Shown: in pieces, positions 1 to 64,000 of the stretch
How positions within the stretch are numbered: position 1 is the stretch's first letter
Layout: every line of letters begins with the position of its first letter
Source: Thermoanaerobaculia bacterium
GTDB taxonomy: Bacteria; Acidobacteriota; Thermoanaerobaculia; Multivoradales; Multivoraceae
Assembly (NCBI GenBank): GCA_022826745.1
Contig: JAJDUI010000014.1
Location: forward strand, 8,520-72,519
Direction of reading: 5' to 3'
DNA length: 64,000 bases
The notes under the pieces: generated by a model
What the model saw: the letters and a program-made list of their open reading frames with translations, nothing else
What the model was told of the DNA's origin: nothing
Database searches by the model: none
Program-made: the position numbers and the translations under genes

Positions 1-3
1 GCG

Positions 4-1491
4 GTGGCGATCTCGGTGGCCGTGCTGTTCCTCGTGTTCGCGACAGTCGCGACGCTGGGGTTGCTTCCGGCGATCTTCGCGATCGAGAGCGACGCGCTGC
101 GGAGGAACCTCCTGAGCCTGATCGCCTGCTCCGTGACGGCGCTCGCGCTGCTCGTGCAGGTGCTGCTTCGAGCGCCCGTGACCTGGCTGCTCGACCTGGA
201 GGATCTGCTGCGGCTTCCAGTCGGCTTCCGGGACCTGTACGGACTCCGTCTCGTTCTGAGCACCATCGGCTACTGGCTCCCCGTTCTCGGTCCCGGTGCC
301 GTCTACCTCGCCGTCGCAAGATCGGGGGGCGTCGGCGGAGCACCGATCACCCTGCTCTCCATACTGAGCCTGGTCTGGATCTTCGGCCGCGCCGCGGCGA
401 TCCTGTCGCTGCTCGTCGACCGCTCGGTCGAAGGCAAGAGCGGCGCCCTGGCATTGGTCGCGGTCGTCGCCGCGTGCCAGGGGACGTTCATTGTCGGCGC
501 GATGGCCCTCGGCGGGGAGCTCGGTTCCGAAGGAATCACTCGGACGATCGAGGAGTCCGCCCTGCTCGGCGGCCTCGGCTACACACCGCCCGGCCTGGTC
601 GCCGGCATCGTCCACCAACCGGGGCTTTCGACGACGAACCTGGCGAGACTCGGCGGCCTGTTGGTCATTCTGGGGAGTCTGGTCGTACTGGAGAACCGGC
701 TTCTGCTTCGCAGTTATCTGGAGCGTCCCGGCGGCGACCGGCGGGCGGCTTCCGGCAGCCTGCCGGTGGCCCGGCTGCTCCGCAAGGCAGACTGGCTGGC
801 TCCAAAAGGCGTCCTCGCGCTGATCGAGACCGAGTGCCTGCTCCGTCTCAAACCGGCACGTCTGGTCCTCGCAATGGCCCTAGGGACCTCTCTCGTCCTC
901 GTGCCTGCAGTGGGCGGCTTCGCGGTGGGGTTGGTGGCGATCCTCGCCCTCTGTCTGAACGACCTCCGCGTCGGAAAGCAGCCCCCAACCTGCCACGTAT
1001 GGCGGGAGTCGCTCACGCTGCCGTTCCCGGTTCGGCGAATCTTCAGCACACCCGGCCGCGCGATGAACGTTGTCATCCTCTCCGTCATCGTGTTCATCCT
1101 GGGACTCACGCCACTGGACTGGTTCGGTTGGCCGTTCTTCCTGGTCGCCACCTGCCTGATCCTCGCGGGTTTCCTCATGGCCGACGCGACATACGGCCTG
1201 ATTCAGCTCCGCTGGCCCCAACGCAGCAACCAGGGACTCCTCCAGGAGCCTGACGGAGCCAAGCTCGGGGCCGCCGTGGTGGCTGTACACATCTTCGGCC
1301 TTCCGGTCTTCCTCTCCTTTCTGCTCTGGATACTCCTGGAACGCGAGCGCGTGACGCCGCTGACGGCCGGCGTCATCGCCGTCGGCGTACTGCTCCTCGC
1401 AGCCGCGACCGCCTACGCGTCTCGACGAAGACGGATGCGGCTGCTGAAAGCCCGGGGCCGCGAACTCCTCCTCAACGACCCTTCCCACTAG
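4..1491 (+). CDS. Multi-pass membrane protein, probable ABC-2-type exporter permease (5' end probably outside the window)
   Basis: Many hydrophobic helices; lies directly upstream of an ABC ATPase; ORF starts at the window edge. Confidence 0.7.
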   Translation: MAISVAVLFLVFATVATLGLLPAIFAIESDALRRNLLSLIACSVTALALLVQVLLRAPVTWLLDLEDLLRLPVGFRDLYGLRLVLSTIGYWLPVLGPGAVYLAVARSGGVGGAPITLLSILSLVWIFGRAAAILSLLVDRSVEGKSGALALVAVVAACQGTFIVGAMALGGELGSEGITRTIEESALLGGLGYTPPGLVAGIVHQPGLSTTNLARLGGLLVILGSLVVLENRLLLRSYLERPGGDRRAASGSLPVARLLRKADWLAPKGVLALIETECLLRLKPARLVLAMALGTSLVLVPAVGGFAVGLVAILALCLNDLRVGKQPPTCHVWRESLTLPFPVRRIFSTPGRAMNVVILSVIVFILGLTPLDWFGWPFFLVATCLILAGFLMADATYGLIQLRWPQRSNQGLLQEPDGAKLGAAVVAVHIFGLPVFLSFLLWILLERERVTPLTAGVIAVGVLLLAAATAYASRRRRMRLLKARGRELLLNDPSH

Positions 1492-1543
1492 ACCCCTGCC
1501 CCACACCCCCCCTGCCCCTACAACCACAAGGAACACCTCACGG

Positions 1544-2332
1544 ATGGAAGAAGCAATCAAGGCAGAGAACCTGACCCGGTCGTACGGGGGCAACGTCGTC
1601 GTCGACGGCGTCGATCTGGACGTCCGGGAGGGGCAGATTCTGGGTTTCGTCGGCCCCAACGGGGCCGGAAAGACGACGACCTGGTCGATGCTGACCGGGG
1701 TCTTGCGGCCGACGAAGGGCACGGTGCGGCTGCTCGGCAAGCCGATGGACATCGACGACACCGAGCTCAAGCAGCAACTCGGCATCGTGCCCGACCACAG
1801 CGTGATGTTCGAGAGCCTGACCGGCGAGGAACTGCTGCTGTCGTATGCCCGCATCTACGGCCTCGGCCGTGAGGACGCCGGCCAGCGGACCGACGAGGCG
1901 CTCGCCGTGTTCGACCTCGAGGACGCCGCCAGGCGCCCGATCACGACCTACTCCCACGGCATGAGGAAGAAGATCCGCCTTGCCGCGGCGACCCTTCACG
2001 CACCGCGAATCCTGTTCCTCGACGAGCCGTTCGAGGGAATGGACGCCCTGAGCGCCCGCACCGTCATGTCGATCCTGCAGCAGATGGCCGAGCAGGGAGC
2101 AGCCATCTTCCTCACTTCCCACATGCTCGACTACGTCGAGCGCGTGTCGACCCACATCGCCGTCATCAGGGACGGCAAGGTCCTTCTTTCGTGCTCACGC
2201 GAGGAGTTCCGCGAACTGCCCGCCGCCGAAGGGGAAGACGGCGCCGGGCGACTCGAGAACCTCATTCTCAGTATCTCCAGGCGTGAGAGGTTCTCCCGCC
2301 TCTCCTGGATCGGCAACAGGAGCACGACATGA
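1544..2332 (+). CDS. ABC transporter ATP-binding protein
   Basis: Walker A GPNGAGKTT, signature YSHGMRKK, Walker B LFLDEP, H-loop TSH. Confidence 0.95.
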   Translation: MEEAIKAENLTRSYGGNVVVDGVDLDVREGQILGFVGPNGAGKTTTWSMLTGVLRPTKGTVRLLGKPMDIDDTELKQQLGIVPDHSVMFESLTGEELLLSYARIYGLGREDAGQRTDEALAVFDLEDAARRPITTYSHGMRKKIRLAAATLHAPRILFLDEPFEGMDALSARTVMSILQQMAEQGAAIFLTSHMLDYVERVSTHIAVIRDGKVLLSCSREEFRELPAAEGEDGAGRLENLILSISRRERFSRLSWIGNRSTT

Positions 2333-3108
2333 CCGAGTACCAAGGCAGCATCAACGGCGAACGCAACGCCGAAACCGGCGGCAACCACTCACAGGGCCGG
2401 AACGCCTGGCTCACGGCGCTGCTCGGGCTCTTCGCGTCGCCGCGGCAGAGCTTCGAGATCATCCGGAACCGCAACCCATGGCTCGCAACGCTGCTCCTGG
2501 TCCTGGCTGGAAACGCCGCCCTGGCCCTGGCCTCGGCGCCGCTGGGCCTCCAGGCCATGCGTGCCCAACTGACGGAGCGGATGCCGGGCAGCCCGGACCA
2601 GGTCGACGCCATGATGGCGCAGTTCGAACAGGCAGCCGCGGCAGGGCGCTGGGTGGCGATGGTCACCGGTCCCCTCTCCGTGGCCGTCGGACTCGCGATT
2701 CAGACCGTGCTCGTGTGGCTCCTGGCGGTCGCCCTCCAGGGACGGCTCCGATTCGTCCAGTCCCTCGCCCTGATGATCCACCTGGCCGTGATCACTCATC
2801 TCCAGAGCTGGGCCAACTTCCTTCTCATTCACCTCCGCGGCACCGACGCGATCCGATCGCAAATGGACCTCCGGGCGCCGATGGGACTCGACCTGCTGCT
2901 GGCCGGCGACAACGCGACGCTCAACGCCGTCTACGCGAGCATCAACCCGTTCACGATCTGGTTTCTCGCGCTGCTCGCGCTGGGCGCCGCCGCGGTGTTC
3001 GAGGTTCCGCAGCGCAAGGCATGGCTGCTGGCCGCCATCTACTGGGCAGCGACGACGGCCTTCACCGCCGTGGCGGCCGGTCTCTTTGCCCGGCTCACGC
3101 CGAGCTGA
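2329..3108 (+). CDS. Yip1-family membrane protein
   Basis: N-terminal LFASPRQSFE..R..PW pattern, several TM helices, C-terminal SINPFTIW; ATGA overlap with the ATPase stop. Confidence 0.8.
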   Translation: MTEYQGSINGERNAETGGNHSQGRNAWLTALLGLFASPRQSFEIIRNRNPWLATLLLVLAGNAALALASAPLGLQAMRAQLTERMPGSPDQVDAMMAQFEQAAAAGRWVAMVTGPLSVAVGLAIQTVLVWLLAVALQGRLRFVQSLALMIHLAVITHLQSWANFLLIHLRGTDAIRSQMDLRAPMGLDLLLAGDNATLNAVYASINPFTIWFLALLALGAAAVFEVPQRKAWLLAAIYWAATTAFTAVAAGLFARLTPS

Positions 3109-3153
3109 CCGGGGCGAGTCTCCGGTTCGATCACGAGTCGATACAGTCCCCTC

Positions 3154-3852
3154 ATGGGCGAAGAACCGGAGGCGAGCCGCCACCTCTGGTTCAAGGCCCT
3201 GATCTGGATCTTCGCCGCTCCGCGGAAGAGCTTCCTCGTCATCCGCGAGCACCACCCGTGGGTCGCCGGCCTGGCCGTGGGCAGCTTCCTGATCGTCCTG
3301 GCCTTTCTGCTGAGTGCACGGTGGTTCGGCGATGCCATGGGCAGCATCGGCGAGCCCCTCGAGATTCCCTACGGGATGGTCTCGTTCGTCTTGGCGGCCG
3401 TCCCGCTCGCGCTCCTGTTCGAGGCCGTCGTGCTTCGGCTGCTGGCGGCGGCCATGAAGGGTCGGGCGCGGTTCGAGCAGTGCGTGTCGCTGGCGCTGCA
3501 TGTCGGCCTCGTCGGCGCCGTCGGAGTGGTCGTCCGCTCGCTGTTGAGAACCACCCAGGTCGACAGCCTCCTCGAGCTGCAGCGGAGCGTCCTCCACAGG
3601 AAACCGGATTCCGGCCTCGACGTGATCGGGCAGGTAGCCGAAATGGCGCCCGGCACGATTCTCGACCTGATGATCCACTCCTTCGTCTTCATATGGTCCT
3701 TCCTCCTGCTCGGCCTGGGCGCCGCCGCGGTGTTCCGGCTGTCCCTACCAGCCGGGTTCGCCATCGCCGCGATCAACTGGGTGGCAGGAAAAGTGCTGGA
3801 GATCGGTCTGGCGGGCCTGATGATCGCGGCGGTGACGGCATCCTTCCCCTGA
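3154..3852 (+). CDS. Yip1-family membrane protein (paralog)
   Basis: IFAAPRKSFLVIREHHPW pattern and TM layout similar to the upstream gene. Confidence 0.75.
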   Translation: MGEEPEASRHLWFKALIWIFAAPRKSFLVIREHHPWVAGLAVGSFLIVLAFLLSARWFGDAMGSIGEPLEIPYGMVSFVLAAVPLALLFEAVVLRLLAAAMKGRARFEQCVSLALHVGLVGAVGVVVRSLLRTTQVDSLLELQRSVLHRKPDSGLDVIGQVAEMAPGTILDLMIHSFVFIWSFLLLGLGAAAVFRLSLPAGFAIAAINWVAGKVLEIGLAGLMIAAVTASFP

Positions 3853-3924
3853 CCGCGACGCGGCCAGGCGGCAGTTTCGCCTCAGCGTTCGTCTCCGCCT
3901 CCGCCCCACAGGTGGCCGGGTCGT

Positions 3925-3953
3925 TTGACGGACAATCGACCGCACGGTAGCTT
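3925..3953 (+). promoter_or_regulatory. Sigma70-type promoter for the candidate ncRNA
   Basis: TTGACG (3925-3930), 17-nt spacer, TAGCTT (3948-3953); predicted +1 at about G3960. Confidence 0.7.
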
Positions 3954-3959
3954 CTCGCC

Positions 3960-4094
3960 GTTGGTTGTCGTCGCGCCGTGGGCCTGCGAGCCGGGTCTCC
4001 TGCCGAATACAACAGTCGACACCAGGCGCCGGGTCGCTCCCGGCGCTCGGCGAATAGGCAGGGCGTTTCGTGCCCACTGTGCATGACGACCAAC
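3960..4094 (+). ncRNA. Candidate rod-shaped small RNA (possibly a compact 6S-like RNA)
   Basis: 5' end 3960-3983 pairs with 3' end 4072-4094 using three G-U wobbles that work only on the + strand; inner CCTGCC/GGCAGG helix; A-rich bubble GAATACAACA/GAATA; apical hairpin; predicted TSS equals the first paired base. Confidence 0.6.
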
Positions 4095-4139
4095 AAGGCC
4101 CGGCGCCAACCCTCGCTGCCTGCCCCAACCGCGGCATGC

Positions 4140-4148
4140 TGGTATAAC
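4140..4148 (+). promoter_or_regulatory. Extended -10 promoter (TGgTATAAC)
   Basis: TG-G-TATAAC about 36 nt upstream of ATG 4185, which has an AGGGGAG SD. Confidence 0.5.
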
Positions 4149-4184
4149 GATGGCACCAACCGGCTATCGATGAGGGGAGAAACC

Positions 4185-5285
4185 ATGCCGAGCAAAGTGA
4201 CTCTCGTTGCCGCCGCTGCCGCCGCCATTGTCTTCCTCGCGGTACCCGCCGCGCCTGCCGGCGACGACGACGCGATCCCGCGCACGGCCTCCGGCCGTCC
4301 CGACCTGACCGGCGACTACGACATCTCCACGCTGACCCCGCTCCAGCGACCTCAGGAATTCGGCGACAACCTGTACCTGACGCGCGAGCAGGCGGAAGAG
4401 ATCGTCGAACGGGAGCGCCAGCGCGTAGCGGCACGCGCCGCCGTCCGCCAGATCGACGAACCGCCCCCGCCCGGCGGCGCGCCGCCCATCGGCCTCGGCG
4501 ACGAGTTCCGGGAGACGAGCGGCGCCGGCAACGTCGGCGGCTACAACAACTTCTGGACCGATCGCGGCAGCGACGTGTTCTCCATAGACGGCAGGTTCCG
4601 GACCTCGATCATCGTCGACCCGCCGAACGGTCGAATGCCGCAACTGACCGCCGAGACGCTGCAGCGGATGTCCGAGCGGCGCGGTCGCCGGCGCGGCAAC
4701 GACGGCACCGCCTGGTGGCTCGAGGTCGAGGGCCCCGGTCCGTACGACGGCCCGGAGAACCTGGGCGTGCCCGAACGTTGCCTGATCGGTTTCGGCTCCA
4801 CCGGCGGACCGCCGATGCTGCCCGTGCTCTACAACAACGCCAAGCGGATCGTGCAGACCGAAGACCACTTGATGATCCTGGTCGAGATGGTGCACGACGC
4901 GCGCATCGTCCGCATCGGCGGCGAGCACATTCCGGAGGACGAACGCCGCTGGCTCGGCGACTCGATCGGCTGGTGGGAGGGCGACACGCTCGTGGTCGAG
5001 ACGACGAACTTCATCGACCGCCCTGCGCTCTTCCTGGCCTCACGGAACCTCAAGGTGACCGAACGCTTCACCCGGGTCAACGCGGACGACCTGCTCTACG
5101 CGTTCACGGTGGAGGATCCGACCGTTTGGAGCGCGCCCTGGAGCGGCGAGTACCTGTGGCCCGGTACGCCCGCCAAGGTCTACGAGTACGCCTGCCACGA
5201 GGGGAACTACGCCATGGGCAACATCCTCAGGGGCGCGCGGCTGCTCGAGGACGAGACGCGCAGCGCGGCCAGCGGCGGCCAGTAG
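4185..5285 (+). CDS. Secreted hypothetical protein of the family usually found beside DUF6152
   Basis: Signal peptide MPSKVTLVAAAAAAIVFLAVPA; motifs PRTASGRPDLTG, GDSIGWWEGDTLVVETTNF, YEYACHEGN; SD supports 4185 rather than 3978. Confidence 0.85.
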   Translation: MPSKVTLVAAAAAAIVFLAVPAAPAGDDDAIPRTASGRPDLTGDYDISTLTPLQRPQEFGDNLYLTREQAEEIVERERQRVAARAAVRQIDEPPPPGGAPPIGLGDEFRETSGAGNVGGYNNFWTDRGSDVFSIDGRFRTSIIVDPPNGRMPQLTAETLQRMSERRGRRRGNDGTAWWLEVEGPGPYDGPENLGVPERCLIGFGSTGGPPMLPVLYNNAKRIVQTEDHLMILVEMVHDARIVRIGGEHIPEDERRWLGDSIGWWEGDTLVVETTNFIDRPALFLASRNLKVTERFTRVNADDLLYAFTVEDPTVWSAPWSGEYLWPGTPAKVYEYACHEGNYAMGNILRGARLLEDETRSAASGGQ

Positions 5286-5305
5286 CTCCCGAGCCGCTCC
5301 GTCCG

Positions 5306-5731
5306 CTACTGCTCAGTCGGATCCCGGCCGTCGCGCGGCGCGCCCGTGCCGGAGGAACCCATGAACAGCTTGCGGCCGTCCGGGAAGGTCAGGTCGCGGC
5401 CGTTCGCCTTGTTCGAGCCGTCCTTCGCCTGGTAGCCGTCGACGACGATCTCGGTCCCCGGCAGGAGCGATCTCTTCGTGAAGCCGCGCCTGGCGAGCGT
5501 GTTCGGCGTACCGCCTTCGACCATCCAGACGGTCGACGAGCCATCGTCGTTCATCACCTCCAGGTGAATCCAGGCGTGGGGATTGATCCACTCCATCTTC
5601 GTCACCTTGCCGCGAAGCTGGAGCGGCCTGTCGGCGTCGAACTCGGCCGAAAAGGCGTGATGAGCGGCGAGCGGAATGGCGAGCACCAGGGCGAGGCCTG
5701 CTGCCAGTAGGACGATTCGCTGGAACTTCAT
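5306..5731 (-). CDS. DUF6152-family secreted protein
   Basis: Signal peptide then AHHAFSAEFD ... MEWINPH ... W.VEGG.PN.L.RRG; SD AGGAGAGGAG. Confidence 0.85.
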   Translation of the reverse strand: MKFQRIVLLAAGLALVLAIPLAAHHAFSAEFDADRPLQLRGKVTKMEWINPHAWIHLEVMNDDGSSTVWMVEGGTPNTLARRGFTKRSLLPGTEIVVDGYQAKDGSNKANGRDLTFPDGRKLFMGSSGTGAPRDGRDPTEQ

Positions 5732-5760
5732 CGCGGTTCTCCTCTCCTTGGCGGTATCCG

Positions 5761-6585
5761 TCAGGGACCCGAGCCGGCGCCCTTGCGCAGGTGGCCGTAC
5801 ATCAGCTCCTCGGCGAACTCGACGCACTTGAACTCGAGCAACTGCATGTTCGGGTCGACTCTGCGGTAGAGCGGCAGGCTGATCGTCCAGGGCTGGCTGT
5901 AGACGTTCTCGTCGGTGATCGTCGCCTCGTACTGGAGGTGATACGGGCTCATCGCGGTCCAGCGCTCCTCGACGTGGATAGCGTCCGTGTGGTGGTTGCC
6001 GCTCGAGTCGAGCCAGGTGTCGGGCACCTGGCTCGTCACGTCGACGACCAGCGTCTCACCTTCCCAGCGACCGATCGAGTGTCCCATCCAGGTATCGAAC
6101 GGCGCCTCGAAGCCCTCGCGGTCCATGTAGATCACGCGGCTGGCGCTGGCGAACTCGTAGGCGATCAGCACGTGATCGGGCGTCTGAACGATCTGGAACG
6201 GAAACGGCATGTAGTTGGCGCGCGGGATGCCCGGCATGTAGCACTTCACCGCCGGATCGAGCGCCAGCCAGTTCTCGCGGTTCTGATCGCGCTTTTCCAG
6301 GGCCTCCGGCAGGTACGGGATCCTGCCCCCTTCAACGATGCCGAGACCGCCGGGTATCGCGCCCAGGGCGGCCATCTCGACCACCGGGCCGTGGCGTGCG
6401 GCGTGCGGTTCGATGTCCCAGTGGGCCGCGCCCAGCGCCTGCCAGATCCCGTTGAGATCCGGCCTGTCGTCGTGGGTGCGCGGCGCCCTGTAATCGCTGT
6501 CCTGCGCCGCCGCGGGCGCCGCCGCGAGCACGAACGCCGCAAGCAGCGTCAACACCGCCCGTTCCGTGAGACTCCGCTTCATCAC
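5761..6585 (-). CDS. Secreted hypothetical protein, paralog of 4185-5285
   Basis: Signal peptide; PRT..RPDLNGIWQ, CYMPGIPR, GHSIGRWEGETLVVD, LEFKCVE; SD GGAGGAGG. Confidence 0.85.
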   Translation of the reverse strand: MMKRSLTERAVLTLLAAFVLAAAPAAAQDSDYRAPRTHDDRPDLNGIWQALGAAHWDIEPHAARHGPVVEMAALGAIPGGLGIVEGGRIPYLPEALEKRDQNRENWLALDPAVKCYMPGIPRANYMPFPFQIVQTPDHVLIAYEFASASRVIYMDREGFEAPFDTWMGHSIGRWEGETLVVDVTSQVPDTWLDSSGNHHTDAIHVEERWTAMSPYHLQYEATITDENVYSQPWTISLPLYRRVDPNMQLLEFKCVEFAEELMYGHLRKGAGSGP

Positions 6586-6700
6586 AATCTGCCTCCTCCG
6601 ATGAGGGCCTGCTCTGGTCGCGAACGGTGAGGATAGCAGTCCGTTCGCCGGGTTCCGCCGCGACGCGGAAACGAACGGCTGGCGCTAACATGAGTCTCCG

Positions 6701-8593
6701 TTGACCGGTTCCGCACGCCACCGCCGGCCGCCGAGGCTGCTGGTCGCCACCGCCGCCATGGCGCTCACGGCCGCGTCCCACTTCGCGGGTCCAACCGGGG
6801 CCAACGGGCAGGACCGTCGGCCGCAGCAGGGGCAGATTCGAGAGGACATCGTGCTCCGCGAGTCGATCGACGTTCGGCTGATCAGTCTCGACGCCGTCGT
6901 CACCGACTCCTCCGACCGGCCGGTCACCGGCCTGACCAAGGACGACTTCGAACTCAAGGTCCAGGACGAACCCGTCGAGATACTGAGCGTGGCGGCCGGA
7001 GAAGACCTCCGCACCACCGTCACCGGGCGCCTGACGATTCTCCTGTTCATCGACGAGCGCCACCTGCAACGGAAGCACCGCGACGCGGCCCTGGCCGAGA
7101 TCGCCGGCGCCCTCGACGAGGAGATCGCAGCCAACCCGACCTGGGTGGCGGCCGCGGCGTTCGGTGAGCGTCTCGAACCGCTGCTGTCGCCGACCCGCGA
7201 CCGCGCGGCGGTACGGACAACGATCGAAGCCGCGATGAACCGGGACATCCCGTCGACGACCCTGCGCACCCACCAGCGCTCCGTTTCCCTGGCCATGAGG
7301 GAGACGCTGCGGCTGATGGCGGCCAGGGGCAGCCGCTACCGACTAGGCGAGGCTTCCCTCGCCAGCGTCGAGGCGAACCTCCGGAACTTCGGCGAGGCCC
7401 TGCGTCAGGACACCCTGCTGACCGTCAGCGCGGTGCGCTCGCTGGTCGAGGCGCTGGCCTTCGTCCCCGGCCGCAAGGCGATCCTGTTCGTGAGCGACGG
7501 CCTGCCCCGCCACCCCCTCGACAGCGCCGCCAAGACGATGTACGACCGCCTCGCGGGCGCCTCCCGGCAACTCGAGGGCGACGAGATGATCAGCGCGCCC
7601 GGCTCGCTCGACCTGAACGATCGCAACCACCGGCCCTTCGGCGTCGACCGGGCCGACCGCATGGGCATGGCCACGAACATCGTCCAGGTCGACGACGGCG
7701 GCGCGTTCGCCTTCCAGACGATGGCCGCCGAGCTGAGCTGCGCGGACGCCTTCGATCAACTGGCGGCACTCGCGAACACCCACCGGGTCACCTTCTACCC
7801 GCTTAAGCCGCCGGTCATCGACCCGGCGATCAGCGAGCTCGGCGAGAGCGCCAAGGACCGCGGCTCGATCGTCGAGCTGTCGAACGTGCGAAGCGGCCTG
7901 AACAGCCTGGCCGGCCTGACCGGCGGCCTCTCCTTCGTCTCCGATACCGGCGTTGCCGAGTTCCTGCAGTCGACCCGCACCGACATCTCGACCTACTACT
8001 CGCTCTCTTTCACGCCGCCCGACTCGCTGGGCGACACCGGCATTCGAGAGATCACGCTCCGGCTGCGGCAACGGCCTCTCGCCCGGAGCGGCTCGCTCCG
8101 CTACCGGGCGAGCTACGCGCCGGTGACGATCCAGCAGAACCTGGCCAGCCGAGCCTGGGGAACGCTGCTGTTCGGCTGGGAGGAGAACAACCACGGCATG
8201 GAGGTCCAGGTCAGGAGGTCCGCGTCGCGCGAGCGGCCGGAGCAACCCGGGCACACGCCGTTGGAAGTCAGGGCCAGTCTGCCGATCGGCGACCTTGAAC
8301 TCGCGCCTGTCCGGGCGACGCGCAACCCGGTCGCCAGCGGCTTCTTCCGCGTGGTGGTCCAGGTCCAGCGCGAAGACGGCAGCCGGATGCCTCCCCAGCA
8401 CTTCGACTTCGAGCTGAACGTGCCGGTCGCAGAACTCGAGCAGGCGGCAGGCCAGTACATCGCCGTCCGCAGCGAAGTCGTCCTGCCGCCGGGCTCCTAC
8501 CGGCTGGCGGTCGGCATCTGGGAGGAGAACAGCGGCCGCTCGTCCTTCGTGGTCCGGGAGCTGGCGGTGCAGGCCGACCCAAGCGTCGCCTGA
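6701..8593 (+). CDS. VWA-domain (VWFA-related, Acidobacterial type) secreted protein; start uncertain
   Basis: VRLISLDAVVTD..DRPVTGLTKDDFEL, PGRKAILFVSDG, LAGLTGG, YYSLSF motifs. Confidence 0.85.
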   Translation: MTGSARHRRPPRLLVATAAMALTAASHFAGPTGANGQDRRPQQGQIREDIVLRESIDVRLISLDAVVTDSSDRPVTGLTKDDFELKVQDEPVEILSVAAGEDLRTTVTGRLTILLFIDERHLQRKHRDAALAEIAGALDEEIAANPTWVAAAAFGERLEPLLSPTRDRAAVRTTIEAAMNRDIPSTTLRTHQRSVSLAMRETLRLMAARGSRYRLGEASLASVEANLRNFGEALRQDTLLTVSAVRSLVEALAFVPGRKAILFVSDGLPRHPLDSAAKTMYDRLAGASRQLEGDEMISAPGSLDLNDRNHRPFGVDRADRMGMATNIVQVDDGGAFAFQTMAAELSCADAFDQLAALANTHRVTFYPLKPPVIDPAISELGESAKDRGSIVELSNVRSGLNSLAGLTGGLSFVSDTGVAEFLQSTRTDISTYYSLSFTPPDSLGDTGIREITLRLRQRPLARSGSLRYRASYAPVTIQQNLASRAWGTLLFGWEENNHGMEVQVRRSASRERPEQPGHTPLEVRASLPIGDLELAPVRATRNPVASGFFRVVVQVQREDGSRMPPQHFDFELNVPVAELEQAAGQYIAVRSEVVLPPGSYRLAVGIWEENSGRSSFVVRELAVQADPSVA

Positions 8594-8597
8594 CGCG

Positions 8598-10820
8598 TCA
8601 CCGCTGCAGCAGGTAGTTCAGCTTGACGATCAACTGCCGGCCCAGGGGCTCGCGGCGGCTGATCGTCTCGGCCGTCCAGTTCTCGTTGTAGACGATGAAC
8701 AGGTCCGAGCCCGGACGGTAGATCCAGTGGAAGCGCGCGTTGACGCCGAGCAACTCGTCGGACGTGTTGTACTGGGCCAGCAGGTTGAGCCGGATGTTCG
8801 GACTGAAGGAGACGTCGATCCTCTGGCGGAACTGGTCGAAGCTGAAGGCCCCGGCCTGCAGCTTGACGTCCGCGTAGGTCCACTGCGTCGAGACGCGGAG
8901 GAAGCGGGACAGGCGAAAGGTCAACCCGGAGTTCGTTCTGAGCCAGTTGCCGTCGAAGAAACCGCCCCCGAAGGTGAGGTTGTCGAACCAGACGGCCCGC
9001 TTGCCGCTCGTGGAGAACCCGCCGGCGAAACCGTCGTTCTCGTAGAGGCCGGGCTGCACGACGATCCCGGGTGCGATCTCGAACGGCACGAACAGTTGTT
9101 CCTTCGTTCTCCGGAGTCCGCCCCAGAGGAACTCGCCGCTCAGGGTCTGCATGCCCAACGGCGAGACACCGACCGTCTGGCTCTCGAGCCGGCCGTCGCT
9201 GCTTCGTTCGAAGCGCTCATAGCTGAGATCCGACCACCAACTGAGCAGCCCTGCCTTCTCGATCCTCGGCCGCCACTCGAGGCGTGGATTGACCATCCGG
9301 AAGTCGCGACGCTGCAGGAATCCGACCGCCGGTTCGTAGTCCGGCTGCACCTCCACGTAGTCGCCCGTCAGACTGAGCTCCGGCCCCTGGTAGATGAAGC
9401 CGGCCCCACGCGACTCGTTGGCCTCCTGCTCGGAATCCGGGACTCCGCGATCGCTCACCGCCCAGAAACCGGAGAACTCGAGGCGTTGAGTCGGCTTGAA
9501 GTCGACGTCGAGGCCGTAGAGGCGTTCGCTCTCGTACCCCTCCCGGCTCCTCTCCGTGAAGATTCCGCCGACCGTCGACCGGTCGCCGATGTTCCGGGTA
9601 ACCCGGGTCACGCCATAGGTCGTGCCGGGAACGAGCATTTCGCCCGCCTCGCCATTGAGCGCCTCGGTCCGCGCACCGAGAGCGCCGACATTCCAGCCCC
9701 CGGCGCGGCCCGTGAGTCTGGCGCCGAGCTCGAGCGGGACCGTGCGCCCCTGGTCGAGGCCGATACGGCGGGAGAAGAACGGCCTCATCAACGCGCTCTC
9801 CCACGGCACCTTGGGCCTGGGACCGAAGTCGAACACGCCGGCGTTCTCGAGGAAGAAGTCGCGCTTCTCGGGGAAGAACAGGGAGAAGCGGGTCAGGTTC
9901 ACCTGCTGGTCGTCGACCTCGGTCTCGGCGAAGTCCGTGTTCCAGGTCAGGTCCAGGACCATCGAACGCGTCAGGCCCCACTTCAGGTCGATTCCTCCGT
10001 CCGAGTCGTCGGAGCTGCCCAGAGCCGGGTCGTCGGTGCGGCCGCCGATGACATAGGGCTTCACGTCGAACTGACGCGAGGGCCGGAGGCCTCGAAGGCC
10101 GGTCACATCGCCCGCCAGGGAAACCCGATACACCGCGATCTTCCCGAACTGGTTGAGATCCTCGGCGCTTGCCTCGAGAGGCAATGCGGCCCAGTGCGTC
10201 TCCTCGTTGCGCCGGCGGATGATCCGCTGGACGTTGAGCCCCCACCGCTCGACCCGGGGATCGAACCGAAGGGTGGAAACCGGAATCGCGATCTCCGCCA
10301 CCCAGCCGGCAGCGGTCCGGCGCGCCGAAACCCTCCACACGCCGTCCCAGGCCCAGTTCACGTCCCGGCCCTCGTCGGTAACCAATGCGTCGCCGCGGGC
10401 ACCGTTCGGGTTCGTCACCAGGACGTAGCCGTTGCGGAGATCGTGGAACGTGTCCAGCATCAGGAGGATCGAGTCGTCCTGGAACAGGTCGCTGTCCCGC
10501 TCCATCTCCTTCGCCACGATCCGCTCCGGCTCGCCGTCGTTCGCGCGGACCGCGACGAACAGGGTGTCGGGCGTGTAGGCGACGGCGAACTCGGTCGTTT
10601 CCGTCGACGGCGCGCCCGGACTCGGATCCCGCTGAGTGAAGTCGCCCGCCCACTCGGCTTCAAGCCAGGCGGAGTCCGTCAGCTCGCCGTCGACCCGAAC
10701 CGCCTGGTCGATGCCTAGCGCCGCGACGCTGGGACGGTCCTGTGCGGCGACGAGGGAAGAAGTCAGCAGCGCCAGAACGACACCGCACAAGACTGTCCGG
10801 CGCTCGCTCAGCCCGATCAT
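8598..10820 (-). CDS. CBM9-like/DUF5916 outer-membrane protein
   Basis: VDGELTDSAW, FTQRDP, NTDFAETEVDDQQVNLTRFSLFFPEKRDFFLE, FFSRRIGL; beta-barrel-like C-terminus. Confidence 0.9.
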   Translation of the reverse strand: MIGLSERRTVLCGVVLALLTSSLVAAQDRPSVAALGIDQAVRVDGELTDSAWLEAEWAGDFTQRDPSPGAPSTETTEFAVAYTPDTLFVAVRANDGEPERIVAKEMERDSDLFQDDSILLMLDTFHDLRNGYVLVTNPNGARGDALVTDEGRDVNWAWDGVWRVSARRTAAGWVAEIAIPVSTLRFDPRVERWGLNVQRIIRRRNEETHWAALPLEASAEDLNQFGKIAVYRVSLAGDVTGLRGLRPSRQFDVKPYVIGGRTDDPALGSSDDSDGGIDLKWGLTRSMVLDLTWNTDFAETEVDDQQVNLTRFSLFFPEKRDFFLENAGVFDFGPRPKVPWESALMRPFFSRRIGLDQGRTVPLELGARLTGRAGGWNVGALGARTEALNGEAGEMLVPGTTYGVTRVTRNIGDRSTVGGIFTERSREGYESERLYGLDVDFKPTQRLEFSGFWAVSDRGVPDSEQEANESRGAGFIYQGPELSLTGDYVEVQPDYEPAVGFLQRRDFRMVNPRLEWRPRIEKAGLLSWWSDLSYERFERSSDGRLESQTVGVSPLGMQTLSGEFLWGGLRRTKEQLFVPFEIAPGIVVQPGLYENDGFAGGFSTSGKRAVWFDNLTFGGGFFDGNWLRTNSGLTFRLSRFLRVSTQWTYADVKLQAGAFSFDQFRQRIDVSFSPNIRLNLLAQYNTSDELLGVNARFHWIYRPGSDLFIVYNENWTAETISRREPLGRQLIVKLNYLLQR

Positions 10821-11009
10821 CGCGCGATCTTAGCCGCGCCATTGACCGCCTACGGACGCGCGTCAAGCACTCCCGACACGCCTGGTGCACTGGCACCTGT
10901 GCGCCGCCGCAGGTCTGCCGAAGCGCGATACGCTGAGGAGTCCCAAACCGGCAGGAGAAGGCGCCTTGGGAAGAACCGCCGGCGCCCGGAGAACCGCAGG
11001 AGACATACG

Positions 11010-12047
11010 ATGTCCGCACGCATGCTGTTGATCGCCCTGGGCTGCGCCGGCGCGGCCGGATTCCTCGGTGCCGCCGGCAACGAGAAGACCTCCGACACGA
11101 TGGCCTCGGCGGCGAACAACCTGCTCGCCTCCCTGAGCGGCGAGCAGCGGGCGACCGTCACGCACGACTTCGACGCCGCCGAACGCGTCGACTGGCACTT
11201 CATCCCCAAGGAGCGCAAGGGGTTGTCGATGCTGGACATGGACCCGGCCCAGCACCACCTGCTCCACGCCCTGCTCAGCGCCTCCCTGAGCCGCACGGGC
11301 TACGGCAAGACGGCCACCGTGATGAGCCTGGAGTCCGTGCTGCGGAAGCTCGAGGAAGCGGCCGGCGCCAACCGCTTCACGTCGATGCGCGACCCGCTCC
11401 GTTACCACGTGACGTTCTTCGGTGAACCCAGCGAGGACGGCGACTGGGGCTGGAGCTTCGAGGGGCATCACGTGTCGCTCAACTTCACCGTCGTCGCCGG
11501 CGAGGCGACCGCCTCCACGCCCCTCTTCCTGGGCGCCAATCCGCACCGCGTCCCGAGCGGTCCGCGCGAGGGTCTGCGTGCCCTGGGCCGCGAAGAGGAC
11601 CTCGCCCGCAGGCTCCTCGACTCCCTCGACGCTGACCAGCGCAAGCGGGCCGTGATCGGCGACGAGGCGCCGCGGGACATCTTCAGTTCGAACCAGCCGC
11701 GGGTGCAGCGCGAGGAACCTCAGGGCCTCCCCGCCAGCGCGCTCGGGTCCGATCAGCGCGAGTTGCTCGACGCGTTGATCGAGGAGTACGCCGGCAACGT
11801 GCCGCCGGACCTTGCCGAGAAGCGCCGCGCCCAGGTCGAAGCCGCCGGCGACGCGATCCACTTCGCCTGGATCGGTCCGGGCGAGCCCGGCGCGCCCCAC
11901 TACTACCGGGTGCAGGCGCCGGACTTCGTCATCGAGTACGACAACGTCCAGAACCGGGCGAACCACAGCCACACCGTCTGGCGCGACTTCGACGGCGATT
12001 TCGGCCGCGATCTGCTGGCGCAGCACCACCGCGACTACAAGCACTGA
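11010..12047 (+). CDS. DUF3500-domain protein
   Basis: WHFIP, WGWSFEGHHVSLN, TPLFLGANP, YYRVQ..IEYDN, NHSHTVWRD..GDFG; SD AGGAG. Confidence 0.9.
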   Translation: MSARMLLIALGCAGAAGFLGAAGNEKTSDTMASAANNLLASLSGEQRATVTHDFDAAERVDWHFIPKERKGLSMLDMDPAQHHLLHALLSASLSRTGYGKTATVMSLESVLRKLEEAAGANRFTSMRDPLRYHVTFFGEPSEDGDWGWSFEGHHVSLNFTVVAGEATASTPLFLGANPHRVPSGPREGLRALGREEDLARRLLDSLDADQRKRAVIGDEAPRDIFSSNQPRVQREEPQGLPASALGSDQRELLDALIEEYAGNVPPDLAEKRRAQVEAAGDAIHFAWIGPGEPGAPHYYRVQAPDFVIEYDNVQNRANHSHTVWRDFDGDFGRDLLAQHHRDYKH

Positions 12048-12104
12048 CGCGGGCCCCGGCCGCGTTGCTAGGGTACGCCCCCAAACTCATCCAGGAGGCG
12101 CCCA

Positions 12105-13127
12105 ATGTCAGCACCCGCACCCGGCACGGCCGGGTGGCTTGCCCAGGTCCAGGAACAAACCGTCGACCCGTCCCGCCGGATCGTCGATCCACACCACCAC
12201 CTTTGGCGGCGACCCACGGGCGACTATCTGCTCGAGGATCTTTGGGGCGACACGGAGGCGGTCGGCTCAGACGGCCAGGGCCACAACGTGGAGAAGACGG
12301 TCTTTGTCGAGTGCCGGGCCTGCTACCGCGAAGACGGTCCGGAACACCTGCGCTGCGTCGGCGAGACGGAGTTCGTGGCGGAAGCTGCCGCCGCCTCCGC
12401 CACGGGCGACGGCGCGACGATCTCCGGCATCGTCAGCCACGCGAACCTGACCCTGGGCGAAGGCGTCGCGGAAGTGCTCGACGCCCACGAGGAGGCCGGC
12501 AACGGACTGTTCCGCGGCATCCGCCACGCAGGGGCCCGCGATCCCCATCCCGAGCACCTGCGGATCGCCGGACGTGCGCCCGAGGGTCTCTACGGTCGCG
12601 AGGACTTCCGGCGCGGAATGAAGGTGCTGGGTGACCGCGGCCTGACCTTCGACACGTGGCACTACCACCACCAGAACCGCGACTTCGCCGACCTGGCGCG
12701 GGCCGTGCCCGAAACAACGATGATCCTCGACCACTTCGGCACGCCGCTGGGCGTCGGCCCTTACGCTGACAGGCGCGAGGAGATCTTCGAGGCCTGGAAG
12801 GACGACATCGCCGAGATCGCCGCGTGCCCCAACGTGGTCGCCAAGATCGGCGGCCTGGCGATGCCGGACAACGGCTTCGGCTGGAGCGAGCGCGCCACTC
12901 CCGCGACCTCGGACGAACTCGTCGCCGCGCAGCGCCGCTACTACCTGCACACGATCGAGTGCTTCGGCCCCGACCGCTGCATGTTCGAGAGCAACTTCCC
13001 CGTCGACAAGCTCTCGATCCCGTACCACCCGATGTACAACGGCCTGAAGAAGATCGCGGCCGGCTTCCCGGACGACGAGCAGGACGCGATGTTCTACCGG
13101 ACTGCGGCCCGGATCTACTCCTTGTGA
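12105..13127 (+). CDS. Amidohydrolase family protein (Amidohydro_2)
   Basis: IVDPHHHLW, FRGIRH, ILDHFG, CPNVVAKIGG, FGPDRCMFESNFPVD. Confidence 0.92.
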   Translation: MSAPAPGTAGWLAQVQEQTVDPSRRIVDPHHHLWRRPTGDYLLEDLWGDTEAVGSDGQGHNVEKTVFVECRACYREDGPEHLRCVGETEFVAEAAAASATGDGATISGIVSHANLTLGEGVAEVLDAHEEAGNGLFRGIRHAGARDPHPEHLRIAGRAPEGLYGREDFRRGMKVLGDRGLTFDTWHYHHQNRDFADLARAVPETTMILDHFGTPLGVGPYADRREEIFEAWKDDIAEIAACPNVVAKIGGLAMPDNGFGWSERATPATSDELVAAQRRYYLHTIECFGPDRCMFESNFPVDKLSIPYHPMYNGLKKIAAGFPDDEQDAMFYRTAARIYSL

Positions 13128-14491
13128 GGCCGCGGCTCCAGGTCGGCGTCTGCGGTTTGCTGGCCGCGGCGTCCGCCTGGAGCCAGGTTCCGGAATCGAC
13201 GCCCGGCGAGCCGCCGGCGCCACGCTGGACCACGATCGAGCGCCTGTCGGAAGAACGTCTGGCGGCCGCTCACGCCGACATCCAACGCCTCCGCGCGGCC
13301 GTTCAACCGCCGCCGCCCCTCCCCGGCCTCAACGACTATCGCGGTGTGTTCCACGCCCACGCCGGCGACTCGGACCACACCGGCGGTACGCCTGAGGAAC
13401 TGCTCCGGGACGCCAGGCGTGTCGGCGTCGACATCGTCTTCCTTTCGGACCACTACCGGCCGCCGCGAGACTTCATGGACGGTTGGCGCGGTCTTCACGA
13501 CGGCGTGCTCTTCGTTCCCGGCTCGGAGGCGCACGGCTTCCTGATCCACCCCGAGGAGTCGGTCGTCGAGTACATGGGTGCCGACGCCGGCACATTGCTC
13601 CGCCATGTGAACCGCGGCGCCGGCATGGCCTTCCTCTCCCACGTCGAAGAGCGGGTCGAGCACCCGATGGACGGCCTGACCGGCATGGAGATCTACAACC
13701 GCCACGCCGACGCCCTCGACGACGGCGACTCGATGCGGGCCCTGGTCGCCTGGATCGTCGACCCGGACCGGTCGAAGGACCTGGCCCGCGCCGTCGAGCT
13801 GTACCCCGAGGAGGTCTTCGGCGCCCAGTTCGACTATCCCGCGCTCTACCTGGAGAAGTGGGACCGCGAGACGGCACGACGTCGGATCGTCGGCGTCAAC
13901 GCGAACGACTGCCACCACAACCAGGTCTTCGTCGTCATCAAGGTCGACGACGAGTCCGTCCGCGTCGGCACGATCGTCGACGATCCGGACGAAATGAGAG
14001 TTCTGACCGCCGCCGACGCGCCGGGAATCCCCGAACTCGTCAGCGGCCACGAAGCCGGTGCCGTCATCGGCCGCTACGACCTCGACCCCTACTGGGTCTC
14101 CATGAACAACTCCACGACCCACATCCTGGCGGCGGCACTCGACGAAGACTCCATCCGCACCGCCGTCGCCGCCGGCCACGTCTACGTCGCCCACGGCTGG
14201 CTGGCCGACCCGACGGGGTTCTCCTTCTACATCGACGAAGGGGAAGGGCCTACAGCCATCATGGGCGACGAGTGGACTCTGGAAGCCGGCGCAACGGTCG
14301 AACTCAAGGCCCGCTTCCCCTTGCCCGCAAAGGTCCGCCTCATCCGCAACGGCGAGGAGGTCGCCGTCACCGAAGCCCGGTCCCTCAACTACCGCCTCGA
14401 TCAACCGGGCGCCTACCGCGTCGAAGGCTGGCTGGAAGTCGACGGTGAATGGCGGACGTGGATCTACTCGAATCCGGTGTATGTGAAGTAA
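13124..14491 (+). CDS. Secreted PHP-domain metallohydrolase
   Basis: GVFHAH..SDH, LSDH, GSE, MEIYN, NDCH, C-terminal PGAYRVE..WIYSNPVY; GTG overlaps the upstream stop. Confidence 0.8.
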   Translation: MRPRLQVGVCGLLAAASAWSQVPESTPGEPPAPRWTTIERLSEERLAAAHADIQRLRAAVQPPPPLPGLNDYRGVFHAHAGDSDHTGGTPEELLRDARRVGVDIVFLSDHYRPPRDFMDGWRGLHDGVLFVPGSEAHGFLIHPEESVVEYMGADAGTLLRHVNRGAGMAFLSHVEERVEHPMDGLTGMEIYNRHADALDDGDSMRALVAWIVDPDRSKDLARAVELYPEEVFGAQFDYPALYLEKWDRETARRRIVGVNANDCHHNQVFVVIKVDDESVRVGTIVDDPDEMRVLTAADAPGIPELVSGHEAGAVIGRYDLDPYWVSMNNSTTHILAAALDEDSIRTAVAAGHVYVAHGWLADPTGFSFYIDEGEGPTAIMGDEWTLEAGATVELKARFPLPAKVRLIRNGEEVAVTEARSLNYRLDQPGAYRVEGWLEVDGEWRTWIYSNPVYVK

Positions 14492-14582
14492 GGCGAAAGC
14501 CTCATCCGGACTGCCGCCTCGTCGACCACCCCTCGCCTGGATCCCTCCGGCGACCAGTCACAACGCCGCCAGCTACCTTGAC

Positions 14583-14762
14583 TCAGTTCTCGGACGCGCC
14601 GCGTCTCCGCGACTTCTGAATCACCGCCAAGTGCTCGTCCCAGTTAGGCTCGACGACGGGACCCTGCTCCAAGTCACACTGCCGGAAGAAGTCCTGAAGT
14701 TCGGCAACCGACTTGAACGGACGCTCCTGCTGCCGTCGGTCGCTTCGCGATTCTCTACGCAT
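14583..14762 (-). CDS. 59-aa orphan protein, possibly an antitoxin remnant (below the ORF-track cutoff)
   Basis: Manual translation MRRESRSDRRQQERPFKSVAELQDFFRQCDLEQGPVVEPNWDEHLAVIQKSRRRGASEN; GAGGGAG/AGGA upstream; antitoxin resemblance recalled, not verified. Confidence 0.45.
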   Translation of the reverse strand: MRRESRSDRRQQERPFKSVAELQDFFRQCDLEQGPVVEPNWDEHLAVIQKSRRRGASEN

Positions 14763-14787
14763 TCCTGAGGCACTCCCTCAACGCGTG

Positions 14788-15504
14788 TCACCGCGTCAGC
14801 CTCGACTCCCACGGACTGTACCCTGGTGTCACGGGATACTCCAGGTCTCTGCCACATGACACGCTTGGGTAGAACGCCACGCTCGTGACACAGCCACTGC
14901 TGGTGGCCAGCCAGAGCAACACCCTGCCATTCTCCTTCCAGCAGGCGACGGAGCCGCACCCATAGTAGTCGCATTCGCAGGGGAAACACGCTCCGAGATG
15001 GCTGCCGTGTCGATCCAGATCCCGGTACTGGGTCTGCGGAAACGTGACTTCGCGGAGGCCGAGAACCTCGCTCTCAACAAACAGAGGAAGGAACTCATAG
15101 GCGCTCATTCCCGCGAGAGATCGGACGGACTGTTCGGAGCATTCGGCGAGGAGAAAGCTCCCCAGCAACCGCGCCATACCGACACTCGCCCGCGGGATCG
15201 GCGGCGGGCTGCCGACTTCTTCCGACGCGCCCGCCTCGTCACTGAACAGTCCGTCGTAGACGCGGTCGTCCGAGAAGACAAGGTAGCGGCCGTCGCGCAC
15301 CTCCTGAGGCACTCTCAGGCCGTCCACCCCCACATCGACCGTCGGCAGCACGTTTCCAGAGTTCAAACGTTCCCACTGAGCTTCGGTCAGAGCCAGCAGG
15401 CCGTACGATTCTTGATCCTCGGGTGGCCACCAAAGCTCGAATCCGGCTCGCGCAGCAGCCTTGACGAGCGCCAGATCCGGACGGCTGGGCTCAGTCGGCG
15501 TCAT
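14788..15504 (-). CDS. Hypothetical protein with lower GC and a Cys cluster
   Basis: GGAG-N6-ATG at 15504; CFPCECDYYGCG motif; atypical codon usage. Confidence 0.6.
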   Translation of the reverse strand: MTPTEPSRPDLALVKAAARAGFELWWPPEDQESYGLLALTEAQWERLNSGNVLPTVDVGVDGLRVPQEVRDGRYLVFSDDRVYDGLFSDEAGASEEVGSPPPIPRASVGMARLLGSFLLAECSEQSVRSLAGMSAYEFLPLFVESEVLGLREVTFPQTQYRDLDRHGSHLGACFPCECDYYGCGSVACWKENGRVLLWLATSSGCVTSVAFYPSVSCGRDLEYPVTPGYSPWESRLTR

Positions 15505-15577
15505 CGTCAACTCCAGCTTCAGTCCAGTTTGGCATCTACTCAGCCTAGTCGAGACGATGCCCGCCAGTCCGCCGCGG

Positions 15578-15770
15578 CCGACGCCCTCCAGCCCCTCCGG
15601 GCCGGAGGGGAGGGTCCACGGGGGCTGTCGGCAAGCGACGGCCGACACCCGCTCGTGAACCGACGCCCGACCGGAGCGCAGCCGACCGAAGCGAGCGCCC
15701 ACCCTACCTCCACCGAGAAAGCGCGAGCGGCCCCGGGGACCCTCCCCTCCGGACCGGAGAAGGCGGGTGC
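15578..15770. repeat. Structured interspersed element, copy A
   Basis: Imperfect ~33-bp inverted arms (~15591-15624 / 15731-15764) around core AGCGCAGCCGACCGAAGCGAGCGC (15675-15698), shared with copies B and C. Confidence 0.85.
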
Positions 15771-15800
15771 CACCGACGCCGCTACGCTGCACCGACGCCG

Positions 15801-17075
15801 CTAGTTCGCCGCGCTCTCCTCCGTGTACCGCCGCAGCTCGGCGCGGCCGACGACGAGGTGATGGACCTCGTCCGGGCCGTCCGCGATGCGCAGGGTCCGC
15901 TGGCCGGTGTACATGTCGGCGAGCGGGGTCCACTGCGAGACGCCGGTGGCGCCGTGCATCTGGATCGCCTGATCGATGATCTGGCAGGTGCGCTCGGGGA
16001 TCATCGCCTTGACGGCATGGACCCACACCCGCGCTTCGCGGTTACCCAGAACGTCCATCGCCTTGGCGGCGCGCAGGACCATGAGGCGCATCGCCTCGAT
16101 GTCGATACGGGCCCGCGACACGACCTCGATGTTCTTGCCGAGCTGGATGATCGGCCGGCCGAAGGCCTCACGCGACATGCCGCGCTTGACCATCAGGTCG
16201 AGCGCCTTCTCGGCCTGACCCACCGACCGCATGCAGTGGTGGATACGGCCCGGGCCCAGCCGGAGCTGGGAGATCTCGAAGCCGCGGCCCTCGCCGAGCA
16301 GGATGTTCTCCTTCGGCACGCGCACGTTGTCCAGCTTGATGTGCATGTGGCCGTGGGGGGCGTGGTCGTGCCCGAAGACCTTCATCGGTCCCAGGACGTT
16401 CACGCCCGGCGTGTCCATCGGCACCAGGATCTGGGACTGCTGGCGGTGCGCCGGTCCGCCCGGGCTCGTCTTGACCATGCAGATCATGATCTTGCAGCGC
16501 GGGTCGCCGGCGCCGGAGATGTAGTACTTCTCGCCCTGGATTAGCCACTCGTCGCCATCGAGGGTCGCGCGGGTGCCGATGTTCTTCGCGTCCGAAGACG
16601 CCAGGTTCGGCTCCGTCATGCCGAAGCAGGAGCGGATCTCGCCGTTCAGCAGGGGCTCCAGCCACTTCTCCTTCTGCTCCTCCGTGCCGACGCGCTTGAG
16701 CACCTCCATGTTGCCGGTGTCCGGCGCACTGCAGTTCATGCACTGCGAGGCGAGCGGGTTCTTGCCCAGTTCCTGGGCGATATAGGCGTAGTCGAGGTTC
16801 TTCAGGCCTTCGCCCGTCTCCGCGTCCGGCAGGAAGAAGTTCCACAGGCCCATCTCCCTGGCCTTGGCCTTGGCGCCGTCGAGCAGCTCCAGCTGCCCCT
16901 CGCCGTAGCTCCAGCGGTCCTCCCGCCCTTCGCCGCGGCGGTAGTACTCCTCGGTGATCGGCTCGACGTAGTCGGCCATGAAGTTCTTGACCTTCGTCAG
17001 AAGCGGCTTAGCCCCCTCGGACATCGAAAGGTCGTACAACTCGGCGTCGATGCCGAACGGGTCGAGATCGGGCAT
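15801..17075 (-). CDS. Acyl-CoA dehydrogenase
   Basis: NCSAPDTGNMEVL, CFGMTEP, RLGPGRIHHCMR, IQMHGA.G, RIADGPDEVH. Confidence 0.95.
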   Translation of the reverse strand: MPDLDPFGIDAELYDLSMSEGAKPLLTKVKNFMADYVEPITEEYYRRGEGREDRWSYGEGQLELLDGAKAKAREMGLWNFFLPDAETGEGLKNLDYAYIAQELGKNPLASQCMNCSAPDTGNMEVLKRVGTEEQKEKWLEPLLNGEIRSCFGMTEPNLASSDAKNIGTRATLDGDEWLIQGEKYYISGAGDPRCKIMICMVKTSPGGPAHRQQSQILVPMDTPGVNVLGPMKVFGHDHAPHGHMHIKLDNVRVPKENILLGEGRGFEISQLRLGPGRIHHCMRSVGQAEKALDLMVKRGMSREAFGRPIIQLGKNIEVVSRARIDIEAMRLMVLRAAKAMDVLGNREARVWVHAVKAMIPERTCQIIDQAIQMHGATGVSQWTPLADMYTGQRTLRIADGPDEVHHLVVGRAELRRYTEESAAN

Positions 17076-17388
17076 GGCTCTCTTGCTCCTTCTCCCAGAA
17101 AGTCAGGGCTCTGTGATTTGAGGTCGCGAAGCTATCGCAGCCGGCCGGCGGACGCCACAGCCGGGCGGCCCGGTCGCCGTTTCGGGCGGCCGCCTGATTC
17201 AAGAACCGGAATCCGGGATCCGAATCATGGATCCGCCGGATCCAGAGCTTCGTAGGAGATCCGTCCAGGACAGTGAATTGCCGTCCTGGTACGTCTGAGA
17301 GCCAACCGGCGTCCGAACTCGAAAAACCCGCGTGGAAACGACACCAAACGGCCCGACCGGGTGCTCGTCCGACCCCTGTCACAAGAAC

Positions 17389-17404
17389 TGGCATCCGCCT
17401 TGCT
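17389..17404 (+). promoter_or_regulatory. Sigma54 (-24/-12) promoter
   Basis: TGGCAT-CCGCC-TTGCT matches TGGCAC-N5-TTGCW with exact spacing, 36 nt upstream of the receptor start. Confidence 0.7.
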
Positions 17405-17440
17405 CAACCGACCTGTGCCCCACAACTGGAGGGAACTTCC

Positions 17441-20170
17441 GTGTTGTCACATCTTCAAACCGAGAACCGAAAAGACCGCATCGGCCTGAGCCGAAGCGCG
17501 GTCCTCGGTCTATGCGCCGCCCTGGCGCTTGTTTTCCTGGCGGTCCCATCGGCCGCTCAACTCACCGGTCGGTTGGCCGGACAGGTCATGGACGCCGACG
17601 GCACAGCGCTTCCCGGCGTCACGGTAACCGTCAACTCGCCCAACCTGATGGGCTCCCGAACCGATTTCGCGGACGCCGAAGGCGGCTTCAGCTTCCCCAG
17701 CCTGCCGCCGGGCGTCTACACCGTCGAAGCCGAGTTGGATGGCTTCATCCCGCAACAACGGACCGAGGTCGAAGTCCGACTGAACCGCGTCACGGAAATC
17801 CACTTCTCGATGCCGGCGGGCGAGTTCGGTGAAGAAGTGATGGTCGTCGCCGAAACTCCCGTAGTCGATCCTGAGCAGGTGTCGACCTCGCAGACGTTCG
17901 GCGCCGAGTACCTGAAGAAGGCCTCGATCGGCTCCGCGAACCGGAGCTACCAGAGTGTGCTGACCGACGTCGGCGGCGTCGCGGGCGGATCGAACCCAAA
18001 TGTGTTCGGCTCGACTCTGGGCGAAAACTCCTTCGTCGTGGACGGCGTGAACACGACGGACCCGGTCACTGCGACCTGGAACATCAACATGAACTTCGAC
18101 ACGGTCCAGGAGATCAACTTCGAGACCAGCGGATTCGAGGCTCGCTACGGAAACGCGACCGGCGGCGTGGTCAACGTCGTCACGAAGTCCGGCGGCAACT
18201 CGTTCTCGGGCAGTCTGGACGTGCGCTACCGCGACACCGACTTCAACACCAGCGGCGAACACTTCGACACGGACGACAACGTCGTCGAGTTCCAGGAGAC
18301 TGCCGCAACGCTGGGCGGCCCGATCCGCCGGGACGAACTCTGGTTCTTCGCCGCGGCCAACCCGGTGAGGTCGAAGAACACCCCCACCGAGTCGCCGGCC
18401 ACCCGCGACTTCGAAGGCATGAACCTCAACGGCAAGCTGACGTGGCAGGTCAACCCGGAGTGGCAGTTCACCGGCCGGTACATCGGCGAAGACGCAACGA
18501 TCACCAACGCCAACGCTTCCCGCTCCGTGGCGCCGGAAGCCACGCGCTACCAGGAGCAGCCGAAGACAATTCTCGGCGTGGACGCGCTCGGACTGCTGAC
18601 CTCGAACCTGCAGTGGCACATCAAGGCCGGCACGGTCCGCGGCGAGCTGAACTCGTTCCCGCAGAGCCGCGACTTCGACACGATCGGTCACGTCGACTCC
18701 TTCGGCGACGGCTCGCGTTCGGTGAACTACACGAACCAGCAGTTCTCGACCCGCGACCGGGACGACCTGACGACGAATCTGGTCTGGTTCACCGATGGCG
18801 CCGCGGGCGACCACCAAGTCGAGGTGGGCGTGGAGTACGCCAGCAACTTCTTCGCCAGCCAGAACAATGCCACCGGCGGCGGCTACTCGTTTGGCGACCG
18901 TTTCGGCGCGCCCTACACGCTCCTCTTCTCGCCCATCGAGTCGCCAGCCGAGAACGACGGCAGGCATTTCACCGCGTACATCCAGGACACGTGGCGCGTA
19001 CTGCCGAACCTGACGCTCAAGCTCGGTCTGCGCCACGATGAAGTCGCCTTCGAGAACGACATCGGCGACGAAGTGGCGGCCCTGTCCAAGCTGCAGCCGC
19101 GATTCGGAATCGCCTGGGATATCGGCGGCGACGCCAGGACAGTCGCTCGCGCAAACTGGGGCCGCTTCATGCACCCGAACGCCCTCACGCTGCCGAGCTT
19201 CGCGAGGGTCAACCAGTTCCCGACCGTCCGCTGGATCTCCTGCTCCACTTTCCGGGCCCAACTCGGCGCGAACTGCCGCGACGCGTACCCCGGTGAACAG
19301 ACAGTCGGCGGCCTGACCTTCTCGAACTGGATCGCCGACCCCGCGGGGTTCGATCCGAACGGCTGGTTCTACAACACGGTGTTCTCGAGTACCGCGAGCA
19401 GGATCTCGGCCGATCTCGAGCCGACCTACGCCGACCAGTGGAGCGTCGGCGTCGAACGGGAACTGACCCGACGCACATCGATCGGCCTGACCTACATCAC
19501 CAAGGAGACCCTGGACATCTTCGAAGACACCTGCAATGGCAACCTGCCGGCGCCGGCCGCCGGGGCGGACTGCGACTTCTACGTCATGGCGAACCTGCCG
19601 GTACTGGTGCGCGACTACAGCGGCTTCGTCCTCGACTTCGAGTCCCGCTTCACGGACTGGTTCCACGTTCTCGCTTCGTACACGAACTCCGAGTCCGAGG
19701 GAAACGTCGGCTACACGCAGAACGCCGGCGTTGACTTCGACATCTATCCGGACCACTTCGAGAACACGTACGGGTATCTCTCGGACCACCGCAGGCACCG
19801 GGTCAAGGTGAACGGCTTCGTCGATCTGCCGCTCGACTTCGGGCTGGCGGTCGAGGGTTTCTGGTCGTCCGCGGGCGTCTACGCGCCGACGGAAGCATCC
19901 GAGACCTACGGCCGTATCTTCACGGAGCGGCGCGGCAGCCGGGAAGCGAACGACCGCTACGGCATGGACGTCCAGCTATCGAAGGGCTTCGTCTTCGGAC
20001 GCGACCTGCGCTTCGAACTGATCGGCGCGGTGTTCAACGTCTTCGACGAAGAGCAGGTCACGACGGTCTGCACACGAGTCGAGGGTTGCGCGGGCGGCCT
20101 GGACCTGGATGCAGCCACGGCATACGTGCAGCCGCGGCGCTTCGAAGCGGGAATCCGTTTCGAGTTCTAG
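17441..20170 (+). CDS. TonB-dependent receptor with N-terminal carboxypeptidase-regulatory-like domain (Oar type)
   Basis: G.V.D..G..LPGVTVTV, VDGVN.TDP, GGVVNVVTKSGGN, AYIQDTWR, C-terminal GIRFEF; SD GGAGG before GTG. Confidence 0.92.
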   Translation: MLSHLQTENRKDRIGLSRSAVLGLCAALALVFLAVPSAAQLTGRLAGQVMDADGTALPGVTVTVNSPNLMGSRTDFADAEGGFSFPSLPPGVYTVEAELDGFIPQQRTEVEVRLNRVTEIHFSMPAGEFGEEVMVVAETPVVDPEQVSTSQTFGAEYLKKASIGSANRSYQSVLTDVGGVAGGSNPNVFGSTLGENSFVVDGVNTTDPVTATWNINMNFDTVQEINFETSGFEARYGNATGGVVNVVTKSGGNSFSGSLDVRYRDTDFNTSGEHFDTDDNVVEFQETAATLGGPIRRDELWFFAAANPVRSKNTPTESPATRDFEGMNLNGKLTWQVNPEWQFTGRYIGEDATITNANASRSVAPEATRYQEQPKTILGVDALGLLTSNLQWHIKAGTVRGELNSFPQSRDFDTIGHVDSFGDGSRSVNYTNQQFSTRDRDDLTTNLVWFTDGAAGDHQVEVGVEYASNFFASQNNATGGGYSFGDRFGAPYTLLFSPIESPAENDGRHFTAYIQDTWRVLPNLTLKLGLRHDEVAFENDIGDEVAALSKLQPRFGIAWDIGGDARTVARANWGRFMHPNALTLPSFARVNQFPTVRWISCSTFRAQLGANCRDAYPGEQTVGGLTFSNWIADPAGFDPNGWFYNTVFSSTASRISADLEPTYADQWSVGVERELTRRTSIGLTYITKETLDIFEDTCNGNLPAPAAGADCDFYVMANLPVLVRDYSGFVLDFESRFTDWFHVLASYTNSESEGNVGYTQNAGVDFDIYPDHFENTYGYLSDHRRHRVKVNGFVDLPLDFGLAVEGFWSSAGVYAPTEASETYGRIFTERRGSREANDRYGMDVQLSKGFVFGRDLRFELIGAVFNVFDEEQVTTVCTRVEGCAGGLDLDAATAYVQPRRFEAGIRFEF

Positions 20171-20180
20171 TAGCCATGTA

Positions 20181-20255
20181 GCCGTTCGCTAGCCCGTCAG
20201 TGGCCAGCGGACGGCCAGGGTCCGGCGTCTCAAAAGGGGCGAGGCGCCGGGCCCT
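20181..20255 (+). terminator. Tandem hairpins between convergent genes (probable terminator or 3' stabiliser)
   Basis: Stems 20181-20215 and 20217-20255 (the latter 15 bp with 2 G-U pairs on the + strand); no U-tract. Confidence 0.55.
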
Positions 20256-20793
20256 ATCCCACCTCCACGGCGGAAGCACGACTCAAGTCGCGCAGGCGGC
20301 CGGCCTGCTCCTCGCTCAGGCCGTGGATCCGCAACAACAACCGGCCGTTGGCGACGTGGTGATCCAGATCCGAAGCCCGGCCTCGGCCGCTCCGGATCCC
20401 TCGGCCAGGCAGCAGCCCACCTTCCCAGAGCACCCGCAGGACGGTCATCAGGATGAGCCCGAGCGCCGTGCCCTCGTACGTCACGACGCCTACCGGCGGA
20501 CCGGCGACGATCGACATGCCGCCGGTCGGCAGCGGGTAGGCCAGTGCAGTGCCGGCCGCCAGGCCGAAGGCGGTGAGGCCGCCGAGGACGGCGCCGGCCA
20601 GGGCGAACAGCAACACCCGGGATTTCGGCTTCGGCAGCGGCAGTTCGCCTTCTTCCAGCGGCGCCGGACTCCGCACTTCGACCTGCGAGGCCGCGACGCC
20701 CGACTCGAGCACCGCTTCGACGACGGCACGCACGTCCTCGACCCGCTCGAACACGGCCTCGACGACGAGAGGGTCCTGGGTGGCCGCGGTCAC
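20254..20793 (-). CDS. DUF3341/ActD-like subunit
   Basis: EVRSP.PL, two TM helices with YPLPTGGM..V...PVGVVTYE; follows the NrfD gene. Confidence 0.75.
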   Translation of the reverse strand: MTAATQDPLVVEAVFERVEDVRAVVEAVLESGVAASQVEVRSPAPLEEGELPLPKPKSRVLLFALAGAVLGGLTAFGLAAGTALAYPLPTGGMSIVAGPPVGVVTYEGTALGLILMTVLRVLWEGGLLPGRGIRSGRGRASDLDHHVANGRLLLRIHGLSEEQAGRLRDLSRASAVEVG

Positions 20794-22187
20794 GCAGCCC
20801 CTCCTCCGGGCACCGGTGACGCCGCCGCGGACGTCGGCGCGGCCTCGGAAGGCTGCCCGCTCTCGCCACCGCTCCCCGCGTGCCGCCAGCCTTCCCGCAT
20901 CTCCCACACGGAAACGATCGGCAGCAACTGGGTGAACGTGAAGTAGAGGCAGGCGAAGACGCCAACCGCCCCGATCATGATCCCCAGTTCCACCCAGCTC
21001 GGCATGTAGTCGCCGATGCTGTAGGCCAGCCGCGGCGTCGACAGGGCCGGCACGACGATCAGGAACCGTTCGAGCCACATGCCGACGAGTACGCCGCAGC
21101 CGACCAGCGCGGTCGGCAGCGGCCGCCGGCCGCGCGGGAAAGAGAGGACGGCGACCGGAATCACCAGGTTGACCACGACCATCGTCCAGAACGGGACCGC
21201 GAAGTCGCCGTGCAGCAGGACGTGGTGCACGTTCTTCTCGAACAGGTCGCCGCTGTACCAGACGGTCAGGTGCTCGGCGAACGTGAAGTAGCCCCAGACC
21301 AGGGACATCGTCACGAACAGGAGCCCCAAGTTGTTGAACACCCGGTCGGTCAGGAAGCGTTCGAGAGCGAGGCCGCGGCGTAGCAGCGCCATCGCGATCA
21401 TCAGCACCGCGATCCCGGAGAAGATCGCCCCGACGACGAAGTAGGGCCCGAAGATCGTGCTCTTCCAGCCCGGCGTCTGGGTCATCGCGAAGTCCCAGGA
21501 CACGATCGTGTGAACCGAGACGGCGACCGGGATGATCACGACGGCAAGAATGCGGATCCCCCACTCCAGGCTGTGCCATTGCTGCGCCGTGCCGCGCCAG
21601 CCGAGCGCCAGGACCGCGTAGAAGCGCTTCTTCAGGCCGGCCGCCGCCCGGTCCCGCATGACCGCCGCGTCCGGGATCAGCGGCAGGAACAGGTAGAGGG
21701 CGCTGCCGATGATGTAGGTCGTGATCGCGGCGATGTCCCAGACCAGCGGCGACCGGAAGTTGGGCCACAGCATCCGGCTGTTCGGGTACGGGATCATGTA
21801 GTAGAAGATCGCGACCCGGCCGAGGTGAATCAGCGGGAACAGGCCGCCGATCGCGAGCGCGAACAGGGTGATCGCCTCGGCCGAACGGGTCACCGGCCGC
21901 CGCCACTCCGCCTTCGTCACCCGCAGGATCGCCGAGATCAGCGTGCCGGCGTGGCTGATGCCGATCCAGAAGACGAAGTTGATGATGTAGAAGCCCCAGA
22001 ACACCGGCCGGTTGATGCCGGTGACGCCGATGCCGTTTGCGATCTGGTAGCCCCAGCAGTAGATGAAGACCAGCGCCAGCGCGCCGCTCGCGAGGGAACC
22101 GACGAGCAGACCCGGACGCCGGCGGTCGAGGCGGCCGAGCAGTTGGCCGTCGAGCGCGGCGGCCGAGGGCTGGGACTCCGCCGTCAC
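20790..22187 (-). CDS. nrfD: NrfD/ActC polysulfide-reductase-type membrane quinol-binding subunit
   Basis: WGFYIINFVFWIGISHAGTLISAILR, WRRPVTRSAE, WPNFRSPLVWD, SVHTIVSWDF. Confidence 0.93.
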   Translation of the reverse strand: MTAESQPSAAALDGQLLGRLDRRRPGLLVGSLASGALALVFIYCWGYQIANGIGVTGINRPVFWGFYIINFVFWIGISHAGTLISAILRVTKAEWRRPVTRSAEAITLFALAIGGLFPLIHLGRVAIFYYMIPYPNSRMLWPNFRSPLVWDIAAITTYIIGSALYLFLPLIPDAAVMRDRAAAGLKKRFYAVLALGWRGTAQQWHSLEWGIRILAVVIIPVAVSVHTIVSWDFAMTQTPGWKSTIFGPYFVVGAIFSGIAVLMIAMALLRRGLALERFLTDRVFNNLGLLFVTMSLVWGYFTFAEHLTVWYSGDLFEKNVHHVLLHGDFAVPFWTMVVVNLVIPVAVLSFPRGRRPLPTALVGCGVLVGMWLERFLIVVPALSTPRLAYSIGDYMPSWVELGIMIGAVGVFACLYFTFTQLLPIVSVWEMREGWRHAGSGGESGQPSEAAPTSAAASPVPGGGAA

Positions 22188-22885
22188 TCGGCTGGCTCCC
22201 TCCACTCGGAACCGCTCAGGTAGACGACGCCCGGCCGGGTATCCAGATCGCCCAGCAGGCTGAACGCCCGCGGCGACTCGGCCCACTTCGACACTCCGCT
22301 GTCCGGATCCTCGAGATCGCCGAACGTGATCGCCTTCGTCGGACACGACTGCTGGCAGGCGGTCCGGATGTCGCCGTCCGCGACCTCCCGGTCCTCCTGG
22401 GCGGCCTCGTCCTTGCCGGCCTGAATACGCTGGACGCAGAACGTGCACTTCTCCATCACCCCGCCCGGCCGAACGCTGACGTCCGGGTTCAACTGGGAGT
22501 CGAGCGGCGCCGGGAACTCGGCGTCGAACCAGTTGAAGACGCGCACCGTGTACGGGCAGTTGTTGGCACAGAACCGCGTGCCGATGCAGCGGCTGTACAC
22601 CATCGCGTTCAGCCCTTCCGGGTTGCGGTACGTCGCGTAGACCGGGCAGACCGGCTCGCAGGGCGCGGCGCCGCACTGCTGGCAGAGCACCGGCATGAAG
22701 CGCGTGCGGACGTTCGGGAACTCGCCCTCGTAGTAGCGCTCGATCCGCAGCCAGTGCATCGCCCGGCCCTCGCGGGCCTGTTCCTCGCCAACCGTCTGGA
22801 TGTTGTTCTCGGCCGCGCAGGCGACGACGCAGGCCTCGCAGCCCGTGCAGCGGTCGAGATCGATGGCCATGCCCCAGCGCGTCAT
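22184..22885 (-). CDS. 4Fe-4S dicluster protein (ActB2/QrcC/NrfC-like)
   Basis: CTGCEACVVAC, CQQC...PCEPVCP, RCIGTRFCANNCPY, MEKCTFC, CQQSCP. Confidence 0.95.
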   Translation of the reverse strand: MTRWGMAIDLDRCTGCEACVVACAAENNIQTVGEEQAREGRAMHWLRIERYYEGEFPNVRTRFMPVLCQQCGAAPCEPVCPVYATYRNPEGLNAMVYSRCIGTRFCANNCPYTVRVFNWFDAEFPAPLDSQLNPDVSVRPGGVMEKCTFCVQRIQAGKDEAAQEDREVADGDIRTACQQSCPTKAITFGDLEDPDSGVSKWAESPRAFSLLGDLDTRPGVVYLSGSEWREPAE

Positions 22886-25173
22886 GCCTTTCCTCCATCG
22901 TGCGGCGCCCAGCCGACCGGAATCTCCTCGGCCTGCCGCAGGCCGCGGCCGTAGATCACCGGCCGTTCGCTGCGGCGCGGCCGGCGCAGCCGCTCGACCC
23001 GCACCCGAACACCGCTCTGCGCGAACGCTCCGACACCAGCGACCCGGCGGTTCGCGTCCAGCAATACGTTCACATTGACACCGCGGCCGCGCGCGTAGCG
23101 GCCGTAGTCCGCGTAGCCGCCGCCGACCGGCACCCCCACACAGCCCGGCCGCACCGTGGGAAGGACGATGACCGGCAGGTCGATCTCGACCGCGGTTCCG
23201 GTCAGCCGCACGATGTCGCCGGTGTGGATGCCGAGACGGTCCGCGTCCTCGGTGGCGACTTCGGCCCAGGACCCCCACATGACGGTCGACAGCGGGTCTG
23301 GCAACTCCTGCAGCCACGGCCGGTTCGCGCCCCGGCCGTCGCCGCTTTTCACCGACTCGAACGGAATCAGCGTGAAGGACTCCACGCCCGCGGGAGCTGC
23401 GGGCGCAGGCATGGAAGCCGGATCGGGAAGCCCGGCAGGCGCGCCGTCCCCGTCGACCTGAGCCGACCGAACGGGCGCGCGCCGCATTCCCGCCGTTCCG
23501 ACCAGGCCGCCGGCGTCCGTCGTCCGCCGCACGAACTGACGCGCGTTCAGGGCACCCGCGATCAGGGATTCGGGCAGCGCGCCGGCATCCTCGGCATCGG
23601 CTCTCGTCGCGGTGAAGACATCGCTGAGCGAGGCCTCGACCGCCTCCTGGAAGCCCGGCCAGGGCAACGCACTGCCGGCGGCCGCGGCAAGCGCCAGGGC
23701 CACGTCGCCCGGATGCCGCGCCTCACCCCGCGGGGCCACAGTCGGCGATGCGATGAGCAGCGCCGGCATTCCGCGCACCGGGTCCGGCTCCACCGCCTGG
23801 AAGCGTTCCAAGTCGGTCTGGATCGGGAGCACGACATCGGCCCGCAGCGCCGTGTCGTCGAAGAAGGCGGAGAGAGCGATCACCGTGCCGGCGCCCTCGA
23901 AGGCAGCCTCGAACCCCGGCATCCCGTGGAGCGGATCGGCCTCCGACACGACGAGCACGCTCGACTCGCCAGCGCCGTCCAGCCGGTCCGCCAGCGCCGC
24001 CGGTGACACGGCCGCGTCGGCATCGCCGGCCAGCCGGTCTTCGAAGCCGAAGTCGACCCCGGCGAAGACCCCGCCCTCACGGCCCACCGCGCCGAGCAAC
24101 AGGTTGAGCGCGAGCGCGGCGGCGCCCGCGGCGACACCGTTTTCGCCGTCGAGCGCCGAGCCGCCGACCATCACCAGGGGCCGGCGGCTGCGCGCGAGCT
24201 CGGCGGCGAGGCGTTCGATCCGGCTCGCGTCGATACCGCAGCGTTCGGCCGTCGCCGTCAGGTCGGGCGGCGCTTCGGGAAACAGCATCTCGTAGGCCGC
24301 CCGCTCCTCCTCCCCGACCGTTCCCGAGCCGAGCAGGAGACCGGCGAGGCCGCGCGCGAAGAAACCCTCGCTGCCCGGGCGCACCGGCAGCCAGTCGTCC
24401 GCGTTCGCCGCGGTCAGCGAGTGGCGCGCCTCGACCTGCACCAGCTTGCCGCGCCGGTCGGCGGTCAGCTCGGCCCAGGCGCCTGCGAAGTGGGCGGCGC
24501 TCCGCCAACCGTCGAGGAAGGGCGCGCCGATGCTGAGCACGTAGTCGGCTCGGGCCATGTCATACGCCGGCCGGCAAGCCTCTCCGAAGGTCAGGCGAGC
24601 CGCCTCACGCTCCACAACCAGGTCGGCTGATTGCCAGTGCACCGGCGGCGGCGCGCCGACCACGGCCGCCAACCGTCGCCACAGGCCAAGCAGCGGCCCC
24701 GATGGCGCGCCGGACACAACGGTCGTCGCCTCCGGAGCGGCCATGATCGCCGTCGCCGCGGACTCGAGCGCTTCCTCCCACGACACCGGCTCCAGTTCGC
24801 CCGAAGCGCCGCGCCGCATCGGCTCCGTCACCCGGTCCGGGTGATACAGCTCCTGGAGGGCCGAGTGCCCAAGGGCGCAAACGCCGCCCGCGTTGACGAA
24901 GCCTGACGGCAACCCCTCGATCTTCTTCGCCAGCCGGTCGACGGTCCGCACCTCGATCTCGCAACCGGCGCCGCACTGCCCGCAGATCGACCGCCGCCAC
25001 ACGGACGCGCCCGGCAGGGCGGTGCTCCGCCGCGCCGGCGACTCGATCCACTCCTCGTCCCGGCGGCGGCAGCCCTGCAGCACCGCCACGCCGGCGGCCG
25101 CGTAGACCTTGAAGAAGTCCCGCCGCCCGATCGTGACCCGCGGCTCGCCGCGCTTACTCTCGTTGCCGCTCAT
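22882..25173 (-). CDS. Molybdopterin-oxidoreductase-family subunit (ActB1/QrcB-like), Tat lipoprotein
   Basis: GRRDFFK...LQGC; CGQCGAGC...C; LYHPDR; TAANADDW; NRPWLQELPDPL. Confidence 0.9.
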   Translation of the reverse strand: MSGNESKRGEPRVTIGRRDFFKVYAAAGVAVLQGCRRRDEEWIESPARRSTALPGASVWRRSICGQCGAGCEIEVRTVDRLAKKIEGLPSGFVNAGGVCALGHSALQELYHPDRVTEPMRRGASGELEPVSWEEALESAATAIMAAPEATTVVSGAPSGPLLGLWRRLAAVVGAPPPVHWQSADLVVEREAARLTFGEACRPAYDMARADYVLSIGAPFLDGWRSAAHFAGAWAELTADRRGKLVQVEARHSLTAANADDWLPVRPGSEGFFARGLAGLLLGSGTVGEEERAAYEMLFPEAPPDLTATAERCGIDASRIERLAAELARSRRPLVMVGGSALDGENGVAAGAAALALNLLLGAVGREGGVFAGVDFGFEDRLAGDADAAVSPAALADRLDGAGESSVLVVSEADPLHGMPGFEAAFEGAGTVIALSAFFDDTALRADVVLPIQTDLERFQAVEPDPVRGMPALLIASPTVAPRGEARHPGDVALALAAAAGSALPWPGFQEAVEASLSDVFTATRADAEDAGALPESLIAGALNARQFVRRTTDAGGLVGTAGMRRAPVRSAQVDGDGAPAGLPDPASMPAPAAPAGVESFTLIPFESVKSGDGRGANRPWLQELPDPLSTVMWGSWAEVATEDADRLGIHTGDIVRLTGTAVEIDLPVIVLPTVRPGCVGVPVGGGYADYGRYARGRGVNVNVLLDANRRVAGVGAFAQSGVRVRVERLRRPRRSERPVIYGRGLRQAEEIPVGWAPHDGGKA

Positions 25174-25180
25174 CCCGTCC

Positions 25181-25711
25181 TCACCGGTGGCAGGCCAGGC
25201 AGTCGTCGCTGGCTTCGTTCTCGCGGTGACACTCGACGCACCAACCCATGTCGGCGACGTTGCGCACCGGCTCGGCCACCGTCATCGAAGCCACGTCGCC
25301 ATGACAGGTCAGGCACTCGATACCGGCGCGCGCATGGGCCCGATGGTTGAAGTGGACCATCGCCGAGTCCGGGATCACGTTCACCTTCGCCCACAGGATC
25401 GGCTCCCGATTCTCATTCGCGAGCATCACCTTCTGGACTTCGGGATGGTCGGGAATCTCCCTCCGATGACAACCGGCACAGGCCTGCACCGACGGCATCC
25501 CCGCGTGCACTCCCTCCTCCGCACCCCGATGGCAACGAACGCACTCCAGCCCGGCCTCGATATGAACCTGGTGGTCGTAACCAATCGGCTGTTCAGGAGT
25601 AGGCAGATTCTGCCTCGGCCCACAGCCCAAGACCACGATCGCGAAGACCCCAGCCAAACCGACAGCCAACCGCCGACCCCCAACCCCAGCAGCCCAGCGG
25701 CCATCGACCAC
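25181..25711 (-). CDS. Pentaheme cytochrome c (ActA-like) lipoprotein; start approximate
   Basis: Five CxxCH motifs (CVRCH, CAGCH, CLTCH, CVECH, CLACH), QPI.YDH..H, VHFNH..H, MGWC; lipobox VVLGC. Confidence 0.9.
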   Translation of the reverse strand: MVDGRWAAGVGGRRLAVGLAGVFAIVVLGCGPRQNLPTPEQPIGYDHQVHIEAGLECVRCHRGAEEGVHAGMPSVQACAGCHRREIPDHPEVQKVMLANENREPILWAKVNVIPDSAMVHFNHRAHARAGIECLTCHGDVASMTVAEPVRNVADMGWCVECHRENEASDDCLACHR

Positions 25712-25900
25712 CGACGCCGTCCAGCCCGGGCTGGCGCCGGATGGCCGTCCCAGCGGGCTGGAGGCAAGCGACTGCCCATCCGTTCCCGCAACCACGGCCA
25801 ACACGCAGCGCAGCCGACCGAAGCGAGCGCGGCCGCCCCCCTCACCCAGAGAGCGCGAGCGTCCGCAGGGACGGCCATCCGGCGTCAGCCCGGGCGGGTA
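25711..25900. repeat. Structured interspersed element, copy B
   Basis: 28-bp arms 25724-25751 / 25868-25895 (one G-T pair); core 25807-25830; 12-bp direct repeat ACCGACGCCGTC at 25710-25721 and 25906-25917. Confidence 0.85.
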
Positions 25901-25932
25901 CAGGAACCGACGCCGTCTCACTCCGCGCGGCC

Positions 25933-26544
25933 TCAGACCTCGCGGATCCGCTGATACGAAGGGACTTCCTGCAGCCGCGTCCAGTAGCGCCGCACGTTGT
26001 CGCCGAAGTCGTCGATGCCGAGCGACTCCGCCAGCTTCAGGCCGTAGCCGACGCAGATGTCGGCGATCGTGAGGCGGTCGCAGCACAGAAAGTCGCGGCC
26101 GTCCGAGGTCGCCGACTCGACGAGCCGCAACCGGCCCAGGAACCACCGGCGGTAGTCCTCCGCGACCTGCGGCACCCTCCGCTCCTCGGGCTCCAGCCGC
26201 GTGTAGCGGAGGAACAGCGTCTGCGGGAACGTCAGCGTCGCGTCGCTGTAGAACAGCCAGTTCAGGTACGCGCCGTAATCCGGGTCATCCACGTCGACGG
26301 CGAGCGGGGTCGGACCGTAACGGTCGACCAGGTACTTCGCGATTCCCGAGGACTCCGTCATGTGGACGTGGCCGTCGATCATGTAGGGAACCGTGCCGAG
26401 GAGGTTGGTGCCAAGGTAGTCCTTCTTGAACACGCGCGGCGGGAAGGGCAGGACGTGCAGGTCGTAGTCGATGCCCATCTCCTCCAGCGTCCAGACGGCA
26501 CGCAGCGACCGGGCGCCCTGGCAGTGGTAGAGCTGAATCGTCAC
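25933..26544 (-). CDS. Glutathione S-transferase family protein
   Basis: LYH..GARS.R..W.LEE, N.LGTVP, ESSGI..YL, TIADI. Confidence 0.92.
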   Translation of the reverse strand: MTIQLYHCQGARSLRAVWTLEEMGIDYDLHVLPFPPRVFKKDYLGTNLLGTVPYMIDGHVHMTESSGIAKYLVDRYGPTPLAVDVDDPDYGAYLNWLFYSDATLTFPQTLFLRYTRLEPEERRVPQVAEDYRRWFLGRLRLVESATSDGRDFLCCDRLTIADICVGYGLKLAESLGIDDFGDNVRRYWTRLQEVPSYQRIREV

Positions 26545-27350
26545 GAGGACTCACCGCCGGATCCGACGGCCACGGCCCAACTCGGCTTGCGCTTCTCGCG
26601 GAATGCCGCCATGCCCTCGGCCGCCTCCTCGCCCTGGAACATGCGACGGCTCCAGCCCTGGGTCAGCTCGAACCCCTCGGCCAGCGAGATGTCCGGCACC
26701 GCCCGCACCAGCTTCTTGCACTCGACGACCGCCGTCGGGCCGCCCAGGTTGATCGCGTCGATCTCCTCCTGGACCACCGACCACAGGTCGTCGCGCGGCA
26801 CCGCCTTGTGGGCCAGGCCGTACTCGACCGCCTGCCGGCCGTCGAAGCGGTCGCCGGTCAGGAACAGCCTCATGCCGTGGTGCGGTCCCAGCTTGCGCAG
26901 ACAGACGACGGCGATGATCGCCGGGATGACGCCGATCCGCACTTCACTGAAGCTGAACATCGCCTCCTCGGCGGTGATGACCAGGTCCGAGGCCGCGACC
27001 ATGCCCAGGCCGCCGGCGAAGGCATGGCCGTTCACCGCGGCGATCACGGGCTTCTCACCCTCCCAGATCGCGGTCAGCAGGTCCGGATAGGGCACGACCC
27101 GGTCCGACTCGCCCTCGCCGGGCTGGCGCTTGAGGTCGGCCCCCGAGCAGAAGCCCTTGCCGGCGCCCGTGATCACGATCGAACGAACGGCGTCGTCGGC
27201 CTGGGCCGCCGCCAGGTGGTCGTAGACCTCGGTGATCAAGCCTGGCGACAGCGCGTTGCGCCGCTCGGGACGGTTGAGCGTGATGAGGGCCGCGCCATTG
27301 CGGACCTCGTAGAGCGTGAATTCGGTCCCCGGCTGGTTCGACATTCCCAT
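26541..27350 (-). CDS. Enoyl-CoA hydratase/isomerase
   Basis: ITLNRPERRNAL, FCSGADLK, KPVIAAVNG.A.AGG, SEVRIGVIP, AFREKRKP. Confidence 0.93.
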   Translation of the reverse strand: MGMSNQPGTEFTLYEVRNGAALITLNRPERRNALSPGLITEVYDHLAAAQADDAVRSIVITGAGKGFCSGADLKRQPGEGESDRVVPYPDLLTAIWEGEKPVIAAVNGHAFAGGLGMVAASDLVITAEEAMFSFSEVRIGVIPAIIAVVCLRKLGPHHGMRLFLTGDRFDGRQAVEYGLAHKAVPRDDLWSVVQEEIDAINLGGPTAVVECKKLVRAVPDISLAEGFELTQGWSRRMFQGEEAAEGMAAFREKRKPSWAVAVGSGGESS

Positions 27351-27374
27351 CCTCCTCCGGCAACCCTCGGGCTG

Positions 27375-29378
27375 CTATGCCGCGTCCTCGTCGATCACCA
27401 CCAGGAGTTCGCCGTTCCCCACCTGCTCGCCCTCGCCGACGCGGAACTCGGAAACCGTGCCCGGCTCCGGCGCGGTCACGCGGTGCTCCATCTTCATCGC
27501 TTCCAGAACCAGAAGGAGTTGACCCGACTCGACCCGATCCCCGACCGCGACGTGGGTCGAGATCACCTTGCCCGGCATCGGCGCGGTCAGGCCGCCGGCG
27601 ACGGCTTCCAGGCCGGCGACCGGGAAGCGCGGCAGTTCCCGCAGCTCGACGTCGCCCCGCGGACCGTGGACTAGCCAGCGATCGCCGTCGGCCGTGACGG
27701 TCGAGCGGAACCTGCCGCCGTCGATCACGACTTCGACACCGTCCCCGGTCCGCCGCCGGAATTCGACTGTGTGCCCGCTCGGCTCGCCGTCACCCGCCAC
27801 GGCACGCGTATCGAACCGGCCGTCGCGCTGGATCCGGTACTCGATCCGCAGCGCGTCGCCGGCGCCGGTCTCGAACTCCGCCCGCTCGTAGGGCATGACC
27901 GTGTTGCGCCAACCGCTGACGATCGTCGGATGGATGCGGGCGGCCCGCCTGCGGTCATGCTGGGCGGCCATCGCCGCGCAGATCCCCGCGGCGACCACCT
28001 CGTCCGTCGACGGCCGGCGCACGGGCTCGGGCGCCACCCGTTCGATGAAATCGGTCGTCGTGTCGCCGGCCAGATACTCGGGCGACCGCAGCGTCGCCAC
28101 CAGGAAATCCCGGTTCGTCCGAATGCCCTGAACCCGCGTCGTCTCCAGCACCCGGGCAAGCCGCAGCGCCGCCTCGCGGCGGGTGGCCGCGCCGACGATC
28201 GCCTTCGCCAGCATCGGATCGAACTCGATGCCCACGTCGCTGCCGCTCTCGATCCCGGAGTCGAAGCGCGCGTTCATCCCCGGCGCCGGCTGCCAGCACT
28301 GCACCTGCCCGGTCTGGGGCAGGAAGTCGTTCGCCGGGTCCTCGGCGTAGAGCCGCGCCTCGATCGCGTGACCGCGGATCGCCAGGTCGTCCTGGCCGAA
28401 GCCGAGACGTTCCCCCTGGGCGATGCGCAGTTGCTCGCGGACCAGGTCGAGCCCCGTGATCTCCTCGGTCACCGGATGCTCGACCTGCAGCCGGGTGTTC
28501 ACCTCCAGGAACCAGAAGTCGGTCGGAGCGGAGCCGTCCGCCGGCTGCTCGACCAGGAACTCCACCGTCCCCGCCGAGGCGTAGCCGATCGCCTGGCCGG
28601 CGGCCACCGCCGCGGCCCCCATGCGCGCTCGCAGCTCGTCGCTCACGACGGGAGACGGCGCCTCCTCGATGATCTTCTGGTGGCGGCGCTGGATCGAGCA
28701 CTCGCGCTCGAAGCAGTGGACGAGGTTGCCATGCAGGTCGCCCAGGATCTGGATCTCGACGTGCCGTGACGAGGCCAGCCAACGCTCCAGAAACACGGTA
28801 CCGTCGCCGAACGCGGCCGCCGCCTCACGCCGCGCGCCCTCGACGGCGGCCTCGAGTTCGCTCTCCGACTCGACCACCCGCATGCCGCGGCCGCCGCCGC
28901 CGGCCGCCGCCTTGACCAGGGCCGGGAAGCCGACTTCCGCCGCCGCGGCGGCCAGGTTGGTGTCTTCGTCGAGTTCGACCGCCTGAAGCGTCGGCACCTT
29001 CGCCTCGCCCATCAGCTCCTTTGCCGAGAGCTTGTCGCCCATCGCGGCGATCGCCTCGGGCGACGGACCGACCCAGACCAGGCCCGCGTCGGTCACCGCG
29101 CGGGCGAAGTCCGCGTTCTCGGACAGGAAGCCGTAGCCCGGATGCACCGCATCGGCGCCGGTGCGCGCCGCCGCGGCCAGCACCTTCTCGATGTCCAGAT
29201 AGGTCTCGGCCGACGAGCGCCCGTCGAGCGCCACGCCAACGTCGGCCTCGGCCACGAAGGGGGCATCGGCGTCGCCGTCGGCGTACACGGCGACCGTCGC
29301 GATCCCCATCTCGCGCGCCGAACGGAAGATCCGCCGCGCGATCTCACCGCGATTGGCGACCAGGAGCCGCGTGATCAT
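27375..29378 (-). CDS. Acyl-CoA carboxylase alpha subunit (biotin carboxylase + biotin carrier)
   Basis: ANRGEIA, HPGYGFLSEN, GGGGRGM, RECSIQRRHQK, EVNTRLQVEHPVTE, EAMKM. Confidence 0.96.
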   Translation of the reverse strand: MITRLLVANRGEIARRIFRSAREMGIATVAVYADGDADAPFVAEADVGVALDGRSSAETYLDIEKVLAAAARTGADAVHPGYGFLSENADFARAVTDAGLVWVGPSPEAIAAMGDKLSAKELMGEAKVPTLQAVELDEDTNLAAAAAEVGFPALVKAAAGGGGRGMRVVESESELEAAVEGARREAAAAFGDGTVFLERWLASSRHVEIQILGDLHGNLVHCFERECSIQRRHQKIIEEAPSPVVSDELRARMGAAAVAAGQAIGYASAGTVEFLVEQPADGSAPTDFWFLEVNTRLQVEHPVTEEITGLDLVREQLRIAQGERLGFGQDDLAIRGHAIEARLYAEDPANDFLPQTGQVQCWQPAPGMNARFDSGIESGSDVGIEFDPMLAKAIVGAATRREAALRLARVLETTRVQGIRTNRDFLVATLRSPEYLAGDTTTDFIERVAPEPVRRPSTDEVVAAGICAAMAAQHDRRRAARIHPTIVSGWRNTVMPYERAEFETGAGDALRIEYRIQRDGRFDTRAVAGDGEPSGHTVEFRRRTGDGVEVVIDGGRFRSTVTADGDRWLVHGPRGDVELRELPRFPVAGLEAVAGGLTAPMPGKVISTHVAVGDRVESGQLLLVLEAMKMEHRVTAPEPGTVSEFRVGEGEQVGNGELLVVIDEDAA

Positions 29379-29399
29379 GCGGACCTCACCGCGCCGCCC

Positions 29400-31031
29400 T
29401 CACATCCTGAAGACGGCATAGCCCTTGGCCCCTTCGACCGCCCGGCTGTGGCAAGCGGAAAGCGACAGGCCTAGCACCGTACGCGTGTCGCGCGGGTCGA
29501 TCATCCCGTCGTCGGAGACCCGGGAGGTCGCGTAGAGGCCCAGCGAGCGCTTCTCGGCCCAGTGGATGACGCCGGCGGCCCGTTTCCGGTCCGCCTCCTC
29601 GTCGAACGGGATTCCGCGCCGCTGCGCCGCCCGCCGAGTCACGATCGTCATCACGCCGGCCATCTGCTCCGGGCCCATTACCGCGATCTTCGCGGTCGGC
29701 CAGATGTAGGTGAACCGCGTGCCATAGGCGCGGCCGCTCATGCCGTAGTTGCCGGCGCCGTAGGAAGCGCCGACGATCACCGAGAGATGCGGCACGGTGG
29801 AGTTCGCGACCGCGTTGATCATCTTCGAGCCGTTCTTCGTGATCCCGCCCTGCTCATAGTCCGTACCCACGATGTAGCCGGTGATGTTGTGCAGGAAGAG
29901 CAGCGGCACGTCGATCTGGTTGCAGAGCTGAATGAACTGGGTCGCCTTCTCCGCCGACTCCGAAAACAGCGCGCCGTTGTTGCCCAGGATGCCCACCGGG
30001 TAGCCGTGGATCGACGACCATCCGCACACCAGGGTCGGCCCGTAGAGCGGCTTGAACTCCTCGAAGCGCGAACCATCGACGACCCGGCCGATCACCTCGC
30101 GGATGTCGAGCGGCGAGCGCAGGTCACGCGAGACGAGGCCGAGCAACTCCTCGGGATCGAGCACCGGATCGTCGGGCGGCAGGCTCGGACCCGGGCCTTC
30201 CTTGCGCCAGTTCAGGTGGGCGATCACGTCGCGGCAAAGGCGAATTCCGTCCATCTCGTCCTGGGCCAGGTAGTCGCCCAGGCCCGAGACGCGGCAGTGC
30301 ATGTCGGCACCGCCGATGCTCTCCGGTTCCGCGTCCTCGCCGGTCGCCATCTTGACCAGGGGCGGACCGCCGAGCGAGACCATCGCCTGGTTCTTGACGA
30401 AGATGTTGTAGTCGCTCATCCCCGGCTGGTACGCCCCGCCCGCGGTCGAGGCGCCGAAGACGATCGACACCGTCGGAATCCGCATCTTCGAGAGCTCGGA
30501 GATCTCGTAGAAGAGGCGGCCGGACTCGGCGAAGTGGCCGAGCGTGCGCTTCGTCTGCGCGTCCGGATCGTCGCCCGTGTTGCCCCGCAGGTCGGCGCCC
30601 GCGGACTCGACGAACTGGACATAGGGCAAACGGTTCACCCGAGCGATCTCGAGGCCGCGCATCAGCTTCTTCGAGTTGAACTCGTTGAAGGCACCGGCCC
30701 GCACCGACGGGTCGTGGCCGAGGATCACGCACTCCGTGCCCGAGATGACGCCGACGCCGAGCACGAAGCCCGAGCCGACCGTGTAGTACGAGTTCCAGGC
30801 CGCGAGCGGCGAGATCTCGAGGAACGGGCTGTCGCGGTCGAGGGCGTTCGCCACACGCTCGCGCACCGGCAGCCTGCCGCGGCTCCGAAGGCGGTTCATC
30901 GCCTCCGGCCCACCGCCGCCGGACACCTGCTCGAGCAGGGCGTTGACCTGGTCGATCTGCTCCAGGATGTCGGTGCGGTTCTTCCTGAACTGTTCCGACC
31001 GGACGTCGACGTTGGATCTGAGAGCCTGCAT
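29400..31031 (-). CDS. Acyl-CoA carboxylase carboxyltransferase subunit (methylcrotonyl/geranyl-CoA type)
   Basis: VESAGADL, STAGGAYQP, LGGPPLVKMATGE, SYGAGNYGM, IDPRDTR. Confidence 0.95.
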   Translation of the reverse strand: MQALRSNVDVRSEQFRKNRTDILEQIDQVNALLEQVSGGGGPEAMNRLRSRGRLPVRERVANALDRDSPFLEISPLAAWNSYYTVGSGFVLGVGVISGTECVILGHDPSVRAGAFNEFNSKKLMRGLEIARVNRLPYVQFVESAGADLRGNTGDDPDAQTKRTLGHFAESGRLFYEISELSKMRIPTVSIVFGASTAGGAYQPGMSDYNIFVKNQAMVSLGGPPLVKMATGEDAEPESIGGADMHCRVSGLGDYLAQDEMDGIRLCRDVIAHLNWRKEGPGPSLPPDDPVLDPEELLGLVSRDLRSPLDIREVIGRVVDGSRFEEFKPLYGPTLVCGWSSIHGYPVGILGNNGALFSESAEKATQFIQLCNQIDVPLLFLHNITGYIVGTDYEQGGITKNGSKMINAVANSTVPHLSVIVGASYGAGNYGMSGRAYGTRFTYIWPTAKIAVMGPEQMAGVMTIVTRRAAQRRGIPFDEEADRKRAAGVIHWAEKRSLGLYATSRVSDDGMIDPRDTRTVLGLSLSACHSRAVEGAKGYAVFRM

Positions 31032-31102
31032 GCGCTAACCGCCCCACTGAGCGCGGAGCGGCGAAGGGAAGTCTGCGTGAAGAGCGGCGATCATGTCAGA
31101 TC

Positions 31103-32704
31103 TCAGGCCGCGCTGTAGGCCCCCTTCCGCCACTCCTCCACCAGGACGAACTTCTGGATCTTGCCGGACGGCGTCAGCGGGAACTCATCCACGCGGTACC
31201 AGGCCTTGGGGGTCTTCTGCGGCGACAGGTTCTCGCGGCAGTAGGTGTGGAGTTCCGCGTCCGAGACCGGGTCGGCCGGGTCCGCGTCGCGAACGAAGGC
31301 GCCGACGATCTCGCCCCAGCGCTCGTCCGGCAGGCCGACGACCGCGACATCCGCGACCTGGGGATGCTCGAACAGCAGTTCCTCGATCTCCCGCGGGTAG
31401 ATGTTCTCGCCGCCGCGGATGATCATGTCCCTCAGCCGGCCGGTGATCGTCGTGTAGCCGCGATCGTCCATCGTCACCAGGTCGCCGGTGTGCAGCCAGC
31501 CGTCCTCGTCGATCGTCTCGGCCGTCCTGTCGGGCATCTCGAAGTACCCGAGCATCACGAGATACCCGCGGCAGCAGAGTTCGCCGGCCTCGCCGATCGG
31601 CACGGTGGCGCCGGTCTCGGGGTCGATCACCTTCATCTCGGTCTGCGGCAGCACCGGACCGAGGGTGTTCGCCTTGTCTTCCTCGCTGTCGTCCGGCTTC
31701 ATCAGCGTCACGCCCGGCGACGCCTCCGTCTGGCCGTAGATGATCGAGAACTGCACCCCGAGCGTGCTCTCGATCCGGCGCACCAGGTCGGCCGGCACCG
31801 TCGCGCCACCCGAACAGACGGTGTGGACAGACGACAGGTCGCGGCTGGCGAAGTCGGGATGCTCCATCACCGCGATCAGCATCGTCGGCACGCCGAGCAG
31901 GTGCGTGGCGCGCAGCTCCTCGATCAGCGCCAGCATGAGCCCCGGCTCGAACATGACCAGGTTCACCAGGGTCGCCTGGTGCTGGCAGGGACCGAGGACG
32001 CCCAGCACGCAGCCACCCGTGTGGAACAGGGGCATCGGGTTGACGTAGGCGTCGCCGGGCCTGACACCGAGGCGTTCGGCGGTGAAACGGGCGTTGTTCG
32101 TGATCCCCCGGTGATGAAGGTAGGCACCCTTGGGGAAACCGGTGGTGCCCGACGTGTACTGGATCTGGACCGGGTCGTCCGGGCTCACTTCGGGAAGCTC
32201 GACGCCGTCCGGCGCCGAGGCCACGAACTCCTCGAACTCGTCGAACGGGATGATCTCGCGCAATTCCGGCAGACCGTCCGCCACCTGCTTCAGCGACTCC
32301 TCCATCGGGTTGCCGCGGAACGAGCGCAGGTAGAAGATGCCGGACGACCGCGACTGGCGCAGCACGTACTCGAGTTCCTTCGGCTGGTACGCCGGGTTGA
32401 CCGTCACCAGGACCACGCCGGCCAGGCCCGCGCCGTACTCGAGCAGCACCCACTCCGGGATGTTCGGCGCCCAGACCGCGACCCGCTCGCCCTTCTCGAA
32501 GCGTACGGCCAGCGCCCGCGCCACGCGCTCCGCGTCGGCCAGAAGCTCGGCGTAGGTCCAGGTTCGCCGCTCGCCCGGCACGCCCTCGATCAGGGCTACC
32601 GTGTTCGGGGCCTTGGCCGCGGCGTCGCGCAGGATGCCGCCGACCGTCGTCTCGAGGACGGGTGAACTGGTGTCGGCGGGAACGTAGCTCTCGGTCAGCG
32701 CCAT
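31103..32704 (-). CDS. AMP-binding acyl-CoA synthetase
   Basis: YTSGTTGFPKG, YGQTE, GWLHTGD, IIRGGENIYPREIE, TPSGKIQK; SD GAGGAG. Confidence 0.95.
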   Translation of the reverse strand: MALTESYVPADTSSPVLETTVGGILRDAAAKAPNTVALIEGVPGERRTWTYAELLADAERVARALAVRFEKGERVAVWAPNIPEWVLLEYGAGLAGVVLVTVNPAYQPKELEYVLRQSRSSGIFYLRSFRGNPMEESLKQVADGLPELREIIPFDEFEEFVASAPDGVELPEVSPDDPVQIQYTSGTTGFPKGAYLHHRGITNNARFTAERLGVRPGDAYVNPMPLFHTGGCVLGVLGPCQHQATLVNLVMFEPGLMLALIEELRATHLLGVPTMLIAVMEHPDFASRDLSSVHTVCSGGATVPADLVRRIESTLGVQFSIIYGQTEASPGVTLMKPDDSEEDKANTLGPVLPQTEMKVIDPETGATVPIGEAGELCCRGYLVMLGYFEMPDRTAETIDEDGWLHTGDLVTMDDRGYTTITGRLRDMIIRGGENIYPREIEELLFEHPQVADVAVVGLPDERWGEIVGAFVRDADPADPVSDAELHTYCRENLSPQKTPKAWYRVDEFPLTPSGKIQKFVLVEEWRKGAYSAA

Positions 32705-32763
32705 CGTTGGTTCTCCTCTCGTTCCGGACACGGAATCGTAGCCGCTTGCTACCCTCCGCGCCC

Positions 32764-33756
32764 ATGACCAACCAAGTCGCCGAGAAAGTCCTCGATTCGC
32801 TCTACCGGGTCGTCGTACCGCTGCCGCGGAATCCGCTGAAGGAAGTGAACTGCTACGTCCTCGCCGAGGACGACCGCTGGCTCGTCATCGACACGGGCAT
32901 GAACCGTCCCGAGTGCCGGGAGGTTATGACCGCGGGCCTCGACGAGATCGGCGTGGACCTCCAAAAGACGGACTTCCTGGCGACCCATCTCCACGCCGAC
33001 CACCACGGCCTGATCCCGGACCTGCTGCGGCCCGGCCGTACGGCATCGATGGGCGCCATCGACGCGGCGGCAATGGGCCGGGCCCACGGCGGCTGGTCCG
33101 AGGACAGCCCGATGGGCGTGTACCTCCGGCGCAGCGGCTTCCCGCCCGAGGAACTCGCGGAGTCCTTCAAACGCCATCCTGGGGCCCGCTTCAGCGGCAG
33201 CCGCCACATCGACTACGCGCCCTTGGCCGAAGGCGACGTGATCGAGATCGCCGGCTACCGGCTGGAGGTCATCGACACGCCGGGACATACCTTCGGCCAC
33301 ATCTCCCTGTACGACCGGGCGAAGCGCCTGTTCATCGCCGGCGACCACATCCTGGGCGACATCACGCCCAACATCCAGGCCTGGGCCGACGATCACGACC
33401 CCCTGGGCCTCTACCTCGACAGCATCGCCAAGGTCGAGGCGCTCGACGTCGACCTCTGCCTGCCAGGCCACCGGAGTCTCATCCACGACTTCAAGGGCCG
33501 CTGCCGCGAACTCCGTGAGCACCACGAAGTCCGCGGCCAGGAAGTCGTCGACATCCTGCGCGCGAACGGCGGCCGCAACGCCTACGAGACCGCGGCGTTG
33601 ATGACCTGGGACATCCGCGCCAGGTCCTGGGACGACTTCCCGATCATGCAGCGCTGGTTCGCGACCGGCGAAGCGATCGCGCACTTGCGGTGGCTGGAGG
33701 ACCTGGGAGAGCTGCAGCGGGAAGACGCGGGCGAGCGGATTCTGTACAGCGCCTGA
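32764..33756 (+). CDS. MBL-fold metallo-hydrolase
   Basis: THLHADHHG, TPGHT.GH, AGDH.L, PGH. Confidence 0.92.
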   Translation: MTNQVAEKVLDSLYRVVVPLPRNPLKEVNCYVLAEDDRWLVIDTGMNRPECREVMTAGLDEIGVDLQKTDFLATHLHADHHGLIPDLLRPGRTASMGAIDAAAMGRAHGGWSEDSPMGVYLRRSGFPPEELAESFKRHPGARFSGSRHIDYAPLAEGDVIEIAGYRLEVIDTPGHTFGHISLYDRAKRLFIAGDHILGDITPNIQAWADDHDPLGLYLDSIAKVEALDVDLCLPGHRSLIHDFKGRCRELREHHEVRGQEVVDILRANGGRNAYETAALMTWDIRARSWDDFPIMQRWFATGEAIAHLRWLEDLGELQREDAGERILYSA

Positions 33757-33777
33757 CAGCGCCATCGAACCAGGCGA

Positions 33778-34038
33778 TCACTCGAGCGGCGCGATCTTCC
33801 CCAGGTCTTCCGACTGCTGCCCGCGCTTCCAGGCCCGCCGCAACTCGTCCCGGTGCAGGGAGGCCCACTCCATCACCAGGCCGAGGGCACGCGGCGGGAG
33901 GCGACCCTTCAACATGGTCATCTTCTCGATGCCGATCAACGCGACCGCGCCGCCGTACCGGACGTGGAAGTGGGCGGGAGGTGTGTCTCCACACTCCATC
34001 TCGACGATGATTCCGTAGAAGCGACTGACTTCGATCAT
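33778..34038 (-). CDS. DUF4160-domain protein
   Basis: M.EVSRFYGI...PPAHFH..YG, G.LP.RAL.LV.EWA.LH..EL...W, KIAPLE. Confidence 0.85.
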   Translation of the reverse strand: MIEVSRFYGIIVEMECGDTPPAHFHVRYGGAVALIGIEKMTMLKGRLPPRALGLVMEWASLHRDELRRAWKRGQQSEDLGKIAPLE

Positions 34039-34136
34039 CGGCGCGGCAGCTCCTCGTTGTTCTCCAACGTGATCGCCAAGCGTACCAATGCGCTCCGCGA
34101 CACGGACGGCGCCTCCTCTTTTCGCGGCACGGCGTC

Positions 34137-34688
34137 CTACTCGCTCTCCTCGTCCGCCGGAACCTCGCCGGCGGCCTCAAGCGCCAGACCCGCGGTCGTC
34201 GTGACCTTCGTGCTCGTCGGGATGTCCTCCGTCACGACGCAGTTCACGCCGATGAAGACGTCGTCGCCGATCTCGATCTTCCCGATCAGGCGACTGCCGG
34301 CGCCGACGAAGACGTTGTCGCCGAGAGTCGGCATCTGGTCCAGCCGCCTGCCGGTCGGAGCGCCGATCGTGACCTGGTGGAGCAGCGTGCCGTTCCGGCC
34401 GATGCGCACGCCGTGGCCGATCACCAGGCCGGTGCCGTGGCTGATGAACAGACCCGGTCCGATTCGGGCCCCAGGCGCGATGTCCACGCTGGTGAGAAAC
34501 AGCGAAAGCCGGCCGAAGAACGGCCCCAGGACCGGGACGCGACGGCTCTTGAACCAGTGGGCGATGCGGTAGAGGACGACCGCCTGGTAGCCGTTCTCGA
34601 ACAGCAGCGACTCGATCACGTAGAAGGGGAACGGCTTCGTCTTGATCGCGCGCAACCGGCGCGTGTCCTCCCGCAGGTTCTTCATCAT
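34137..34688 (-). CDS. Serine O-acetyltransferase-like hexapeptide acetyltransferase
   Basis: VDIAPGARIGPGLFISHGTGLVIG, PTLGDNVFVGAG hexapeptide repeats. Confidence 0.88.
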   Translation of the reverse strand: MMKNLREDTRRLRAIKTKPFPFYVIESLLFENGYQAVVLYRIAHWFKSRRVPVLGPFFGRLSLFLTSVDIAPGARIGPGLFISHGTGLVIGHGVRIGRNGTLLHQVTIGAPTGRRLDQMPTLGDNVFVGAGSRLIGKIEIGDDVFIGVNCVVTEDIPTSTKVTTTAGLALEAAGEVPADEESE

Positions 34689-35617
34689 GCGCGGGCGCCC
34701 TCGTCGATCCTCGGCGGCGGCGCCATCGGCGCCCGGAGGCCCTCGATCACACCGCGGAGCTTGGCGATCACCGCGCCCTGGTTGCCGCGGACGAGTTCAC
34801 GAAAGAAGGCGAGGAACAGACCTGCCGAAAGGAAGGTCACGAACGAGCACCACTGCAGCGGCCCGCCGTAGCGGCGCACGAACAGAGCGGCGCTGCGGCC
34901 GTTGAAGAACGTCCGCGAGGCTCGGTAGCCGCCGACGGTCCGTGCCACCATGTGGTACAGCACGGCCCGGTGGGCGTAGTAGCAGCGGTAGCCGCGCGCC
35001 TTCATCCGCATGCACCAGTCGGCGTCGTCCAGCGCCAGGTGGAAGAGCGGATCCCAGAGACCGATCTCCTCGACGACCCTCCGGCGCACCAGCATGGCGC
35101 AGCCGTTCACGTAGGGGACTTCCTCGTCCCGGTCGTACTGCCCGCGGTCGACCTCGCCTTCTCCCCGCTCACGGGTCATCGACTCGCGGAAGCGAATGCG
35201 GCCGCCCGCCGACCACAACCGGTCGCGCTCGCCGTGGTAGAGGATCTTCGGCCCCACGCAGCCGATGCCGGCATCCGCCTCGGCGACCGCGACGAGTTCG
35301 TCGAGGAAGTCCGGCTCCACTTCGATGTCGTTGTTCAGCAGCAGGAGGTAGTCGACGCCCCGGTTGACGGCGAGTTCGATCCCCTGGTTCATGCCGAAGA
35401 CGACGCCCCGGTTCTCCTCGACCCGGATCTGCGTGACGTTCGGGTGCGCGGCGGCTACCGCCTCGGTCGAGCCGTCGCTCGAACCGTTGTCGATGTGGAT
35501 CAACTCGCAGGCCGTGTAGGTCAACGCTTCAAGGCTCGCCAGCGCCTGCAGCGTGATGTCGCGGCCGTTGTAGTTCAGGACGATGGCGGCGACGCGGGGT
35601 GCTTGCTCCTGGGCCAC
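34685..35617 (-). CDS. Glycosyltransferase family 2
   Basis: IVLNYNG, DNGSSDG, LLLNND, GCAML, DDADW. Confidence 0.93.
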   Translation of the reverse strand: MAQEQAPRVAAIVLNYNGRDITLQALASLEALTYTACELIHIDNGSSDGSTEAVAAAHPNVTQIRVEENRGVVFGMNQGIELAVNRGVDYLLLLNNDIEVEPDFLDELVAVAEADAGIGCVGPKILYHGERDRLWSAGGRIRFRESMTRERGEGEVDRGQYDRDEEVPYVNGCAMLVRRRVVEEIGLWDPLFHLALDDADWCMRMKARGYRCYYAHRAVLYHMVARTVGGYRASRTFFNGRSAALFVRRYGGPLQWCSFVTFLSAGLFLAFFRELVRGNQGAVIAKLRGVIEGLRAPMAPPPRIDEGARA

Positions 35618-35661
35618 GCGGGCAGCGTAACGCAGGAGGGGTGGCGGCTAGTATCCACGCC

Positions 35662-37185
35662 ATGCAGCGAAGTGGACGCCGGCCTCACGGCCGGCGCGTC
35701 TTTCCGGCCGCCTGCAGCGGCAGCCGGCGGGGGCGCCGGCGCACCCAGTGTGCGGGCGCTTTCGTGGCGCTGCTGGCCTTTCCTGTCGCGGCGCTGGCGC
35801 AAGCGGCGGCTGAGTCCGGGTCGGTAGCGACGTGGCCCGGTTTCCGTGGACCTGACGGCATTCCCGTTTCGGACAACGATCGCCTGCCGATCAACTGGTC
35901 CACGACCGAGAACGTCGAATGGAGCGTGGACGTCCCTGGTTCCGGCTGGTCGTCGCCGGTCGTCGTGGGCAACGCGGTCTTTCTGACCACGGCGGCCAGA
36001 CCGACCGAGGCGACCAAGCGGCCGGAGTTCGGCACCGAGTACAGCAACGAGTTCATGCGCGAACTCCGCGAACAGGGGCTTCCCTGGGAGGAAGTCCTCA
36101 AGCGCCACGACGAACGCTTCATCGAGTTTCCCGACGAGGTCGACCTCGACTACCAGTTGATCGCGTACTCGCTCGAGGACGGCGCCGAACTCTGGAAACG
36201 CACCTTCTTCTCGGGACCACCGCCGGGCGGCCGCCACTCGAAGAACACGTTCGCCTCCGAGACGCCGGTGACCGACGGCGAGACGATCTTCGTCTACATC
36301 ACCGGCCTCGGTCTCTGGGCCTACTCACTGGACGGTGACCTGCGCTGGGAGCGCCGGCTCGATCAGTTCCAGATCTACATGGACTTCGGGACCGGCGGTT
36401 CGCCCGCCCTGACCGACGACCTGGTCCTCATCCTGAACGACAACCAGGAGCACCCGTTCCTGGCCGCCTTCTCCAAGCTGGACGGACGCGAGATGTGGCG
36501 CTCGGCCCGTGGACGGCTGGCCGCTCCGCATGCCCCCAACCACCGAACCTCCTGGAGCACGCCGTTCGTCTGGCGGCACGACGAACGAACCGAGATCGTC
36601 GCGCTCGGCCCCTACACCGCGATCAGCTACGACACGATGGGCCGGGAGCTGTGGCGGCTGACGCGGCACTCACTGCTGCCGGTGCCGACGCCCTTCGCCT
36701 ACGAGGGCCTGCTCTACGTGACGTCGGGCGTCCACGGCGACCAGAACCGCCCGATCACCGCGATCCTGCCGGGGGGCTCCGGCGACCTGACGCCGGGCGA
36801 GGACGAAACGAGCAGCGACTTCGTCGTCTGGAACGACAACCGGGCCGGCACCTACATCCCTACTCCCGTGCCGTACAAGGGCTCGCTGTGGGTGGTCTAC
36901 GACCGGGGCATCTTCGCCCGCTACGACGCGGCCACGGGGGAACGGCTCTACCGGTCGCGGATCAGCGACTCGAACGGCCACTTCACGACCTCGCCCTGGG
37001 CCTACCGCGACCGCATCTTCGCGACCGACGAGGCCGGCACGACCTTCGTCTTCGGCACCGGCGAGGAGTTCGAGCAGCTCCACGCGAATCCGCTGGACGA
37101 GATGACGTTGGCCTCCCCGGCCCTGGCCGGCGACCGGCTGGTCACGCGGACGCGGACGAAGCTGTACAGCATCCGGGAGGACTGA
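35662..37185 (+). CDS. PQQ-binding-like beta-propeller repeat protein
   Basis: WPGFRGP, WSTTENVEW, PGSGWSSPVV, ASETPVTDG, SWSTP, ASPA; ATG lies 7 nt after TAGTAT. Confidence 0.9.
   Translation: MQRSGRRPHGRRVFPAACSGSRRGRRRTQCAGAFVALLAFPVAALAQAAAESGSVATWPGFRGPDGIPVSDNDRLPINWSTTENVEWSVDVPGSGWSSPVVVGNAVFLTTAARPTEATKRPEFGTEYSNEFMRELREQGLPWEEVLKRHDERFIEFPDEVDLDYQLIAYSLEDGAELWKRTFFSGPPPGGRHSKNTFASETPVTDGETIFVYITGLGLWAYSLDGDLRWERRLDQFQIYMDFGTGGSPALTDDLVLILNDNQEHPFLAAFSKLDGREMWRSARGRLAAPHAPNHRTSWSTPFVWRHDERTEIVALGPYTAISYDTMGRELWRLTRHSLLPVPTPFAYEGLLYVTSGVHGDQNRPITAILPGGSGDLTPGEDETSSDFVVWNDNRAGTYIPTPVPYKGSLWVVYDRGIFARYDAATGERLYRSRISDSNGHFTTSPWAYRDRIFATDEAGTTFVFGTGEEFEQLHANPLDEMTLASPALAGDRLVTRTRTKLYSIRED
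35723..35752 (+). repeat. REP-like palindrome
   Basis: GCCGGC-N6-GCCGGC-GCACCCAGTGTG; 22 nt identical to 53592-53613. Confidence 0.7.
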
Positions 37186-37253
37186 CCACGATCACGGCTT
37201 CCATGCGGTGAAGCGACGCGCACTGAAGCACGGAGAGACCCGAGTTCGTCGGC

Positions 37254-38594
37254 TCAGTCCGTGGAATCTCCAAGCGCCCAGGCATAGGCTGGCTGAGCCG
37301 CTACGCCAGCCGGCAATGCCGGCGGAATGCCATCTCGATGGAGCGTGAGCAGGAGCTTGCGGGCGTCGGGAAACGCCACTCCCGCCGCCTCGAGAGCCCG
37401 CAACTCCCGTTCAGCGGTCACCGGGTCCGAAGCGTCGGCACAGACCTGAATGAGTTCACGCTGCCCATCGGCGGAGCGGACCAGGAAGTCGACCTCGTAC
37501 CCCTTCCGCGTTCGAACATAGGTCACGTCGAGCCGCCTGCGCTCGAGCTCGACCAGGACGGCCGTTTCCAGGGCATGCCCGAGGTTCGCACGCCCGGTGC
37601 GGTCGAATAGCGGGATCAGCCCCGTATCGACGGGATACACCTTGCGCGGATTCACCATTCGCTGCCGTTCGGAGCCCGACTCCATCCAGACCACACGGAC
37701 GAGAAAACAGTCCTCCAGGTAGCCGAGGAATCGATGCACCGTGTCGCGCGCGATGGCGAGGCCCTGGGACTTGACCGCGGCATGGAACTTCTCGACACTG
37801 AACAGGCTGCCGGCGTTGCCGAGCAACTGTCGGACGAGCCACCGCAGCCCGGTGACGTTGCTGACGCTGTGACGTTCCACTACATCGCGCAGGATGGCCA
37901 CGTCCACGTAGTCGCGTAGCAGTTGCTGCCTCGAAGCGGCGTCGAGGCCTTGCGCCTCCGGGAATCCTCCGGTAGCAAGCCAGGCAGAGAAGGCTCGCTC
38001 CAGGCGTAGTCGCTCATCCCGAGGCAAGGTCCCGGTGCCGGACGGAGGCGCGATGCCCTGGTGGCGAATGGCCTCCTCGAAGCTGAAGGGGTGGATCAGC
38101 ACTTGCCACGCACGACCGCGAAGCGCGGTCGCGATCTCCCGCGACAGAAGTGCGGCCGACGAGCCTGAGACGACCACCTGCACATCGCGGGTGTCGAGCA
38201 ACCGTCGCACGAAGCGCTCCCAATCCGGCACGAGATGTACTTCATCGAAACACCACATGACCGGTTCACCGTCCGGTCCGGCCGGCGATAGCCGGTCGTA
38301 CTCGTCGAGCAGGAGACCGAGGTGTCGGGTCTCCAGACCTGTCAACCGGTCATCCTCGAACGACAGGTAGGGCGCACGGAACGGCGCATCGCCTTCCGGC
38401 GTCCATTCCCTCCGGAGTTGGTGAAGAAACGTCGTCTTGCCGGCTCTCCGCATCCCCACCACAGCGGTGACCTTTCCCGGAAACCGCGTGCGCCCGGACA
38501 CACGTCGGAGAGTGTGGGAAGGCAACGGGTTCTGCAACGACTCCGCGAGTAACTCGGAGAACACCTGTCGGAGCTGAGTTGGCACGACTTCCAC
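37254..38594 (-). CDS. AAA_14 + DUF4143 ATP-binding protein
   Basis: GMRRAGKT, FDEVH, SGSS, GGFPE, PRKVYPVDTG, EVDF...IQVC; lower GC; SD AGGGAG before GTG 38594. Confidence 0.92.
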   Translation of the reverse strand: MEVVPTQLRQVFSELLAESLQNPLPSHTLRRVSGRTRFPGKVTAVVGMRRAGKTTFLHQLRREWTPEGDAPFRAPYLSFEDDRLTGLETRHLGLLLDEYDRLSPAGPDGEPVMWCFDEVHLVPDWERFVRRLLDTRDVQVVVSGSSAALLSREIATALRGRAWQVLIHPFSFEEAIRHQGIAPPSGTGTLPRDERLRLERAFSAWLATGGFPEAQGLDAASRQQLLRDYVDVAILRDVVERHSVSNVTGLRWLVRQLLGNAGSLFSVEKFHAAVKSQGLAIARDTVHRFLGYLEDCFLVRVVWMESGSERQRMVNPRKVYPVDTGLIPLFDRTGRANLGHALETAVLVELERRRLDVTYVRTRKGYEVDFLVRSADGQRELIQVCADASDPVTAERELRALEAAGVAFPDARKLLLTLHRDGIPPALPAGVAAQPAYAWALGDSTD

Positions 38595-38598
38595 GTTA

Positions 38599-38685
38599 TT
38601 CTCCCTCTGAGAAGGAGAATATGCCACAGTTTTCTCCCTCTGACAAGGAGAACTTAGACCTAAGTTCTCCTTCTCACAAGGAGAA
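38599..38685 (-). promoter_or_regulatory. Three palindromic operator-like repeats overlapping a sigma70 promoter
   Basis: TTCTCC-N9-GGAGAA at 38599, 38632 and 38665 (33-bp period); minus-strand TTGTCA (38646-38641), 17 nt, CATATT (38623-38618). Confidence 0.75.
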
Positions 38686-38705
38686 CTCGATCGACGGCGC
38701 AGCCG

Positions 38706-39473
38706 CTACCTGACGGGGTGCATGTCGAGGTCCAGCCGGTCGAAGTACTCGATGCGGTTCGGCATCGTCGCCTGGATCGTCTCGGCCATGCCGCGGGAGA
38801 TCCGCTCCCGGCGGTGTCGGAGAGCGAAGAACGGCCCGAAGCTCTCGGCAACGTCCTCCCGATGGGGGTGTTCGCGCGCGTAGTCCGAGACAAAACCCCC
38901 GTCGGCGTCCTGCGCGGCGAGCCAGGCGTCGGCGACCGCATGGGTCGGATCCAGGGAGGTGTGCGCCGCCTCGTGCATCAGGATCTCCTCCAGCACGCCG
39001 TCGCGCAGGTACTCAGCGGCCTTGCCGGTGTGGATCAGGATGTTGTCGTTGCCGCCGCCGAAGGGCATGACGCCCTGGTGGATCCAGACCGTCTCGACCC
39101 GGCTCCGCAGGCCCGCCGGCAACTGCCCGATCGCTCGGGCGTAGAAGGCAGCGTGGCGCTCGGCGAGAACCGGATCGCCGAACTCCGCGTTGACCTGCAC
39201 CTCCACGACCGCCTCACCCTCGAAGGCGGCGTTGAACAGGTAGGCATCGGTGAGGACGAACGCGTCCGCGCGACGATCGAACATGGTGCGCGTGTCCCGG
39301 CCCGCGTAGTGGAGACTCCGCAACGCAGACGAGTCGGACGCAACGATGAGATCGGGGTCGATGAACGCCGTGCCCTCGTAGGGCGGCTTCTCGTGCAGCG
39401 GTTCAGGCTCCGCACAGGCGAAGGAGACGAGCAGGAGAGCCACGAGCTCGGATCCCGGTCGCAGACGGAACAC
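38706..39473 (-). CDS. Putative lipoprotein with zincin-like HExxH motif
   Basis: LLLVSFAC lipobox-like; ILMHEAAH ... SDYA ... EDVAESF; start approximate. Confidence 0.7.
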   Translation of the reverse strand: MFRLRPGSELVALLLVSFACAEPEPLHEKPPYEGTAFIDPDLIVASDSSALRSLHYAGRDTRTMFDRRADAFVLTDAYLFNAAFEGEAVVEVQVNAEFGDPVLAERHAAFYARAIGQLPAGLRSRVETVWIHQGVMPFGGGNDNILIHTGKAAEYLRDGVLEEILMHEAAHTSLDPTHAVADAWLAAQDADGGFVSDYAREHPHREDVAESFGPFFALRHRRERISRGMAETIQATMPNRIEYFDRLDLDMHPVR

Positions 39474-39483
39474 GGCCGGCAGC

Positions 39484-40710
39484 TCAGACGATGCGGACTT
39501 CCGGCACCGGCAGGATGAACTTGCCGCCGCGGCGGCGGAACTCGGCCTGCTGCTTGAGGATTTCCTCCTCGAAGTTCCAGGCAAGGAGGAGGACGTGGTC
39601 CGGCGACGGCTCCTCCAGGAGTCGCTCCGGCGCGACGATCGGGATGTGGGAGCCCGGGGTGTAGCGGCCCTGCTTGAGCGGGCTGCGGTCGGCGATGAAG
39701 TCGAGCAGGTCCGGGCCGACGCCGAAGAACTCGAGCAGCGTGCTGCCCTTGGCGGGAGCGCCGTAGCCGGCCAGCCGGCGGCCGTCCGCCTTGAGGCGGT
39801 TGAGGCAGTCCATGACCTCCGCCTTCAACGTGTCGACGCGCTCGGCGAACGCGCGCCAGGTCGAGAACATGTCGATGCCGAGCTCCCGTTCCGCGGCGAG
39901 AACCTCCGCAACGCTGGCATCCACTTCGCCCTCGCCGCGGCGCATCACGGTGGCGCGAAGCTGGCCGTGGTGGATCGGCAGCCGCTCCGCACGCACGACC
40001 TCCATGCCGTGGCTTTCGAAGAGCCGCATCATCGGACCCAGCGCCCAGTAGGAGACGTGCTCGTGGTACACGGTGTCGAAGGCGAGCTGGTCGAGCAGAT
40101 CGACCAGGTAGTGGGCCTCGAGGACGAAGGCGCCGCCGGGCGCGAGGGCCGTATCGAGGCCGGCGACGAAGCCTGAGAGGTCGGGGATGTGTGGAAAGGT
40201 GTTCGTCGCCGTGATCAGCGCCGCCCGGCCCCAGCGGTCGGTAATCTCGCCGGCGGTGTCCGCGCCGAAGAAACCCTGGTAACGCTCGATCCCCGTGTCG
40301 CGGCTGAACTCGGCCAGATTCTCGGCCGGGTCGACGCCGAGGGTGCGGGCGCCGCGGTCGCGGAAGCAGCAGAGGAGCGAGGCGTCGTTGCAGCCGATGT
40401 CGATGACGAGGCCGCCGTCGGCGAGGTCGTGGCGCGCGGTGAGCGTTGCCGCCAGGTCGTCGAAATGGGCCCGCAGCGTGTCCGAGGCGGAGGACACGTA
40501 GAGGTAGTCCGTGAACATCGTCTCCGGCGGCACGCGGTCCACAAGCTGGACGTGGCCGCAGCCGTGGCAGAAACCGACGCGCAGCGGAAACCGGGGTTCG
40601 GGCTGGCGGAGGTCTTCGGCGGTGGGGAACTTGTTGGCCAGGGCGGTGCGGCCGAGGTCGAGGAAGGTCTCCACCTCGCGTGCAGCGCATACGAGGCAAA
40701 CTGCAGTCAC
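39484..40710 (-). CDS. NDP-sugar C-methyltransferase-type class I SAM methyltransferase
   Basis: CLVC...CHGC Zn motif, YLYVSS, DIGCND, FDTVYHEH, GYGAPAKG, LLAWNF. Confidence 0.92.
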   Translation of the reverse strand: MTAVCLVCAAREVETFLDLGRTALANKFPTAEDLRQPEPRFPLRVGFCHGCGHVQLVDRVPPETMFTDYLYVSSASDTLRAHFDDLAATLTARHDLADGGLVIDIGCNDASLLCCFRDRGARTLGVDPAENLAEFSRDTGIERYQGFFGADTAGEITDRWGRAALITATNTFPHIPDLSGFVAGLDTALAPGGAFVLEAHYLVDLLDQLAFDTVYHEHVSYWALGPMMRLFESHGMEVVRAERLPIHHGQLRATVMRRGEGEVDASVAEVLAAERELGIDMFSTWRAFAERVDTLKAEVMDCLNRLKADGRRLAGYGAPAKGSTLLEFFGVGPDLLDFIADRSPLKQGRYTPGSHIPIVAPERLLEEPSPDHVLLLAWNFEEEILKQQAEFRRRGGKFILPVPEVRIV

Positions 40711-40735
40711 CTAACTCCTCGCACGGTCCCGGAGT

Positions 40736-40758
40736 GCCGGCCAGAAGGCCGGCGCACC
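40736..40758 (+). repeat. REP-like palindrome
   Basis: GCCGGC-CAGAAG-GCCGGC-GCACC, intergenic. Confidence 0.6.
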
Positions 40759-40783
40759 GACAGTCGGACATCCAGCCGCAACG

Positions 40784-41791
40784 TCAGCCATGGTGGAACG
40801 GGGCGACGAGCTGCGAGCCGTGGGACTCGTGGCCGACGGGCAGTTCGTAGAGGTCGGCCAGCGCCGAGCGCACCGCGGCCCGGCGATCGGGCGGCACGAC
40901 GAAGAGCAGGAACCCGCCGCCGCCGGCGCCGCAGAGCTTGCCTCCGAGAGCGCCGGCCGCGATGGCCGCGTCGTACCAGCCGTCGATCAGCGGCGTCGTG
41001 ATCGACCCCGCGAGTTCCCGCTTCATCCGCCAGCCGTGGTCGAGGAGCCGGCCGATACCCTCGACATCGATCTCGCCCGCGCCCAGCGCCGCGTGCAGGT
41101 CGCGGGCCTGGTCGCGCATCCTGCGCAGGGACTCCAGGTTCAGCTCCGTGCGGTCGTCCTGCTCCGAGAGGACGGCGCTGGCGTCGCGCTGGTGTCCGGT
41201 CCAGAACATGAGCACGGAACGAAACAGCTCGCGCAGCCGATCGCCGGGGATCCGCAGGTGCTCGACGGTCACCCCGCCGTCCGGCTTGAACGACAGCAGG
41301 TTGAGCCCGCCATAGGCCGCCGCGTACTGGTCCTGCTTGCCGATCCGCGCGCCCAGCACGTCGATCTCGATGTGGCAGGCCTCCTCCGCCAGTTGGCCCG
41401 CCGAGGCGCGCTCGCCCCTGTAGGAGTGCAGCGCGTTCAGCAGGCCGACGGCGAAGGCGCTCGAGCCGCCGAGGCCGGTGGACGCCGGCACATCGCCGAC
41501 GGTCGAGATGTAGACCGGCGGGTCGACGCCGACGAAGCGCAGGCACTCGCGGGCAATGTTGTTGTCCAGTTCGTCGATCCGTTCGACCTGTTCGCTCCGC
41601 GAGTAGTTGACGCGGACCGGCTCGAAGAAGAGCTCGCTGTGGCGCTTCACCGTGACGTAGACGTAGCGGTCGATCGTGGTCGAGAGCACCGCGCCACCCT
41701 CCCGCCGGTAGAACGCCGGCAGGTCGGTGCCGCCGCCCACCAGGGACACCCGCAGCGGGGTGCGGGTCACGATCAGCCTGGACTGGTCCAC
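40784..41791 (-). CDS. GHMP sugar kinase, HddA-like (heptose-7-phosphate kinase family)
   Basis: TPLRVSLVGGGTD, P..TGLGGSS, IGKQDQY, GGKLCGAGGGG. Confidence 0.9.
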   Translation of the reverse strand: MDQSRLIVTRTPLRVSLVGGGTDLPAFYRREGGAVLSTTIDRYVYVTVKRHSELFFEPVRVNYSRSEQVERIDELDNNIARECLRFVGVDPPVYISTVGDVPASTGLGGSSAFAVGLLNALHSYRGERASAGQLAEEACHIEIDVLGARIGKQDQYAAAYGGLNLLSFKPDGGVTVEHLRIPGDRLRELFRSVLMFWTGHQRDASAVLSEQDDRTELNLESLRRMRDQARDLHAALGAGEIDVEGIGRLLDHGWRMKRELAGSITTPLIDGWYDAAIAAGALGGKLCGAGGGGFLLFVVPPDRRAAVRSALADLYELPVGHESHGSQLVAPFHHG

Positions 41792-41813
41792 GTCTGCGAG
41801 AGTTCCAACCGCC

Positions 41814-42263
41814 TCAGCCGTGCCGGAGCGCCCAGTCGTAGGGGATCCGGTCGGTGAAGGGGTCGAGCCGCTCCATCTCGTCCGGGTCGTGCGGCTCGGT
41901 GGCGGCGTTCGCCATGATCACCTGCCTGTCGCCGTACGCCTTGTAGCCGTTGGCGATCCCCGGCGGAATCTGCACCAGGACGTAGTTGTCCTCGCCGAAG
42001 AAGACCTCCTGGAGCTCGCCGCGGGTCGGCGAGTCCTCGCGCAGGTCGAACATGACGAGTTTGGCCCGGCCGCTGATCACCGCGTTGTTCACGGTCATCG
42101 AGCGGTGGATGTGCCAGGCCTTGATCGTCCCCGGCCAGGCGGTCGAGAAGTAGATCTCGCCGAAGCCGAGGAAGTGCTCGTCCGTGGCCTTCAGCATGTG
42201 CATGATCTTGCCCCGCTCGTCGACGATCTGACGAAGCGGAACCACCTTGACGCCGTGGATCAT
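41814..42263 (-). CDS. RmlC-like NDP-sugar 3,5-epimerase
   Basis: [26 protein letters not shown]. Confidence 0.88.
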
Positions 42264-43357
42264 CCCCCACCCTCCAGGTTTGCTGCCTCCGGTTCTGTCT
42301 CCTCGCCGCCGGCGCCGGCAACCCAGCGCAGCGATCTGTCCAGCCGTCCCGAATCGAGCAGCCGGTTGAGCCAGCGCAGGCGAACGAAGCGCGGGTCGCC
42401 GTAGAGCGCCGCATCGAGGCCGATGCCGCCGTAGTCCTCGATCAACCGCTTCGCGCCGGCGGCCGCGTCCCGGAACTCGAAGTCCGGGAAGGCGCGGGCG
42501 AACTTCTCGAACGAGGCCCGGTAGGTGCGCTGGTCCGCGCCGGGCTCGCCCCGTACCTCGACCTCGCAGCCCGGCACGAGATCGGCCGCGATCTCGGCGA
42601 GTTCGATCACCTGGTGGTTCAGATGGTCGGCGCCGGTGTTGAAGGCCTCGTTGTGAACCACGGAGAGCGGCGCTTCGAGCACGCGGCCGAATGCCGACGC
42701 CACGTCCTCGACGTGGACGACCGGCCGCCACGGCTTGCCGTCGCCGTAGACCACGACCCGCCGGTTGGCGAACGCGGCGCCCGTCAGGTCGTTCAGGACC
42801 GTGTCGAATCGCATCCGGGGAGACAACCCGTAGACCGTGCCGTTGCGCAGGAACGTCGGCGAGAAACCGTCGCTCGCCAGTTGCCGGATCGCCTCCTCGC
42901 TCCGGACCTTGGAACGCGCGTACAGTGTGCGCGGGTCGAGCGGCGAGGTTTCGTCGACCGTCTCCGTGCTCGACTGGCCGTACATGATGCAGGACGACGA
43001 GAACAGGAAGCGACGCACCTCGGCCTCACGCGCGAGTTCCGCAAGCCGCACGGAAGAACGATGGTTGATCTCCTCCGTCCAGGTCTCGTCCAGGTTGCCG
43101 ATCGGATCGTTCGAGAGCGCGGCGAGATGGATCACCGCGTAGAAGGCGCGCAGGTCGGCCGGCTCCAGGTCGCGGATGTCCTTGCGGATCGACGGAATCG
43201 GCACCGGGTCGCCGGTGATCGTGCAGTCGTCGAAGTAGCCGGTGTCGAGCCCGACGACGTCGTAGCCGCGCTCAAGTAGCCAGGGCGCCACGACCGAGCC
43301 GAGGTAACCGCGGTGCCCGGTGACCAGGACCGGACGGCGGACGAAGGCGGAACTCAT
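42260..43357 (-). CDS. NAD-dependent epimerase/dehydratase
   Basis: [29 protein letters not shown]. Confidence 0.92.
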
Positions 43358-44577
43358 CCCGCCACCGCCGTTCTGCCGGTCGCTTGAAGGCCCAGCAGCC
43401 GCTCGGCGTGGGCGAGCAGCGGTTCGCTCCCGGTGACCAGGCCGAACGGGCAGCCCGCCGCGTCGGCCGCCTGGCCGTCGCGCTCGTCGTCGCCCAGGAA
43501 CGTCGTCCGGGTCAGGTCGAGATGGTGATCGCGCTGAGCCATGAAGAGCATCCCCGGCGCCGGCTTGCGGCACTCGCAGCCTTCGTCCCAGCCGTGGGGG
43601 CAGTAGTAGATGCGGTCGATCCGTCCACCTGCCTCCTCCGCCTCGTCGCAGAGACGCCGATGGACCGCGGCCAGGTCGTCCTCGGTCATTCGCCCCCGCG
43701 CGATCCCCGGCTGGTTCGACACGACGAGCACCCGCCAGCCGGCCCGGTTGAAGGCGGCGAGCGCCTCGCGGGCCCCCGGCAGCCAGCGGAGCTCTTCCGG
43801 CGTGCAGACGTACTCGGCCCTCGGCGGGCGCACGTTCAGCACGCCGTCGCGGTCGAGGATGATCGTCGGCGTGCGGGCGAAGAACGCCTCGGTCAGCGGC
43901 AACCGCTCGTGACCCCCGACGCTGTAGTAGCGGTGCTCGCTCCAGTAGGCGTGGAGCTGGCCGCGCGCGGTCAGCGCCGGGTAGACCGCCTCCTCGAACA
44001 GCTCCTGGTGATCCGGAAGCAGCGGCAGCACCGCCGACTTCTCGAGGATCGCGTAGCTGATCTCGACGCCGCTGAGCCCGGGCGTCGTCCGGCCGCGGTC
44101 GAAGACGGTCACGAAGCCGTCCTCGCCGACGATCACGCTGTCCCGGGTGTAGCCGTCGCGGTTCCCGTAGACGGTGATCTGCGCCGCCGCCCCGGACTCG
44201 ACGTAGGCGCGCCACATCCGGTCGAACTGCATCGGCCAGTAGTTGTCGCAGTAGAGGAGCAGGAACCGCTCGTCGAGCTGCTCGGCCGCGTCCTTGACCC
44301 GGTGCGCCGTCAGGTCGTCCGGCCCCGTCACCCGGTGGCTGATCTCCACGCCGTAGGCCGAACCGTCACCGAAGTGGTCGATCATCGCCTCGGCGCGGTA
44401 GCCGAGCAGCAGCAGGACGCGCTCGAAGCCCTGCTCGCGCAGCATGTCGACGACGTGGCCGAGGAAGGGCTTGCTGTGGAACGGAATCAACGCCTTGGGC
44501 AGCGTGTCCGTAAGCGGCGCCAGACGGGTTCCCCGGCCACCGGCCAGGATCACGGCCTGGGTAGGTCGGGAGTGCAT
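43354..44577 (-). CDS. Fused sugar-phosphate nucleotidyltransferase + HAD-IIIA (GmhB-like) phosphatase
   Basis: [13 protein letters not shown] at the N-terminus; [28 protein letters not shown] at the C-terminus. Confidence 0.92.
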
Positions 44578-44618
44578 CGTGGATCGATCGTTGGCGAGAA
44601 AGCCGCGCGCAGGCGAGA

Positions 44619-47096
44619 CTACCAACGACGAACGCGTTGACCGGCGGGGTCGTACATGGGTCGGACGGAGGCCTCGGCCGGAAAGCGGACGCCCGCCACC
44701 TCGATCTCGAAGCGGTCGGGCAGTTCGGGGAAGTCGGGCAACAGCGACATGCGGACGTAGCCGAGGCCGACGGCCGCTCCCAGGGTGTGGCCATAGCTCC
44801 CGGAGGTGACGTAGCCCGCGATCTCGTCTCCCAGCCAGATCGGTTCGTTGTGGTAGAGCAGGGGTTGCGGATCCCGGAGTCTGAACTGGACCAGGCGCTT
44901 CGCGATGCCGCTCTCCTTCTGCCCGAGCAGCGCCTCGCGGCCGATGAAGCCGCCGGGCTTGTCGAACCGGACGGCAAACCCGAGACCCGCTTCGAGCGGC
45001 GAGTCCTGATCGGTGATGTCGTGGCCCCAGTGGCGGTAGGCCTTCTCGATGCGCAGGGAGTCCAGGGCGTGGAAACCGGCATGGACGAGGTCGAACGCCT
45101 CGCCGGCCGCCACGATCTCGTCGTAGACGCCGGCCGCAAACTCCGTGGGGACGTAGAGCTCCCAACCGAGTTCGCCGACGTAGGTGATGCGCGATGCCCG
45201 CACCAGGCCGTAGCCCAGCTCGATCTCGCGGCTGGTCGCGAACGGGAACGCCTCGTTTGCCAGGTCCGCCGGCGTCAGGGACTGCAGGAGTGCGCGCGAG
45301 TTCGGCCCCATCAGGGAGATGACGCCCAGCGCCGAGGTCACGTTCACGAGCACGCAGTGCGCGTCGCCCGGAATGTGCGCCCTGAGCCAGTGAAAGTCCC
45401 GCACTTCGGAGGTCACAGCGGTGACGATCAGGTAGCAGTCTTCCGCCAGGCGCGTCACCGTGAGATCCGCCTCGATGCCGCCGCGCTCGTTCAGCCACTG
45501 GGTGTAGACGATGCGGCCGGGCGGCACGTCGACGTCGTTGGCGCAGACCCGGTTGAGCACCCTGGCCGCGTCCCGGCCCTCCAGGCGGAACTTCGCGAAC
45601 GACGACTGGTCGAACAGCCCCACGTTCTCGCGCACGGCCCGATGTTCCGCTGCCGAGTACTCGAACCAGTTCTGGCGCCCGTAGCTGTACTCGTAGCGGG
45701 CCGGAAAGCCGGCCGGCGCGTACCAGTTCGGCCGCTCCCAGCCGGCGAGCTCCCCGTAACACGCGCCGGCCGCCGCCAGGCGCTCGTACAGCGGCGACCG
45801 ACGCACTCCCCGCGCCGTCTCGAACTGTCGATACGGGTAGTGCATGGCGTAGAGAAGACCCAGACTCTCGGAGACCCGTTCGCGCAAGTACCTGCGGTTG
45901 CCCTGGAAGGGCAGATTGCGGCGCACGTCGACTTCCCAGAGATCGGCCGGCGGATGCCCTTCGAGAATCCACTCGGCAACGACCTTGCCGATCCCGCCCG
46001 CGGACTGGATGCCGATCGAGTTCAGGCCGGCCGCGACGAAGCAGTTCTCGCACTCGGGCGCCTGGCCGAGGTGGTAGCGGACATCGGGCGTGAAGCTCTC
46101 CGGGCCGCAGAAGAACTGCACGACATCGGCCGCCTGGAGGGCCGGCATGCGCTCCCTGGCGCCGCGAAGCAACGGCTCGAAGTGCTCGTGGTTGACGGCG
46201 ATCTGGTCGAAGCAGAAGTCCTCGGGGATGCCGTCCATGCCCCAGGGCCGCGCCTTCGGCTCGAAGACGCCGACGATCAGCTTGCCCGCGTCGTAGCGGA
46301 AGTACGAGATGGCGTCGTAGTCCCGCACGACGGGCATGTGCGCATCGAGTCCGTCGACGGAGTCGAAGCGGACGTAGTAGTGCTCGCAGGCGTGCAGCGG
46401 GACGTTGACGCCGATGGATCCGGCCAGCTCCCGGGTCCACATGCCGGCGCAGAGGACGACGCAGTCGGCATCGATGTCCCCCTGGTCCGTGGTGACGCCG
46501 ACAACACGCCCGCCGGCGGTGCGAACGGCGGTCACCGGCGCCTCCTCGACGATCCGGGCGCCGGCGGCGCGGGCGCCCGCGGCCAGCGCCAGCGTGACGT
46601 CCGTCGGGTTCGCGTAGCCGTCGCCGGGAATGTGCAGTCCGCCCAGCAGGTCGGAGGTCTCGAGCAGCGGCACGCGTTCCGCGATCGTCTTCGCCGTCAC
46701 CACGTCGACCTGCAGTCCGACCACCTTCGCCAGCGACGCGCCGCGCTGGAGTTCCTCGAAGCGCTCCGGGTCGGCGGTGACCGAAAGGGAGCCGCAGCGG
46801 CGATAACCCGTCGCCTGGCCGGTTTCCCGCTCGAGGCGAGCGTAGAGCTCGCTCGTGTAGCGGGCGAGGTTCGTCATCGCGACCGACTGCCGCAGCTGGC
46901 CGAGCAGGCCGGCGGCATGCCATGTGGTGCCGGACGTGATCCGCCGGCGCTCGAGAAGCAACACATCGGAGCGGCCCGAGCGCGCGAGATGGTAGGCGAC
47001 CGAACAGCCGATCACGCCGCCGCCGATGACGATCACGCCCGCGCGGCGCGGCAACGGGGGCTGCGCCGCGGAGCCCGGCGCGGCGGATGGAGCCAT
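44619..47096 (-). CDS. GcvT-family FAD-dependent oxidoreductase (dimethylglycine/sarcosine dehydrogenase-like)
   Basis: IGGGVIG, SGTTWHAAG, GPESFTPD, GWERPNW, TYVGELGWELY, LRIEKAYRHWG. Confidence 0.94.
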   Translation of the reverse strand: MAPSAAPGSAAQPPLPRRAGVIVIGGGVIGCSVAYHLARSGRSDVLLLERRRITSGTTWHAAGLLGQLRQSVAMTNLARYTSELYARLERETGQATGYRRCGSLSVTADPERFEELQRGASLAKVVGLQVDVVTAKTIAERVPLLETSDLLGGLHIPGDGYANPTDVTLALAAGARAAGARIVEEAPVTAVRTAGGRVVGVTTDQGDIDADCVVLCAGMWTRELAGSIGVNVPLHACEHYYVRFDSVDGLDAHMPVVRDYDAISYFRYDAGKLIVGVFEPKARPWGMDGIPEDFCFDQIAVNHEHFEPLLRGARERMPALQAADVVQFFCGPESFTPDVRYHLGQAPECENCFVAAGLNSIGIQSAGGIGKVVAEWILEGHPPADLWEVDVRRNLPFQGNRRYLRERVSESLGLLYAMHYPYRQFETARGVRRSPLYERLAAAGACYGELAGWERPNWYAPAGFPARYEYSYGRQNWFEYSAAEHRAVRENVGLFDQSSFAKFRLEGRDAARVLNRVCANDVDVPPGRIVYTQWLNERGGIEADLTVTRLAEDCYLIVTAVTSEVRDFHWLRAHIPGDAHCVLVNVTSALGVISLMGPNSRALLQSLTPADLANEAFPFATSREIELGYGLVRASRITYVGELGWELYVPTEFAAGVYDEIVAAGEAFDLVHAGFHALDSLRIEKAYRHWGHDITDQDSPLEAGLGFAVRFDKPGGFIGREALLGQKESGIAKRLVQFRLRDPQPLLYHNEPIWLGDEIAGYVTSGSYGHTLGAAVGLGYVRMSLLPDFPELPDRFEIEVAGVRFPAEASVRPMYDPAGQRVRRW

Positions 47097-47184
47097 GGTC
47101 GCGCAGCGTACTCCAGCGGCCTGGCGCGCTCATCCAGGCCGGCGACCGCCTCCTCCACCGGCTGCTAGTCTCCGAAGGGTTGCC

Positions 47185-48618
47185 ATGCGATGTTGCCGCC
47201 TGCAAGCGCTGGCCCTCCTTCCACTTGCAGCGCTGGTGCTGGCCTGCGGCGCCGGCCCCGAACCGTCGTCCGAACCCGCGGCCGAACCGCCGCGACGCGT
47301 CTTCCTGATCACGGTCGACACGCTGCGCGCCGACCACCTGGGCTGGCACGGCTATCCGCGCGACACGAGTCCGCGGCTCGACGAGTGGGTCGAACGCGGA
47401 ATCGTCTTCGAGCGGGCGATCGTCCAGTGGCCGAAGACCGGCCCGTCGTTCGCCTCGATGTTCACGAGCCTCTATCCGCACACGACGGGACTGATCAACC
47501 GGGCCGCGCAGACGATCCCCGACGACTACCTCGCGCTGCCGGCCTGGTTCCAGGAACGCGGCTTCACGACGGCGGCCGTGATCTCCAACCCGGTGCTGAG
47601 CCGGGAACTCGGCTGGGGCCGCGGCTTCGACCACTACGAGCAGACCTGGGTCGACCAGGCGACTCTCGACGCCGTCGACGAACTCCCGATCGAGCAGCGG
47701 CCGATGGCGTTCCGGCGCCATGTGTGGGCCGATCGCGTGAACGAACTGGCAGAACCCCTGCTCGCCTCGCTGGCCTCGGAGGAACGGTTGTTCGTCTGGC
47801 TGCACTACACCGACCCGCACGCCCCCTACCTGCTCCAGCCCGGAACCGGGAACCCGTTTCTCGACGACGAGTACTACACGGGCGACGAGGTCGTCGACCT
47901 GACCGGCGCCGAGGGGCGGGCTCTCGGAGACCAGCGCGAGCTTCGCTACTACGTCGCACAGTACGACGCGAACGTCTGGGTGACCGACCGGGCGATCGGC
48001 GCGATCCTGGACGAGATCAAGGTACTCGGCATGGAGGACGGGAGCCTCTTCGTCATGACGTCCGACCACGGCGAGGAACTGGCCGAGCACGGCGTCCCCT
48101 TCGAGCACGGTCCGGTGCCGTACAACAGCAGCGTCCACGTGCCGCTGGCCGTCGTCGGCGAGCCGTGGGTCGGCGCCGGCAAGCGCGTCGAGCAGCCGGT
48201 CGAGCTGATCGGCCTCTTCCCCACCCTGGTCGAACTGCTGGGCGAAGCGATGCCCGAGGGCTTCGAGGGCCGGAGCTGGCTGCCTCTCCTGGCCGGCCGG
48301 ACGGGGACCGAAGAGGACGCCGATCCGGTCGCTTTCGCCGACGCCGGGGCCTACCAGCGCCACCTGCGGAGCATCCAGGACCAGGAGTGGCAACTCGTCC
48401 TCCGTCCTCCGACCAGGGAGCGCGAGAAGCCGCTGGTCGAGATCTACCACCTGCCGTCCGATCCGCTGCAACTCAACGACGTGGCCTCCGAGTTTCCCGA
48501 GGTCCGGGACCGGCTGGGCCGCCAGCTCAGCAGGTGGATTCGCGATTCGCCGGAGAACGTCTCGCCTCACACCGAGGCGGCGCGCAAGGCGCTCGAGGCG
48601 ATGGGCTACCTGGAGTGA
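47185..48618 (+). CDS. Sulfatase-like hydrolase/transferase lipoprotein
   Basis: LVLAC lipobox, ITVDTLRAD, TGPSFAS at the nucleophile site, WLHYTDPHAPY, TSDHGE, L.AMGYL. Confidence 0.88.
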   Translation: MRCCRLQALALLPLAALVLACGAGPEPSSEPAAEPPRRVFLITVDTLRADHLGWHGYPRDTSPRLDEWVERGIVFERAIVQWPKTGPSFASMFTSLYPHTTGLINRAAQTIPDDYLALPAWFQERGFTTAAVISNPVLSRELGWGRGFDHYEQTWVDQATLDAVDELPIEQRPMAFRRHVWADRVNELAEPLLASLASEERLFVWLHYTDPHAPYLLQPGTGNPFLDDEYYTGDEVVDLTGAEGRALGDQRELRYYVAQYDANVWVTDRAIGAILDEIKVLGMEDGSLFVMTSDHGEELAEHGVPFEHGPVPYNSSVHVPLAVVGEPWVGAGKRVEQPVELIGLFPTLVELLGEAMPEGFEGRSWLPLLAGRTGTEEDADPVAFADAGAYQRHLRSIQDQEWQLVLRPPTREREKPLVEIYHLPSDPLQLNDVASEFPEVRDRLGRQLSRWIRDSPENVSPHTEAARKALEAMGYLE

Positions 48619-49520
48619 CGGAGGACGAGGCAGGGCCGCCGCCGTTCGCCATCGAGCGGGTCAGCGTCATCATCCCCTGCCTGAACGCCGCCTCGACCCT
48701 CGGCGCGCAGCTCGAAGCGCTCGGCCGGCAAAGCTGGCGGGGCGACGTCGAGGTGCTGGTGGGCGACAACGGGTCGACCGACGGCTCCGTCGAACTCGCC
48801 GAGTCGCACAGCGACCGGCTCCCCGGACTTCGCATCCTGAGCGCGGCTGAGCGCGGCGGTCCCGCTCACGCGAAGAACGTCGCGGCCGCGGCGGCGACGG
48901 GCGACGTACTCCTGTTCTGCGACGCGGACGACGAAGTCGCCGATGGCTGGATCGACGGTCTGGTCCGTGAACTGAAGAGCTACGAGGCCGCGGCGAGCCG
49001 GCACGAGATCGAACGGCTGAACAGCGAGCAGGCCCGCCGTCTGCACGGCGACGCGGCGCAGCGGCACGGCCTGCCCGCATACACGAACCCGCCCTTCCTC
49101 GACCACGCCGGCGGCTGCGGCCTGGGCGTCCGGCGCCACGTCTTCGAAGAGCTCGGCGGCTTCGACGAGGAGTACGTCGCGCTGGAGGACACCGACTTCT
49201 GCTGGCGCCTGCAACTCGCCGGCCACCGCCTCGTCTTCGCTCCCGGTGCGGTCGTCCACGTGCGGTTCCCCGCGACCCTTCGGGGCGCCTTCCGGCAGGC
49301 GGCGGGCTACGGGCGCTACAACGTGTACATCTACACGCGGTACCGGTCGCGAGGCATGCCGCGGCTACCGGCGCTGCCGGGCCTGCTGCGGCTCGGATCG
49401 CTGGTGTTGCGCAGTCCGCAGCTTCTGTCGAAGTCGACGCGCGGCCGGTGGATCTGGCTCGCCGGCTGGCGCCTGGGTCGGCTACTGGGCTGCCTCCGCT
49501 ACCGTACGACCGCGTTCTAG
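48615..49520 (+). CDS. Glycosyltransferase family 2
   Basis: SVIIPCLN, DNGSTDG, FCDADD, GGFDE..EDTDF. Confidence 0.92.
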   Translation: MTEDEAGPPPFAIERVSVIIPCLNAASTLGAQLEALGRQSWRGDVEVLVGDNGSTDGSVELAESHSDRLPGLRILSAAERGGPAHAKNVAAAAATGDVLLFCDADDEVADGWIDGLVRELKSYEAAASRHEIERLNSEQARRLHGDAAQRHGLPAYTNPPFLDHAGGCGLGVRRHVFEELGGFDEEYVALEDTDFCWRLQLAGHRLVFAPGAVVHVRFPATLRGAFRQAAGYGRYNVYIYTRYRSRGMPRLPALPGLLRLGSLVLRSPQLLSKSTRGRWIWLAGWRLGRLLGCLRYRTTAF

Positions 49521-49523
49521 CCC

Positions 49524-50990
49524 GTGGAATCGAAACCGCATCAAGACCCGGCCGAGACGGGCGCCAAGCAGCGGCTGCTGCATTCCTCGATCAGCGCCTA
49601 CGGCTCGATGTTCGTGCGGCTGCTGCTCGCCTTCGCTGCCCGTGCTCTCCTGGCCCGGCTCATCCTGCCGGACGTCCACGGACTCTTCGCGCTCGCCCTG
49701 CAGTTCGTCGTCATGGCCTCGGCGATCCGCGACGTGGGCCTGACGCACCACCTGATGCGCGACCCGCGCGAGTCCTACGGCACCGTCCTGGCCTGGAGCG
49801 TCGGCGTCGGCAGCGCCATGGCGGTCCTCCTGCTCGCTCTCGCGAACGTCTTCTCCTACCTGAATCCGGACCTGCCCGGCGTACTGCGGGCGATGGCGAT
49901 ATGGATCGTCATCGACGCCGTCATCATGGTCTACCGCACCTTCTTCGAGCGGCGGCTTCGGATCCGTGAGATCGCCGGCTTCGAGATTCTGCGCAGCCTG
50001 GTGTACGGCCTGATCGCGGTCGGCCTCGCCCATCTCGGCGCCGGCGTCTGGGCCTTCGTCGGCGGAGAGCTGCTGGCCTCCGCTCTCTTCGCGCTCCTGT
50101 TGCTGTGGCGGGCGCGCGGCCAGGTGCCGCTGGCAGTCGACTGGCAGAGACTCCCCAACCTGATCAGAGCGAGCCGCTACCTGTTCGTCGTGTGGGCCGC
50201 GAGCCAGGTCTTCCACCGCGTCGACATCTACTTCATCGAGATCTTCTCGACCACGACCTCCGTCGGTTACTACGAGGCGGCCTACTACTTCGCCTTCCTG
50301 GTCGCGCTGACCGTGACCCCGAGGCCGCTGCTGCCGGCGCTGGTCGAGTTTCGCGAGAACGCCGCGGAGTTCGCGGAAACGCTGCGTCTGGGCACCCTCG
50401 CCTTCCTCGCCGGAATCGTCGTCTCGGCCTACTTCCTGTTCTTCAATGCCGAGAAGGCGGTCGAACTGGTGCTCGGTCCCGAGTGGGCCGGCACGGTTCC
50501 GTTGCTTCGCGTCCTCTGCCTCGTGCCCCTGATCGACGTCTTCACCACCACCGGCGGCGAAGCGCTCAAGGTACGGAACCGTGACCGCCTCTGGCTGACC
50601 ACCGTCGTGCTGAACATGCTCGCGATCGTCGGTTTCGGCTTCTTCTTCACCTACCTTTGGGGCCCCATCGGCATGGCCTGGGCGAACTTCCTGCGCGTCG
50701 GCAGCCTGTTGATGTTCTTCAAGGTGCTCGGCATCTTCGCGGGCCGGCGGCGGCGGCTGGTGGGCAGCCTGGCCCAGGTCTACCTGCTGCCGCTCCCCTT
50801 CTTCGTGGCTGCGGCGGCGCTGCTGCCGGCGGGAAGCTGGGGTCGGCTGCTCGCCAGCGTCGCGGCGGCGGCGCTCGGCGGCGGTCTGCTGGCGCTTCGC
50901 TTCCTGCCCGACTACCGGCGGTTCTTCCGGCGTGCGCAGACCGCGCCGGCCGGCATGACCGGCGACCCGGACAGCGGAACGCCTTCGTGA
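49524..50990 (+). CDS. Oligosaccharide flippase (Wzx-like)
   Basis: LARLILP..HGLFA, many TM helices, VGYY, LGPEW...VPLL. Confidence 0.85.
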
Positions 50991-52540
50991 CGGACCGCCG
51001 GACGCTGCGACTCCTCGGTGCGTCCGTGGCGGCGCTGCCGTTGCTGACCCTCCTGTTCCTTCCGATTCGCACGATCGACGACGCGTTCATCACGTTCCGG
51101 TATGCCCGCAACCTGGCTTCGGGCAACGGCCTCGTCTTCAACCTCGGCGAGCGGGTCGAAGGGGTCACGAGCCTGTCGTGGACCCTGCTGCTCGCGGCAG
51201 TCGAGACGCTTCGCCTGCCGGTCGAGCCGGCGGCGTTCGCGCTCGGCGTGGCCTTCGCGCTGCTGGCGCTGCGCGAGTCGTACCTCCTCGGCCGTGGCCT
51301 CGGCGCCTCCGCCGGCGCCTGCCTCGCCGCGGTCGCGCTGGTGGCGGTCCACGGCCGCTTCTGGCTCGTCGCCGGCAACGGACTGGAGGGCGGGCTGTTC
51401 GCGTTTCTGGCCGTCCTCGTCGCGCGCAAGACGATCGAGGAAGCAGACGCCCGGTTGATCGGAGTCCTCCTGGGGCTGCTGTTCATGACCCGGCCCGAGA
51501 GCCTGCTCGTCCTGCTGGTCGTCCTCGGCTACCAGGTGCTCGCGAAGGGCGCCGCCGACGAGAGAGCCGGCGTCGTCCGCCGCGCCAGCCTGATCGCCGT
51601 GGCGGCCGCGGTCGTCCTGGGGGCCGTGACGATCTGGCGGCTCGCCTACTACGGCGCTCCGCTGCCGAACTCGGTGGCCGCCAAGTCCGCGCTCTCGGCG
51701 GGGCTGGACACACTGCTGGCGAACCTCGGCCCGGGTCTCCTGTACACCGTCCGCTTCGAGATCGCGCATGCGCCGCTGATCCTCGGCGCGGCCATCGCCC
51801 TTATCCTCGCTCCGAAAGCGAAGGCCCTCTGGTTCTGCCTGCTCCTCGTAGCGGCGGAGCTGCCGGCCGTTTTCGTCAACGGTGGTGACTGGATGCCTCA
51901 CTACCGCCTGCTGACCGTGTTCGCGCCGGTCCTGGCGGCTCCGCTGGCGGTCTGCCTCTCGCGAGCGTTCGAGGACTGGGACACGCCAGGCTCCGCGAGA
52001 CGGCGCTCAGCCTGGGTGCTCGCCCTGCTGACCGTGAGTGCCGTCGTCATGCTCAGCCGCAGCCCCTGGGAGGCCACGCCCGGCCCCCGCTTCACCTTCC
52101 ACCCGATCACGAGCTGCTACCAGTTCATGGCGACGCGCCTGAAGCCCCACCTGGCGTCCGACGACATCGCCGCCGCCGAGGCAGTCGGGCTGTTCGGCTG
52201 GATCCTCGACGAAACCACGATTCACGACCCCCTCGGCCTGACCTCCGCCCACCACGCCCGCCACGGCGACTACCACCTGAACTGGGGCAAGACGGACTAC
52301 GACCACCTCCACCAGGTCCGCCCCGCCGTCCTCGTGCTCCACGAGGGCTCGGTCGTGACCCCCGGGAAGATCGACCGCGGCACCGGCGGCCGCTTCGCCC
52401 GCGACTACTCCGCCTGGTTCGTCAGCCAGCAGCCGCCCTGCGCGCCGTACCGGCTGATCGTCTACATCGACAACGACCGGCTCGACCGGCTCCGACCCGC
52501 GCTCGACGGCCTGACGATCGAGCCGTTGCCGGCCGGCTAG
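50987..52540 (+). CDS. GT-C-type membrane glycosyltransferase (AftB-like)
   Basis: [35 protein letters not shown]...K, GGDWMP.YR, DPLGLT. Confidence 0.78.
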
Positions 52541-52546
52541 CGCAGC

Positions 52547-53488
52547 TCACGCGGCCGGCAACCGCCGACGGAGCCAGATCGAGCCGAAGTGGGTGTCGTA
52601 GTCCTCGACCTCGACCGGGCGGTAGCCGGGAATCGTCCGTTCCAGGAAGGGCTCGTCGAAGTGGCGGATCATCGGCGCCGACAGCAGCAACTCGAACTCC
52701 CGGTTGAAGCTCAGGAAAGCCTGGAGGACCATGGCCTCCGTGCGGTAGAGCGGCCACTTGGCGCGGAAGATGTACTGCTCGGCCGGATACGGCGTGTTGT
52801 ACGGAAAGTGAATGTCGTGAACGTGAACCACGACGCCCGGCCGCAGCCGCGGCAGCACCTCGAGAAAGAGAAACGCAACGTCGCCGCCGAGCTTCAGCAC
52901 GTGGGTCGAATCGATGAACAGCACGTCGCCGGCTTCCAGAGCCTCGAAGAGCCCCAGGTCCGCCGCCTCCACCTTCGAGACCACCGCATGGACGGCGGGC
53001 TCGCGCAGCTCGTTCAGCCGCCCGGTCGGGAACGGGTCGACGCAGGTCATCTCACACCCGCGACCGTCACGGCCGTTCGCCGCCGCAGCAAGCCACGCGT
53101 AGTAGGTCGAAAGACCGGACCCGATCTCGACGTAACGCGCCGGCCGGAGATCCCGCACCATGAGGTACGTCGTCAGAGCGTCGATCACCGGGAAGCCGGG
53201 GCCGTAACCCAGCTCCCGGATCTCGCCGTGCGGCGGCAGTTTCCCGAACTCACCGCCATGAGTCTCGACCAGAGCTTCCAGAAGCGATTTCATCGCCTCC
53301 AGGTCGTAGTCGACACCCACCAGCTCGCTCGGCCGGTCCCAGGACTCCCGGGAAGCCGCGACCTCCGACAGCACCGGCAACGGCGAATAGAAGTCTGCCG
53401 TACGCGCTACGTTCCACCCCAACTTGCGCAACGCAGCGAACAGGGCCGCGTGTAGCCGCCGATAGATCGTCCTCAACACCTTCACCAT
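52547..53488 (-). CDS. Class I SAM-dependent methyltransferase (Methyltransf_24-like)
   Basis: FYSP.P, EIGSG.ST, DVLFIDSTH, HVHDI.FP. Confidence 0.9.
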   Translation of the reverse strand: MVKVLRTIYRRLHAALFAALRKLGWNVARTADFYSPLPVLSEVAASRESWDRPSELVGVDYDLEAMKSLLEALVETHGGEFGKLPPHGEIRELGYGPGFPVIDALTTYLMVRDLRPARYVEIGSGLSTYYAWLAAAANGRDGRGCEMTCVDPFPTGRLNELREPAVHAVVSKVEAADLGLFEALEAGDVLFIDSTHVLKLGGDVAFLFLEVLPRLRPGVVVHVHDIHFPYNTPYPAEQYIFRAKWPLYRTEAMVLQAFLSFNREFELLLSAPMIRHFDEPFLERTIPGYRPVEVEDYDTHFGSIWLRRRLPAA

Positions 53489-53583
53489 CAGACGCCGACG
53501 ATAGCCCGTCCGGCGACCAAGGAGCGAGGCTTCGCCTCGCGCGTCTATCCCGGGCGACGCCGCTTCGCAGCATCGCCCGTCAG

Positions 53584-53613
53584 GCCGGCGAGGGCGCCGG
53601 CGCACCCAGTGTG
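53584..53613 (+). repeat. REP-like palindrome abutting element copy C
   Basis: GCCGGC-GAGGGC-GCCGGC-GCACCCAGTGTG. Confidence 0.7.
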
Positions 53614-53615
53614 AA

Positions 53616-53815
53616 CCGACGACGTCCAGCCTGCGGCGGGGTCCGGAGGGGAGGGTCCCAGCGGGCTAGAGGCCAGCGACTGCCGAGAGCGCACGGCCAA
53701 CCACAGCCGCCCGGAGCGCAGCCGACCGCAGCGAGCGCCAGGTCCCTCCATCCACCACGAGGGCGCAAGCGTCCGTCTGGGACCCTCCCCTCCGGACCCC
53801 GCCGCAGGCGGGTGC
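53616..53815. repeat. Structured interspersed element, copy C
   Basis: Perfect 32-bp arms 53629-53660 / 53778-53809; core 53715-53738. Confidence 0.85.
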
Positions 53816-53830
53816 CAGCGCCGCTAGCCG

Positions 53831-55699
53831 CTAGCGCCGCTGGAATCGCAAGCCGGCGACGAAGGTGCGGCCCGGCGTGACGTAGCCGGGGACCTCGAAG
53901 TAGTCCTCGTCCAGAGCGTTCTCGATGCGAACAAAGGGCTGCCAGAGGGACCGGGTGTAGCTGAGATTGAGGTCGACCTTGGTGTAGTCGTCCATGACGG
54001 CGCCGTCCGAGTTGACACGGTCCGACACCACCGCGGCCATCACCGCCGCCGAGAACCGTTCCGTCGGCTGCAACCGCGCGACCAGGGTCGTGCGGTTCTT
54101 TGGCCGCCGGGCCAGAGGCTCGCCCGTCGACTGGTCTTCCGTCTCGTTGTATGTGTGGGACAACTCCAGGCTGTAGTCGACACTCGGGCGGTAGCGAAGC
54201 ATGAACTCGGCGCCGCTCGAACTCGCGTTCGCCACGTTGCGGAAGGAGAAGGTCGGGAAGTAGAACTGGATCAGTTGATCGAACTCCATGTCGAACCACG
54301 TGAGATCGGCGCTGACGCCCGATTCGCCAAACCGCTGCTCGACGCCGATGTCGAAGCCCTCCGTGGTCTCCGGCAGCAGATTCGGGTCACCCGAGAACGG
54401 ATAGTAGAGCTCGTTGAAGGTCGGCGCCCGGAACGCGGTGCCGTAGCTGCCGTGGACACGGCCCTGTCCCTCGGCCCACGAACTCGCAATGGTGACCCGG
54501 TGGCTGGTCTCCGATCCGAACGCCGAGTGCTCGTCGCCGCGCACGGCGGCAGTAACGTGCGTGTTGTCCGTGATGGACCACTGGTCCTGCACGAACCAGG
54601 AGTCGAGGTCGGCCTCCTCGTCGAAGTTGCCGCCGCTCAGTCCCTTGCGCGTTTCGGTCGAGTAGCCCAGGTTGAGGACGTTGTCGGCGCCCAGCGTCAC
54701 GTCCGACTGAACGTCGATCTGCTGAATCTCCGAATTGACCTCGTAGTTGTTCCAGAACGTGTCCGGATCGGTGCCAGCCAGGAATCCCTCGGTGCGACCG
54801 ATTCGCACCGTCTGGCGCCAGAAGGAACCAAGAGCCTTCTCAACCGAGAGCGACAGGGTCTCGTCGTCTTTCGCCGCCATCGCATTCAGATCCTCGGGAC
54901 CGAAGCCGTCGAGCGCCGTGTCGCCGCGTGCGGAGCGGGCCCGCAGGTCGACTCGGCCATCCTCGAGGAAGGTAGCGCCCAGCCGAGCGCTGTAGGTCTG
55001 GTTCTCGAAGGGATCGTCCTCCGCGGACCCGCCTTCGATGTAGCGGTGGGAAACCGCGTCGGTGCTCAGGTCGGTCCCGGAGACGCTGTAGTCCCACACG
55101 TCGGTGGCCCCAAGGAGGCCGAAGTCGAACCGCTGGTGCTCGTTGCTGCCCGCCTCGGCCGTCGCGTTCAACCGCCAGCCCGGTTCGCCCCGCCTGGTCG
55201 TGATGCTGATCACGCCGGTCATCGCCTCGGACCCGTACGTCGCCTGCGGCCCGCGAAGGACCTCGATTCGCTCGATGTTGGCGGCCAGCATGTTCGAGAA
55301 GTCGTAGCTGCCGCCGGTGACCGAGTTGACCCGGATGCCGTCGACCAGGACGGCCGCCTGGCCGCCGGTGCCGCCGCGCACCCTCACGGTCGCGACCTTG
55401 CCCGGGCCTCCGGTCTGCGTGACCTCGACGCCCGGCACGGTTCGGAGCAGATCGAGAACCGCCACCTGGTTTCGCTGCTCGATCTCCCCGGCGCCGATCA
55501 CCGTGACCGCGCTGCCGACCTCGGAGCGCGGCGCCTCGTAGCGGTTCGCGCTGACCACGATCTCCTCCGCGACGATCGGCGTTCCATCTTCCGTCTCGGC
55601 TTCTTCTTCGCCAAACGCGACCGTCGGCGCCAGCATGAGCACCGCCAGCACGACGCCCAGGCGCCTGTGCACCAACTCGGTTCCTGTTCGACTGTTCAT
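53831..55699 (-). CDS. btuB: TonB-dependent cobalamin receptor
   Basis: EEIVVSANR, IERIEVLRGP...YGS.A..GVI.I.T, SYGTAFRAP, L.RRP; preceded by a cobalamin riboswitch. Confidence 0.9.
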   Translation of the reverse strand: MNSRTGTELVHRRLGVVLAVLMLAPTVAFGEEEAETEDGTPIVAEEIVVSANRYEAPRSEVGSAVTVIGAGEIEQRNQVAVLDLLRTVPGVEVTQTGGPGKVATVRVRGGTGGQAAVLVDGIRVNSVTGGSYDFSNMLAANIERIEVLRGPQATYGSEAMTGVISITTRRGEPGWRLNATAEAGSNEHQRFDFGLLGATDVWDYSVSGTDLSTDAVSHRYIEGGSAEDDPFENQTYSARLGATFLEDGRVDLRARSARGDTALDGFGPEDLNAMAAKDDETLSLSVEKALGSFWRQTVRIGRTEGFLAGTDPDTFWNNYEVNSEIQQIDVQSDVTLGADNVLNLGYSTETRKGLSGGNFDEEADLDSWFVQDQWSITDNTHVTAAVRGDEHSAFGSETSHRVTIASSWAEGQGRVHGSYGTAFRAPTFNELYYPFSGDPNLLPETTEGFDIGVEQRFGESGVSADLTWFDMEFDQLIQFYFPTFSFRNVANASSSGAEFMLRYRPSVDYSLELSHTYNETEDQSTGEPLARRPKNRTTLVARLQPTERFSAAVMAAVVSDRVNSDGAVMDDYTKVDLNLSYTRSLWQPFVRIENALDEDYFEVPGYVTPGRTFVAGLRFQRR

Positions 55700-55771
55700 T
55701 CGGGCTCTCCTCCCCCTTCGGGATTCCTGCTCCGGGCGGCCTTCCGGGCCGGTGGAGCATCGATTGCCTCG

Positions 55772-55918
55772 GCAGGCAGCCAGGTTTCCTGACTTACCTT
55801 CGTCCTACTGACCGGCCCTTCCCATTCCTGTGTGGAACAGTGGTCATCGCCGGCTTCGTCCGGATCACAGTCGCGGGGCGGCGGGAGATTCTCACTCCCC
55901 TTCCCTTGATCTGCCTGC
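55772..55918 (-). ncRNA. Cobalamin riboswitch
   Basis: Minus strand: AAGGGAA, GGGAGTGAGAATCTCCC, GCCGCCCCGCGACTGTGA, CCACTG..TGGGAAGG, B12 box AAGTCAGGAAACCTG; closing helix GCAGGCAG/CTGCCTGC. Confidence 0.93.
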
Positions 55919-56027
55919 GTTCTGGTGTGTGCTCAGACTCTCGCTCTAGTGATCCTCATCACGTTTGAAGAATCGGGCTGCGAAGCCGCACCCTAGCAGC
56001 CTCGCGCTGCGGCCTACAATCACGCGA

Positions 56028-59000
56028 ATGCCGAACGCGACGGGCAAGCAACTCTCGCTGCTGATGGACCAGCCGGACGCCGCGTTCCGCGTCCACGCCT
56101 CGCACCGGCTGGAGACGCTGGCGAAGCGGCTCGCCGAGGAAATGAGCCGGAACCCTGCGGAACCGCTGGAGCCGGAACGGCTCGTGGTGCCCGATGCACT
56201 GCTCGGCCAGTGGCTGCGGCTGGAACTCGCCTCCCATCTCGGGGTGGCCGCACATCTGCGAGTCGAGCAACCGGCGCAGTTCGCCTGGGCCGCGATGCGC
56301 GAAGGGGTCGCCGAGCTGACCGGTGAGTCGGTCTACGGGCCGCCTCACCTGCGCTGGCGGATCTTCGAGCGTTTGAAGAACTGGACGGGCGACGACGAGA
56401 TCGCGCGCTACCTCGAGGACGGCGACTCTCGCAAGCGTTTCGAACTCGCCGATCAACTCGCGGTCGCCTACGACCGTTGCCGGGTCTACCGGCCGGACGC
56501 CATCAGGGCGTGGCAGCAAGGCCAGGGAAGTGGCTGGCACGCACGGTTGTGGCGGGAACTCGCACCGGCAGCGCCCGGCGCCGAACACTGGGTCGACGCC
56601 ATCGACCGCTATCGGGACTGGCTGGAGCAACGGCCGCGTGCGGCCGGGACGAGACAGCGCGTGAGCTTCTTCCACCCCGCCACGCTGTCGCCCACCTACG
56701 TCGAGGTGCTCAGGCTCGCCGCGCGAGTCATGGACGTCCATCTCTACCTGCTAAGCCCCAGCCGCGACTTCTGGAGCAGGCCGCCAGACGCCGGGGACGT
56801 CGAGTCCAACGAACTGCTCGACGCCTGGGGCCGTTCGGCACGGGACCTGCGCGCTCTGATCGGCGCCGGGACCGGGCGTGCAGGAAGCGCCGCGGAAGAC
56901 CTTGCCGATGTCGCCGCTCGCCCGACCTGCCTGGCCTCGGTCCAGCGGCACATTCTCGAGGGCGATCCGCAGGCGCCGGCGGCCGCGGACGCCAGGACCG
57001 GGCCGGACGACTCGATCCAGATCCACGTCTGCCACTCGCCGACCCGCGAGGTCGAGGTCCTGCACGACCGTCTGCTGGGCCTCTTCGACACGCATGCCGA
57101 CATCCAGCCGGCCGACGTGCTGGTCCTCACGCCCGACCTCGACACCTACGCGCCCCTGGTCGAGGCGGTGTTCGAGTCCGCCGACCGGATCGGTGTCAGC
57201 ATCGGCAGGCGACGACTCAAGGAAGGCGCCGCGCTGGCCGCCTTTCTCGACCTCCTCGAGCTTCCGGGCTCCCGGTACGCGGCGAACGACGTGCTGGCGC
57301 CGCTGCTCGCCGAATCCGTGCGTGTCCGGTTCGGCATCACGGACACCGGTCTGGCGACGATCCGGGGAGCGGTCGCCATGGCCAGGATCCGCTGGGGAAG
57401 GGACGGCGAACACCGTACCGACCTCGACGTACCGGCTTCCCCGAACCACAACTGGCGCCGCGGCCTGGACCGGCTCCTGCTTGGCTACGCGATGCACGAA
57501 GACGAAACGCTCGTCGACGGCATCGCGCCCAGCGGGCTCGACCACTGGGGCCAGCACACCGGCGCGGCCGACTACGAACTGTTCGGCCGCTTTCGCCGCT
57601 ACTGCGACCTCGCCTTCGCGCTGAACGACTGGACACACGCCGAACACGACGCCTCCGGGTGGCTGGAACGCCTTCAGTACGAAGTCCTGGAAGGTTTCTT
57701 CACCAGCGACTATCGCGCCGGGCCCGAAGCGGTCCGCGAAGTGAACACGGTGTCCCGGCTGCTCTCCGAGTTCGATGAGGAGTGCAAGCGAGCGGGCGCC
57801 GGCGGCGGCATCCCGTTTCACGTCCTGCGCGACGTGCTGAACGACATGGCCGAGAAGGCCGCCCGTTCGGCGCCCCGACTGGACGACGGCATCGCGGTCG
57901 CGGACCTCGCTTCGGGGCAGGTCTTCCCGGCCAGGGTGATTTGCGCCGTGGGCATGAACGACCGCGCCTTCCCACGCAGGCCGCGGCCCCCGCAGTTCGA
58001 CTTCCAGGCCGACCTCTTCGAAGGCGAGGCGCGACAGCCCGGCGACCGCGACCGCCGCAACGAGGACCGCTTCGCCTTCCTTGAAGCCCTGCTCGCTGCA
58101 CGGCGCCACTTCGTACTGACGTACACCGGGCGCGACCTCCAGGAGGACAGGCCGATCCCGCCATCCGCAGTGGTCAGCGAGCTGGCCGAGTACCTGGAAC
58201 AGCTCTCCCCGGACGCCGAGAACGACGAAGAAGAACGTGATCGCTGGGCCACCCGACACCCGTTGCAGCCATTCAGCCCCAAGTACTTCGAGCCGGGCAG
58301 CACCGAGCTGTTCAGCTACTCGGAGTCGATGCGCAACGCCGCCGAGGCCCTTCGTACGAGCGGCCAGGAGCCCAGCCGCTTCGCCGGCGAACTCGCCGCG
58401 GAGCTTCGCGAAGAGCCCGTGGAACTCGAGCTGGAGGACCTCGTTCGCTTCGCCGCCAGCCCTTCCCAGGACTTTCTCCGCAAGCGGCTGGACATCCTCC
58501 TCGACGTCCGGGAAGACGACGTGGCCTCCGACGAGCCGCTCGACCTGAACGCACTGGAAGCCTGGCAACTGAAGAGCGATCTGGCGGGAATTGACGAACA
58601 GGACGACGATCGGACAATCGGGCTGGCCGCGGCCCGGGGCCTGCTGCCGCCGCGGAACCTCGGCCTCGTCCAGCACCGGCAGTCCGCCGCCCAGGTCGCG
58701 GCGCTGATGGGGGAACTCCGGCCGTTCCAGCGACACCGCGAGGCGCCCCCGCACGGGGTCGAGGTCGCGTTCGGGAACGTCCGTCTGGTCGGTGCGGTCG
58801 GGCAGTTCGACCAGGGAAAGAACGAGCTGCTCTTCTGGCGCATCGGGAGGCTCCGCGCCAAGGACCGAATCGCGGTCTGGCTCCGGCTCCTGGCGCTCAT
58901 CGCCGGCCGGCAGGAACCGGCGACAGCTCATCTGGTCGGCGGCAGGGACCAGGTCGAGTGCCTCGCGCTCCAGGGTCCCGAGCCGGACGACGCACGGTCA

Positions 59001-59246
59001 CTGCTAGGCGACTGGGTCGAGGTCTGGCGCGAGAGCCGCGGCAAGCCGCTACCGCTCTTCGCCTCGACTTCGTGGGCATGGCTGGCGAAAGGGAAGGAGG
59101 GCGCCCGGAACGAGTGGACGAAGACCCCCTGGAGCGAAGGCAACGACGCCCGCCACCGCCTGATCTTCGGCGACGATCCCGTCCGCGACGACTTCGAGCG
59201 TCTGGCCGAACGACTGCTCCGTCCGTTGCGGGAGGCGAGCGCGTGA
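56028..59246 (+). CDS. recC: Exodeoxyribonuclease V gamma subunit
   Basis: SHRLE.LA, WLRLELA, NELL.AWG, SIQIHVCHSPTREVEVLHDRL, W..GLDRLLLG, DRFAFLEALL.AR, HPLQPFS. Confidence 0.95.
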   Translation: MPNATGKQLSLLMDQPDAAFRVHASHRLETLAKRLAEEMSRNPAEPLEPERLVVPDALLGQWLRLELASHLGVAAHLRVEQPAQFAWAAMREGVAELTGESVYGPPHLRWRIFERLKNWTGDDEIARYLEDGDSRKRFELADQLAVAYDRCRVYRPDAIRAWQQGQGSGWHARLWRELAPAAPGAEHWVDAIDRYRDWLEQRPRAAGTRQRVSFFHPATLSPTYVEVLRLAARVMDVHLYLLSPSRDFWSRPPDAGDVESNELLDAWGRSARDLRALIGAGTGRAGSAAEDLADVAARPTCLASVQRHILEGDPQAPAAADARTGPDDSIQIHVCHSPTREVEVLHDRLLGLFDTHADIQPADVLVLTPDLDTYAPLVEAVFESADRIGVSIGRRRLKEGAALAAFLDLLELPGSRYAANDVLAPLLAESVRVRFGITDTGLATIRGAVAMARIRWGRDGEHRTDLDVPASPNHNWRRGLDRLLLGYAMHEDETLVDGIAPSGLDHWGQHTGAADYELFGRFRRYCDLAFALNDWTHAEHDASGWLERLQYEVLEGFFTSDYRAGPEAVREVNTVSRLLSEFDEECKRAGAGGGIPFHVLRDVLNDMAEKAARSAPRLDDGIAVADLASGQVFPARVICAVGMNDRAFPRRPRPPQFDFQADLFEGEARQPGDRDRRNEDRFAFLEALLAARRHFVLTYTGRDLQEDRPIPPSAVVSELAEYLEQLSPDAENDEEERDRWATRHPLQPFSPKYFEPGSTELFSYSESMRNAAEALRTSGQEPSRFAGELAAELREEPVELELEDLVRFAASPSQDFLRKRLDILLDVREDDVASDEPLDLNALEAWQLKSDLAGIDEQDDDRTIGLAAARGLLPPRNLGLVQHRQSAAQVAALMGELRPFQRHREAPPHGVEVAFGNVRLVGAVGQFDQGKNELLFWRIGRLRAKDRIAVWLRLLALIAGRQEPATAHLVGGRDQVECLALQGPEPDDARSLLGDWVEVWRESRGKPLPLFASTSWAWLAKGKEGARNEWTKTPWSEGNDARHRLIFGDDPVRDDFERLAERLLRPLREASA

Positions 59247-62200
59247 TCGCGCCTGCGCCGCGTAACGACGCCTTCAACCGGCCGCTCGACACCGACCTGC
59301 TGATCGAGGCGAGCGCCGGAACGGGCAAGACCTACGCGCTGACCACCCTGGTCGCCCGCCTGATCATCGAAGAGCGGTTCGGCATCGACCGTCTCCTGAT
59401 CGTCACCTTCACGATCTCCGCGGCGGGCGAACTGCGTACGCGTGTACGGCGGCTCCTCCAGGCGGCCCGGCGAGCCGCCTCCGGCGCCAACGTGGGCGCG
59501 GGTTCACAGGCCGGCAGACTGAGGCGGCGCTGGCAGCGGCACGGAATCCGGGACGCGGACGCATTGAGACGCCTCACACGCGCCGTTCGCGACCTCGACC
59601 GGGCCAACATCACGACGATCCACGGCTTCTGCCAGCGGACGCTCGTCGAGTTCGCCCTGCATGCCGGCGCTCCCTTCTCCTTCGAGGTGAGCGGCGACGA
59701 CGCGCTGGACGTCGGCGACGCCGCGCGCGACTTCTGGCGCCGCCGCATGGTGGGCGAACCCGTCCCGTTGCTCGAGTACGCGAAGTCGAACAGGTTCGTC
59801 CAGGACGAAGAGACCACGGAGTGGGTCGTCGGCCATCACGCCAAGGTCCAGGACATCCGGAGCTCCTGCTCGCAGGAGGAGCTGCCGGGCGTGCTCGAGT
59901 CGAAGCGGAGCGCGTGGCTGGAAGCGGTCCGCGCGGCGCAGACCGCATGGTCGGACCCGGAACAGAGAGCCGCCTTCCTTGAGGTTGCCGACCCGTCCCG
60001 ATGGACCGCGACAGCGCGGAAGAGGACACCGGTACGCGTACGAGCCCGAATGGTCATCGAGGCCTTCGATGCCGGCGTCCCGGAGGAACTTGCTCCGGAC
60101 TGCGCCGGCACCTTCGGCACCAGGGCGCTGGAAGCGGGGTTCTACAAGAAGAACCCGCCGCCGGTCGCTCCCCTGTTCGATCACTTCGACAACATCGCGG
60201 AAGCCGGAGCACCGTACGGCGACCTCTGGCTCGCAAGCCAGCGCCGTAGCCTCCTCGGGGACGCCAGGCAGTCCCTGCAGCACACTACCCAGGTTCGCCG
60301 GAGCCTGAGCTTCGACGCCCTGCTCGTTGAACTGCACCGGGCGCTCGACGGGGCCGGAGGCGCCCAACTCGCCGGTCGAATCCGTTCCCGCTACCCCGTT
60401 GCCCTGATCGACGAGTTCCAGGACACGGACCGCCTGCAGGCAAGGATCTTCGAGACGATCTACCCGGGCGGCGCCGAAGCTGCCGACGGGCGCCTCTTCG
60501 TCGTCGGCGACCCGAAGCAGTCCATCTACCGCTTCCGGGGCGCGGACGTCTTCGCCTACCTGGAAGCCCGGAACCGCCTGGGCGGGTCGGGCGAACCACT
60601 GAGTCTGGCGCACAACTTTCGCTCGACGGCCGGACTCATCCGCGCCGTCAACCAGCTTTTTTCACGGAAGCGGCCGTTCGTCCTGTCCGACTTCGACTTT
60701 TCGCGGGCGGTGCCGGCCGACCGGGAGCGCGCGGAGCTCGTCGTCCGGGACGACGAGGACGATGCGGCCCCGTTCCAACTCGTCGTGATCCCGGGCGCCG
60801 ACGGCAAGAGGCGAACCAAGCCGGAGCTGACTTCCCTCGCTGCGCAACTGGCCGCCCGCGACATCGCGCGGCTGATCGCGGCGGGCAAGGCCGGCACGGC
60901 GGAACTCGTCGGCGGCGACCGGCCCCGACCGCTGGCCGCCCGCGACATCGCGGTGCTCGTCCGCAAGGGCGTCCAGGGCAAGGCAGTAGCGGAGGCCCTG
61001 CGCCAGCTCGGGATCGACAGCGTCGAGATGGGCACCGACAACATCTTCGAGTCCGAGGAGGCGGGCAGCCTCTACCGCCTCCTTCACGCCCTCTGCCTGG
61101 ACGAATCCGAGTACAACGCCACCCAACTGCTCCGCGGGGCGCTGGCCGCCGACCTGTTCGGCCTCGACATGGAGGACCTTGCCGCGCTGCGCGACGACGA
61201 CGACGCCTGGAGCGACTGGCGGGGTTTCGCACGCGAGTGGGCCGAAGTCTGGCAGGAGCACGGCATTGCCACTCTGATGCGGGGCATCCTGTTCGCCAGC
61301 GACGCCGCTGACTGCTCGGCGAACCTGCTCGCCTACCCGAACGGCCCGCGGCGGCTGACGAACTACCTGCACCTCACCGACCTGCTCCACGAAGCCGAAA
61401 CCCGGCGGCGACCCTCGCGTCAGGGCCTCCTCGACTGGTTCCGGCAAGCCAGGACGGACGCGCAGGGCACCGACGAGACGGCCCAACTCCGTCTGGAGAG
61501 CGACGAGAACCTGGTGAAGATCGTCACCGCCCACCGGGCCAAGGGTCTGGAGTTCCCGGTCGTCTACTACCCCTTCGCCTGGGACGGCCGCCCGCAGGCG
61601 AGAGGTGGGCAGAGGAAGCCCACGGCCGACTACTACGACCCCGAGCGCCGAACGCCAGTGCTCGATCTCGACCCCTCGGACGACGCCTACGATCGCGAGC
61701 ACGTCGAAGAGCACGCCGACGAACTGCGCCTGCTCTACGTGGCGCTGACGCGGGCCGAACACCGCTGCGTGGTCACCTGGTCACCCGAAGGCGGCGCCGA
61801 ACACGCGCCGCTGGCCTGGCTCCTCCACGGCCGCGGCGCTACGGACCAGAACGACGCCGCCCTGGCGTTGAACGAGAACGCAGCCCGCGTGAGGACGCTG
61901 GGGCCTGGGGAGTGGCTGGCGGAGATCCAGGCCTTCGCCGGCCGCGCGGCCGGAGCCGTCTCGGTGCGGCTGATGGACTCGGCGACGACGAACGGCGAGC
62001 CTGACGCCGGCGACGACGAGGAAACCAGGCACCTCGAGACCCGCCAACTCAAACGCAAGCTCGAACGGATCCGGCAGCGGACGAGCTACTCCGCCCTGTC
62101 GGCTGGGGCCGCCGCGGGCGCCGGCCTGTTCGTGCGCGACCGCGACGACATCGACCTCTCCGACGGAGAAGCCGCCGTCGAACCGACGGCGCCCGCCAAC

Positions 62201-62944
62201 GCGCCAGAACGGGAAGAAGACGGCCCTACCGTCTTCACCTTCCCCAGCGGCGGCCGCTCCGGCCGGTGCCTGCACGAGATCTTCGAGCGGCGGCTCGGCG
62301 ACCCGGACGCCGGAAGCCTGGAGCGGACCTGCGAGGGCGCGCTCGCCCGCTACGGCTTCCAGGACAAGTGGCTGCCGGCCGTCCGAACCCTGGTCGAGAA
62401 CGGCCTGGAGACCCCGCTCACGCCGCCGGGCGAGGCGGGCGGCGTGTTCCGGCTGTCCGACCTCAAGCGGCCCGTCGCCGAGATGGAGTTCCACCTGCCG
62501 CTCCGCAGGCTTCAGCTCGCGGAACTCGCGCACTGCCTCGAAACGCATGGCTACGATCACCGGCTCGCCGGGAGCGACGCCACGACCGACGGCTTCCTGC
62601 ATGGCTTCATCGACCTCACAGCACGGCACGACGGTCGCTGGTACGTCCTCGACTACAAGTCCAACTGGCTCGGCCCGGACCTCGCTTCGTACTCGAAAGC
62701 GGCGATCGCGGAGTCGATGCGCCACCACGGCTACCACCTCCAGTACGTTCTCTACCTGACCGCCCTGCACCGCCTGCTGACACTGCGGCTCAAGGACTAC
62801 GACTACGACCGCCACATCGGCGGCGCCTTCTACCTCTTCCTGCGCGGCATGAGGCCGAACGCTCCCGGCAGCGGCGTGTTCCACGACCGTCCGTCCCGCG
62901 CCTGCATCGAAGCGATCGACGCCTGCTTCGGCGGAACGCCATGA
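59243..62944 (+). CDS. recB: Exodeoxyribonuclease V beta subunit
   Basis: LIEASAGTGKT, TIHGFC, IDEFQDTD, GDPKQSIYRFRGAD, LRLESD, LYVALTRA, nuclease GFIDL..DYKSN. Confidence 0.96.
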   Translation: MIAPAPRNDAFNRPLDTDLLIEASAGTGKTYALTTLVARLIIEERFGIDRLLIVTFTISAAGELRTRVRRLLQAARRAASGANVGAGSQAGRLRRRWQRHGIRDADALRRLTRAVRDLDRANITTIHGFCQRTLVEFALHAGAPFSFEVSGDDALDVGDAARDFWRRRMVGEPVPLLEYAKSNRFVQDEETTEWVVGHHAKVQDIRSSCSQEELPGVLESKRSAWLEAVRAAQTAWSDPEQRAAFLEVADPSRWTATARKRTPVRVRARMVIEAFDAGVPEELAPDCAGTFGTRALEAGFYKKNPPPVAPLFDHFDNIAEAGAPYGDLWLASQRRSLLGDARQSLQHTTQVRRSLSFDALLVELHRALDGAGGAQLAGRIRSRYPVALIDEFQDTDRLQARIFETIYPGGAEAADGRLFVVGDPKQSIYRFRGADVFAYLEARNRLGGSGEPLSLAHNFRSTAGLIRAVNQLFSRKRPFVLSDFDFSRAVPADRERAELVVRDDEDDAAPFQLVVIPGADGKRRTKPELTSLAAQLAARDIARLIAAGKAGTAELVGGDRPRPLAARDIAVLVRKGVQGKAVAEALRQLGIDSVEMGTDNIFESEEAGSLYRLLHALCLDESEYNATQLLRGALAADLFGLDMEDLAALRDDDDAWSDWRGFAREWAEVWQEHGIATLMRGILFASDAADCSANLLAYPNGPRRLTNYLHLTDLLHEAETRRRPSRQGLLDWFRQARTDAQGTDETAQLRLESDENLVKIVTAHRAKGLEFPVVYYPFAWDGRPQARGGQRKPTADYYDPERRTPVLDLDPSDDAYDREHVEEHADELRLLYVALTRAEHRCVVTWSPEGGAEHAPLAWLLHGRGATDQNDAALALNENAARVRTLGPGEWLAEIQAFAGRAAGAVSVRLMDSATTNGEPDAGDDEETRHLETRQLKRKLERIRQRTSYSALSAGAAAGAGLFVRDRDDIDLSDGEAAVEPTAPANAPEREEDGPTVFTFPSGGRSGRCLHEIFERRLGDPDAGSLERTCEGALARYGFQDKWLPAVRTLVENGLETPLTPPGEAGGVFRLSDLKRPVAEMEFHLPLRRLQLAELAHCLETHGYDHRLAGSDATTDGFLHGFIDLTARHDGRWYVLDYKSNWLGPDLASYSKAAIAESMRHHGYHLQYVLYLTALHRLLTLRLKDYDYDRHIGGAFYLFLRGMRPNAPGSGVFHDRPSRACIEAIDACFGGTP

Positions 62945-64000
62945 ACAGCCACGAGCAGATCGACGCCTTGACAGGAGCCGGCGTTCTCGCCGACATCGAC
63001 CGCTACTTTGCCCGGCTGACGATGGACCTCGGCGCCGGCGAGGACGTTGCCCTGGCTGCGGCCACGACCAGCGCGCTGCACCGGAACGGCCACACCTGCC
63101 TCGACCTCGGCAACGCCGGCAAGCCGATCGCGACGCTCGTGGAACGACCCGACTCCGGCCGCCCGGAGGAGACGCTGGCGGCCGACCTGCAGGCGATCGC
63201 CCTGCCCGCGAGCGCCGCGCTGCGCGGGGCGCTGGCTGGAAGCCCCGTCGTCACCACGGACGCGGACGCGGCGAACGACCGGCCCCTCGTACTGGACGGC
63301 GACCGCCTCTACCTGCACCGCCTGTTCCACGCCGAACGCCGGCTGGCGGCGCGTCTGCTCGCCCTGGCAGCGGAGCGGGATCTGTCGGCCGGCGCCGAGT
63401 CCACCGCCGCACGGGTCTTCGACGCCGGGGAAGATCGCACCGCGGAGGCGGTCGCGGCGCTGCGCATCGCGTTGGAGCGGCGGCTCTGCATCGTCACCGG
63501 CGGCCCCGGCACCGGCAAGACGACGCTGGCCGCCAAGCTGATCGCGACGCTCGTCGACACAGGCCTGGCCCACCCGCGCCGGATCGGCCTCGCGGCGCCC
63601 ACCGGAAAGGCCGCCTCGCGCATCCAGGAGTCGGTCCGCGAGAAGCTGGGCGAGGGTCTTCTCGACCGGGTGCCCGAGCTCTGCGAGTTTCCGGCCGAGG
63701 CGTGGACCGTTCACCGCCTGCTGGCGAGCCGGACCAGCCGGATGGACCGCCTCGACGCGCTGGTCGTCGACGAATGCTCGATGGCCGACCTGGCGCTGAT
63801 GGTCCGCCTGGCGACCGCGTTGCCGGAGCATTGCCGGCTGATTCTTCTCGGCGACGCGAACCAACTGGCCTCGGTGGAGCCGGGCTCCGTCTTCAGCGAC
63901 CTCTGCAAGGCGGGCAACCGCGGTCCGCTCACCCACTGCGTGACGACCCTGAGGAAGAACTACCGCTTCGAGGAGCGCTCCGGCATCGGCCGGCTCGCTG
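62941..64000 (+). CDS. recD: Exodeoxyribonuclease V alpha subunit (partial, runs off the window)
   Basis: ATG 62941 overlaps the recB stop; PLVLDGDRLYLHR, TGGPGTGKTT, AAPTGKAA.R, VVDECSM.D, LGDANQLASVE.G. Confidence 0.93.
   Translation, partial: MNSHEQIDALTGAGVLADIDRYFARLTMDLGAGEDVALAAATTSALHRNGHTCLDLGNAGKPIATLVERPDSGRPEETLAADLQAIALPASAALRGALAGSPVVTTDADAANDRPLVLDGDRLYLHRLFHAERRLAARLLALAAERDLSAGAESTAARVFDAGEDRTAEAVAALRIALERRLCIVTGGPGTGKTTLAAKLIATLVDTGLAHPRRIGLAAPTGKAASRIQESVREKLGEGLLDRVPELCEFPAEAWTVHRLLASRTSRMDRLDALVVDECSMADLALMVRLATALPEHCRLILLGDANQLASVEPGSVFSDLCKAGNRGPLTHCVTTLRKNYRFEERSGIGRLA

Follow-up and report, generated by a model that had tools for sequence, protein, structure and literature searches.

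A conserved, genus-restricted RNA element of uncultured Acidobacteriota, best explained as a promoter and structured 5' leader cassette

The element and its surroundings

The conserved element described here lies on the + strand at approximately 3923–4110 of the window (by which we mean the whole 64,000-nucleotide stretch of DNA that was analysed), upstream of a gene at 4185–5285 (+) for a protein of 366 aa whose N-terminus resembles a signal peptide and which has no Pfam family. An earlier note on this DNA had proposed an unannotated, promoter-driven RNA at 3925..4094; the conserved unit is longer than this and takes in a conserved 3' tail, GGCCCGGCGCCAAC, at 4097–4110 (+). The promoter of the window copy, placed from its sequence and from comparison of the copies, consists of a -35 box TTGACG at 3925–3930 and, after a 17-nt spacer, a -10 box TAGCTT at 3948–3953, both on the + strand and both where they had previously been positioned. 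The seventh base after the -10 box, G3960, is the predicted +1 and stands at the foot of the closing stem, likewise in agreement with the note.

Folded as + strand RNA, 3960–4094 forms the rod that had been predicted for it, with a minimum free energy of -75.9 kcal/mol (z = -4.68) that was reached by none of 200 shuffles (mean -55.85, sd 4.28). The - strand of the same interval is less stable (-65.8 kcal/mol, z = -3.24), a difference which fits the earlier argument that the G–U pairs of the closing stem identify the + strand as the RNA strand. In the minimum free energy fold the closing stem, P1, joins a 5' arm at 3960–3993 to a 3' arm at 4063–4094, the latter with many G–U pairs that are readable on the + strand only. 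The conserved internal-loop strand GCCGGGTC (3990–3997, +; G[CU]CGGGUC in the family) is complementary to the 3' tail. Further in lie P2, in which CCTGCC at 3999–4004 pairs with GGCAGG at 4057–4062; an internal loop with the conserved A-rich strand GAATACAACA at 4005–4014, 46 nt from G3960, on its 5' side and GAATA at 4052–4056, found to be conserved by comparison of the rows, on its 3' side; P3, formed by GTCG at 4015–4018 and CGGC at 4048–4051; and an apical hairpin, P4, at 4025–4047, with a variable stem closed by GGG/CCC and a loop T[CA]GCT. All of these lie on the + strand, with P2 and P3 placed from both the fold and the alignment. The closing stem, inner helix, A-rich bubble and apical hairpin are thus each present as the earlier note had claimed.

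Between the RNA and the gene the window copy carries an insert of about 50 nt. Within it lies a second promoter-like box of the extended -10 type, GCTGGTATAAC, at 4138–4148 (+), which includes the downstream promoter-like box noted previously at 4140–4148 (TGGTATAAC), and the Shine-Dalgarno (SD) region of the gene, GAGGGGAG, can be read from the sequence at 4172–4179 (+). A consensus promoter scan of 3500–4600 called no sigma-70-like site, the GCTGGTATAAC box included. At 3948–3953 there is no call because TAGCTT fits TATAAT at only three of six positions, and since the scan is silent the promoter rests on the comparison of copies given below.

When the window was searched with the Rfam 15 set (4227 models) at the gathering score, a cobalamin riboswitch was found elsewhere and nothing at the locus. 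At E <= 10 over 3800–4250 the sole match, to a Streptococcus sRNA model, was a chance one (16.1 bits against a gathering score of 37.2), and the eleven loci with other copies gave one tRNA and nothing else. The element therefore deserves the description unannotated, in the sense that it matches no Rfam family at its own locus or at those of the eleven other copies. The listings and abstracts of the literature on the genus, the family, the order or riboswitch candidates of Acidobacteria contain nothing on the motif. The family of promoter-plus-leader RNAs to which the element belongs is real, conserved and previously undescribed, and forms part of no catalogued family.

Small shares of the sampled words of the stretch occur in six runs recorded as RNA, and the contigs of four of these (X15–X18) were compared with it. 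The element is covered by contigs of three metatranscriptome runs from two studies, namely one of 3922–4111 in X15 (depth 52.9, 5 differences), one that covers 3903–4114 as part of a 420-nt contig in X16, and one that covers 3991–4153 in X17. The downstream gene is covered in all four runs; the upstream gene (3300–3867) is without cover in X15, X16 and X18, gaps which carry no weight. Two contigs reach 38–57 nt upstream of the predicted +1 and so lend no support to a start at 3960, and the contig ends coincide with the ends of between-strain conservation and cannot show the ends of transcripts. The cover is compatible with transcription of the element and neither confirms nor excludes a start at 3960, read-through or DNA carry-over being possible.

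Copies, covariation and promoter across the genus

The genome from which the window is taken (G000) holds two full copies of the element, on the same strand and 4.3 kb apart, its other matches being chance ones of at most 30 nt. The second copy lies upstream, just outside the window (G000:C8:8180-8357), and is 69–70% identical. The two copies have their promoter boxes, 5' arm and core in common and differ by two single-base indels which exclude a shared ORF; a conserved small ORF within the element was rejected on these grounds, as a shared peptide would need different start frames in the two copies. The genus consists of uncultured, sponge-associated Acidobacteriota, and BLAST detects the element in 23 of 24 of its other genomes. 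We refer to orthologues of the window copy as class A, to orthologues of the upstream copy, which always lie 3.5–5 kb from the class A copy, as class B, and to copies at other loci as class C.

Covariance models were built from two alignments (R1 from A3, R2 from A4). At E <= 0.001 R2 gives 144 matches, 1–10 per genome. They fall in 41 of the 42 genus genomes when G000 is included (40 of the 41 others), and 12 further genera of the family, represented by 15 genomes, have none. In a sample spread evenly over the order 18 of 19 genus genomes were matched compared to 0 of 131 outside the genus, both of these large searches having used Infernal's stricter filters, under which weak relatives could be missed. 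A match is lacking in one genus member only, G010, where the class B gene has a homologue of 36% identity and a plain hairpin, scoring 14.7 bits (E = 0.035) with the filters off, stands in the place of the motif. The class A and B copies are syntenic across the genus, as expected of an element conserved among related genomes and not of a randomly dispersed repeat, a distinction on which the earlier note had made its proposal depend.

Single-sequence folds of 18 representatives have one architecture in common. P1 is a long stem of variable sequence, some 25 bp interrupted by bulges, and is followed by the conserved loop strand G[CU]CGGGUC; then come P2 (CCUGCC/GGCAGG), an internal loop with GAAUACAACA opposite GAAUA, P3 (GCCG/CGGC) with a 5' bulge of about 6 nt beyond it, and P4, a variable stem with GGG/CCC closure and a loop U[AC]GCU. 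The conserved tail, GGCCCGRCNCCA, lies 3' of P1. It is the internal-loop strands, the G[CU]CGGGUC strand, the apical loop and the tail that are most conserved, while the stems vary freely. Class B displays the same architecture with a different conserved internal loop, AGACCUAGCC opposite AAGUC, so that a AGACCUAGCC-like sequence stands where the window copy has its A-rich strand, and in class B the CGGACC strand is base-paired within the rod. The tail of classes B and C supplies both the loop and the 5' arm of an additional hairpin, P5, which is formed at seven of eight positions in class B and is also formed in class C, one position reading A-U, U-A, G-C, G-U or U-G; class A is without P5, the 3' arm being missing.

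The stems covary strongly. Alignment A4 contains 62 matches (59 distinct rows) of all three classes, orthologues and paralogues together, and A5 contains 58 matches (52 distinct rows) from dispersed loci, a few of them of class A or B type. In A4, 34 of 50 pairs change on both sides, in A5 44 of 50, these pair counts leaning towards the structure in that the alignments were fitted to the model. For A4 none of 500 column shuffles reaches any of five measures, and 81.7% of cells are paired compared to 38–50% when the partners are slid by 1–3 columns; the corresponding figures for A5 are 89.0% and 36–42%. Helices 1–3 are 88–94% paired, with 22 of 23 pairs changing on both sides in the model-fitted A4, and 98.6% of P2 cells are paired. 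All nine P4 pairs change on both sides among the dispersed copies, two of which lack P4 (L228 and L233), and P5 is 84.6% paired in A5 with changes on both sides at six of its eight pairs. Despite the model-fitted alignments the helices are convincing, given the slid controls and the diversity of pair types. G–U and U–G pairs are frequent (for example UA 27 times and UG 22 times at one P1 pair in A4), which supports the + strand as the RNA strand. The structural conservation in relatives on which the earlier proposal hinged is therefore strong.

The promoter is conserved along with the fold. In 51 of 56 copies a TAnnnT hexamer begins 8–13 nt ahead of the start of the model, compared to 0.011 expected per copy from the background in the same loci, and TG stands at the extended -10 position in 28 of the 56, often as GTGCTAnnnT. 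The -35 box GTTTGACG is common to classes A and B, two class A rows reading GTTGACG. From these sequence comparisons the predicted start would fall on the first P1 bases throughout the family, and the fixed distance of the hexamer argues that the RNA is promoter-driven, as first proposed, with transcription probably beginning at the foot of the stem.

Over 8 bp the tail, GGCCCGRC, is complementary to the core strand G[CU]CGGGUC. In class A all eight positions of this pairing are matched in 22–23 of 23 rows and in class C each position is matched in at least 12 of 14 rows, with one reading C-G, U-G or U-A; in class B only six of the eight positions pair. The pairing competes with P5 for identical tail bases and, on our geometric reasoning from the 2-nt linker, cannot form beside an intact P1 of about 25 bp. 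It may therefore be an alternative state, for instance one with the lower P1 helix open, and could explain why the class A tail is invariant in copies that have no P5. A simple switch, in which capture of the tail by the core frees the SD, is unsupported, since modelled SD accessibility is unchanged when the tail is blocked: in the thermodynamic model the mean unpaired probability of the SD is 0.33 with the tail free and 0.31 with it blocked (3 up, 7 down and 24 unchanged, n = 34).

Three other candidate readings of the structure were rejected. Kissing between the P5 loop and the core strand (AUCC with GGGU, GUCC with GGAC) had looked like covariation between classes A and C on the one hand and class B on the other, and was dropped because the loop varies among dispersed copies while the core strand is constant. 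Pairing of the class A tail with the 5' arm of P4 was dropped because P4 varies and the tail does not. As judged from general knowledge of such motifs, neither an attC-like nor a k-turn interpretation of the loops and the ends of the stems would fit in orientation or sequence.

Coupling to start codons and the proteins downstream

In classes B and C the RNA is followed on the same strand by P5, often by a GCCUC-like stretch that can pair with the SD, and then by the SD site and a start codon. The 58 matches in class C loci include 8 duplicates and 9 in which the next 35 nt or so contain no start preceded by an SD (the upstream partner in three tandem pairs, one copy of class B type and five weak or atypical hits), leaving 41 distinct copies. 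In 36 of these 41, with starts chosen by hand from script candidates and the printed sequence, an SD-preceded start lies 6–15 nt after the end of the model. Class A is more varied. In 8 of 24 orthologues the tail stands directly before GAGGAGAG...ATG or CAGGAGAG...ATG with no box between; in 13, the window copy included, there is a variable insert with the conserved GCTGGTATAAC box; and the remaining 3 differ again. Some class A inserts hold G+C-rich hairpins.

The earlier note had considered the RNA probably not to be the leader of the downstream gene. As a statement about the family this fails, as most dispersed copies and a third of class A orthologues (8/24) abut an SD and start codon, but it keeps some force for the window copy, where the insert and the GCTGGTATAAC box intervene as they do in the other orthologues of this kind. 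With its P5 3' arm lost and a second promoter-like box in place, the window copy may be partly or wholly uncoupled from the 366-aa gene.

Among 78 loci with homologues of the 366-aa protein the RNA is found at the 8 orthologous loci only, and thus marks a position rather than a protein family. The class B genes encode a membrane protein of about 540 aa, an ABC ATPase and two Yip1-domain proteins, and are preceded by two small glycine-rich ORFs and a fragment of a C39 peptidase. Of 36 class C proteins compared with Pfam, five are reprolysin-like metallopeptidases and 25 have no family; the others are single cases of M48+PDZ, CARDB, CsgG, TonB_C, an rve integrase and a sub-threshold GerE match. 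In one genome the M48+PDZ protein occurs three times over, in identical form, next to an ISL3 transposase. A strongly hydrophobic N-terminus, crudely defined as a mean Kyte-Doolittle value that reaches 2.0 or more across 12 residues close to the N-terminus, is found in 24 of 41 downstream proteins compared to 9 of 32 crude gene calls in the window, in a comparison that involves hand-chosen starts and paralogues that are not independent. By this crude measure, the genes behind the leader appear mostly to encode exported or signal-peptide proteins.

Candidate functions and comparison with known systems

The best explanation of 3923–4110, in our view, is that it is one class A copy of a genus-restricted set of promoter and structured 5' leader cassettes, and the family is best read as an orphan riboswitch-like or factor-binding leader. 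On balance we favour a cis-acting leader whose conserved unpaired core would bind a ligand or protein and so set the translation or stability of the downstream mRNA. Transcription would start at the first base of P1 and the resulting leader would act in cis on the gene behind it; the unpaired core would be the docking site through which a small ligand or protein is sensed, and its occupancy would alter either translation initiation or mRNA stability. The targets would be mostly exported proteins, secreted zinc metallopeptidases among them.

It is possible, and we propose this only tentatively, that the family is a new riboswitch class in which a small signal (a second messenger, a metal or a host metabolite) turns on a set of exported proteins. 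The set would comprise the metallopeptidases, other exported proteins and an ABC transporter operon beside bacteriocin-like genes, class B would owe a changed specificity to the other internal loop that it conserves, and promoter, aptamer and ribosome-binding site would be inherited and duplicated as a whole cassette, which would be unusual. Like riboswitches in general, the element has a structured domain with covarying helices and conserved loop nucleotides, and in 36 of the 41 distinct dispersed copies it takes up what would be a 5' UTR position on the predicted transcript, between the -10 box and the SD and start codon. Two considerations count against the favoured leader and against this reading of it: its P1, at about 25 bp, greatly exceeds in length and stability the helices that switch in known riboswitches, and it is not usual for a riboswitch to be confined to one genus.

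Somewhat less probable than this is that the leader is a constitutive mRNA stabiliser or RNase III processing hairpin, that is, a portable 5' UTR for high expression with no sensed signal. A stem at +1 could shield the 5' end of the mRNA from 5'-end-dependent decay and P1, at about 25 bp long enough for RNase III, could be a site for this enzyme. That P1 begins at the predicted +1 in nearly all copies, that the thermodynamic model detects no alternative-pairing switch and that the cassette has been copied before many unrelated genes all agree with such a role. However a stabiliser needs no conserved unpaired nucleotides, yet here the loops are conserved while the stems vary, which is the strongest argument against it, and the different but equally conserved internal loop of class B looks like altered specificity.

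We give a little less credence again to the idea that the window's class A copy is a free, trans-acting sRNA of about 150 nt, the gene being driven by the second promoter at 4140–4148. The missing P5 3' arm of class A, the variable insert with the GCTGGTATAAC box between tail and SD in 13 of the 24 orthologues, and the X15 contig, which spans just 3922–4111, would all suit an RNA that ends before the gene. The ends of this contig nevertheless match the ends of conservation, which alone break assemblies; there is no terminator-like site on the + strand in 3500–4600, no conserved single-stranded seed region was identified, and eight of the 24 orthologues and nearly all paralogues are plainly leaders.

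A mobile repeat of the MITE or REP type, with the P1 stem as its terminal inverted repeat, is very improbable. There are up to 10 copies per genome, identical copies occur within two genomes (G066 and G023), some copies adjoin ISL3, IS1595 or rve transposase genes or a RepB primase, and tandem pairs occur. However, MITE and REP repeats lie in either orientation at arbitrary intergenic places, as near-identical copies with target-site duplications. Here 36 of 41 distinct copies keep one orientation and a set distance to the start codon, and 51 of 56 have the promoter at a fixed distance; the changes that separate one P1 from another are compensatory; classes A and B each consist of orthologues in synteny throughout the genus; and the identical copies include the downstream gene and are therefore gene duplications. 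The earlier suggestion of a compact 6S-like RNA that binds RNA polymerase can be dismissed as the least probable of all, for although the element is a rod with an internal bubble some 46 nt from its 5' end, it has no match to the Rfam 6S model at E <= 10, the genome has a canonical 6S RNA elsewhere (G000:C18:108720-108906, 70.6 bits against a cut-off of 46.4), the element occurs in 1–10 copies per genome, most of them (36/41 distinct dispersed copies) adjoining an SD and start codon, and its bubble is small and asymmetric, 10 nt opposite 5 nt, unlike a mimic of an open promoter.

If the favoured reading as a cis-acting leader is correct, one RNA element would link otherwise unconnected genes, mostly for uncharacterised exported proteins, in an uncultured symbiont lineage, and would provide both a common regulatory label for these genes and a handle on the signal that they answer. 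It would also be an unusually clear case of a promoter, structured leader and ribosome-binding site moving as one duplicable cassette. Were the element only a stabilising hairpin, it would be a modest addition to the catalogue of structured 5' UTRs. The approximately 140 natural variants, with their rich covariation, are enough to design tests without culturing the organism.

Of the known systems, 6S RNA (RF00013) shares with the element a rod fold, an internal loop and a promoter of its own, and is set apart from it by model score, copy number and context. It is usually present as one housekeeping copy per genome that does not adjoin a start codon, and its large central bubble mimics an open promoter, binds RNA polymerase and templates pRNA. 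Leaders that act as 5'-terminal stabilisers or RNase III substrates include the ompA 5' UTR, the rnc and pnp leaders and the T7 early sites, and resemble the element in having a stem at the 5' end of the mRNA and a long duplex with internal loops; unlike the element, to our knowledge, they do not form paralogous multi-copy families with conserved loops. Cyclic-di-GMP riboswitches (GEMM-I and GEMM-II) are present in many copies per genome, before genes for secreted and surface proteins and also in tandem, and the targets of GEMM include a zinc metalloprotease in Clostridioides difficile. The element resembles these riboswitches in the type of regulon only, and does not match their Rfam models.

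The closest likeness is to the orphan riboswitch candidates, and to further cis-regulatory 5' leader motifs, that have come out of comparative genomics, as in the Breaker-lab surveys (PMC8632094, PMC11109978, PMC7266159). Both have conserved unpaired nucleotides framed by covarying helices, both lie between a promoter and the SD and start codon with several copies before different genes, and both have a sister class with an altered internal loop. Unlike these, the element begins its P1, a stem of some 25 bp, at the predicted +1; a search for an expression platform in it recognised none, it matches none of the 4227 Rfam 15 models and it is found in one genus only. It also differs from them in that the promoter is itself part of the conserved and duplicated unit.

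The class A insert and the protein gene downstream

Comparison of the class A loci, the orthologues of the window's leader copy (3923–4110, + strand), showed that GCTGGTATAAC, a sequence of the extended –10 type, is kept at window 4138–4148 inside an otherwise variable insert between leader and gene. Twelve more class A loci (L022, L023, L025, L026, L030, L032, L036 and L039–L043) carry it at the corresponding position, and it is missing from 8 class A orthologues that lack the insert. The gene that follows in the window encodes a putative secreted protein of 366 aa (4185–5285, + strand). A paralogue of this protein, the motif RPDL[TN]G being common to both, is encoded on the opposite strand and is adjoined by a DUF6152 protein (5761–6585 and 5306–5827, both – strand). 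There is no Pfam model for the family, whose relatives by tblastn number at least 577, from Acidobacteriota and from MAGs of marine Gammaproteobacteria.

Surroundings of class B and other elements of the window

Class B comprises the orthologues of a second leader copy, 4.3 kb upstream of that in the window. Before the class B leader, just upstream of the window (L002, 2–1368), lie the C-terminal fragment of a C39 peptidase and two ORFs of ~105 aa with glycine-rich C-termini, which is a bacteriocin-like setting. Within the window, two adjoining genes for Yip1-domain membrane proteins (2329–3108 and 3154–3852, both + strand) have in common a 45-nt stretch, 80% identical, and look like a tandem duplication. 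G010, the only genome of the genus without the leader motif, carries a plain long hairpin and a small hairpin upstream of its homologue of the class B gene (L235, 1323–1423). Also in the window are a cobalamin riboswitch (Rfam RF00174, 55762–55929, – strand, 78.9 bits) and another element of ~165–190 nt in three copies (15595–15759, 25721–25898 and 53626–53812), every one of which has 36-nt inverted-repeat arms and a common inner sequence.

Tandem leaders and copies near transposase or RepB-primase genes

Leaders also occur as tandem pairs (L220, 801–1163; L225, 801–1182; L227, 801–1192; and G007:C370:452–812), which form a sub-type whose long closing stem P1 starts with GUGAAUCGC. The first member of a pair lacks P5, the hairpin formed from the 3' tail, and leads into the second member's promoter. 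This second member is followed by a small ORF beginning MPQSRVALLG.

In the genome G023, a leader with a PDZ-M48 peptidase gene is found at three places (L079, L081 and L082); the three copies are near-identical, and two of them are identical. An ISL3-family transposase gene, truncated in L079, lies upstream of each, an arrangement that resembles a duplicated module travelling with an IS. Small ORFs (42–86 aa) follow the leader copies at L050, L071 and L073, and also those at L194, L212 and L085. Where neighbours were scanned, at L050, L071 and L073, the small ORF faces a RepB-primase gene on the opposite strand, which suggests a plasmid- or ICE-like setting for these three loci.

Follow-up and report, generated by a model that had tools for sequence, protein, structure and literature searches.

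The 64-kb stretch of DNA analysed here (the window) contains three copies, A, B and C, of a non-coding element of ~190 bp, each followed at a short distance by the stop codon of a gene encoded on the opposite strand. The element consists of a long stem, P1, whose arms enclose a core with two short helices, P2 and P3. The copies, their parts and the adjacent features are as follows.

15578-15770, plus strand: copy A, whole element (161.7 bits with covariance model R1)
15588-15623, plus strand: copy A, 5' arm of P1 (30 of the 34 modelled pairs Watson-Crick)
15624-15728, plus strand: copy A, three-way-junction core, with P2 (15624-15632 with 15681-15689) and P3 (15691-15698 with 15721-15728)
15731-15766, plus strand: copy A, 3' arm of P1
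15773-15803, plus strand: right flank of copy A, with the CCGACGCC motif twice (15773-15780 and 15792-15799), then CTA at 15801-15803
15801-17075, minus strand: acyl-CoA dehydrogenase gene, stop 31 nt from copy A
25711-25900, plus strand: copy B, whole element, with divergent 'type 2' arms
25721-25756, plus strand: copy B, 5' arm of P1
25757-25860, plus strand: copy B, core, with P2 (25757-25765 with 25813-25821) and P3 (25823-25830 with 25853-25860)
25863-25897, plus strand: copy B, 3' arm of P1
25906-25917, plus strand: right flank of copy B, ACCGACGCCGTC, the same letters being present at the left (25710-25721)
25933-26544, minus strand: glutathione S-transferase-like gene, stop 32 nt from copy B
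53584-53607, minus strand: REP-like hairpin with the GGGTGCGCCGG motif, a second, different repeat family
53616-53815, plus strand: copy C, whole element (P1 with 34 of 34 pairs Watson-Crick)
53626-53664, plus strand: copy C, 5' arm of P1
53665-53770, plus strand: copy C, core, with P2 (53665-53673 with 53721-53729) and P3 (53731-53738 with 53763-53770)
53773-53811, plus strand: copy C, 3' arm of P1
53831-55558, minus strand: TonB-dependent receptor gene, stop 16 nt from copy C

The first-pass annotation had described three look-alike copies with a common layout at these positions, all on the plus strand, and this description is confirmed; aligned together with their flanks, the copies show a mean column identity of 78%. 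The layout stands overall, with the exception of the left CCGACG-N3-T and the weaker right CCGACGCC, which are consensus flank features rather than copy-specific duplications. The 12-nt match between the left and right flanks of copy B is no longer than the matches that unrelated flank pairs yield. The common orientation of the copies, a short distance past the stop of a minus-strand gene, also holds (31, 32 and 16 nt for A, B and C, respectively); beside copy A, the CTA at 15801-15803 is the TAG stop of this gene. On the gene strand, the REP-like hairpin lies just past copy C, so that this copy is located between the stop codon and the hairpin. As had been proposed, the arm of copy B is divergent yet paired: its 5' arm differs from that of copy A at 16 and from that of copy C at 13 of the 34 stem columns, but 31 of the 34 pairs are kept (30 Watson-Crick and one G·T, the rest being two gap columns and one A·A), compared with 34 in copy C and 30 in copy A. 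On neither strand does any of 200 dinucleotide shuffles fold as well as copy A (z = -5.0 and -4.5).

The expectation that the genome would contain many copies is borne out by the 46 full-length copies detected with nhmmer in the 4.39-Mb genome (38 contigs), which are scattered singly over 20 contigs (of the 47 matches in total, one 53-nt fragment was excluded from later counts). Among 42 copies, the median pairwise identity is 65%, and no pair exceeds 88%. The family is present in 23 of 24 genomes of the genus searched with BLAST and in all 13 searched with the covariance model R1. Weaker relatives (21 copies, 38-77 bits) are found in five genomes from three other families of the order, and no family member was detected in a phylum-wide sample, nor did blastn yield a match to the family in plasmid or phage collections. 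Among the 115 loci from a pattern scan, 52 have no element and are chance matches, for example, in records titled Sphingomonas or Paenibacillus. One genome of the genus (G013) carries a tandem array in which neighbouring units have one flank motif in common between them; the arms in this array are chimeric and the cores near-identical, which fits unequal crossing-over. No Rfam family matches the element, in agreement with the first reading: the only Rfam match in the window is a cobalamin riboswitch, and copy C, compared with Rfam at E-values up to 10, gives a single chance match of 17 bits. No account of the family was found among the papers listed, by title and opening of the abstract, on Thermoanaerobaculia symbionts of sponges or on intergenic MITE-like repeats, and none turned up under the name 'Candidatus Multivorans'. 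The family appears to be new, although its kind, small palindromic repeats between genes, is broadly familiar.

The fold consists of the P1 stem, of 34-38 bp, closed by a tight three-way junction with P2 and P3, of 8-9 bp each. In the junction, P1 and P2 abut directly, a single A separates P2 from P3, and two bases separate P3 from P1. The interior came out noisy both with RNAalifold and with dynamic programming of our own applied to MAFFT alignments; the structure was written instead from the mutual information between columns, where three anti-diagonals emerge with no structure assumed beforehand. At the base of P1, an A·G mismatch is conserved within CCAGCC/GGCGGG (A·G in 116 of 119 copies). 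The P1 arms pair at 91-94% of cells, and the inner arm sequence varies, with up to four Watson-Crick pair types per position. The branched core of 107 nt is conserved and contains the invariant stretches AAGCG, GCGCAG and CGCAG. Across the genus, tandem G·A mismatches are usual in both short helices, where they alternate with Watson-Crick pairs on the modelled strand; the loops on this strand are 44% C and 25% G (L2) and 44.5% C and 14% G (L3).

The claim that structure is kept rather than sequence is well supported by 78 distinct copies, in which 86.1% of cells are paired, compared with 74.6% in shuffles, and both sides change at 34 of 51 pairs; none of the 500 shuffles reached any of the measures. 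The covariation score is 0.314; shuffles give 0.111, and sliding the pairing partners lowers it to 0.04-0.08. In the 21 copies from the three other families, whose alignment was fitted to the covariance model, 90.8% of cells are paired vs 60.9% in shuffles, and 44 of the 51 pairs change on both sides; P2 and P3 covary over order-level divergence. Within the genus, the stems are almost purely Watson-Crick, with 79 G·U and 72 A·C among ~3,900 cells. Functional RNAs are usually far more tolerant of G·U, and the finding that G·U is hardly commoner than A·C leans towards DNA. Both the tandem G·A motifs and the small surplus of G·U speak for the strand that is antisense to the adjacent gene rather than the one expected in the mRNA. 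A match to a described family, the existence of only three copies, or a lack of significant covariation had each been named in the first-pass annotation as grounds against a new family; on all these counts, the outcome favours a real, undescribed family.

The position of the element relative to genes is nearly uniform: in 37 of 45 copies, the stop of an opposite-strand gene is located 0-74 nt from the 3' end of the element (p = 1.5e-5; genes called with our own GC3-based ORF filter rather than a gene finder). Such a constant orientation relative to the adjacent gene tilts the balance towards transcription. Among 20 copies from the distant relatives, a stop lies beside the 3' end in nine and beside the 5' end in two, both of which also have a 3' stop. 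A link to replication is rejected, the orientation agreeing with the sign of the local GC skew in 20 copies, disagreeing in 24 and being near zero in two. About ten copies, judged by eye, precede a REP- or terminator-like hairpin. The flank motif is of the type CGACG(A/C)C, the left one, 5' of the hairpin foot, being conserved; it is not a general feature of gene ends, given that GCGTCGG occurs in 43 of 2,737 regions downstream of stops and in 42 of 2,737 upstream of starts. No copy-specific target duplication was detected among 115 copies, with the longest shared word averaging 5.22 in a copy's own flanks and 5.25 between copies, a comparison of limited power where copies are old and the target is strict.

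The 30 nt upstream of the elements contain no conserved promoter-like motif, and a consensus scan of 53300-54000, around copy C, found neither promoter nor U-tract terminator (0 terminator-like sites). The flanks have no T run, so that the element does not have the form of an intrinsic terminator, a G+C-rich hairpin with a U run. The contigs from four metatranscriptome runs that correspond to 14800-26300 come from related strains and are mostly 90-99% alike; the only one that reaches the stop at 15801 runs on into an element-free form of the site seen in relatives, and none of them lies over copy B.

Empty orthologous sites, which the first reading had suggested looking for, do exist. At the locus of copy C, 16 comparable loci include five full elements, five remnants and six empty sites. 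At the locus of copy A, there are 14 full elements among 30 loci, three that are partial or interrupted, about eight short remnants (read by eye), three cleanly empty sites, one site with unrelated sequence (L132) and one cut by a contig end. Empty sites keep one copy of the flank motif, and decay proceeds by internal deletion to short hairpins. At many orthologous sites where the element is lost or only a stub is left, the neighbouring gene is intact. In three sets of orthologues, paired columns vary less than unpaired ones (12/102 vs 26/96, 7/102 vs 19/96 and 13/102 vs 39/96; Fisher p = 0.007, 0.011 and 1e-5, respectively). At the locus of copy A, the element is conserved at 82-94% and third codon positions at 80-91%, so that the two evolve about equally slowly. 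The 870 nt on the left side of copy A have no match in any other genome, and gene order breaks there. The possibility that the elements are recombination hot spots is unsupported, as large insertions in other genomes at the locus of copy C are not beside an element.

The absence of a mobilising enzyme, originally remarked upon for the window, extends to the surroundings of the copies in general. Clustering of the 437 ORFs within 2.5 kb of 167 element matches revealed no recurrent mobile-element gene, only orthologous housekeeping groups and one IS3-like group of five that looks incidental. This genome (96.7% complete) has no match to Y1_Tnp, PF07282 (TnpB-type), IS110 (PF01548) or RVT_1. There is no integron integrase either: the best match to TIGR02249 scores 67.5 bits against a cut-off of 265, as is the case, below the cut-off, in all 14 control genomes, and the only tyrosine recombinases in this genome fall under the same cut-off. 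A scaffold role as a TnpB/IscB guide RNA or an IS110 bridge RNA has no counterpart in such a gene, in the genome or among the neighbours of the element. Neither a parent insertion sequence with the same ends nor split halves around a gene were found in this genome. Three inverted pairs of elements ~1.1 kb apart are not composite transposons; they enclose ordinary DNA with no transposase gene called, including ruvB in one case (ruvA being just outside) and, in another, an ORF of 213 aa with no evident resemblance to transposases. Genes of the Y1_Tnp family are present in 25 of 42 genomes of the genus, and the copy-rich genomes without a match include G006, G018 and G023. The initially suggested link to REPINs and RAYTs is not supported: none of six Y1 loci in the relatives contains the element (nhmmer, E 0.01), and this genome has no Y1_Tnp match at all. 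These RAYT-like loci are flanked on both sides by a different small repeat that carries GGGTGCGC; every one of the six has GGGTGCGC/GCGCACCC motifs, which in four loci occur on both strands and in arrays.

A REP unit is an imperfect palindrome of ~20-40 nt with a conserved 5' tetranucleotide, and a REPIN comprises two such units in inverted orientation. Similarly to these, the family consists of many short, non-coding palindromes between genes, mostly behind gene ends, with the hairpin pairing kept by compensating changes and no target duplication. The element differs in its length of ~190 bp, its 34-38-bp stem and conserved 107-nt branched core, unlike any short unit, in its strong polarity towards the upstream gene and in not flanking the Y1 genes of the genus, as the GGGTGCGC repeat does. 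With Correia/NEMIS, ERIC and the bcr1 element of Bacillus cereus, it has in common a size of 100-200 bp, inverted arms, lack of coding capacity, dozens of copies and sites that are occupied or empty; like them, it is probably transcribed with its neighbours, and its long stem might be cleaved or might make RNA more stable. In contrast to these repeats, its arms vary among copies but stay paired, there are no near-identical copies, a three-way junction with tandem G·A pairs is present, and neither duplication beyond the consensus motif nor a parent insertion sequence in this genome is seen. The terminal inverted repeats with conserved CCAGCC/GGCGGG ends and the occupied and empty sites are typical of MITEs, whereas a copy-specific target-site duplication and, in this genome, a parent insertion sequence with the same ends are lacking. 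Finally, integron attC sites resemble the element in the conservation of structure over sequence, a conserved unpaired feature of the stem, placement immediately after an open reading frame with constant polarity and presumed action as a folded single strand, but the element comes without integrase, cassette arrays or GTT/AAC cores and has a large conserved internal core that attC lacks.

In the reading that we prefer, with a probability of roughly 45%, the element is an old, now immobile, non-autonomous palindromic repeat that was formerly recognised in its folded, single-stranded form and now resides in 3' untranslated regions. In favour of this reading are the size and spread of the family, the covarying fold, the full, decayed and empty states at shared sites, the DNA-like pairing, the lack of coding capacity or of a linked gene, and the constraint on stems among orthologues. 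The fold would be the form recognised by a putative trans-acting enzyme, one with no candidate in this genome, which may have placed copies beside a motif of the CGACG(A/C)C type, a short way past stop codons and with a single polarity. The location 0-74 nt behind stops and, in about ten cases, before a REP- or terminator-like hairpin suggests that the element is probably transcribed as part of the 3' untranslated region that follows the upstream gene. The transcribed form would be the reverse complement of the modelled strand, and the long G+C-rich stem would serve as a barrier at the 3' end of the RNA. Against this reading stand the lack of a candidate enzyme in this genome and of copy-specific duplications, the absence of recent copies, the pairwise maximum being 88%, and the favoured strand, which is not the one expected in the mRNA; no transposition event is directly seen. 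The deep covariation of P2 and P3 is as compatible with lasting selection for a functional fold as with selection for mobility, and a polarity that follows the gene rather than replication is unusual for elements moved as single-stranded DNA at replication forks.

In the main alternative, possible if somewhat doubtful, the copies are structured RNA modules that act in cis within 3' untranslated regions, or they make up a family of small RNA genes, with the fold kept because the RNA works at each locus. The element could then serve 3'-end formation or RNA stability, bind a host protein or brake transcription in one direction; in the latter case, it is possible that Rho is loaded through the C-rich loops of the modelled strand onto transcripts running antisense into the gene. 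The strict position and polarity behind stops, shared with distant relatives and unlinked to GC skew, the deep covariation of P2 and P3, the lower variation of stems than of loops among orthologues, the slow evolution of the element at the locus of copy A, the C-rich, G-poor loops and the tandem G·A pairs are all compatible with such an RNA. However, G·U is hardly above A·C, there is no promoter-like motif upstream and neither promoter nor U-tract terminator around copy C, no Rfam family matches, the best-fitting strand is antisense to the gene that would transcribe the element, and the element is lost or reduced to a stub at many orthologous sites with the gene intact. Movement of a REPIN- or IS200/IS605-type element as folded single-stranded DNA by a transposase of the Y1 (HUH) type, for example a RAYT, appears very unlikely. 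The long hairpin with a conserved mismatch near its foot, the conserved motif 5' of this foot, the lack of target duplication and the Y1_Tnp genes in the genus are in line with this scenario; nevertheless, the 46 copies here and those of other copy-rich genomes exist without a Y1 match, the six Y1 loci are associated with the GGGTGCGC repeat arrays instead, orientation does not track GC skew, and the branched core has no known counterpart in REPs or REPINs.

It is similarly improbable, to a high degree, that the element is a recombination site read as folded DNA by a tyrosine recombinase, attC- or Xer-like, with CGACG(A/C)C as the crossover core. This would account for the degenerate direct repeat of one consensus that flanks the palindrome, the single copy of it left at empty sites and between the units of the tandem array, the fixed polarity behind open reading frames, the variable sequence within a constant structure and the break of gene order beside copy A. 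At odds with it are the lack of an integron integrase, with the best match far below the cut-off, the absence of a visible GTTRRRY-type core, the occurrence of copies singly over 20 contigs instead of in cassette arrays, the chimeric arms and near-identical cores of the G013 array, which fit unequal crossing-over, and the large insertions at the locus of copy C that do not adjoin an element. An unlikely further view is that the element is a host-kept, direction-locked module of gene ends, an asymmetric insulator in which the three-way junction, the tandem G·A pairs and the invariant stretches form a docking site for a putative protein. The transcript of the upstream gene would pass as G-rich RNA ending in a protective stem, whereas opposing transcripts would expose C-rich, G-poor loops that stop them. 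If true, this would represent a new cis-regulatory class, spread by a mechanism like that of mobile DNA.

With three helices that covary at two levels of divergence, the element is among the better-supported structured non-coding motifs obtainable from sequence alone, and it occurs in abundance in Acidobacteriota of an uncultivated group known from sponge and coral metagenomes. The covariance model lets annotators mask or label its sites, and whether a shared site is empty, reduced to a stub or full provides a marker of strain and species history. Two distinct systems of small repeats are present in a single genus: one is linked to Y1 genes, and the other, the present family, has no visible enzyme. 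If the element is a fossil of mobile DNA, as in the preferred reading, it points to an enzyme that reads a branched folded strand and places DNA past stop codons with a single polarity. A working RNA would instead amount to a new 3'-end module, one that dozens of housekeeping genes carry.

The three palindromic repeats of about 190 bp in the window lie where the first-pass annotation placed them, on the plus strand, and sequence and alignment confirm the common layout that it described. The divergent yet paired arm of copy B is likewise confirmed: its 5' arm is unlike that of copy A in 16 and unlike that of copy C in 13 of the 34 stem columns, and 31 of the 34 pairs are kept. The fold of copy A beats 200 of 200 shuffles on both strands. 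As predicted, there are many copies per genome; an iterated nhmmer profile detects 46 full-length copies, spread over 20 contigs and both strands, and one 53-nt fragment in the source genome (4.39 Mb, 38 contigs, 68.6% G+C, 96.7% complete), in which the window belongs to contig C8. The copies are diverse: among 42 with complete flanks, the median pairwise identity is 65% and the most similar pair stands at 88%, so that none is above 90%. The proposed comparison with Rfam gave no match for the elements, the sole match at gathering score in the window being a cobalamin riboswitch; a permissive search with copy C gave one chance match only.

15578-15770, plus strand: element, copy A
25711-25900, plus strand: element, copy B
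53616-53815, plus strand: element, copy C
55762-55929, minus strand: cobalamin riboswitch (Rfam, 78.9 bits)

The TonB-dependent receptor gene (53831-55558), whose 3' end bears copy C, has this riboswitch upstream.

Without any assumed structure, mutual information among 119 distinct copies yields three anti-diagonals, which correspond to a long stem (P1) and two short helices (P2 and P3) of a three-way junction. P1 is a stem of ~38 bp with the foot CCAGCC/GGCGGG, including an A·G mismatch in 116 of the 119 copies, and with up to four Watson-Crick pair types at one position in its middle. In P2, GCUGGAGGC pairs with GCCGACCGA and, in P3, GCGAGCGC with GCGCGAGC; within the genus, both helices usually contain tandem G·A/A·G, which is replaced by Watson-Crick pairs in some copies (U-A/C-G in P2 of 32-37 of the 119). 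The junction is compact, with no base between P1 and P2, a single invariant A between P2 and P3, and two bases between P3 and P1. In an alignment of 78 distinct rows, paired cells amount to 86.1% versus 74.6% in shuffles, 34 of the 51 pairs change on both sides versus 22.3, and the covariation score is 0.314 versus 0.111 in shuffles and 0.04-0.08 with slid partners. Each of these three values was unreached by 500 of 500 shuffles, in agreement with the earlier claim that structure rather than sequence is maintained. In 21 distant copies, the same fold is spelled in other letters (e.g., CUCCGC/GCGGAG in P2 and GCGCCGG/CCGGCGC in P3), with the short unpaired stretches AAGCG, GCGCAG and CGCAG unchanged; here, paired cells reach 90.8% versus 60.9% and two-sided changes occur in 44 of the 51 pairs, in an alignment that was fitted to the covariance model.

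This model, built from 83 copies (213 positions, 51 pairs), recovered the element in all 13 of the genus genomes scanned, at 150-205 bits, when related genomes were searched as proposed. Two other genera within the family gave no match, and weak matches came from eight genomes in three further families (38-77 bits in the five of the eight that were looked at); the other 99 genomes of the order sample gave none. The matches are the best 19 candidates per genome at most, and the figures are not copy numbers. BLAST with copy C matched 23 of 24 same-genus genomes and, across 11 other families of the order, none of 16 genomes; in a phylum-wide draw at E ≤ 1e-5, the element was seen in none of the 149 other genomes. 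Of 115 loci that a pattern scan retrieved from public genomes, 63 contain the element, in records titled Candidatus Multivorans, Thermoanaerobaculia, Holophagales and Acidobacteria metagenome bins. Sequencing runs containing this DNA are labelled as sponge, coral or marine metagenomes.

The left flank carries CGACG(A/C)C-N-T in 65-80% of 115 copies, and the right flank a weaker CCGACGCC after GGCGGGTG-N3. A copy's own flanks are no more alike than those of different copies (5.22 within versus 5.25 between), so that no duplication is specific to a copy; the motif either serves as a strict target or belongs to the unit itself. The search for empty orthologous sites suggested in the first pass was successful for both sites compared across species. 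Among 16 comparable loci at the site of copy C, five are full, five are stubs reduced to the outer stem or a single arm, and the element is missing from six; in the genomes G041 and G004, the empty site retains one left-motif copy. The 30 loci at the site of copy A comprise 14 full, three partial or interrupted and three cleanly empty ones, along with about eight stubs (by eye), one unrelated sequence and one locus truncated at the edge of its contig. No other genome has a match to the 870 nt on the left-hand side of copy A (14700-15570). Orthologous copies at this site change at a pace similar to that of third codon positions (82-94% versus 80-91%). Paired columns are two to three times less changeable than unpaired ones, and changed pairs are mostly broken, not compensated (8 of 10, 6 of 7 and 7 of 10 in three sets of orthologous copies).

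Some full copies at the site of copy A join B-type arms to an A-type core, and copies are therefore mosaic. Across the orthologues at this one site (L126-L155), arm types and P2 variants occur in mixed combinations among species, which suggests exchange between copies. An array is present in the relative G013:

L229 (a locus of G013), 5196-6030, minus strand: four tandem element units, period ~205 bp

Each pair of neighbouring units has one motif in common, the cores are near-identical, and the arms are chimeric, those within one unit being mismatched; such an array would result from unequal crossing-over between two parent copies. In two other loci, an insert of ~75 nt interrupts the 3' strand of P3 (L151, about 1400-1475; L154, about 1434-1510); it consists of two small, REP-like hairpins and is the same in the elements of G023 and G052 despite their different arm types. 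At the site of copy C in G005 (L164), the element shares 96% identity with copy C, as against only 63% for third codon positions of the adjacent receptor gene, suggesting a recombination boundary near the element.

The first-pass annotation saw no mobilising enzyme, and the whole source genome is likewise devoid of matches to Y1_Tnp, PF07282, DEDD_Tnp_IS110 or RVT_1. The leading idea of that annotation was a link to Y1 (RAYT) transposases, the HUH-type enzymes of REP/REPIN repeats. Y1 genes are present in 25 of 42 genus genomes and absent from several copy-rich ones, and none of six Y1 loci of relatives contains the element. The REPIN/RAYT reading did not pass the tests that define it. Nor did an attC-like reading: the source genome encodes two tyrosine recombinases, both far under the integron-integrase cut-off. 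The six Y1 loci are surrounded, on both sides, by a different repeat:

53584-53607 and 35736-35746, minus strand: second repeat, GGGTGCGC(C/G)GG followed by one to three G+C-rich hairpins

Its motif occurs 288 times in the source genome, and GGTGCGC is found within 60 nt behind stops in 178 of 2,737 stretches versus 27 of 2,737 before starts. Because it flanks the Y1 genes, this repeat, not the element, looks like the REP partner of the RAYT-like genes of the genus.

Under gene calls from a crude GC3-based ORF filter, a gene adjoins the 3' side of 45 of the 46 copies. In 37 cases it runs on the opposite strand and its stop is 0-74 nt from the element (p 1.5e-5); in the remaining eight it is on the same strand, 72-309 nt off. 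The upstream side is mixed (same strand 23, opposite 18, none 4). The adjoining genes are unrelated housekeeping genes, such as those for acyl-CoA dehydrogenase, a glutathione S-transferase-like protein, the TonB-dependent receptor, ruvA and ruvB; 22 of 36 end in TAG, versus 37% genome-wide, often with CGGCG next. Element orientation shows no correspondence with GC skew. Visual inspection of the alignment shows about ten copies in which the element separates the stop from the second repeat, there a hairpin with GGGTGCGC ahead. On contig C33 of the source genome (116770-118824), one copy occupies the ruvA-ruvB spacer, at 21 nt from the stop of ruvA and 99 nt from the start of ruvB, and a second, inverted and 88% identical, lies 20 nt past the ruvB stop as an exception to the polarity rule. 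The 3'-stop polarity recurs in distant relatives: among 20 distant copies, a stop is found by the 3' end in nine, by the 5' end in two, both also with a 3' stop, and by neither end in 11.

The earlier reading holds for a multicopy structured family and is not supported for the REPIN link; its other option, a structured RNA, remains the main rival in the form of a working RNA module, albeit a less probable one. The fixed polarity behind genes and the deep covariation of P2 and P3 are in its favor. The purine-purine tandem mismatches, with 327 G·A/A·G cells versus 92 U·C/C·U cells, and the C-rich, G-poor loops point to the modelled plus strand as the one that folds. A typical RNA is more tolerant of G·U than a DNA hairpin. 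G·U outnumbers A·C by 41 to 18 in the distant set and by 136 to 88 in a MAFFT-based count of P1 (p 0.002), but is barely commoner in the genus set (79 versus 72); a tolerance this low is closer to what a DNA hairpin would show than to a typical RNA. The best fit, to which we assign a probability of roughly 45%, is an old non-autonomous palindromic element that needed its branched fold for spread, and that would by now be fixed and in slow decay, being transcribed passively in its position behind genes.

What the first reader, a model, noticed from the sequence alone, without database searches (positions are those of the whole stretch)
25181..25720. One-sided strand-biased mutation halo beside the structured elements
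Seen: left of copy B the cytochrome gene has 16 T-ending and only 1 A-ending codon among 50 codons (manual count, ~25520-25670), fading along the gene, whereas a 19-codon sample of nrfD in the same operon had none ending in T. The methyltransferase left of copy C (~53050-53488) is similarly rich in T-ending and TTG codons, and the + strand PHP gene tail ~1.1 kb left of copy A (~14200-14490) is enriched in A-ending codons, i.e. the same minus-strand C-to-T direction. The genes right of A and B look normal; btuB right of C is ambiguous. Known: cytosine deamination is much faster in ssDNA. Inference: the element repeatedly exposes one flanking strand (nicking, displacement or local repair synthesis), acting as a local mutator.
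Basis: partly seen in the sequence, partly recalled or inferred. Interest (0 to 1): 0.75.

Follow-up and report, generated by a model that had tools for sequence, protein, structure and literature searches.

The report
Strand-skewed mutation halo beside a repeat
For about 700 bases on one side of each copy of a 190-base palindromic repeat, the neighbouring genes have lost C and gained T and G on one DNA strand and evolve faster, which looks like the footprint of a local, one-directional DNA-damaging or repair process.

Summary

The window's three elements belong to a family of about 190 nt with 46 copies in this Thermoanaerobaculia genome. In 36 of 46, a gene's stop lies within 100 nt of one edge.

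- 36 of 39 loci, against none at 2,795 control gene ends (p=4e-14).
- It does not depend on the orientation of the resident gene.
- It is tied to the element, not to gene starts.
- It recurs in three other species.
- Two other hairpin repeat families lack it.

Silent-site divergence there is 1.7-fold higher (17 of 20 loci). C>T on that strand is the class raised most. Orthologues in congeners that lack the family mostly lack the halo (.085 vs .213; 6 of 8 loci; p=.078). A weaker opposite skew on the gene side persists in them, so I read it as context.

A local mutational origin is likely. The mechanism (nick or break repair versus read-through transcription) is open. Unchecked notes of this scan report similar halos in other genomes.

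The parts
25720..25899 (-). Repeat copy B (about 180 nt). It has 36-nt terminal inverted arms. The sense used here is that of the gene that ends beside it, i.e. the minus strand.
   Evidence: Inverted repeat 25721-25756 / 25863-25898, 92% complementary. nhmmer hit C8:34239-34418 (listed). One of 46 genomic copies.
25020..25719 (-). Downstream halo of copy B. On the minus strand the silent sites are C-poor and G/T-rich. It covers the whole multihaem cytochrome gene and the first codons of the molybdopterin oxidoreductase gene.
   Evidence: T3 27 of the first 90 codons. (GC skew at third positions +.05 to +.28 in 5 genomes with the element, against +.02 to -.27 in 4 without).
25181..25711 (-). 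Multihaem cytochrome c gene (176 aa, lipoprotein-type signal, CXXCH motifs). It is the first gene of a cytochrome / molybdopterin oxidoreductase / 4Fe-4S / NrfD operon.
   Evidence: Pfam Cytochrome_C7 3.4e-11. Neighbours: Molybdopterin, Fer4, NrfD. Translation.
25933..26544 (-). GST-like gene whose stop lies 34 nt from copy B (the 'upstream' gene). Its composition is normal.
   Evidence: Pfam GST_N. Last 100 codons T3 3, A3 1. GC skew at third positions -.08 to -.14 in all 7 genomes compared.
53625..53814 (-). Repeat copy C.
   Evidence: Inverted repeat 53626-53661 / 53777-53812, 97% complementary. nhmmer hit C8:62144-62333. Absent at the orthologous site in G020 and G013; a scar remains in G001.
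52925..53624 (-). Downstream halo of copy C. It covers the 5' part of a Methyltransf_24 gene (52547-53488) and the spacer.
   Evidence: T3 36 of 313 in G000 against 22, 22, 20, 20 in four orthologues. G3:C3 in the first 50 codons is 31:11, and it is similar in the orthologues (27:12, 30:13, 27:20, 33:16).
15587..15769 (-). Repeat copy A.
   Evidence: Inverted repeat 15595-15630 / 15724-15759. nhmmer hit C8:24106-24288.
14492..15586 (.). A 1.1-kb stretch downstream of copy A with no confident gene. Together with copy A it is an insertion/deletion polymorphism.
   Evidence: No gene called. No Pfam family for two ORFs in it. G020 and G013 lack query positions about 1328-2602. One metagenome contig joins 14504 to 15801, and depth drops 5- to 20-fold.

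Best explanation
The halo is a mutational footprint, not codon-usage selection or chance.

The element is a dispersed, DNA-level palindrome of about 190 nt that sits just after stop codons. It marks a place where a polar DNA transaction recurs on its far side. Either the strand running 5'->3' away from the element is repeatedly left single-stranded, or it is re-synthesised with errors, for up to about 700 nt. The most likely trigger is a nick or break at the element's downstream edge. That edge is also where accessory DNA is inserted and deleted.

The result is loss of C with gain of T and G on that strand, at all codon positions and most strongly at silent sites. It occurs whatever the orientation of the resident gene. 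It comes with a 1.5- to 2.8-fold higher substitution rate.

Shown: the pattern, its anchoring to the element, its independence of gene orientation, the raised rate, and its weakness in congeners without the family. Inferred: that the cause is a DNA-level event at the element, and which enzyme or step produces it.
For: 1. Family-wide and against controls. Downstream 0-350 nt, the third-position excess GC skew is +.228 (36 of 39 loci above 0) against +.009 at 2,795 control gene ends (MWU p=4e-14). At 350-700 nt it is +.124 (p=3e-5). Beyond 700 nt there is none. Raw GC skew over 400 nt is above 0 in 42 of 46 loci.
2. Strand logic. The shift is the same on the same strand in codirectional and convergent genes. 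2-fold Y sites have T .267 against .117 in codirectional genes only. 2-fold R sites have A .315 against .187 in convergent genes only.
3. Anchored to the element. The peak lies at 100-400 nt and is gone by 800 nt. Genes that start more than 600 nt away have no halo at their 5' ends. Gene junctions without elements have D of about 0, against +.30 to +.39 with elements.
4. Replicated. The downstream skew is above 0 in G020 30 of 34, G013 11 of 11 and G001 29 of 33.
5. Specific. Two other hairpin repeat families (129 and 77 sites away from the element) show none.
6. Rate. G000-G020 divergence at third positions is .18 in the halo against .09-.12 elsewhere; at positions 1+2 it is .054 against .018-.033. 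The halo exceeds the local background in 17 of 20 loci, median ratio 1.72, p=1.7e-4. The same holds for the 3' ends of convergent genes (.151 against .096), while the 3' ends of upstream genes are not raised (.092).
7. Polarised rates. C>T .121 against .043-.051; G>A .069 against .036-.041; other classes 1.4- to 1.8-fold.
8. Orthologues. In four congeners that hold almost none of the family, the halo value is .085 against .213 at the same sites (18 pairs, 8 loci). Flanking control segments are unchanged (slope .68, r .89). At locus B the difference is clear, with the next gene as an internal control.
9. DNA-level element and unstable downstream edge. G.U and A.C mispairs are equally rare in the stems (93 against 90). 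Insertions, replacements and scars lie at the downstream edge.
Against: - The orthologue test is marginal by locus (6 of 8 loci lower, Wilcoxon p=.078), and its genomes are not independent.
- Close relatives that lack the element at a locus keep the halo.213 against .259 (6 pairs), and 13 of 16 sites that are empty in G000 keep a positive skew. This fits recent loss (scars) but equally fits insertion into sites that were already skewed.
- Noncoding DNA in the halo is skewed only weakly (GC skew +.079), whereas a pure mutational process should mark it strongly.
- Substitution rates inferred for the G000 and G020 lineages predict an equilibrium GC skew near 0 (-.01, interval -.16 to .16) against .18 observed. 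In convergent genes G>C outnumbers C>G by 39 to 9. The G-over-C part may therefore be decaying rather than being renewed. Parsimony with a distant outgroup biases this estimate.
- The recent C>T excess over G>A is seen in codirectional genes (61 against 35) but not in convergent ones (15 against 29).
- For plain deamination of a resected 3' tail at a break, the polarity is the wrong way round.
- No nicking enzyme is tied to the element.
Confidence: 0.45

Rival explanations
1. Transcription-linked mutagenesis. Transcripts of the gene that ends at the element read through it, because it has no T-run, and continue untranslated for several hundred bases. R-loops, or simply the open non-template strand, expose the sense strand to deamination. 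This gives a one-sided, orientation-independent, decaying halo with a raised rate.
For: - The halo lies only on the transcript-downstream side, and on the strand that would be non-template for read-through.
- It decays over a few hundred nt.
- C>T on that strand is raised most.
- No T-run follows the 3' arm in the 46-copy alignment.
- From abstracts only: R-loops from untranslated and antisense RNA are known in E. coli (PMC5909445), and R-loop exposure of the non-template strand is mutagenic (PMC4691750).
Against: - The halo is strong inside codirectional downstream ORFs, which would be translated, and weak in the untranslated spacer.
- The upstream gene is transcribed at least as much but shows the opposite composition and no rise in rate.
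- Two other post-gene hairpin repeat families show no halo.
- The stem statistics give no sign of an RNA-level structure.
- No expression data could be used: the RNA runs were contigs only.
Confidence: 0.2
2. Context rather than cause. The element inserts into, or survives only at, places that already have this composition (C-rich gene end on one side, G/T-rich DNA on the other). Alternatively, selection keeps the flanks that way because the element needs it, for example to fold or extrude, or for Rho loading.
For: - The upstream C-rich skew is equally present in orthologues from congeners that lack the family (-.101 against -.109; 24 pairs, 11 loci), so at least that half is context.
- Sites that are empty in G000 but occupied in relatives keep the downstream skew (mean +.102, 13 of 16 above 0).
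- At locus C the G-over-C skew of the methyltransferase 5' end is shared by four orthologues that lack the element at that site; one of them (G001) keeps a scar.
- The recent substitution pattern does not clearly renew the skew.
Against: - In the family-poor genomes the downstream halo is much weaker (.085 against .213, slope .19), while control segments are conserved (slope .68).
- At locus B two element-free genomes have normal composition.
- At least two of the three G020-occupied / G000-empty sites are losses, because they are also occupied in G001 or G013, and one of them keeps a remnant of the 5' arm.
- Selection on composition does not explain a 2.8-fold rise at first and second codon positions.
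- T3 tracks the presence of the element even among close relatives (-.020 against -.001).
Confidence: 0.2
3. Import of diverged DNA. The downstream edge is a cassette border where homologous or illegitimate recombination repeatedly brings in foreign alleles. The flank therefore looks fast-evolving and atypical.
For: - Downstream DNA is often replaced or inserted: locus A (1.27 kb); G016 at locus C (5.4 kb); two inverted copies in G020 enclosing 4.9 kb; downstream flanks that cannot be aligned.
- Blast identity is lower downstream than upstream at nearly every shared locus.
- An earlier scan note calls this family a cassette-border repeat (e1-714137; unchecked).
Against: - It does not explain a consistent strand polarity at 36 of 39 loci, or the clean split between 2-fold site classes.
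- The halo sits in conserved core genes with nearly identical proteins across nine genomes.
- Divergence is raised moderately at most loci, not massively at a few.
Confidence: 0.1
4. Ordinary codon bias of gene ends, or chance in three hand-picked genes.
For: 5' ends do have slightly more T3 and A3 (T3 .079-.101 in the first 25 codons). The copy-A example is weak.
Against: The effect is three- to four-fold larger than the 5'-end effect. It extends over 230 codons. It is absent from control gene ends and from junctions without the element. It is also present in the 3' ends of convergent genes.
Confidence: 0.03

Closest known systems
Replication-associated strand asymmetry (leading strand G>C and T>A, sign switch at oriC; named from my own knowledge; reviewed in PMC10030826, abstract only)
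   Same: Same spectrum and polarity. The strand running 5'->3' away from the element is enriched in G and T and depleted in C at silent sites, whatever the gene orientation. The sign flips at a point.
   Different: - The scale is about 0.7 kb, not a replichore, and it returns to baseline.
- There are 46 dispersed sites, not one.
- The magnitude is far larger (excess skew .23).
- The two sides behave differently: only one side is linked to the element and evolves faster.
Transcription-associated mutagenesis / R-loop GC skew (C>T on the non-transcribed strand; the flanks of tRNA and snRNA genes in eukaryotes are recalled, not read; PMC4691750 and PMC5909445, abstracts only)
   Same: A short-range, strand-specific footprint rich in C>T, with a raised rate, next to a structured element. 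It lies on the strand that would be non-template for read-through.
   Different: It does not follow the coding strand of the resident genes. It is strong in translated ORFs and weak in the spacer. No transcription data are available.
Mutation zones around DNA breaks
   Same: A sub-kilobase to kilobase zone of raised mutation next to a fragile or processed site, with strand coordination. The downstream edge of the element is demonstrably a site of insertions and deletions.
   Different: Those are events in the laboratory or in tumours; this is a fixed evolutionary footprint. The polarity fits an outward-synthesised or displaced strand, not a deaminated 3' tail. No break has been shown.
REP / REPIN elements with RAYT transposases (PMC3116915 and PMC3337134, abstracts only)
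   Same: Dispersed extragenic palindromic repeats after gene ends, inherited vertically for a long time, with tens of copies. A single-copy Y1 (HUH) transposase-like gene is found in 16 of 26 genomes of the genus and in none of the 4 family-poor ones.
   Different: - The element is larger and branched (about 190 nt).
- G000 has no Y1_Tnp match, and 0 of 6 Y1 loci carry the element within the DNA fetched.
- 'GC skew' does not occur in any of the ten REPIN/RAYT papers listed. I did not read them.

Membership tests
Replication origin (oriC-type skew switch) | The skew switch persists over the whole replichore on both sides. | tested here: not met
   The excess skew returns to about 0 by 800 nt downstream and 600 nt upstream. 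There are 46 sites.
Ordinary 5'-end codon bias | The bias is seen at the 5' ends of control genes, with the same size and extent. | tested here: not met
   Control first-25-codon T3 is .079-.101 and returns to .06 by codon 50. Control gene ends have excess skew .009. Genes more than 600 nt from an element lack the bias.
Transcription-associated asymmetry of the resident gene | The skew follows the coding (non-template) strand of the gene it lies in. | tested here: not met
   Convergent genes in the halo are skewed against their own coding strand (C .608, G .266, A up at R sites).
Read-through / R-loop mutagenesis | Transcripts or RNA:DNA hybrids extend from the element over the halo. | not testable with these tools
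   Only contigs of RNA libraries were available. None of the pieces shown bridges an element, and the table is truncated.
REPIN-RAYT system | A RAYT (Y1 HUH transposase) gene is present in the genome and flanked by the repeat. | tested here: not met
   PF01797 has 0 matches in G000 (96.7% complete). 0 of 6 Y1 loci fetched from relatives contain the element.
REPIN-RAYT system | Dispersed extragenic palindromic repeats, mostly after gene ends, inherited vertically. | tested here: met
   46 copies. In 36 of 46 a co-oriented stop lies within 100 nt. 20 of 34 G020 copies analysed lie at sites occupied in G000; 2 to 3 are empty there.
Intrinsic terminator | A GC-rich hairpin followed directly by a T-run. 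| tested here: not met
   The consensus after the 3' arm is GGCTGGA-CGTCGTCGG, with no T-run.
Structured RNA element (Rfam) | A match to a curated family, or tolerance of G.U over A.C in the stems. | tested here: not met
   Only weak chance-level Rfam hits (E .76 and 6.7). G.U 93 against A.C 90.
Break-resection deamination cluster | C>T falls on the strand that ends 3' at the break, i.e. the strand running towards the site. | tested here: not met
   The strand that loses C runs 5'->3' away from the element.

The most novel reading that the evidence does not exclude
The repeat is a polar local mutator. A host or element-associated enzyme nicks the extruded hairpin and drives strand displacement or error-prone synthesis into the downstream flank. 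Each of the roughly 46 copies would then keep the first 700 nt of its neighbour evolving about twice as fast and with a fixed strand bias. This would be a natural, site-anchored diversification device at cassette borders. If the unchecked scan notes on Herbaspirillum, an alphaproteobacterium and an Asgard archaeon hold, it would be one instance of a widespread and undescribed class of mutational footprints around palindromic repeats.
Probability: 0.2. Interest if true: 0.9.

Novelty: new variant of a known kind. Interest (0 to 1): 0.72.

Why it matters
Local mutation rate and spectrum in bacteria are usually tied to replication direction, to transcription, or to context of a few bases. Here a dispersed repeat predicts both the composition and the rate of evolution of about 700 nt of neighbouring core genes.

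The effect is strong enough to make a gene finder trained on the genome's own codon usage truncate the cytochrome gene.

If the cause is a DNA transaction at the repeat:
- such repeats are not passive passengers but shape the evolution of adjacent genes;
- the halos give a readable record of where a repeat once sat and on which side it acts;
- the system offers a testable handle on what palindromic repeats do on DNA.

It also matters in practice. Halos distort codon-usage, dN/dS and horizontal-transfer screens for the genes next to such repeats.

Tried and rejected
- Rfam: at gathering thresholds the window holds only a cobalamin riboswitch. An E-value scan of copy B gave chance-level hits.
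- Metagenome and metatranscriptome contigs: all runs were contigs and the tables were truncated (975 differences not shown). Neither SNV density in the halo nor read-through transcription could be judged. No RNA piece shown bridges an element, which is no evidence either way.
- Replication direction against halo strength: the last permitted script failed with an index error before this part ran. It was not obtained.
- Equilibrium composition from polarised substitutions: the intervals are wide, and parsimony with a distant outgroup is biased towards changes from the common base to the rare base. I treat the apparent decay of the G-over-C skew as a hint only.
- The 'elementAligned' flag picked up paralogous copies at locus C. 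Presence or absence was therefore taken from the flank coordinates.
- Extraction of a Y1 transposase ORF from L180 gave a wrong-frame product. It was dropped.
- Halo strength does not correlate with the element's nhmmer score (rho .17) or with the upstream skew (rho -.11).
- Junction type (convergent, divergent, codirectional) has no skew of its own.
- Target-site duplication: a GGCGTCGG-like motif lies on both sides of several copies. The clearest occupied/empty pair shows no duplication, and other empty sites are imprecise deletions. This was left open.
- Four further G000 loci (L099-L102) were fetched but never searched in the relatives.
- Literature: I saw listings and abstracts only. None of the listed titles or abstracts describes a compositional halo beside a bacterial repeat. 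I read no full text, and supplements were not looked at.
Full report
**What is at the coordinates**

Positions 25181-25711 (minus strand) encode a 176-aa multihaem cytochrome c (Pfam Cytochrome_C7, 3.4e-11). It is the first gene of an operon that continues with a molybdopterin oxidoreductase, a 4Fe-4S protein and NrfD.

Ten bases upstream of its start lies copy B (25720-25899). Copy B is a repeat of about 180 nt with 36-nt inverted arms. Copies A (15587-15769) and C (53625-53814) are its relatives.

The window is C8:8520-72519 of a 4.39-Mb draft in 38 contigs. Earlier scan notes place it in the Thermoanaerobaculia, Acidobacteriota. Public runs that hold the sequence are mostly sponge metagenomes.

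**The observation**

The 50 codons at 25520-25669 end in T 16, A 1, G 20, C 13.

- T3 falls along the gene: 8, 9, 9, 3, 6, 2 per 30 codons.
- The genome's third positions are C .501, G .389, T .060, A .049.
- The general 5'-end effect reaches only T3 .08-.10 in the first 25 codons.
- No other called gene reaches even 19 T-ending codons in its first 90. This gene has 27.
- nrfD has 16 of 465. The methyltransferase beside copy C has 36 of 313. The gene tail left of copy A has A3 12 of 96, between the 95th and 99th percentile. The genes on the other side of the three copies are normal.

**The family and its setting**

An nhmmer profile of the three copies finds 46 copies in the genome.

With my own gene calls (3,238 genes, 90% coding), 36 of 46 copies have the stop codon of a co-oriented gene within 100 nt of one edge. 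I therefore orient each copy in the sense of that gene.

- "Upstream" is the gene that ends at the element.

The family is found in 23 of 24 other genomes of the genus and in 0 of 16 genomes from other genera of the order. Four congeners hold almost none: G021 0 matches, G003 1, G012 1, G024 2.

In the stems, G.U and A.C mispairs are equally rare (93 against 90 of 3,540 cells). No T-run follows the 3' arm. Rfam has no family for it. It therefore looks like a DNA-level palindrome rather than an RNA structure or an intrinsic terminator.

**The halo is family-wide**

Without any gene calls, the 400 nt downstream have positive GC skew on the sense strand in 42 of 46 loci. The mean is +.128, against -.033 upstream (Wilcoxon p=2e-11).

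At third codon positions, I measured the excess over the value expected for the gene's orientation:

| Segment | Excess skew at elements | Controls | p |
|---|---|---|---|
| Downstream 0-350 nt | +.228 (36 of 39 loci above 0) | +.009 (2,795 gene ends) | 4e-14 |
| Downstream 350-700 nt | +.124 | +.007 | 3e-5 |
| Beyond 700 nt | none | | |
| Last 350 nt upstream | -.127 | +.011 | 5e-8 |

The fine profile peaks at +.21 to +.26 between 100 and 400 nt and is gone by 800 nt. Upstream it peaks at -.21 and is gone by 600 nt.

Gene junctions without an element show no such switch, whatever their type (D between -.013 and +.009). Junctions with an element give +.30 to +.39. Of the 165 strongest skew switches in the genome, 29 lie at elements.

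Downstream genes that begin more than 600 nt from an element have ordinary 5' ends.

Two other hairpin repeat families in the same genome, with 129 and 77 sites away from the element, have no halo.

The halo recurs around copies in three other species: G020 30 of 34, G013 11 of 11, G001 29 of 33.

**It is strand-based, not codon-based**

In the first 500 nt downstream:

| Site class | Background | Codirectional genes | Convergent genes (own strand) |
|---|---|---|---|
| 4-fold sites | C .480, G .412, T .062 | C .306, G .504, T .128 | C .608, G .266 |
| 2-fold C/T sites, T fraction | .117 | .267 | .106 |
| 2-fold A/G sites, A fraction | .187 | .152 | .315 |

Read on one physical strand, the one running 5'->3' away from the element, both gene classes show the same thing: C down, T and G up, A slightly down.

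First and second codon positions shift the same way but less. Noncoding DNA in the halo shifts little (GC skew +.079). That is a point against a purely mutational reading, although those spacers are full of other repeats and indels.

**Rate**

G020 is 93-97% identical to G000. Divergence between them:

| Position class | Upstream and beyond 700 nt | Downstream 1-350 nt | Downstream 351-700 nt |
|---|---|---|---|
| Third positions | .09-.12 | .183 | .175 |
| First and second positions | .018-.033 | .054 | .055 |

- The halo exceeds its local background in 17 of 20 loci (median ratio 1.72, p=1.7e-4).
- The rise also holds for the 3' ends of convergent genes in the halo (.151 against .096).
- The 3' ends of upstream genes are not raised (.092).

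I polarised the changes with G013 or G001 as outgroup (parsimony):

| Change, per ancestral base | Halo | Elsewhere |
|---|---|---|
| C>T | .121 | .035-.051 |
| G>A | .069 | .028-.041 |
| C>G | .073 | .043-.054 |
| G>C | .077 | .042-.055 |

Every class is up about 1.4- to 1.8-fold, and C>T on the sense strand about 2.4- to 2.8-fold.

Split by gene class, the recent C>T excess over G>A is clear in codirectional genes (61 against 35) but not in convergent ones (15 against 29). The equilibrium GC skew implied by these rates is near zero (-.01, interval -.16 to .16) against .18 observed. Parsimony bias makes this inconclusive. It leaves open that the G-over-C part is old and decaying while the T part is current.

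**Orthologues with and without the element**

Locus B. Over 152 shared cytochrome codons, the GC skew at third positions is:

- +.11, +.05, +.28, +.13, +.07 in the five genomes that carry copy B;
- +.02, -.12, -.27, -.18 in the four that do not.

T3 is 29, 21, 32, 29, 17 against 23, 15, 12, 15. The next gene of the operon (+.05 to +.20) and the upstream GST gene (-.08 to -.14) do not differ between the groups.

Further loci. I took eight more loci in order of nhmmer score, not of skew.

| Comparison, at the same sites | Orthologue | G000 | Note |
|---|---|---|---|
| Halo, four family-poor genomes | .085 | .213 | 18 genome-locus pairs, 8 loci; 6 of 8 loci lower; Wilcoxon p=.078; slope .19 |
| Distal segments, family-poor genomes | unchanged | | differences -.001 and .000; slope .68, r .89 |
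| Upstream skew, family-poor genomes | -.101 | -.109 | 24 pairs, 11 loci |
| Halo, closer genomes lacking the element at the locus | .213 | .259 | 6 pairs |
| Halo, closer genomes carrying it | .187 | .186 | 11 pairs |

T3 is lower by .031 in the family-poor orthologues, by .020 in the closer ones without the element, and by .001 in the closer ones with it.

Sites that are occupied in a relative but empty in G000 keep a positive downstream skew (13 of 16, mean +.102). At least two of the three such sites relative to G020 are losses, because G001 or G013 is also occupied there. One of them, and G001 at locus C, retain fragments of the arms.

I read these results as follows.
- The downstream halo is linked to the long-term presence of the element and fades slowly after its loss.
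- The upstream C-rich skew is a property of the gene ends where elements sit.
- The genomes are related and the by-locus test is marginal, so this is the weakest link in the argument.

- B is the strongest case in the genome.
- C: the G-over-C skew of the methyltransferase 5' end is shared by four orthologues that lack the element at that site, one of which keeps a scar. G000 alone has 14-16 extra T-ending codons.
- A: the element and the 1.1 kb beside it are an insertion/deletion polymorphism. They are absent in G020 and G013 and in one metagenome contig. The A-rich tail of the gene beyond them has the same composition in genomes without copy A. It lies outside the family-wide range of the halo, so it should not be counted as support.

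**Mechanism**

The geometry needs one of two things. Either the outward-running strand on the downstream side is the one damaged, for example while single-stranded (C to U, A to hypoxanthine). Or it is the one newly synthesised with G.T-type misinsertions (C>T and A>G in the nascent strand). Both are named from general knowledge.

Two processes fit.

1. A nick or break at the downstream edge of the palindrome, followed by strand displacement or fill-in synthesis. In favour:
   - the DNA-level nature of the palindrome;
   - the evident instability of that edge (insertions of 1-5 kb, replacements, scars);
   - the rise at all codon positions;
   - the absence of halos at other post-gene hairpins.
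2. Read-through transcription with exposure of the non-template strand. In favour:
   - the one-sidedness in the sense of the upstream gene;
   - the lack of a terminator T-run.

   Against:
   - the strength of the halo inside translated ORFs;
   - the normal or opposite composition of the transcribed upstream gene.

A single-copy Y1 (HUH) transposase-like gene occurs in 16 of 26 genomes of the genus and in none of the four family-poor ones. G000 has none, and 0 of 6 such loci carry the element. This is a lead confounded by phylogeny, not evidence.

My estimates: a DNA-level transaction about .45, transcription about .20, pre-existing or selected context about .20, recombinational import about .10, chance or ordinary bias about .03.

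**Comparison with what is known**

The spectrum and polarity are those of replication strand asymmetry. The range and the link to a structured element recall transcription-associated and break-associated mutation zones. The element resembles REP/REPIN repeats but fails the RAYT-adjacency test.

Four full-text searches gave listings and abstracts only. None describes a compositional halo beside a bacterial repeat. In the ten REPIN/RAYT papers listed, 'GC skew' does not occur. I read no paper in full.

This scan has earlier, unchecked AI notes of similar halos beside palindromic repeats in Herbaspirillum, in a small alphaproteobacterial genome and at an insertion slot in an Asgard archaeon. It also has a note calling this family a cassette-border repeat. 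I did not test them. As summarised, one of them (e1-1902801) describes the opposite polarity.

**Limits**

- Gene calls are my own.
- Polarisation is by parsimony.
- Relatives are not independent.
- Only 11 of the 46 loci were examined in the relatives; 8 gave halo data in the family-poor congeners.
- Dependence on replication direction was not obtained.
- No expression or population-variant data could be used.

Noticed in passing
window 14492-15586 with copy A (15587-15769): About 1.27 kb, made of copy A and a gene-less 1.1-kb stretch, is missing as a block in G020 and G013 and in one metagenome contig (joint 14504 to 15801). Depth there drops 5- to 20-fold in two sponge metagenomes. Two ORFs in it have no Pfam family.
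   Followed up: partly
L003 (G020:C4:800167-811139), elements at 2872-3050 (+) and 7920-8102 (-): In G020, two copies in inverted orientation enclose 4.9 kb that G000 lacks; G000 has one copy there (C21:13881-14061). Both downstream sides face the insert, like a cassette bounded by the repeat.
   Followed up: no
genus-wide; e.g. G020:C4:1386352-1386570, G001:C1:749427-749648: A single Y1_Tnp (PF01797) match per genome is found in 16 of 26 genomes of the genus. It is in none of the four genomes that nearly lack the repeat family, and not in G000. It is not flanked by the repeat in 0 of 6 loci looked at.
   Followed up: partly
genome-wide; e.g. downstream spacers of C33:141276, C38:122208, C33:148450: Two further small hairpin repeat families have stems GCGGGTC-TTCT-GACCCGC and GCCGGCC-TTCT-GGCCGGC. 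blastn gives about 160-175 and 87 hits. They often cluster in the spacers next to the 190-nt element but have no skew halo of their own.
   Followed up: partly
window 25625-25929: A contig of sponge metagenome run X4 replaces this stretch (copy B plus the first 90 nt of the cytochrome gene) by 147 other letters. An allele of locus B without the element therefore seems to circulate in a closely related population.
   Followed up: no
   Followed up: no
both flanks of many copies; e.g. window 25700-25719 and 25900-25915: A GGCGTCGG(T)-like motif lies in direct orientation just outside both arms of many copies; at copy B it is 11 nt (ACGGCGTCGGT). It could be a preferred target or part of the element. 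The clearest occupied/empty pair shows no duplication.
   Followed up: partly
G013:C1:1134204-1135022: Four copies of the element stand in tandem, spaced about 205 nt apart, in G013.
   Followed up: no
C12:14500-17100, C35:25300, C10:38325 and other peaks: 136 of the 165 strongest local skew switches are not at elements. Positive ones favour gene 3' ends (40 of 78), and several are convergent junctions. They may be noise, or sites that once held an element.
   Followed up: no
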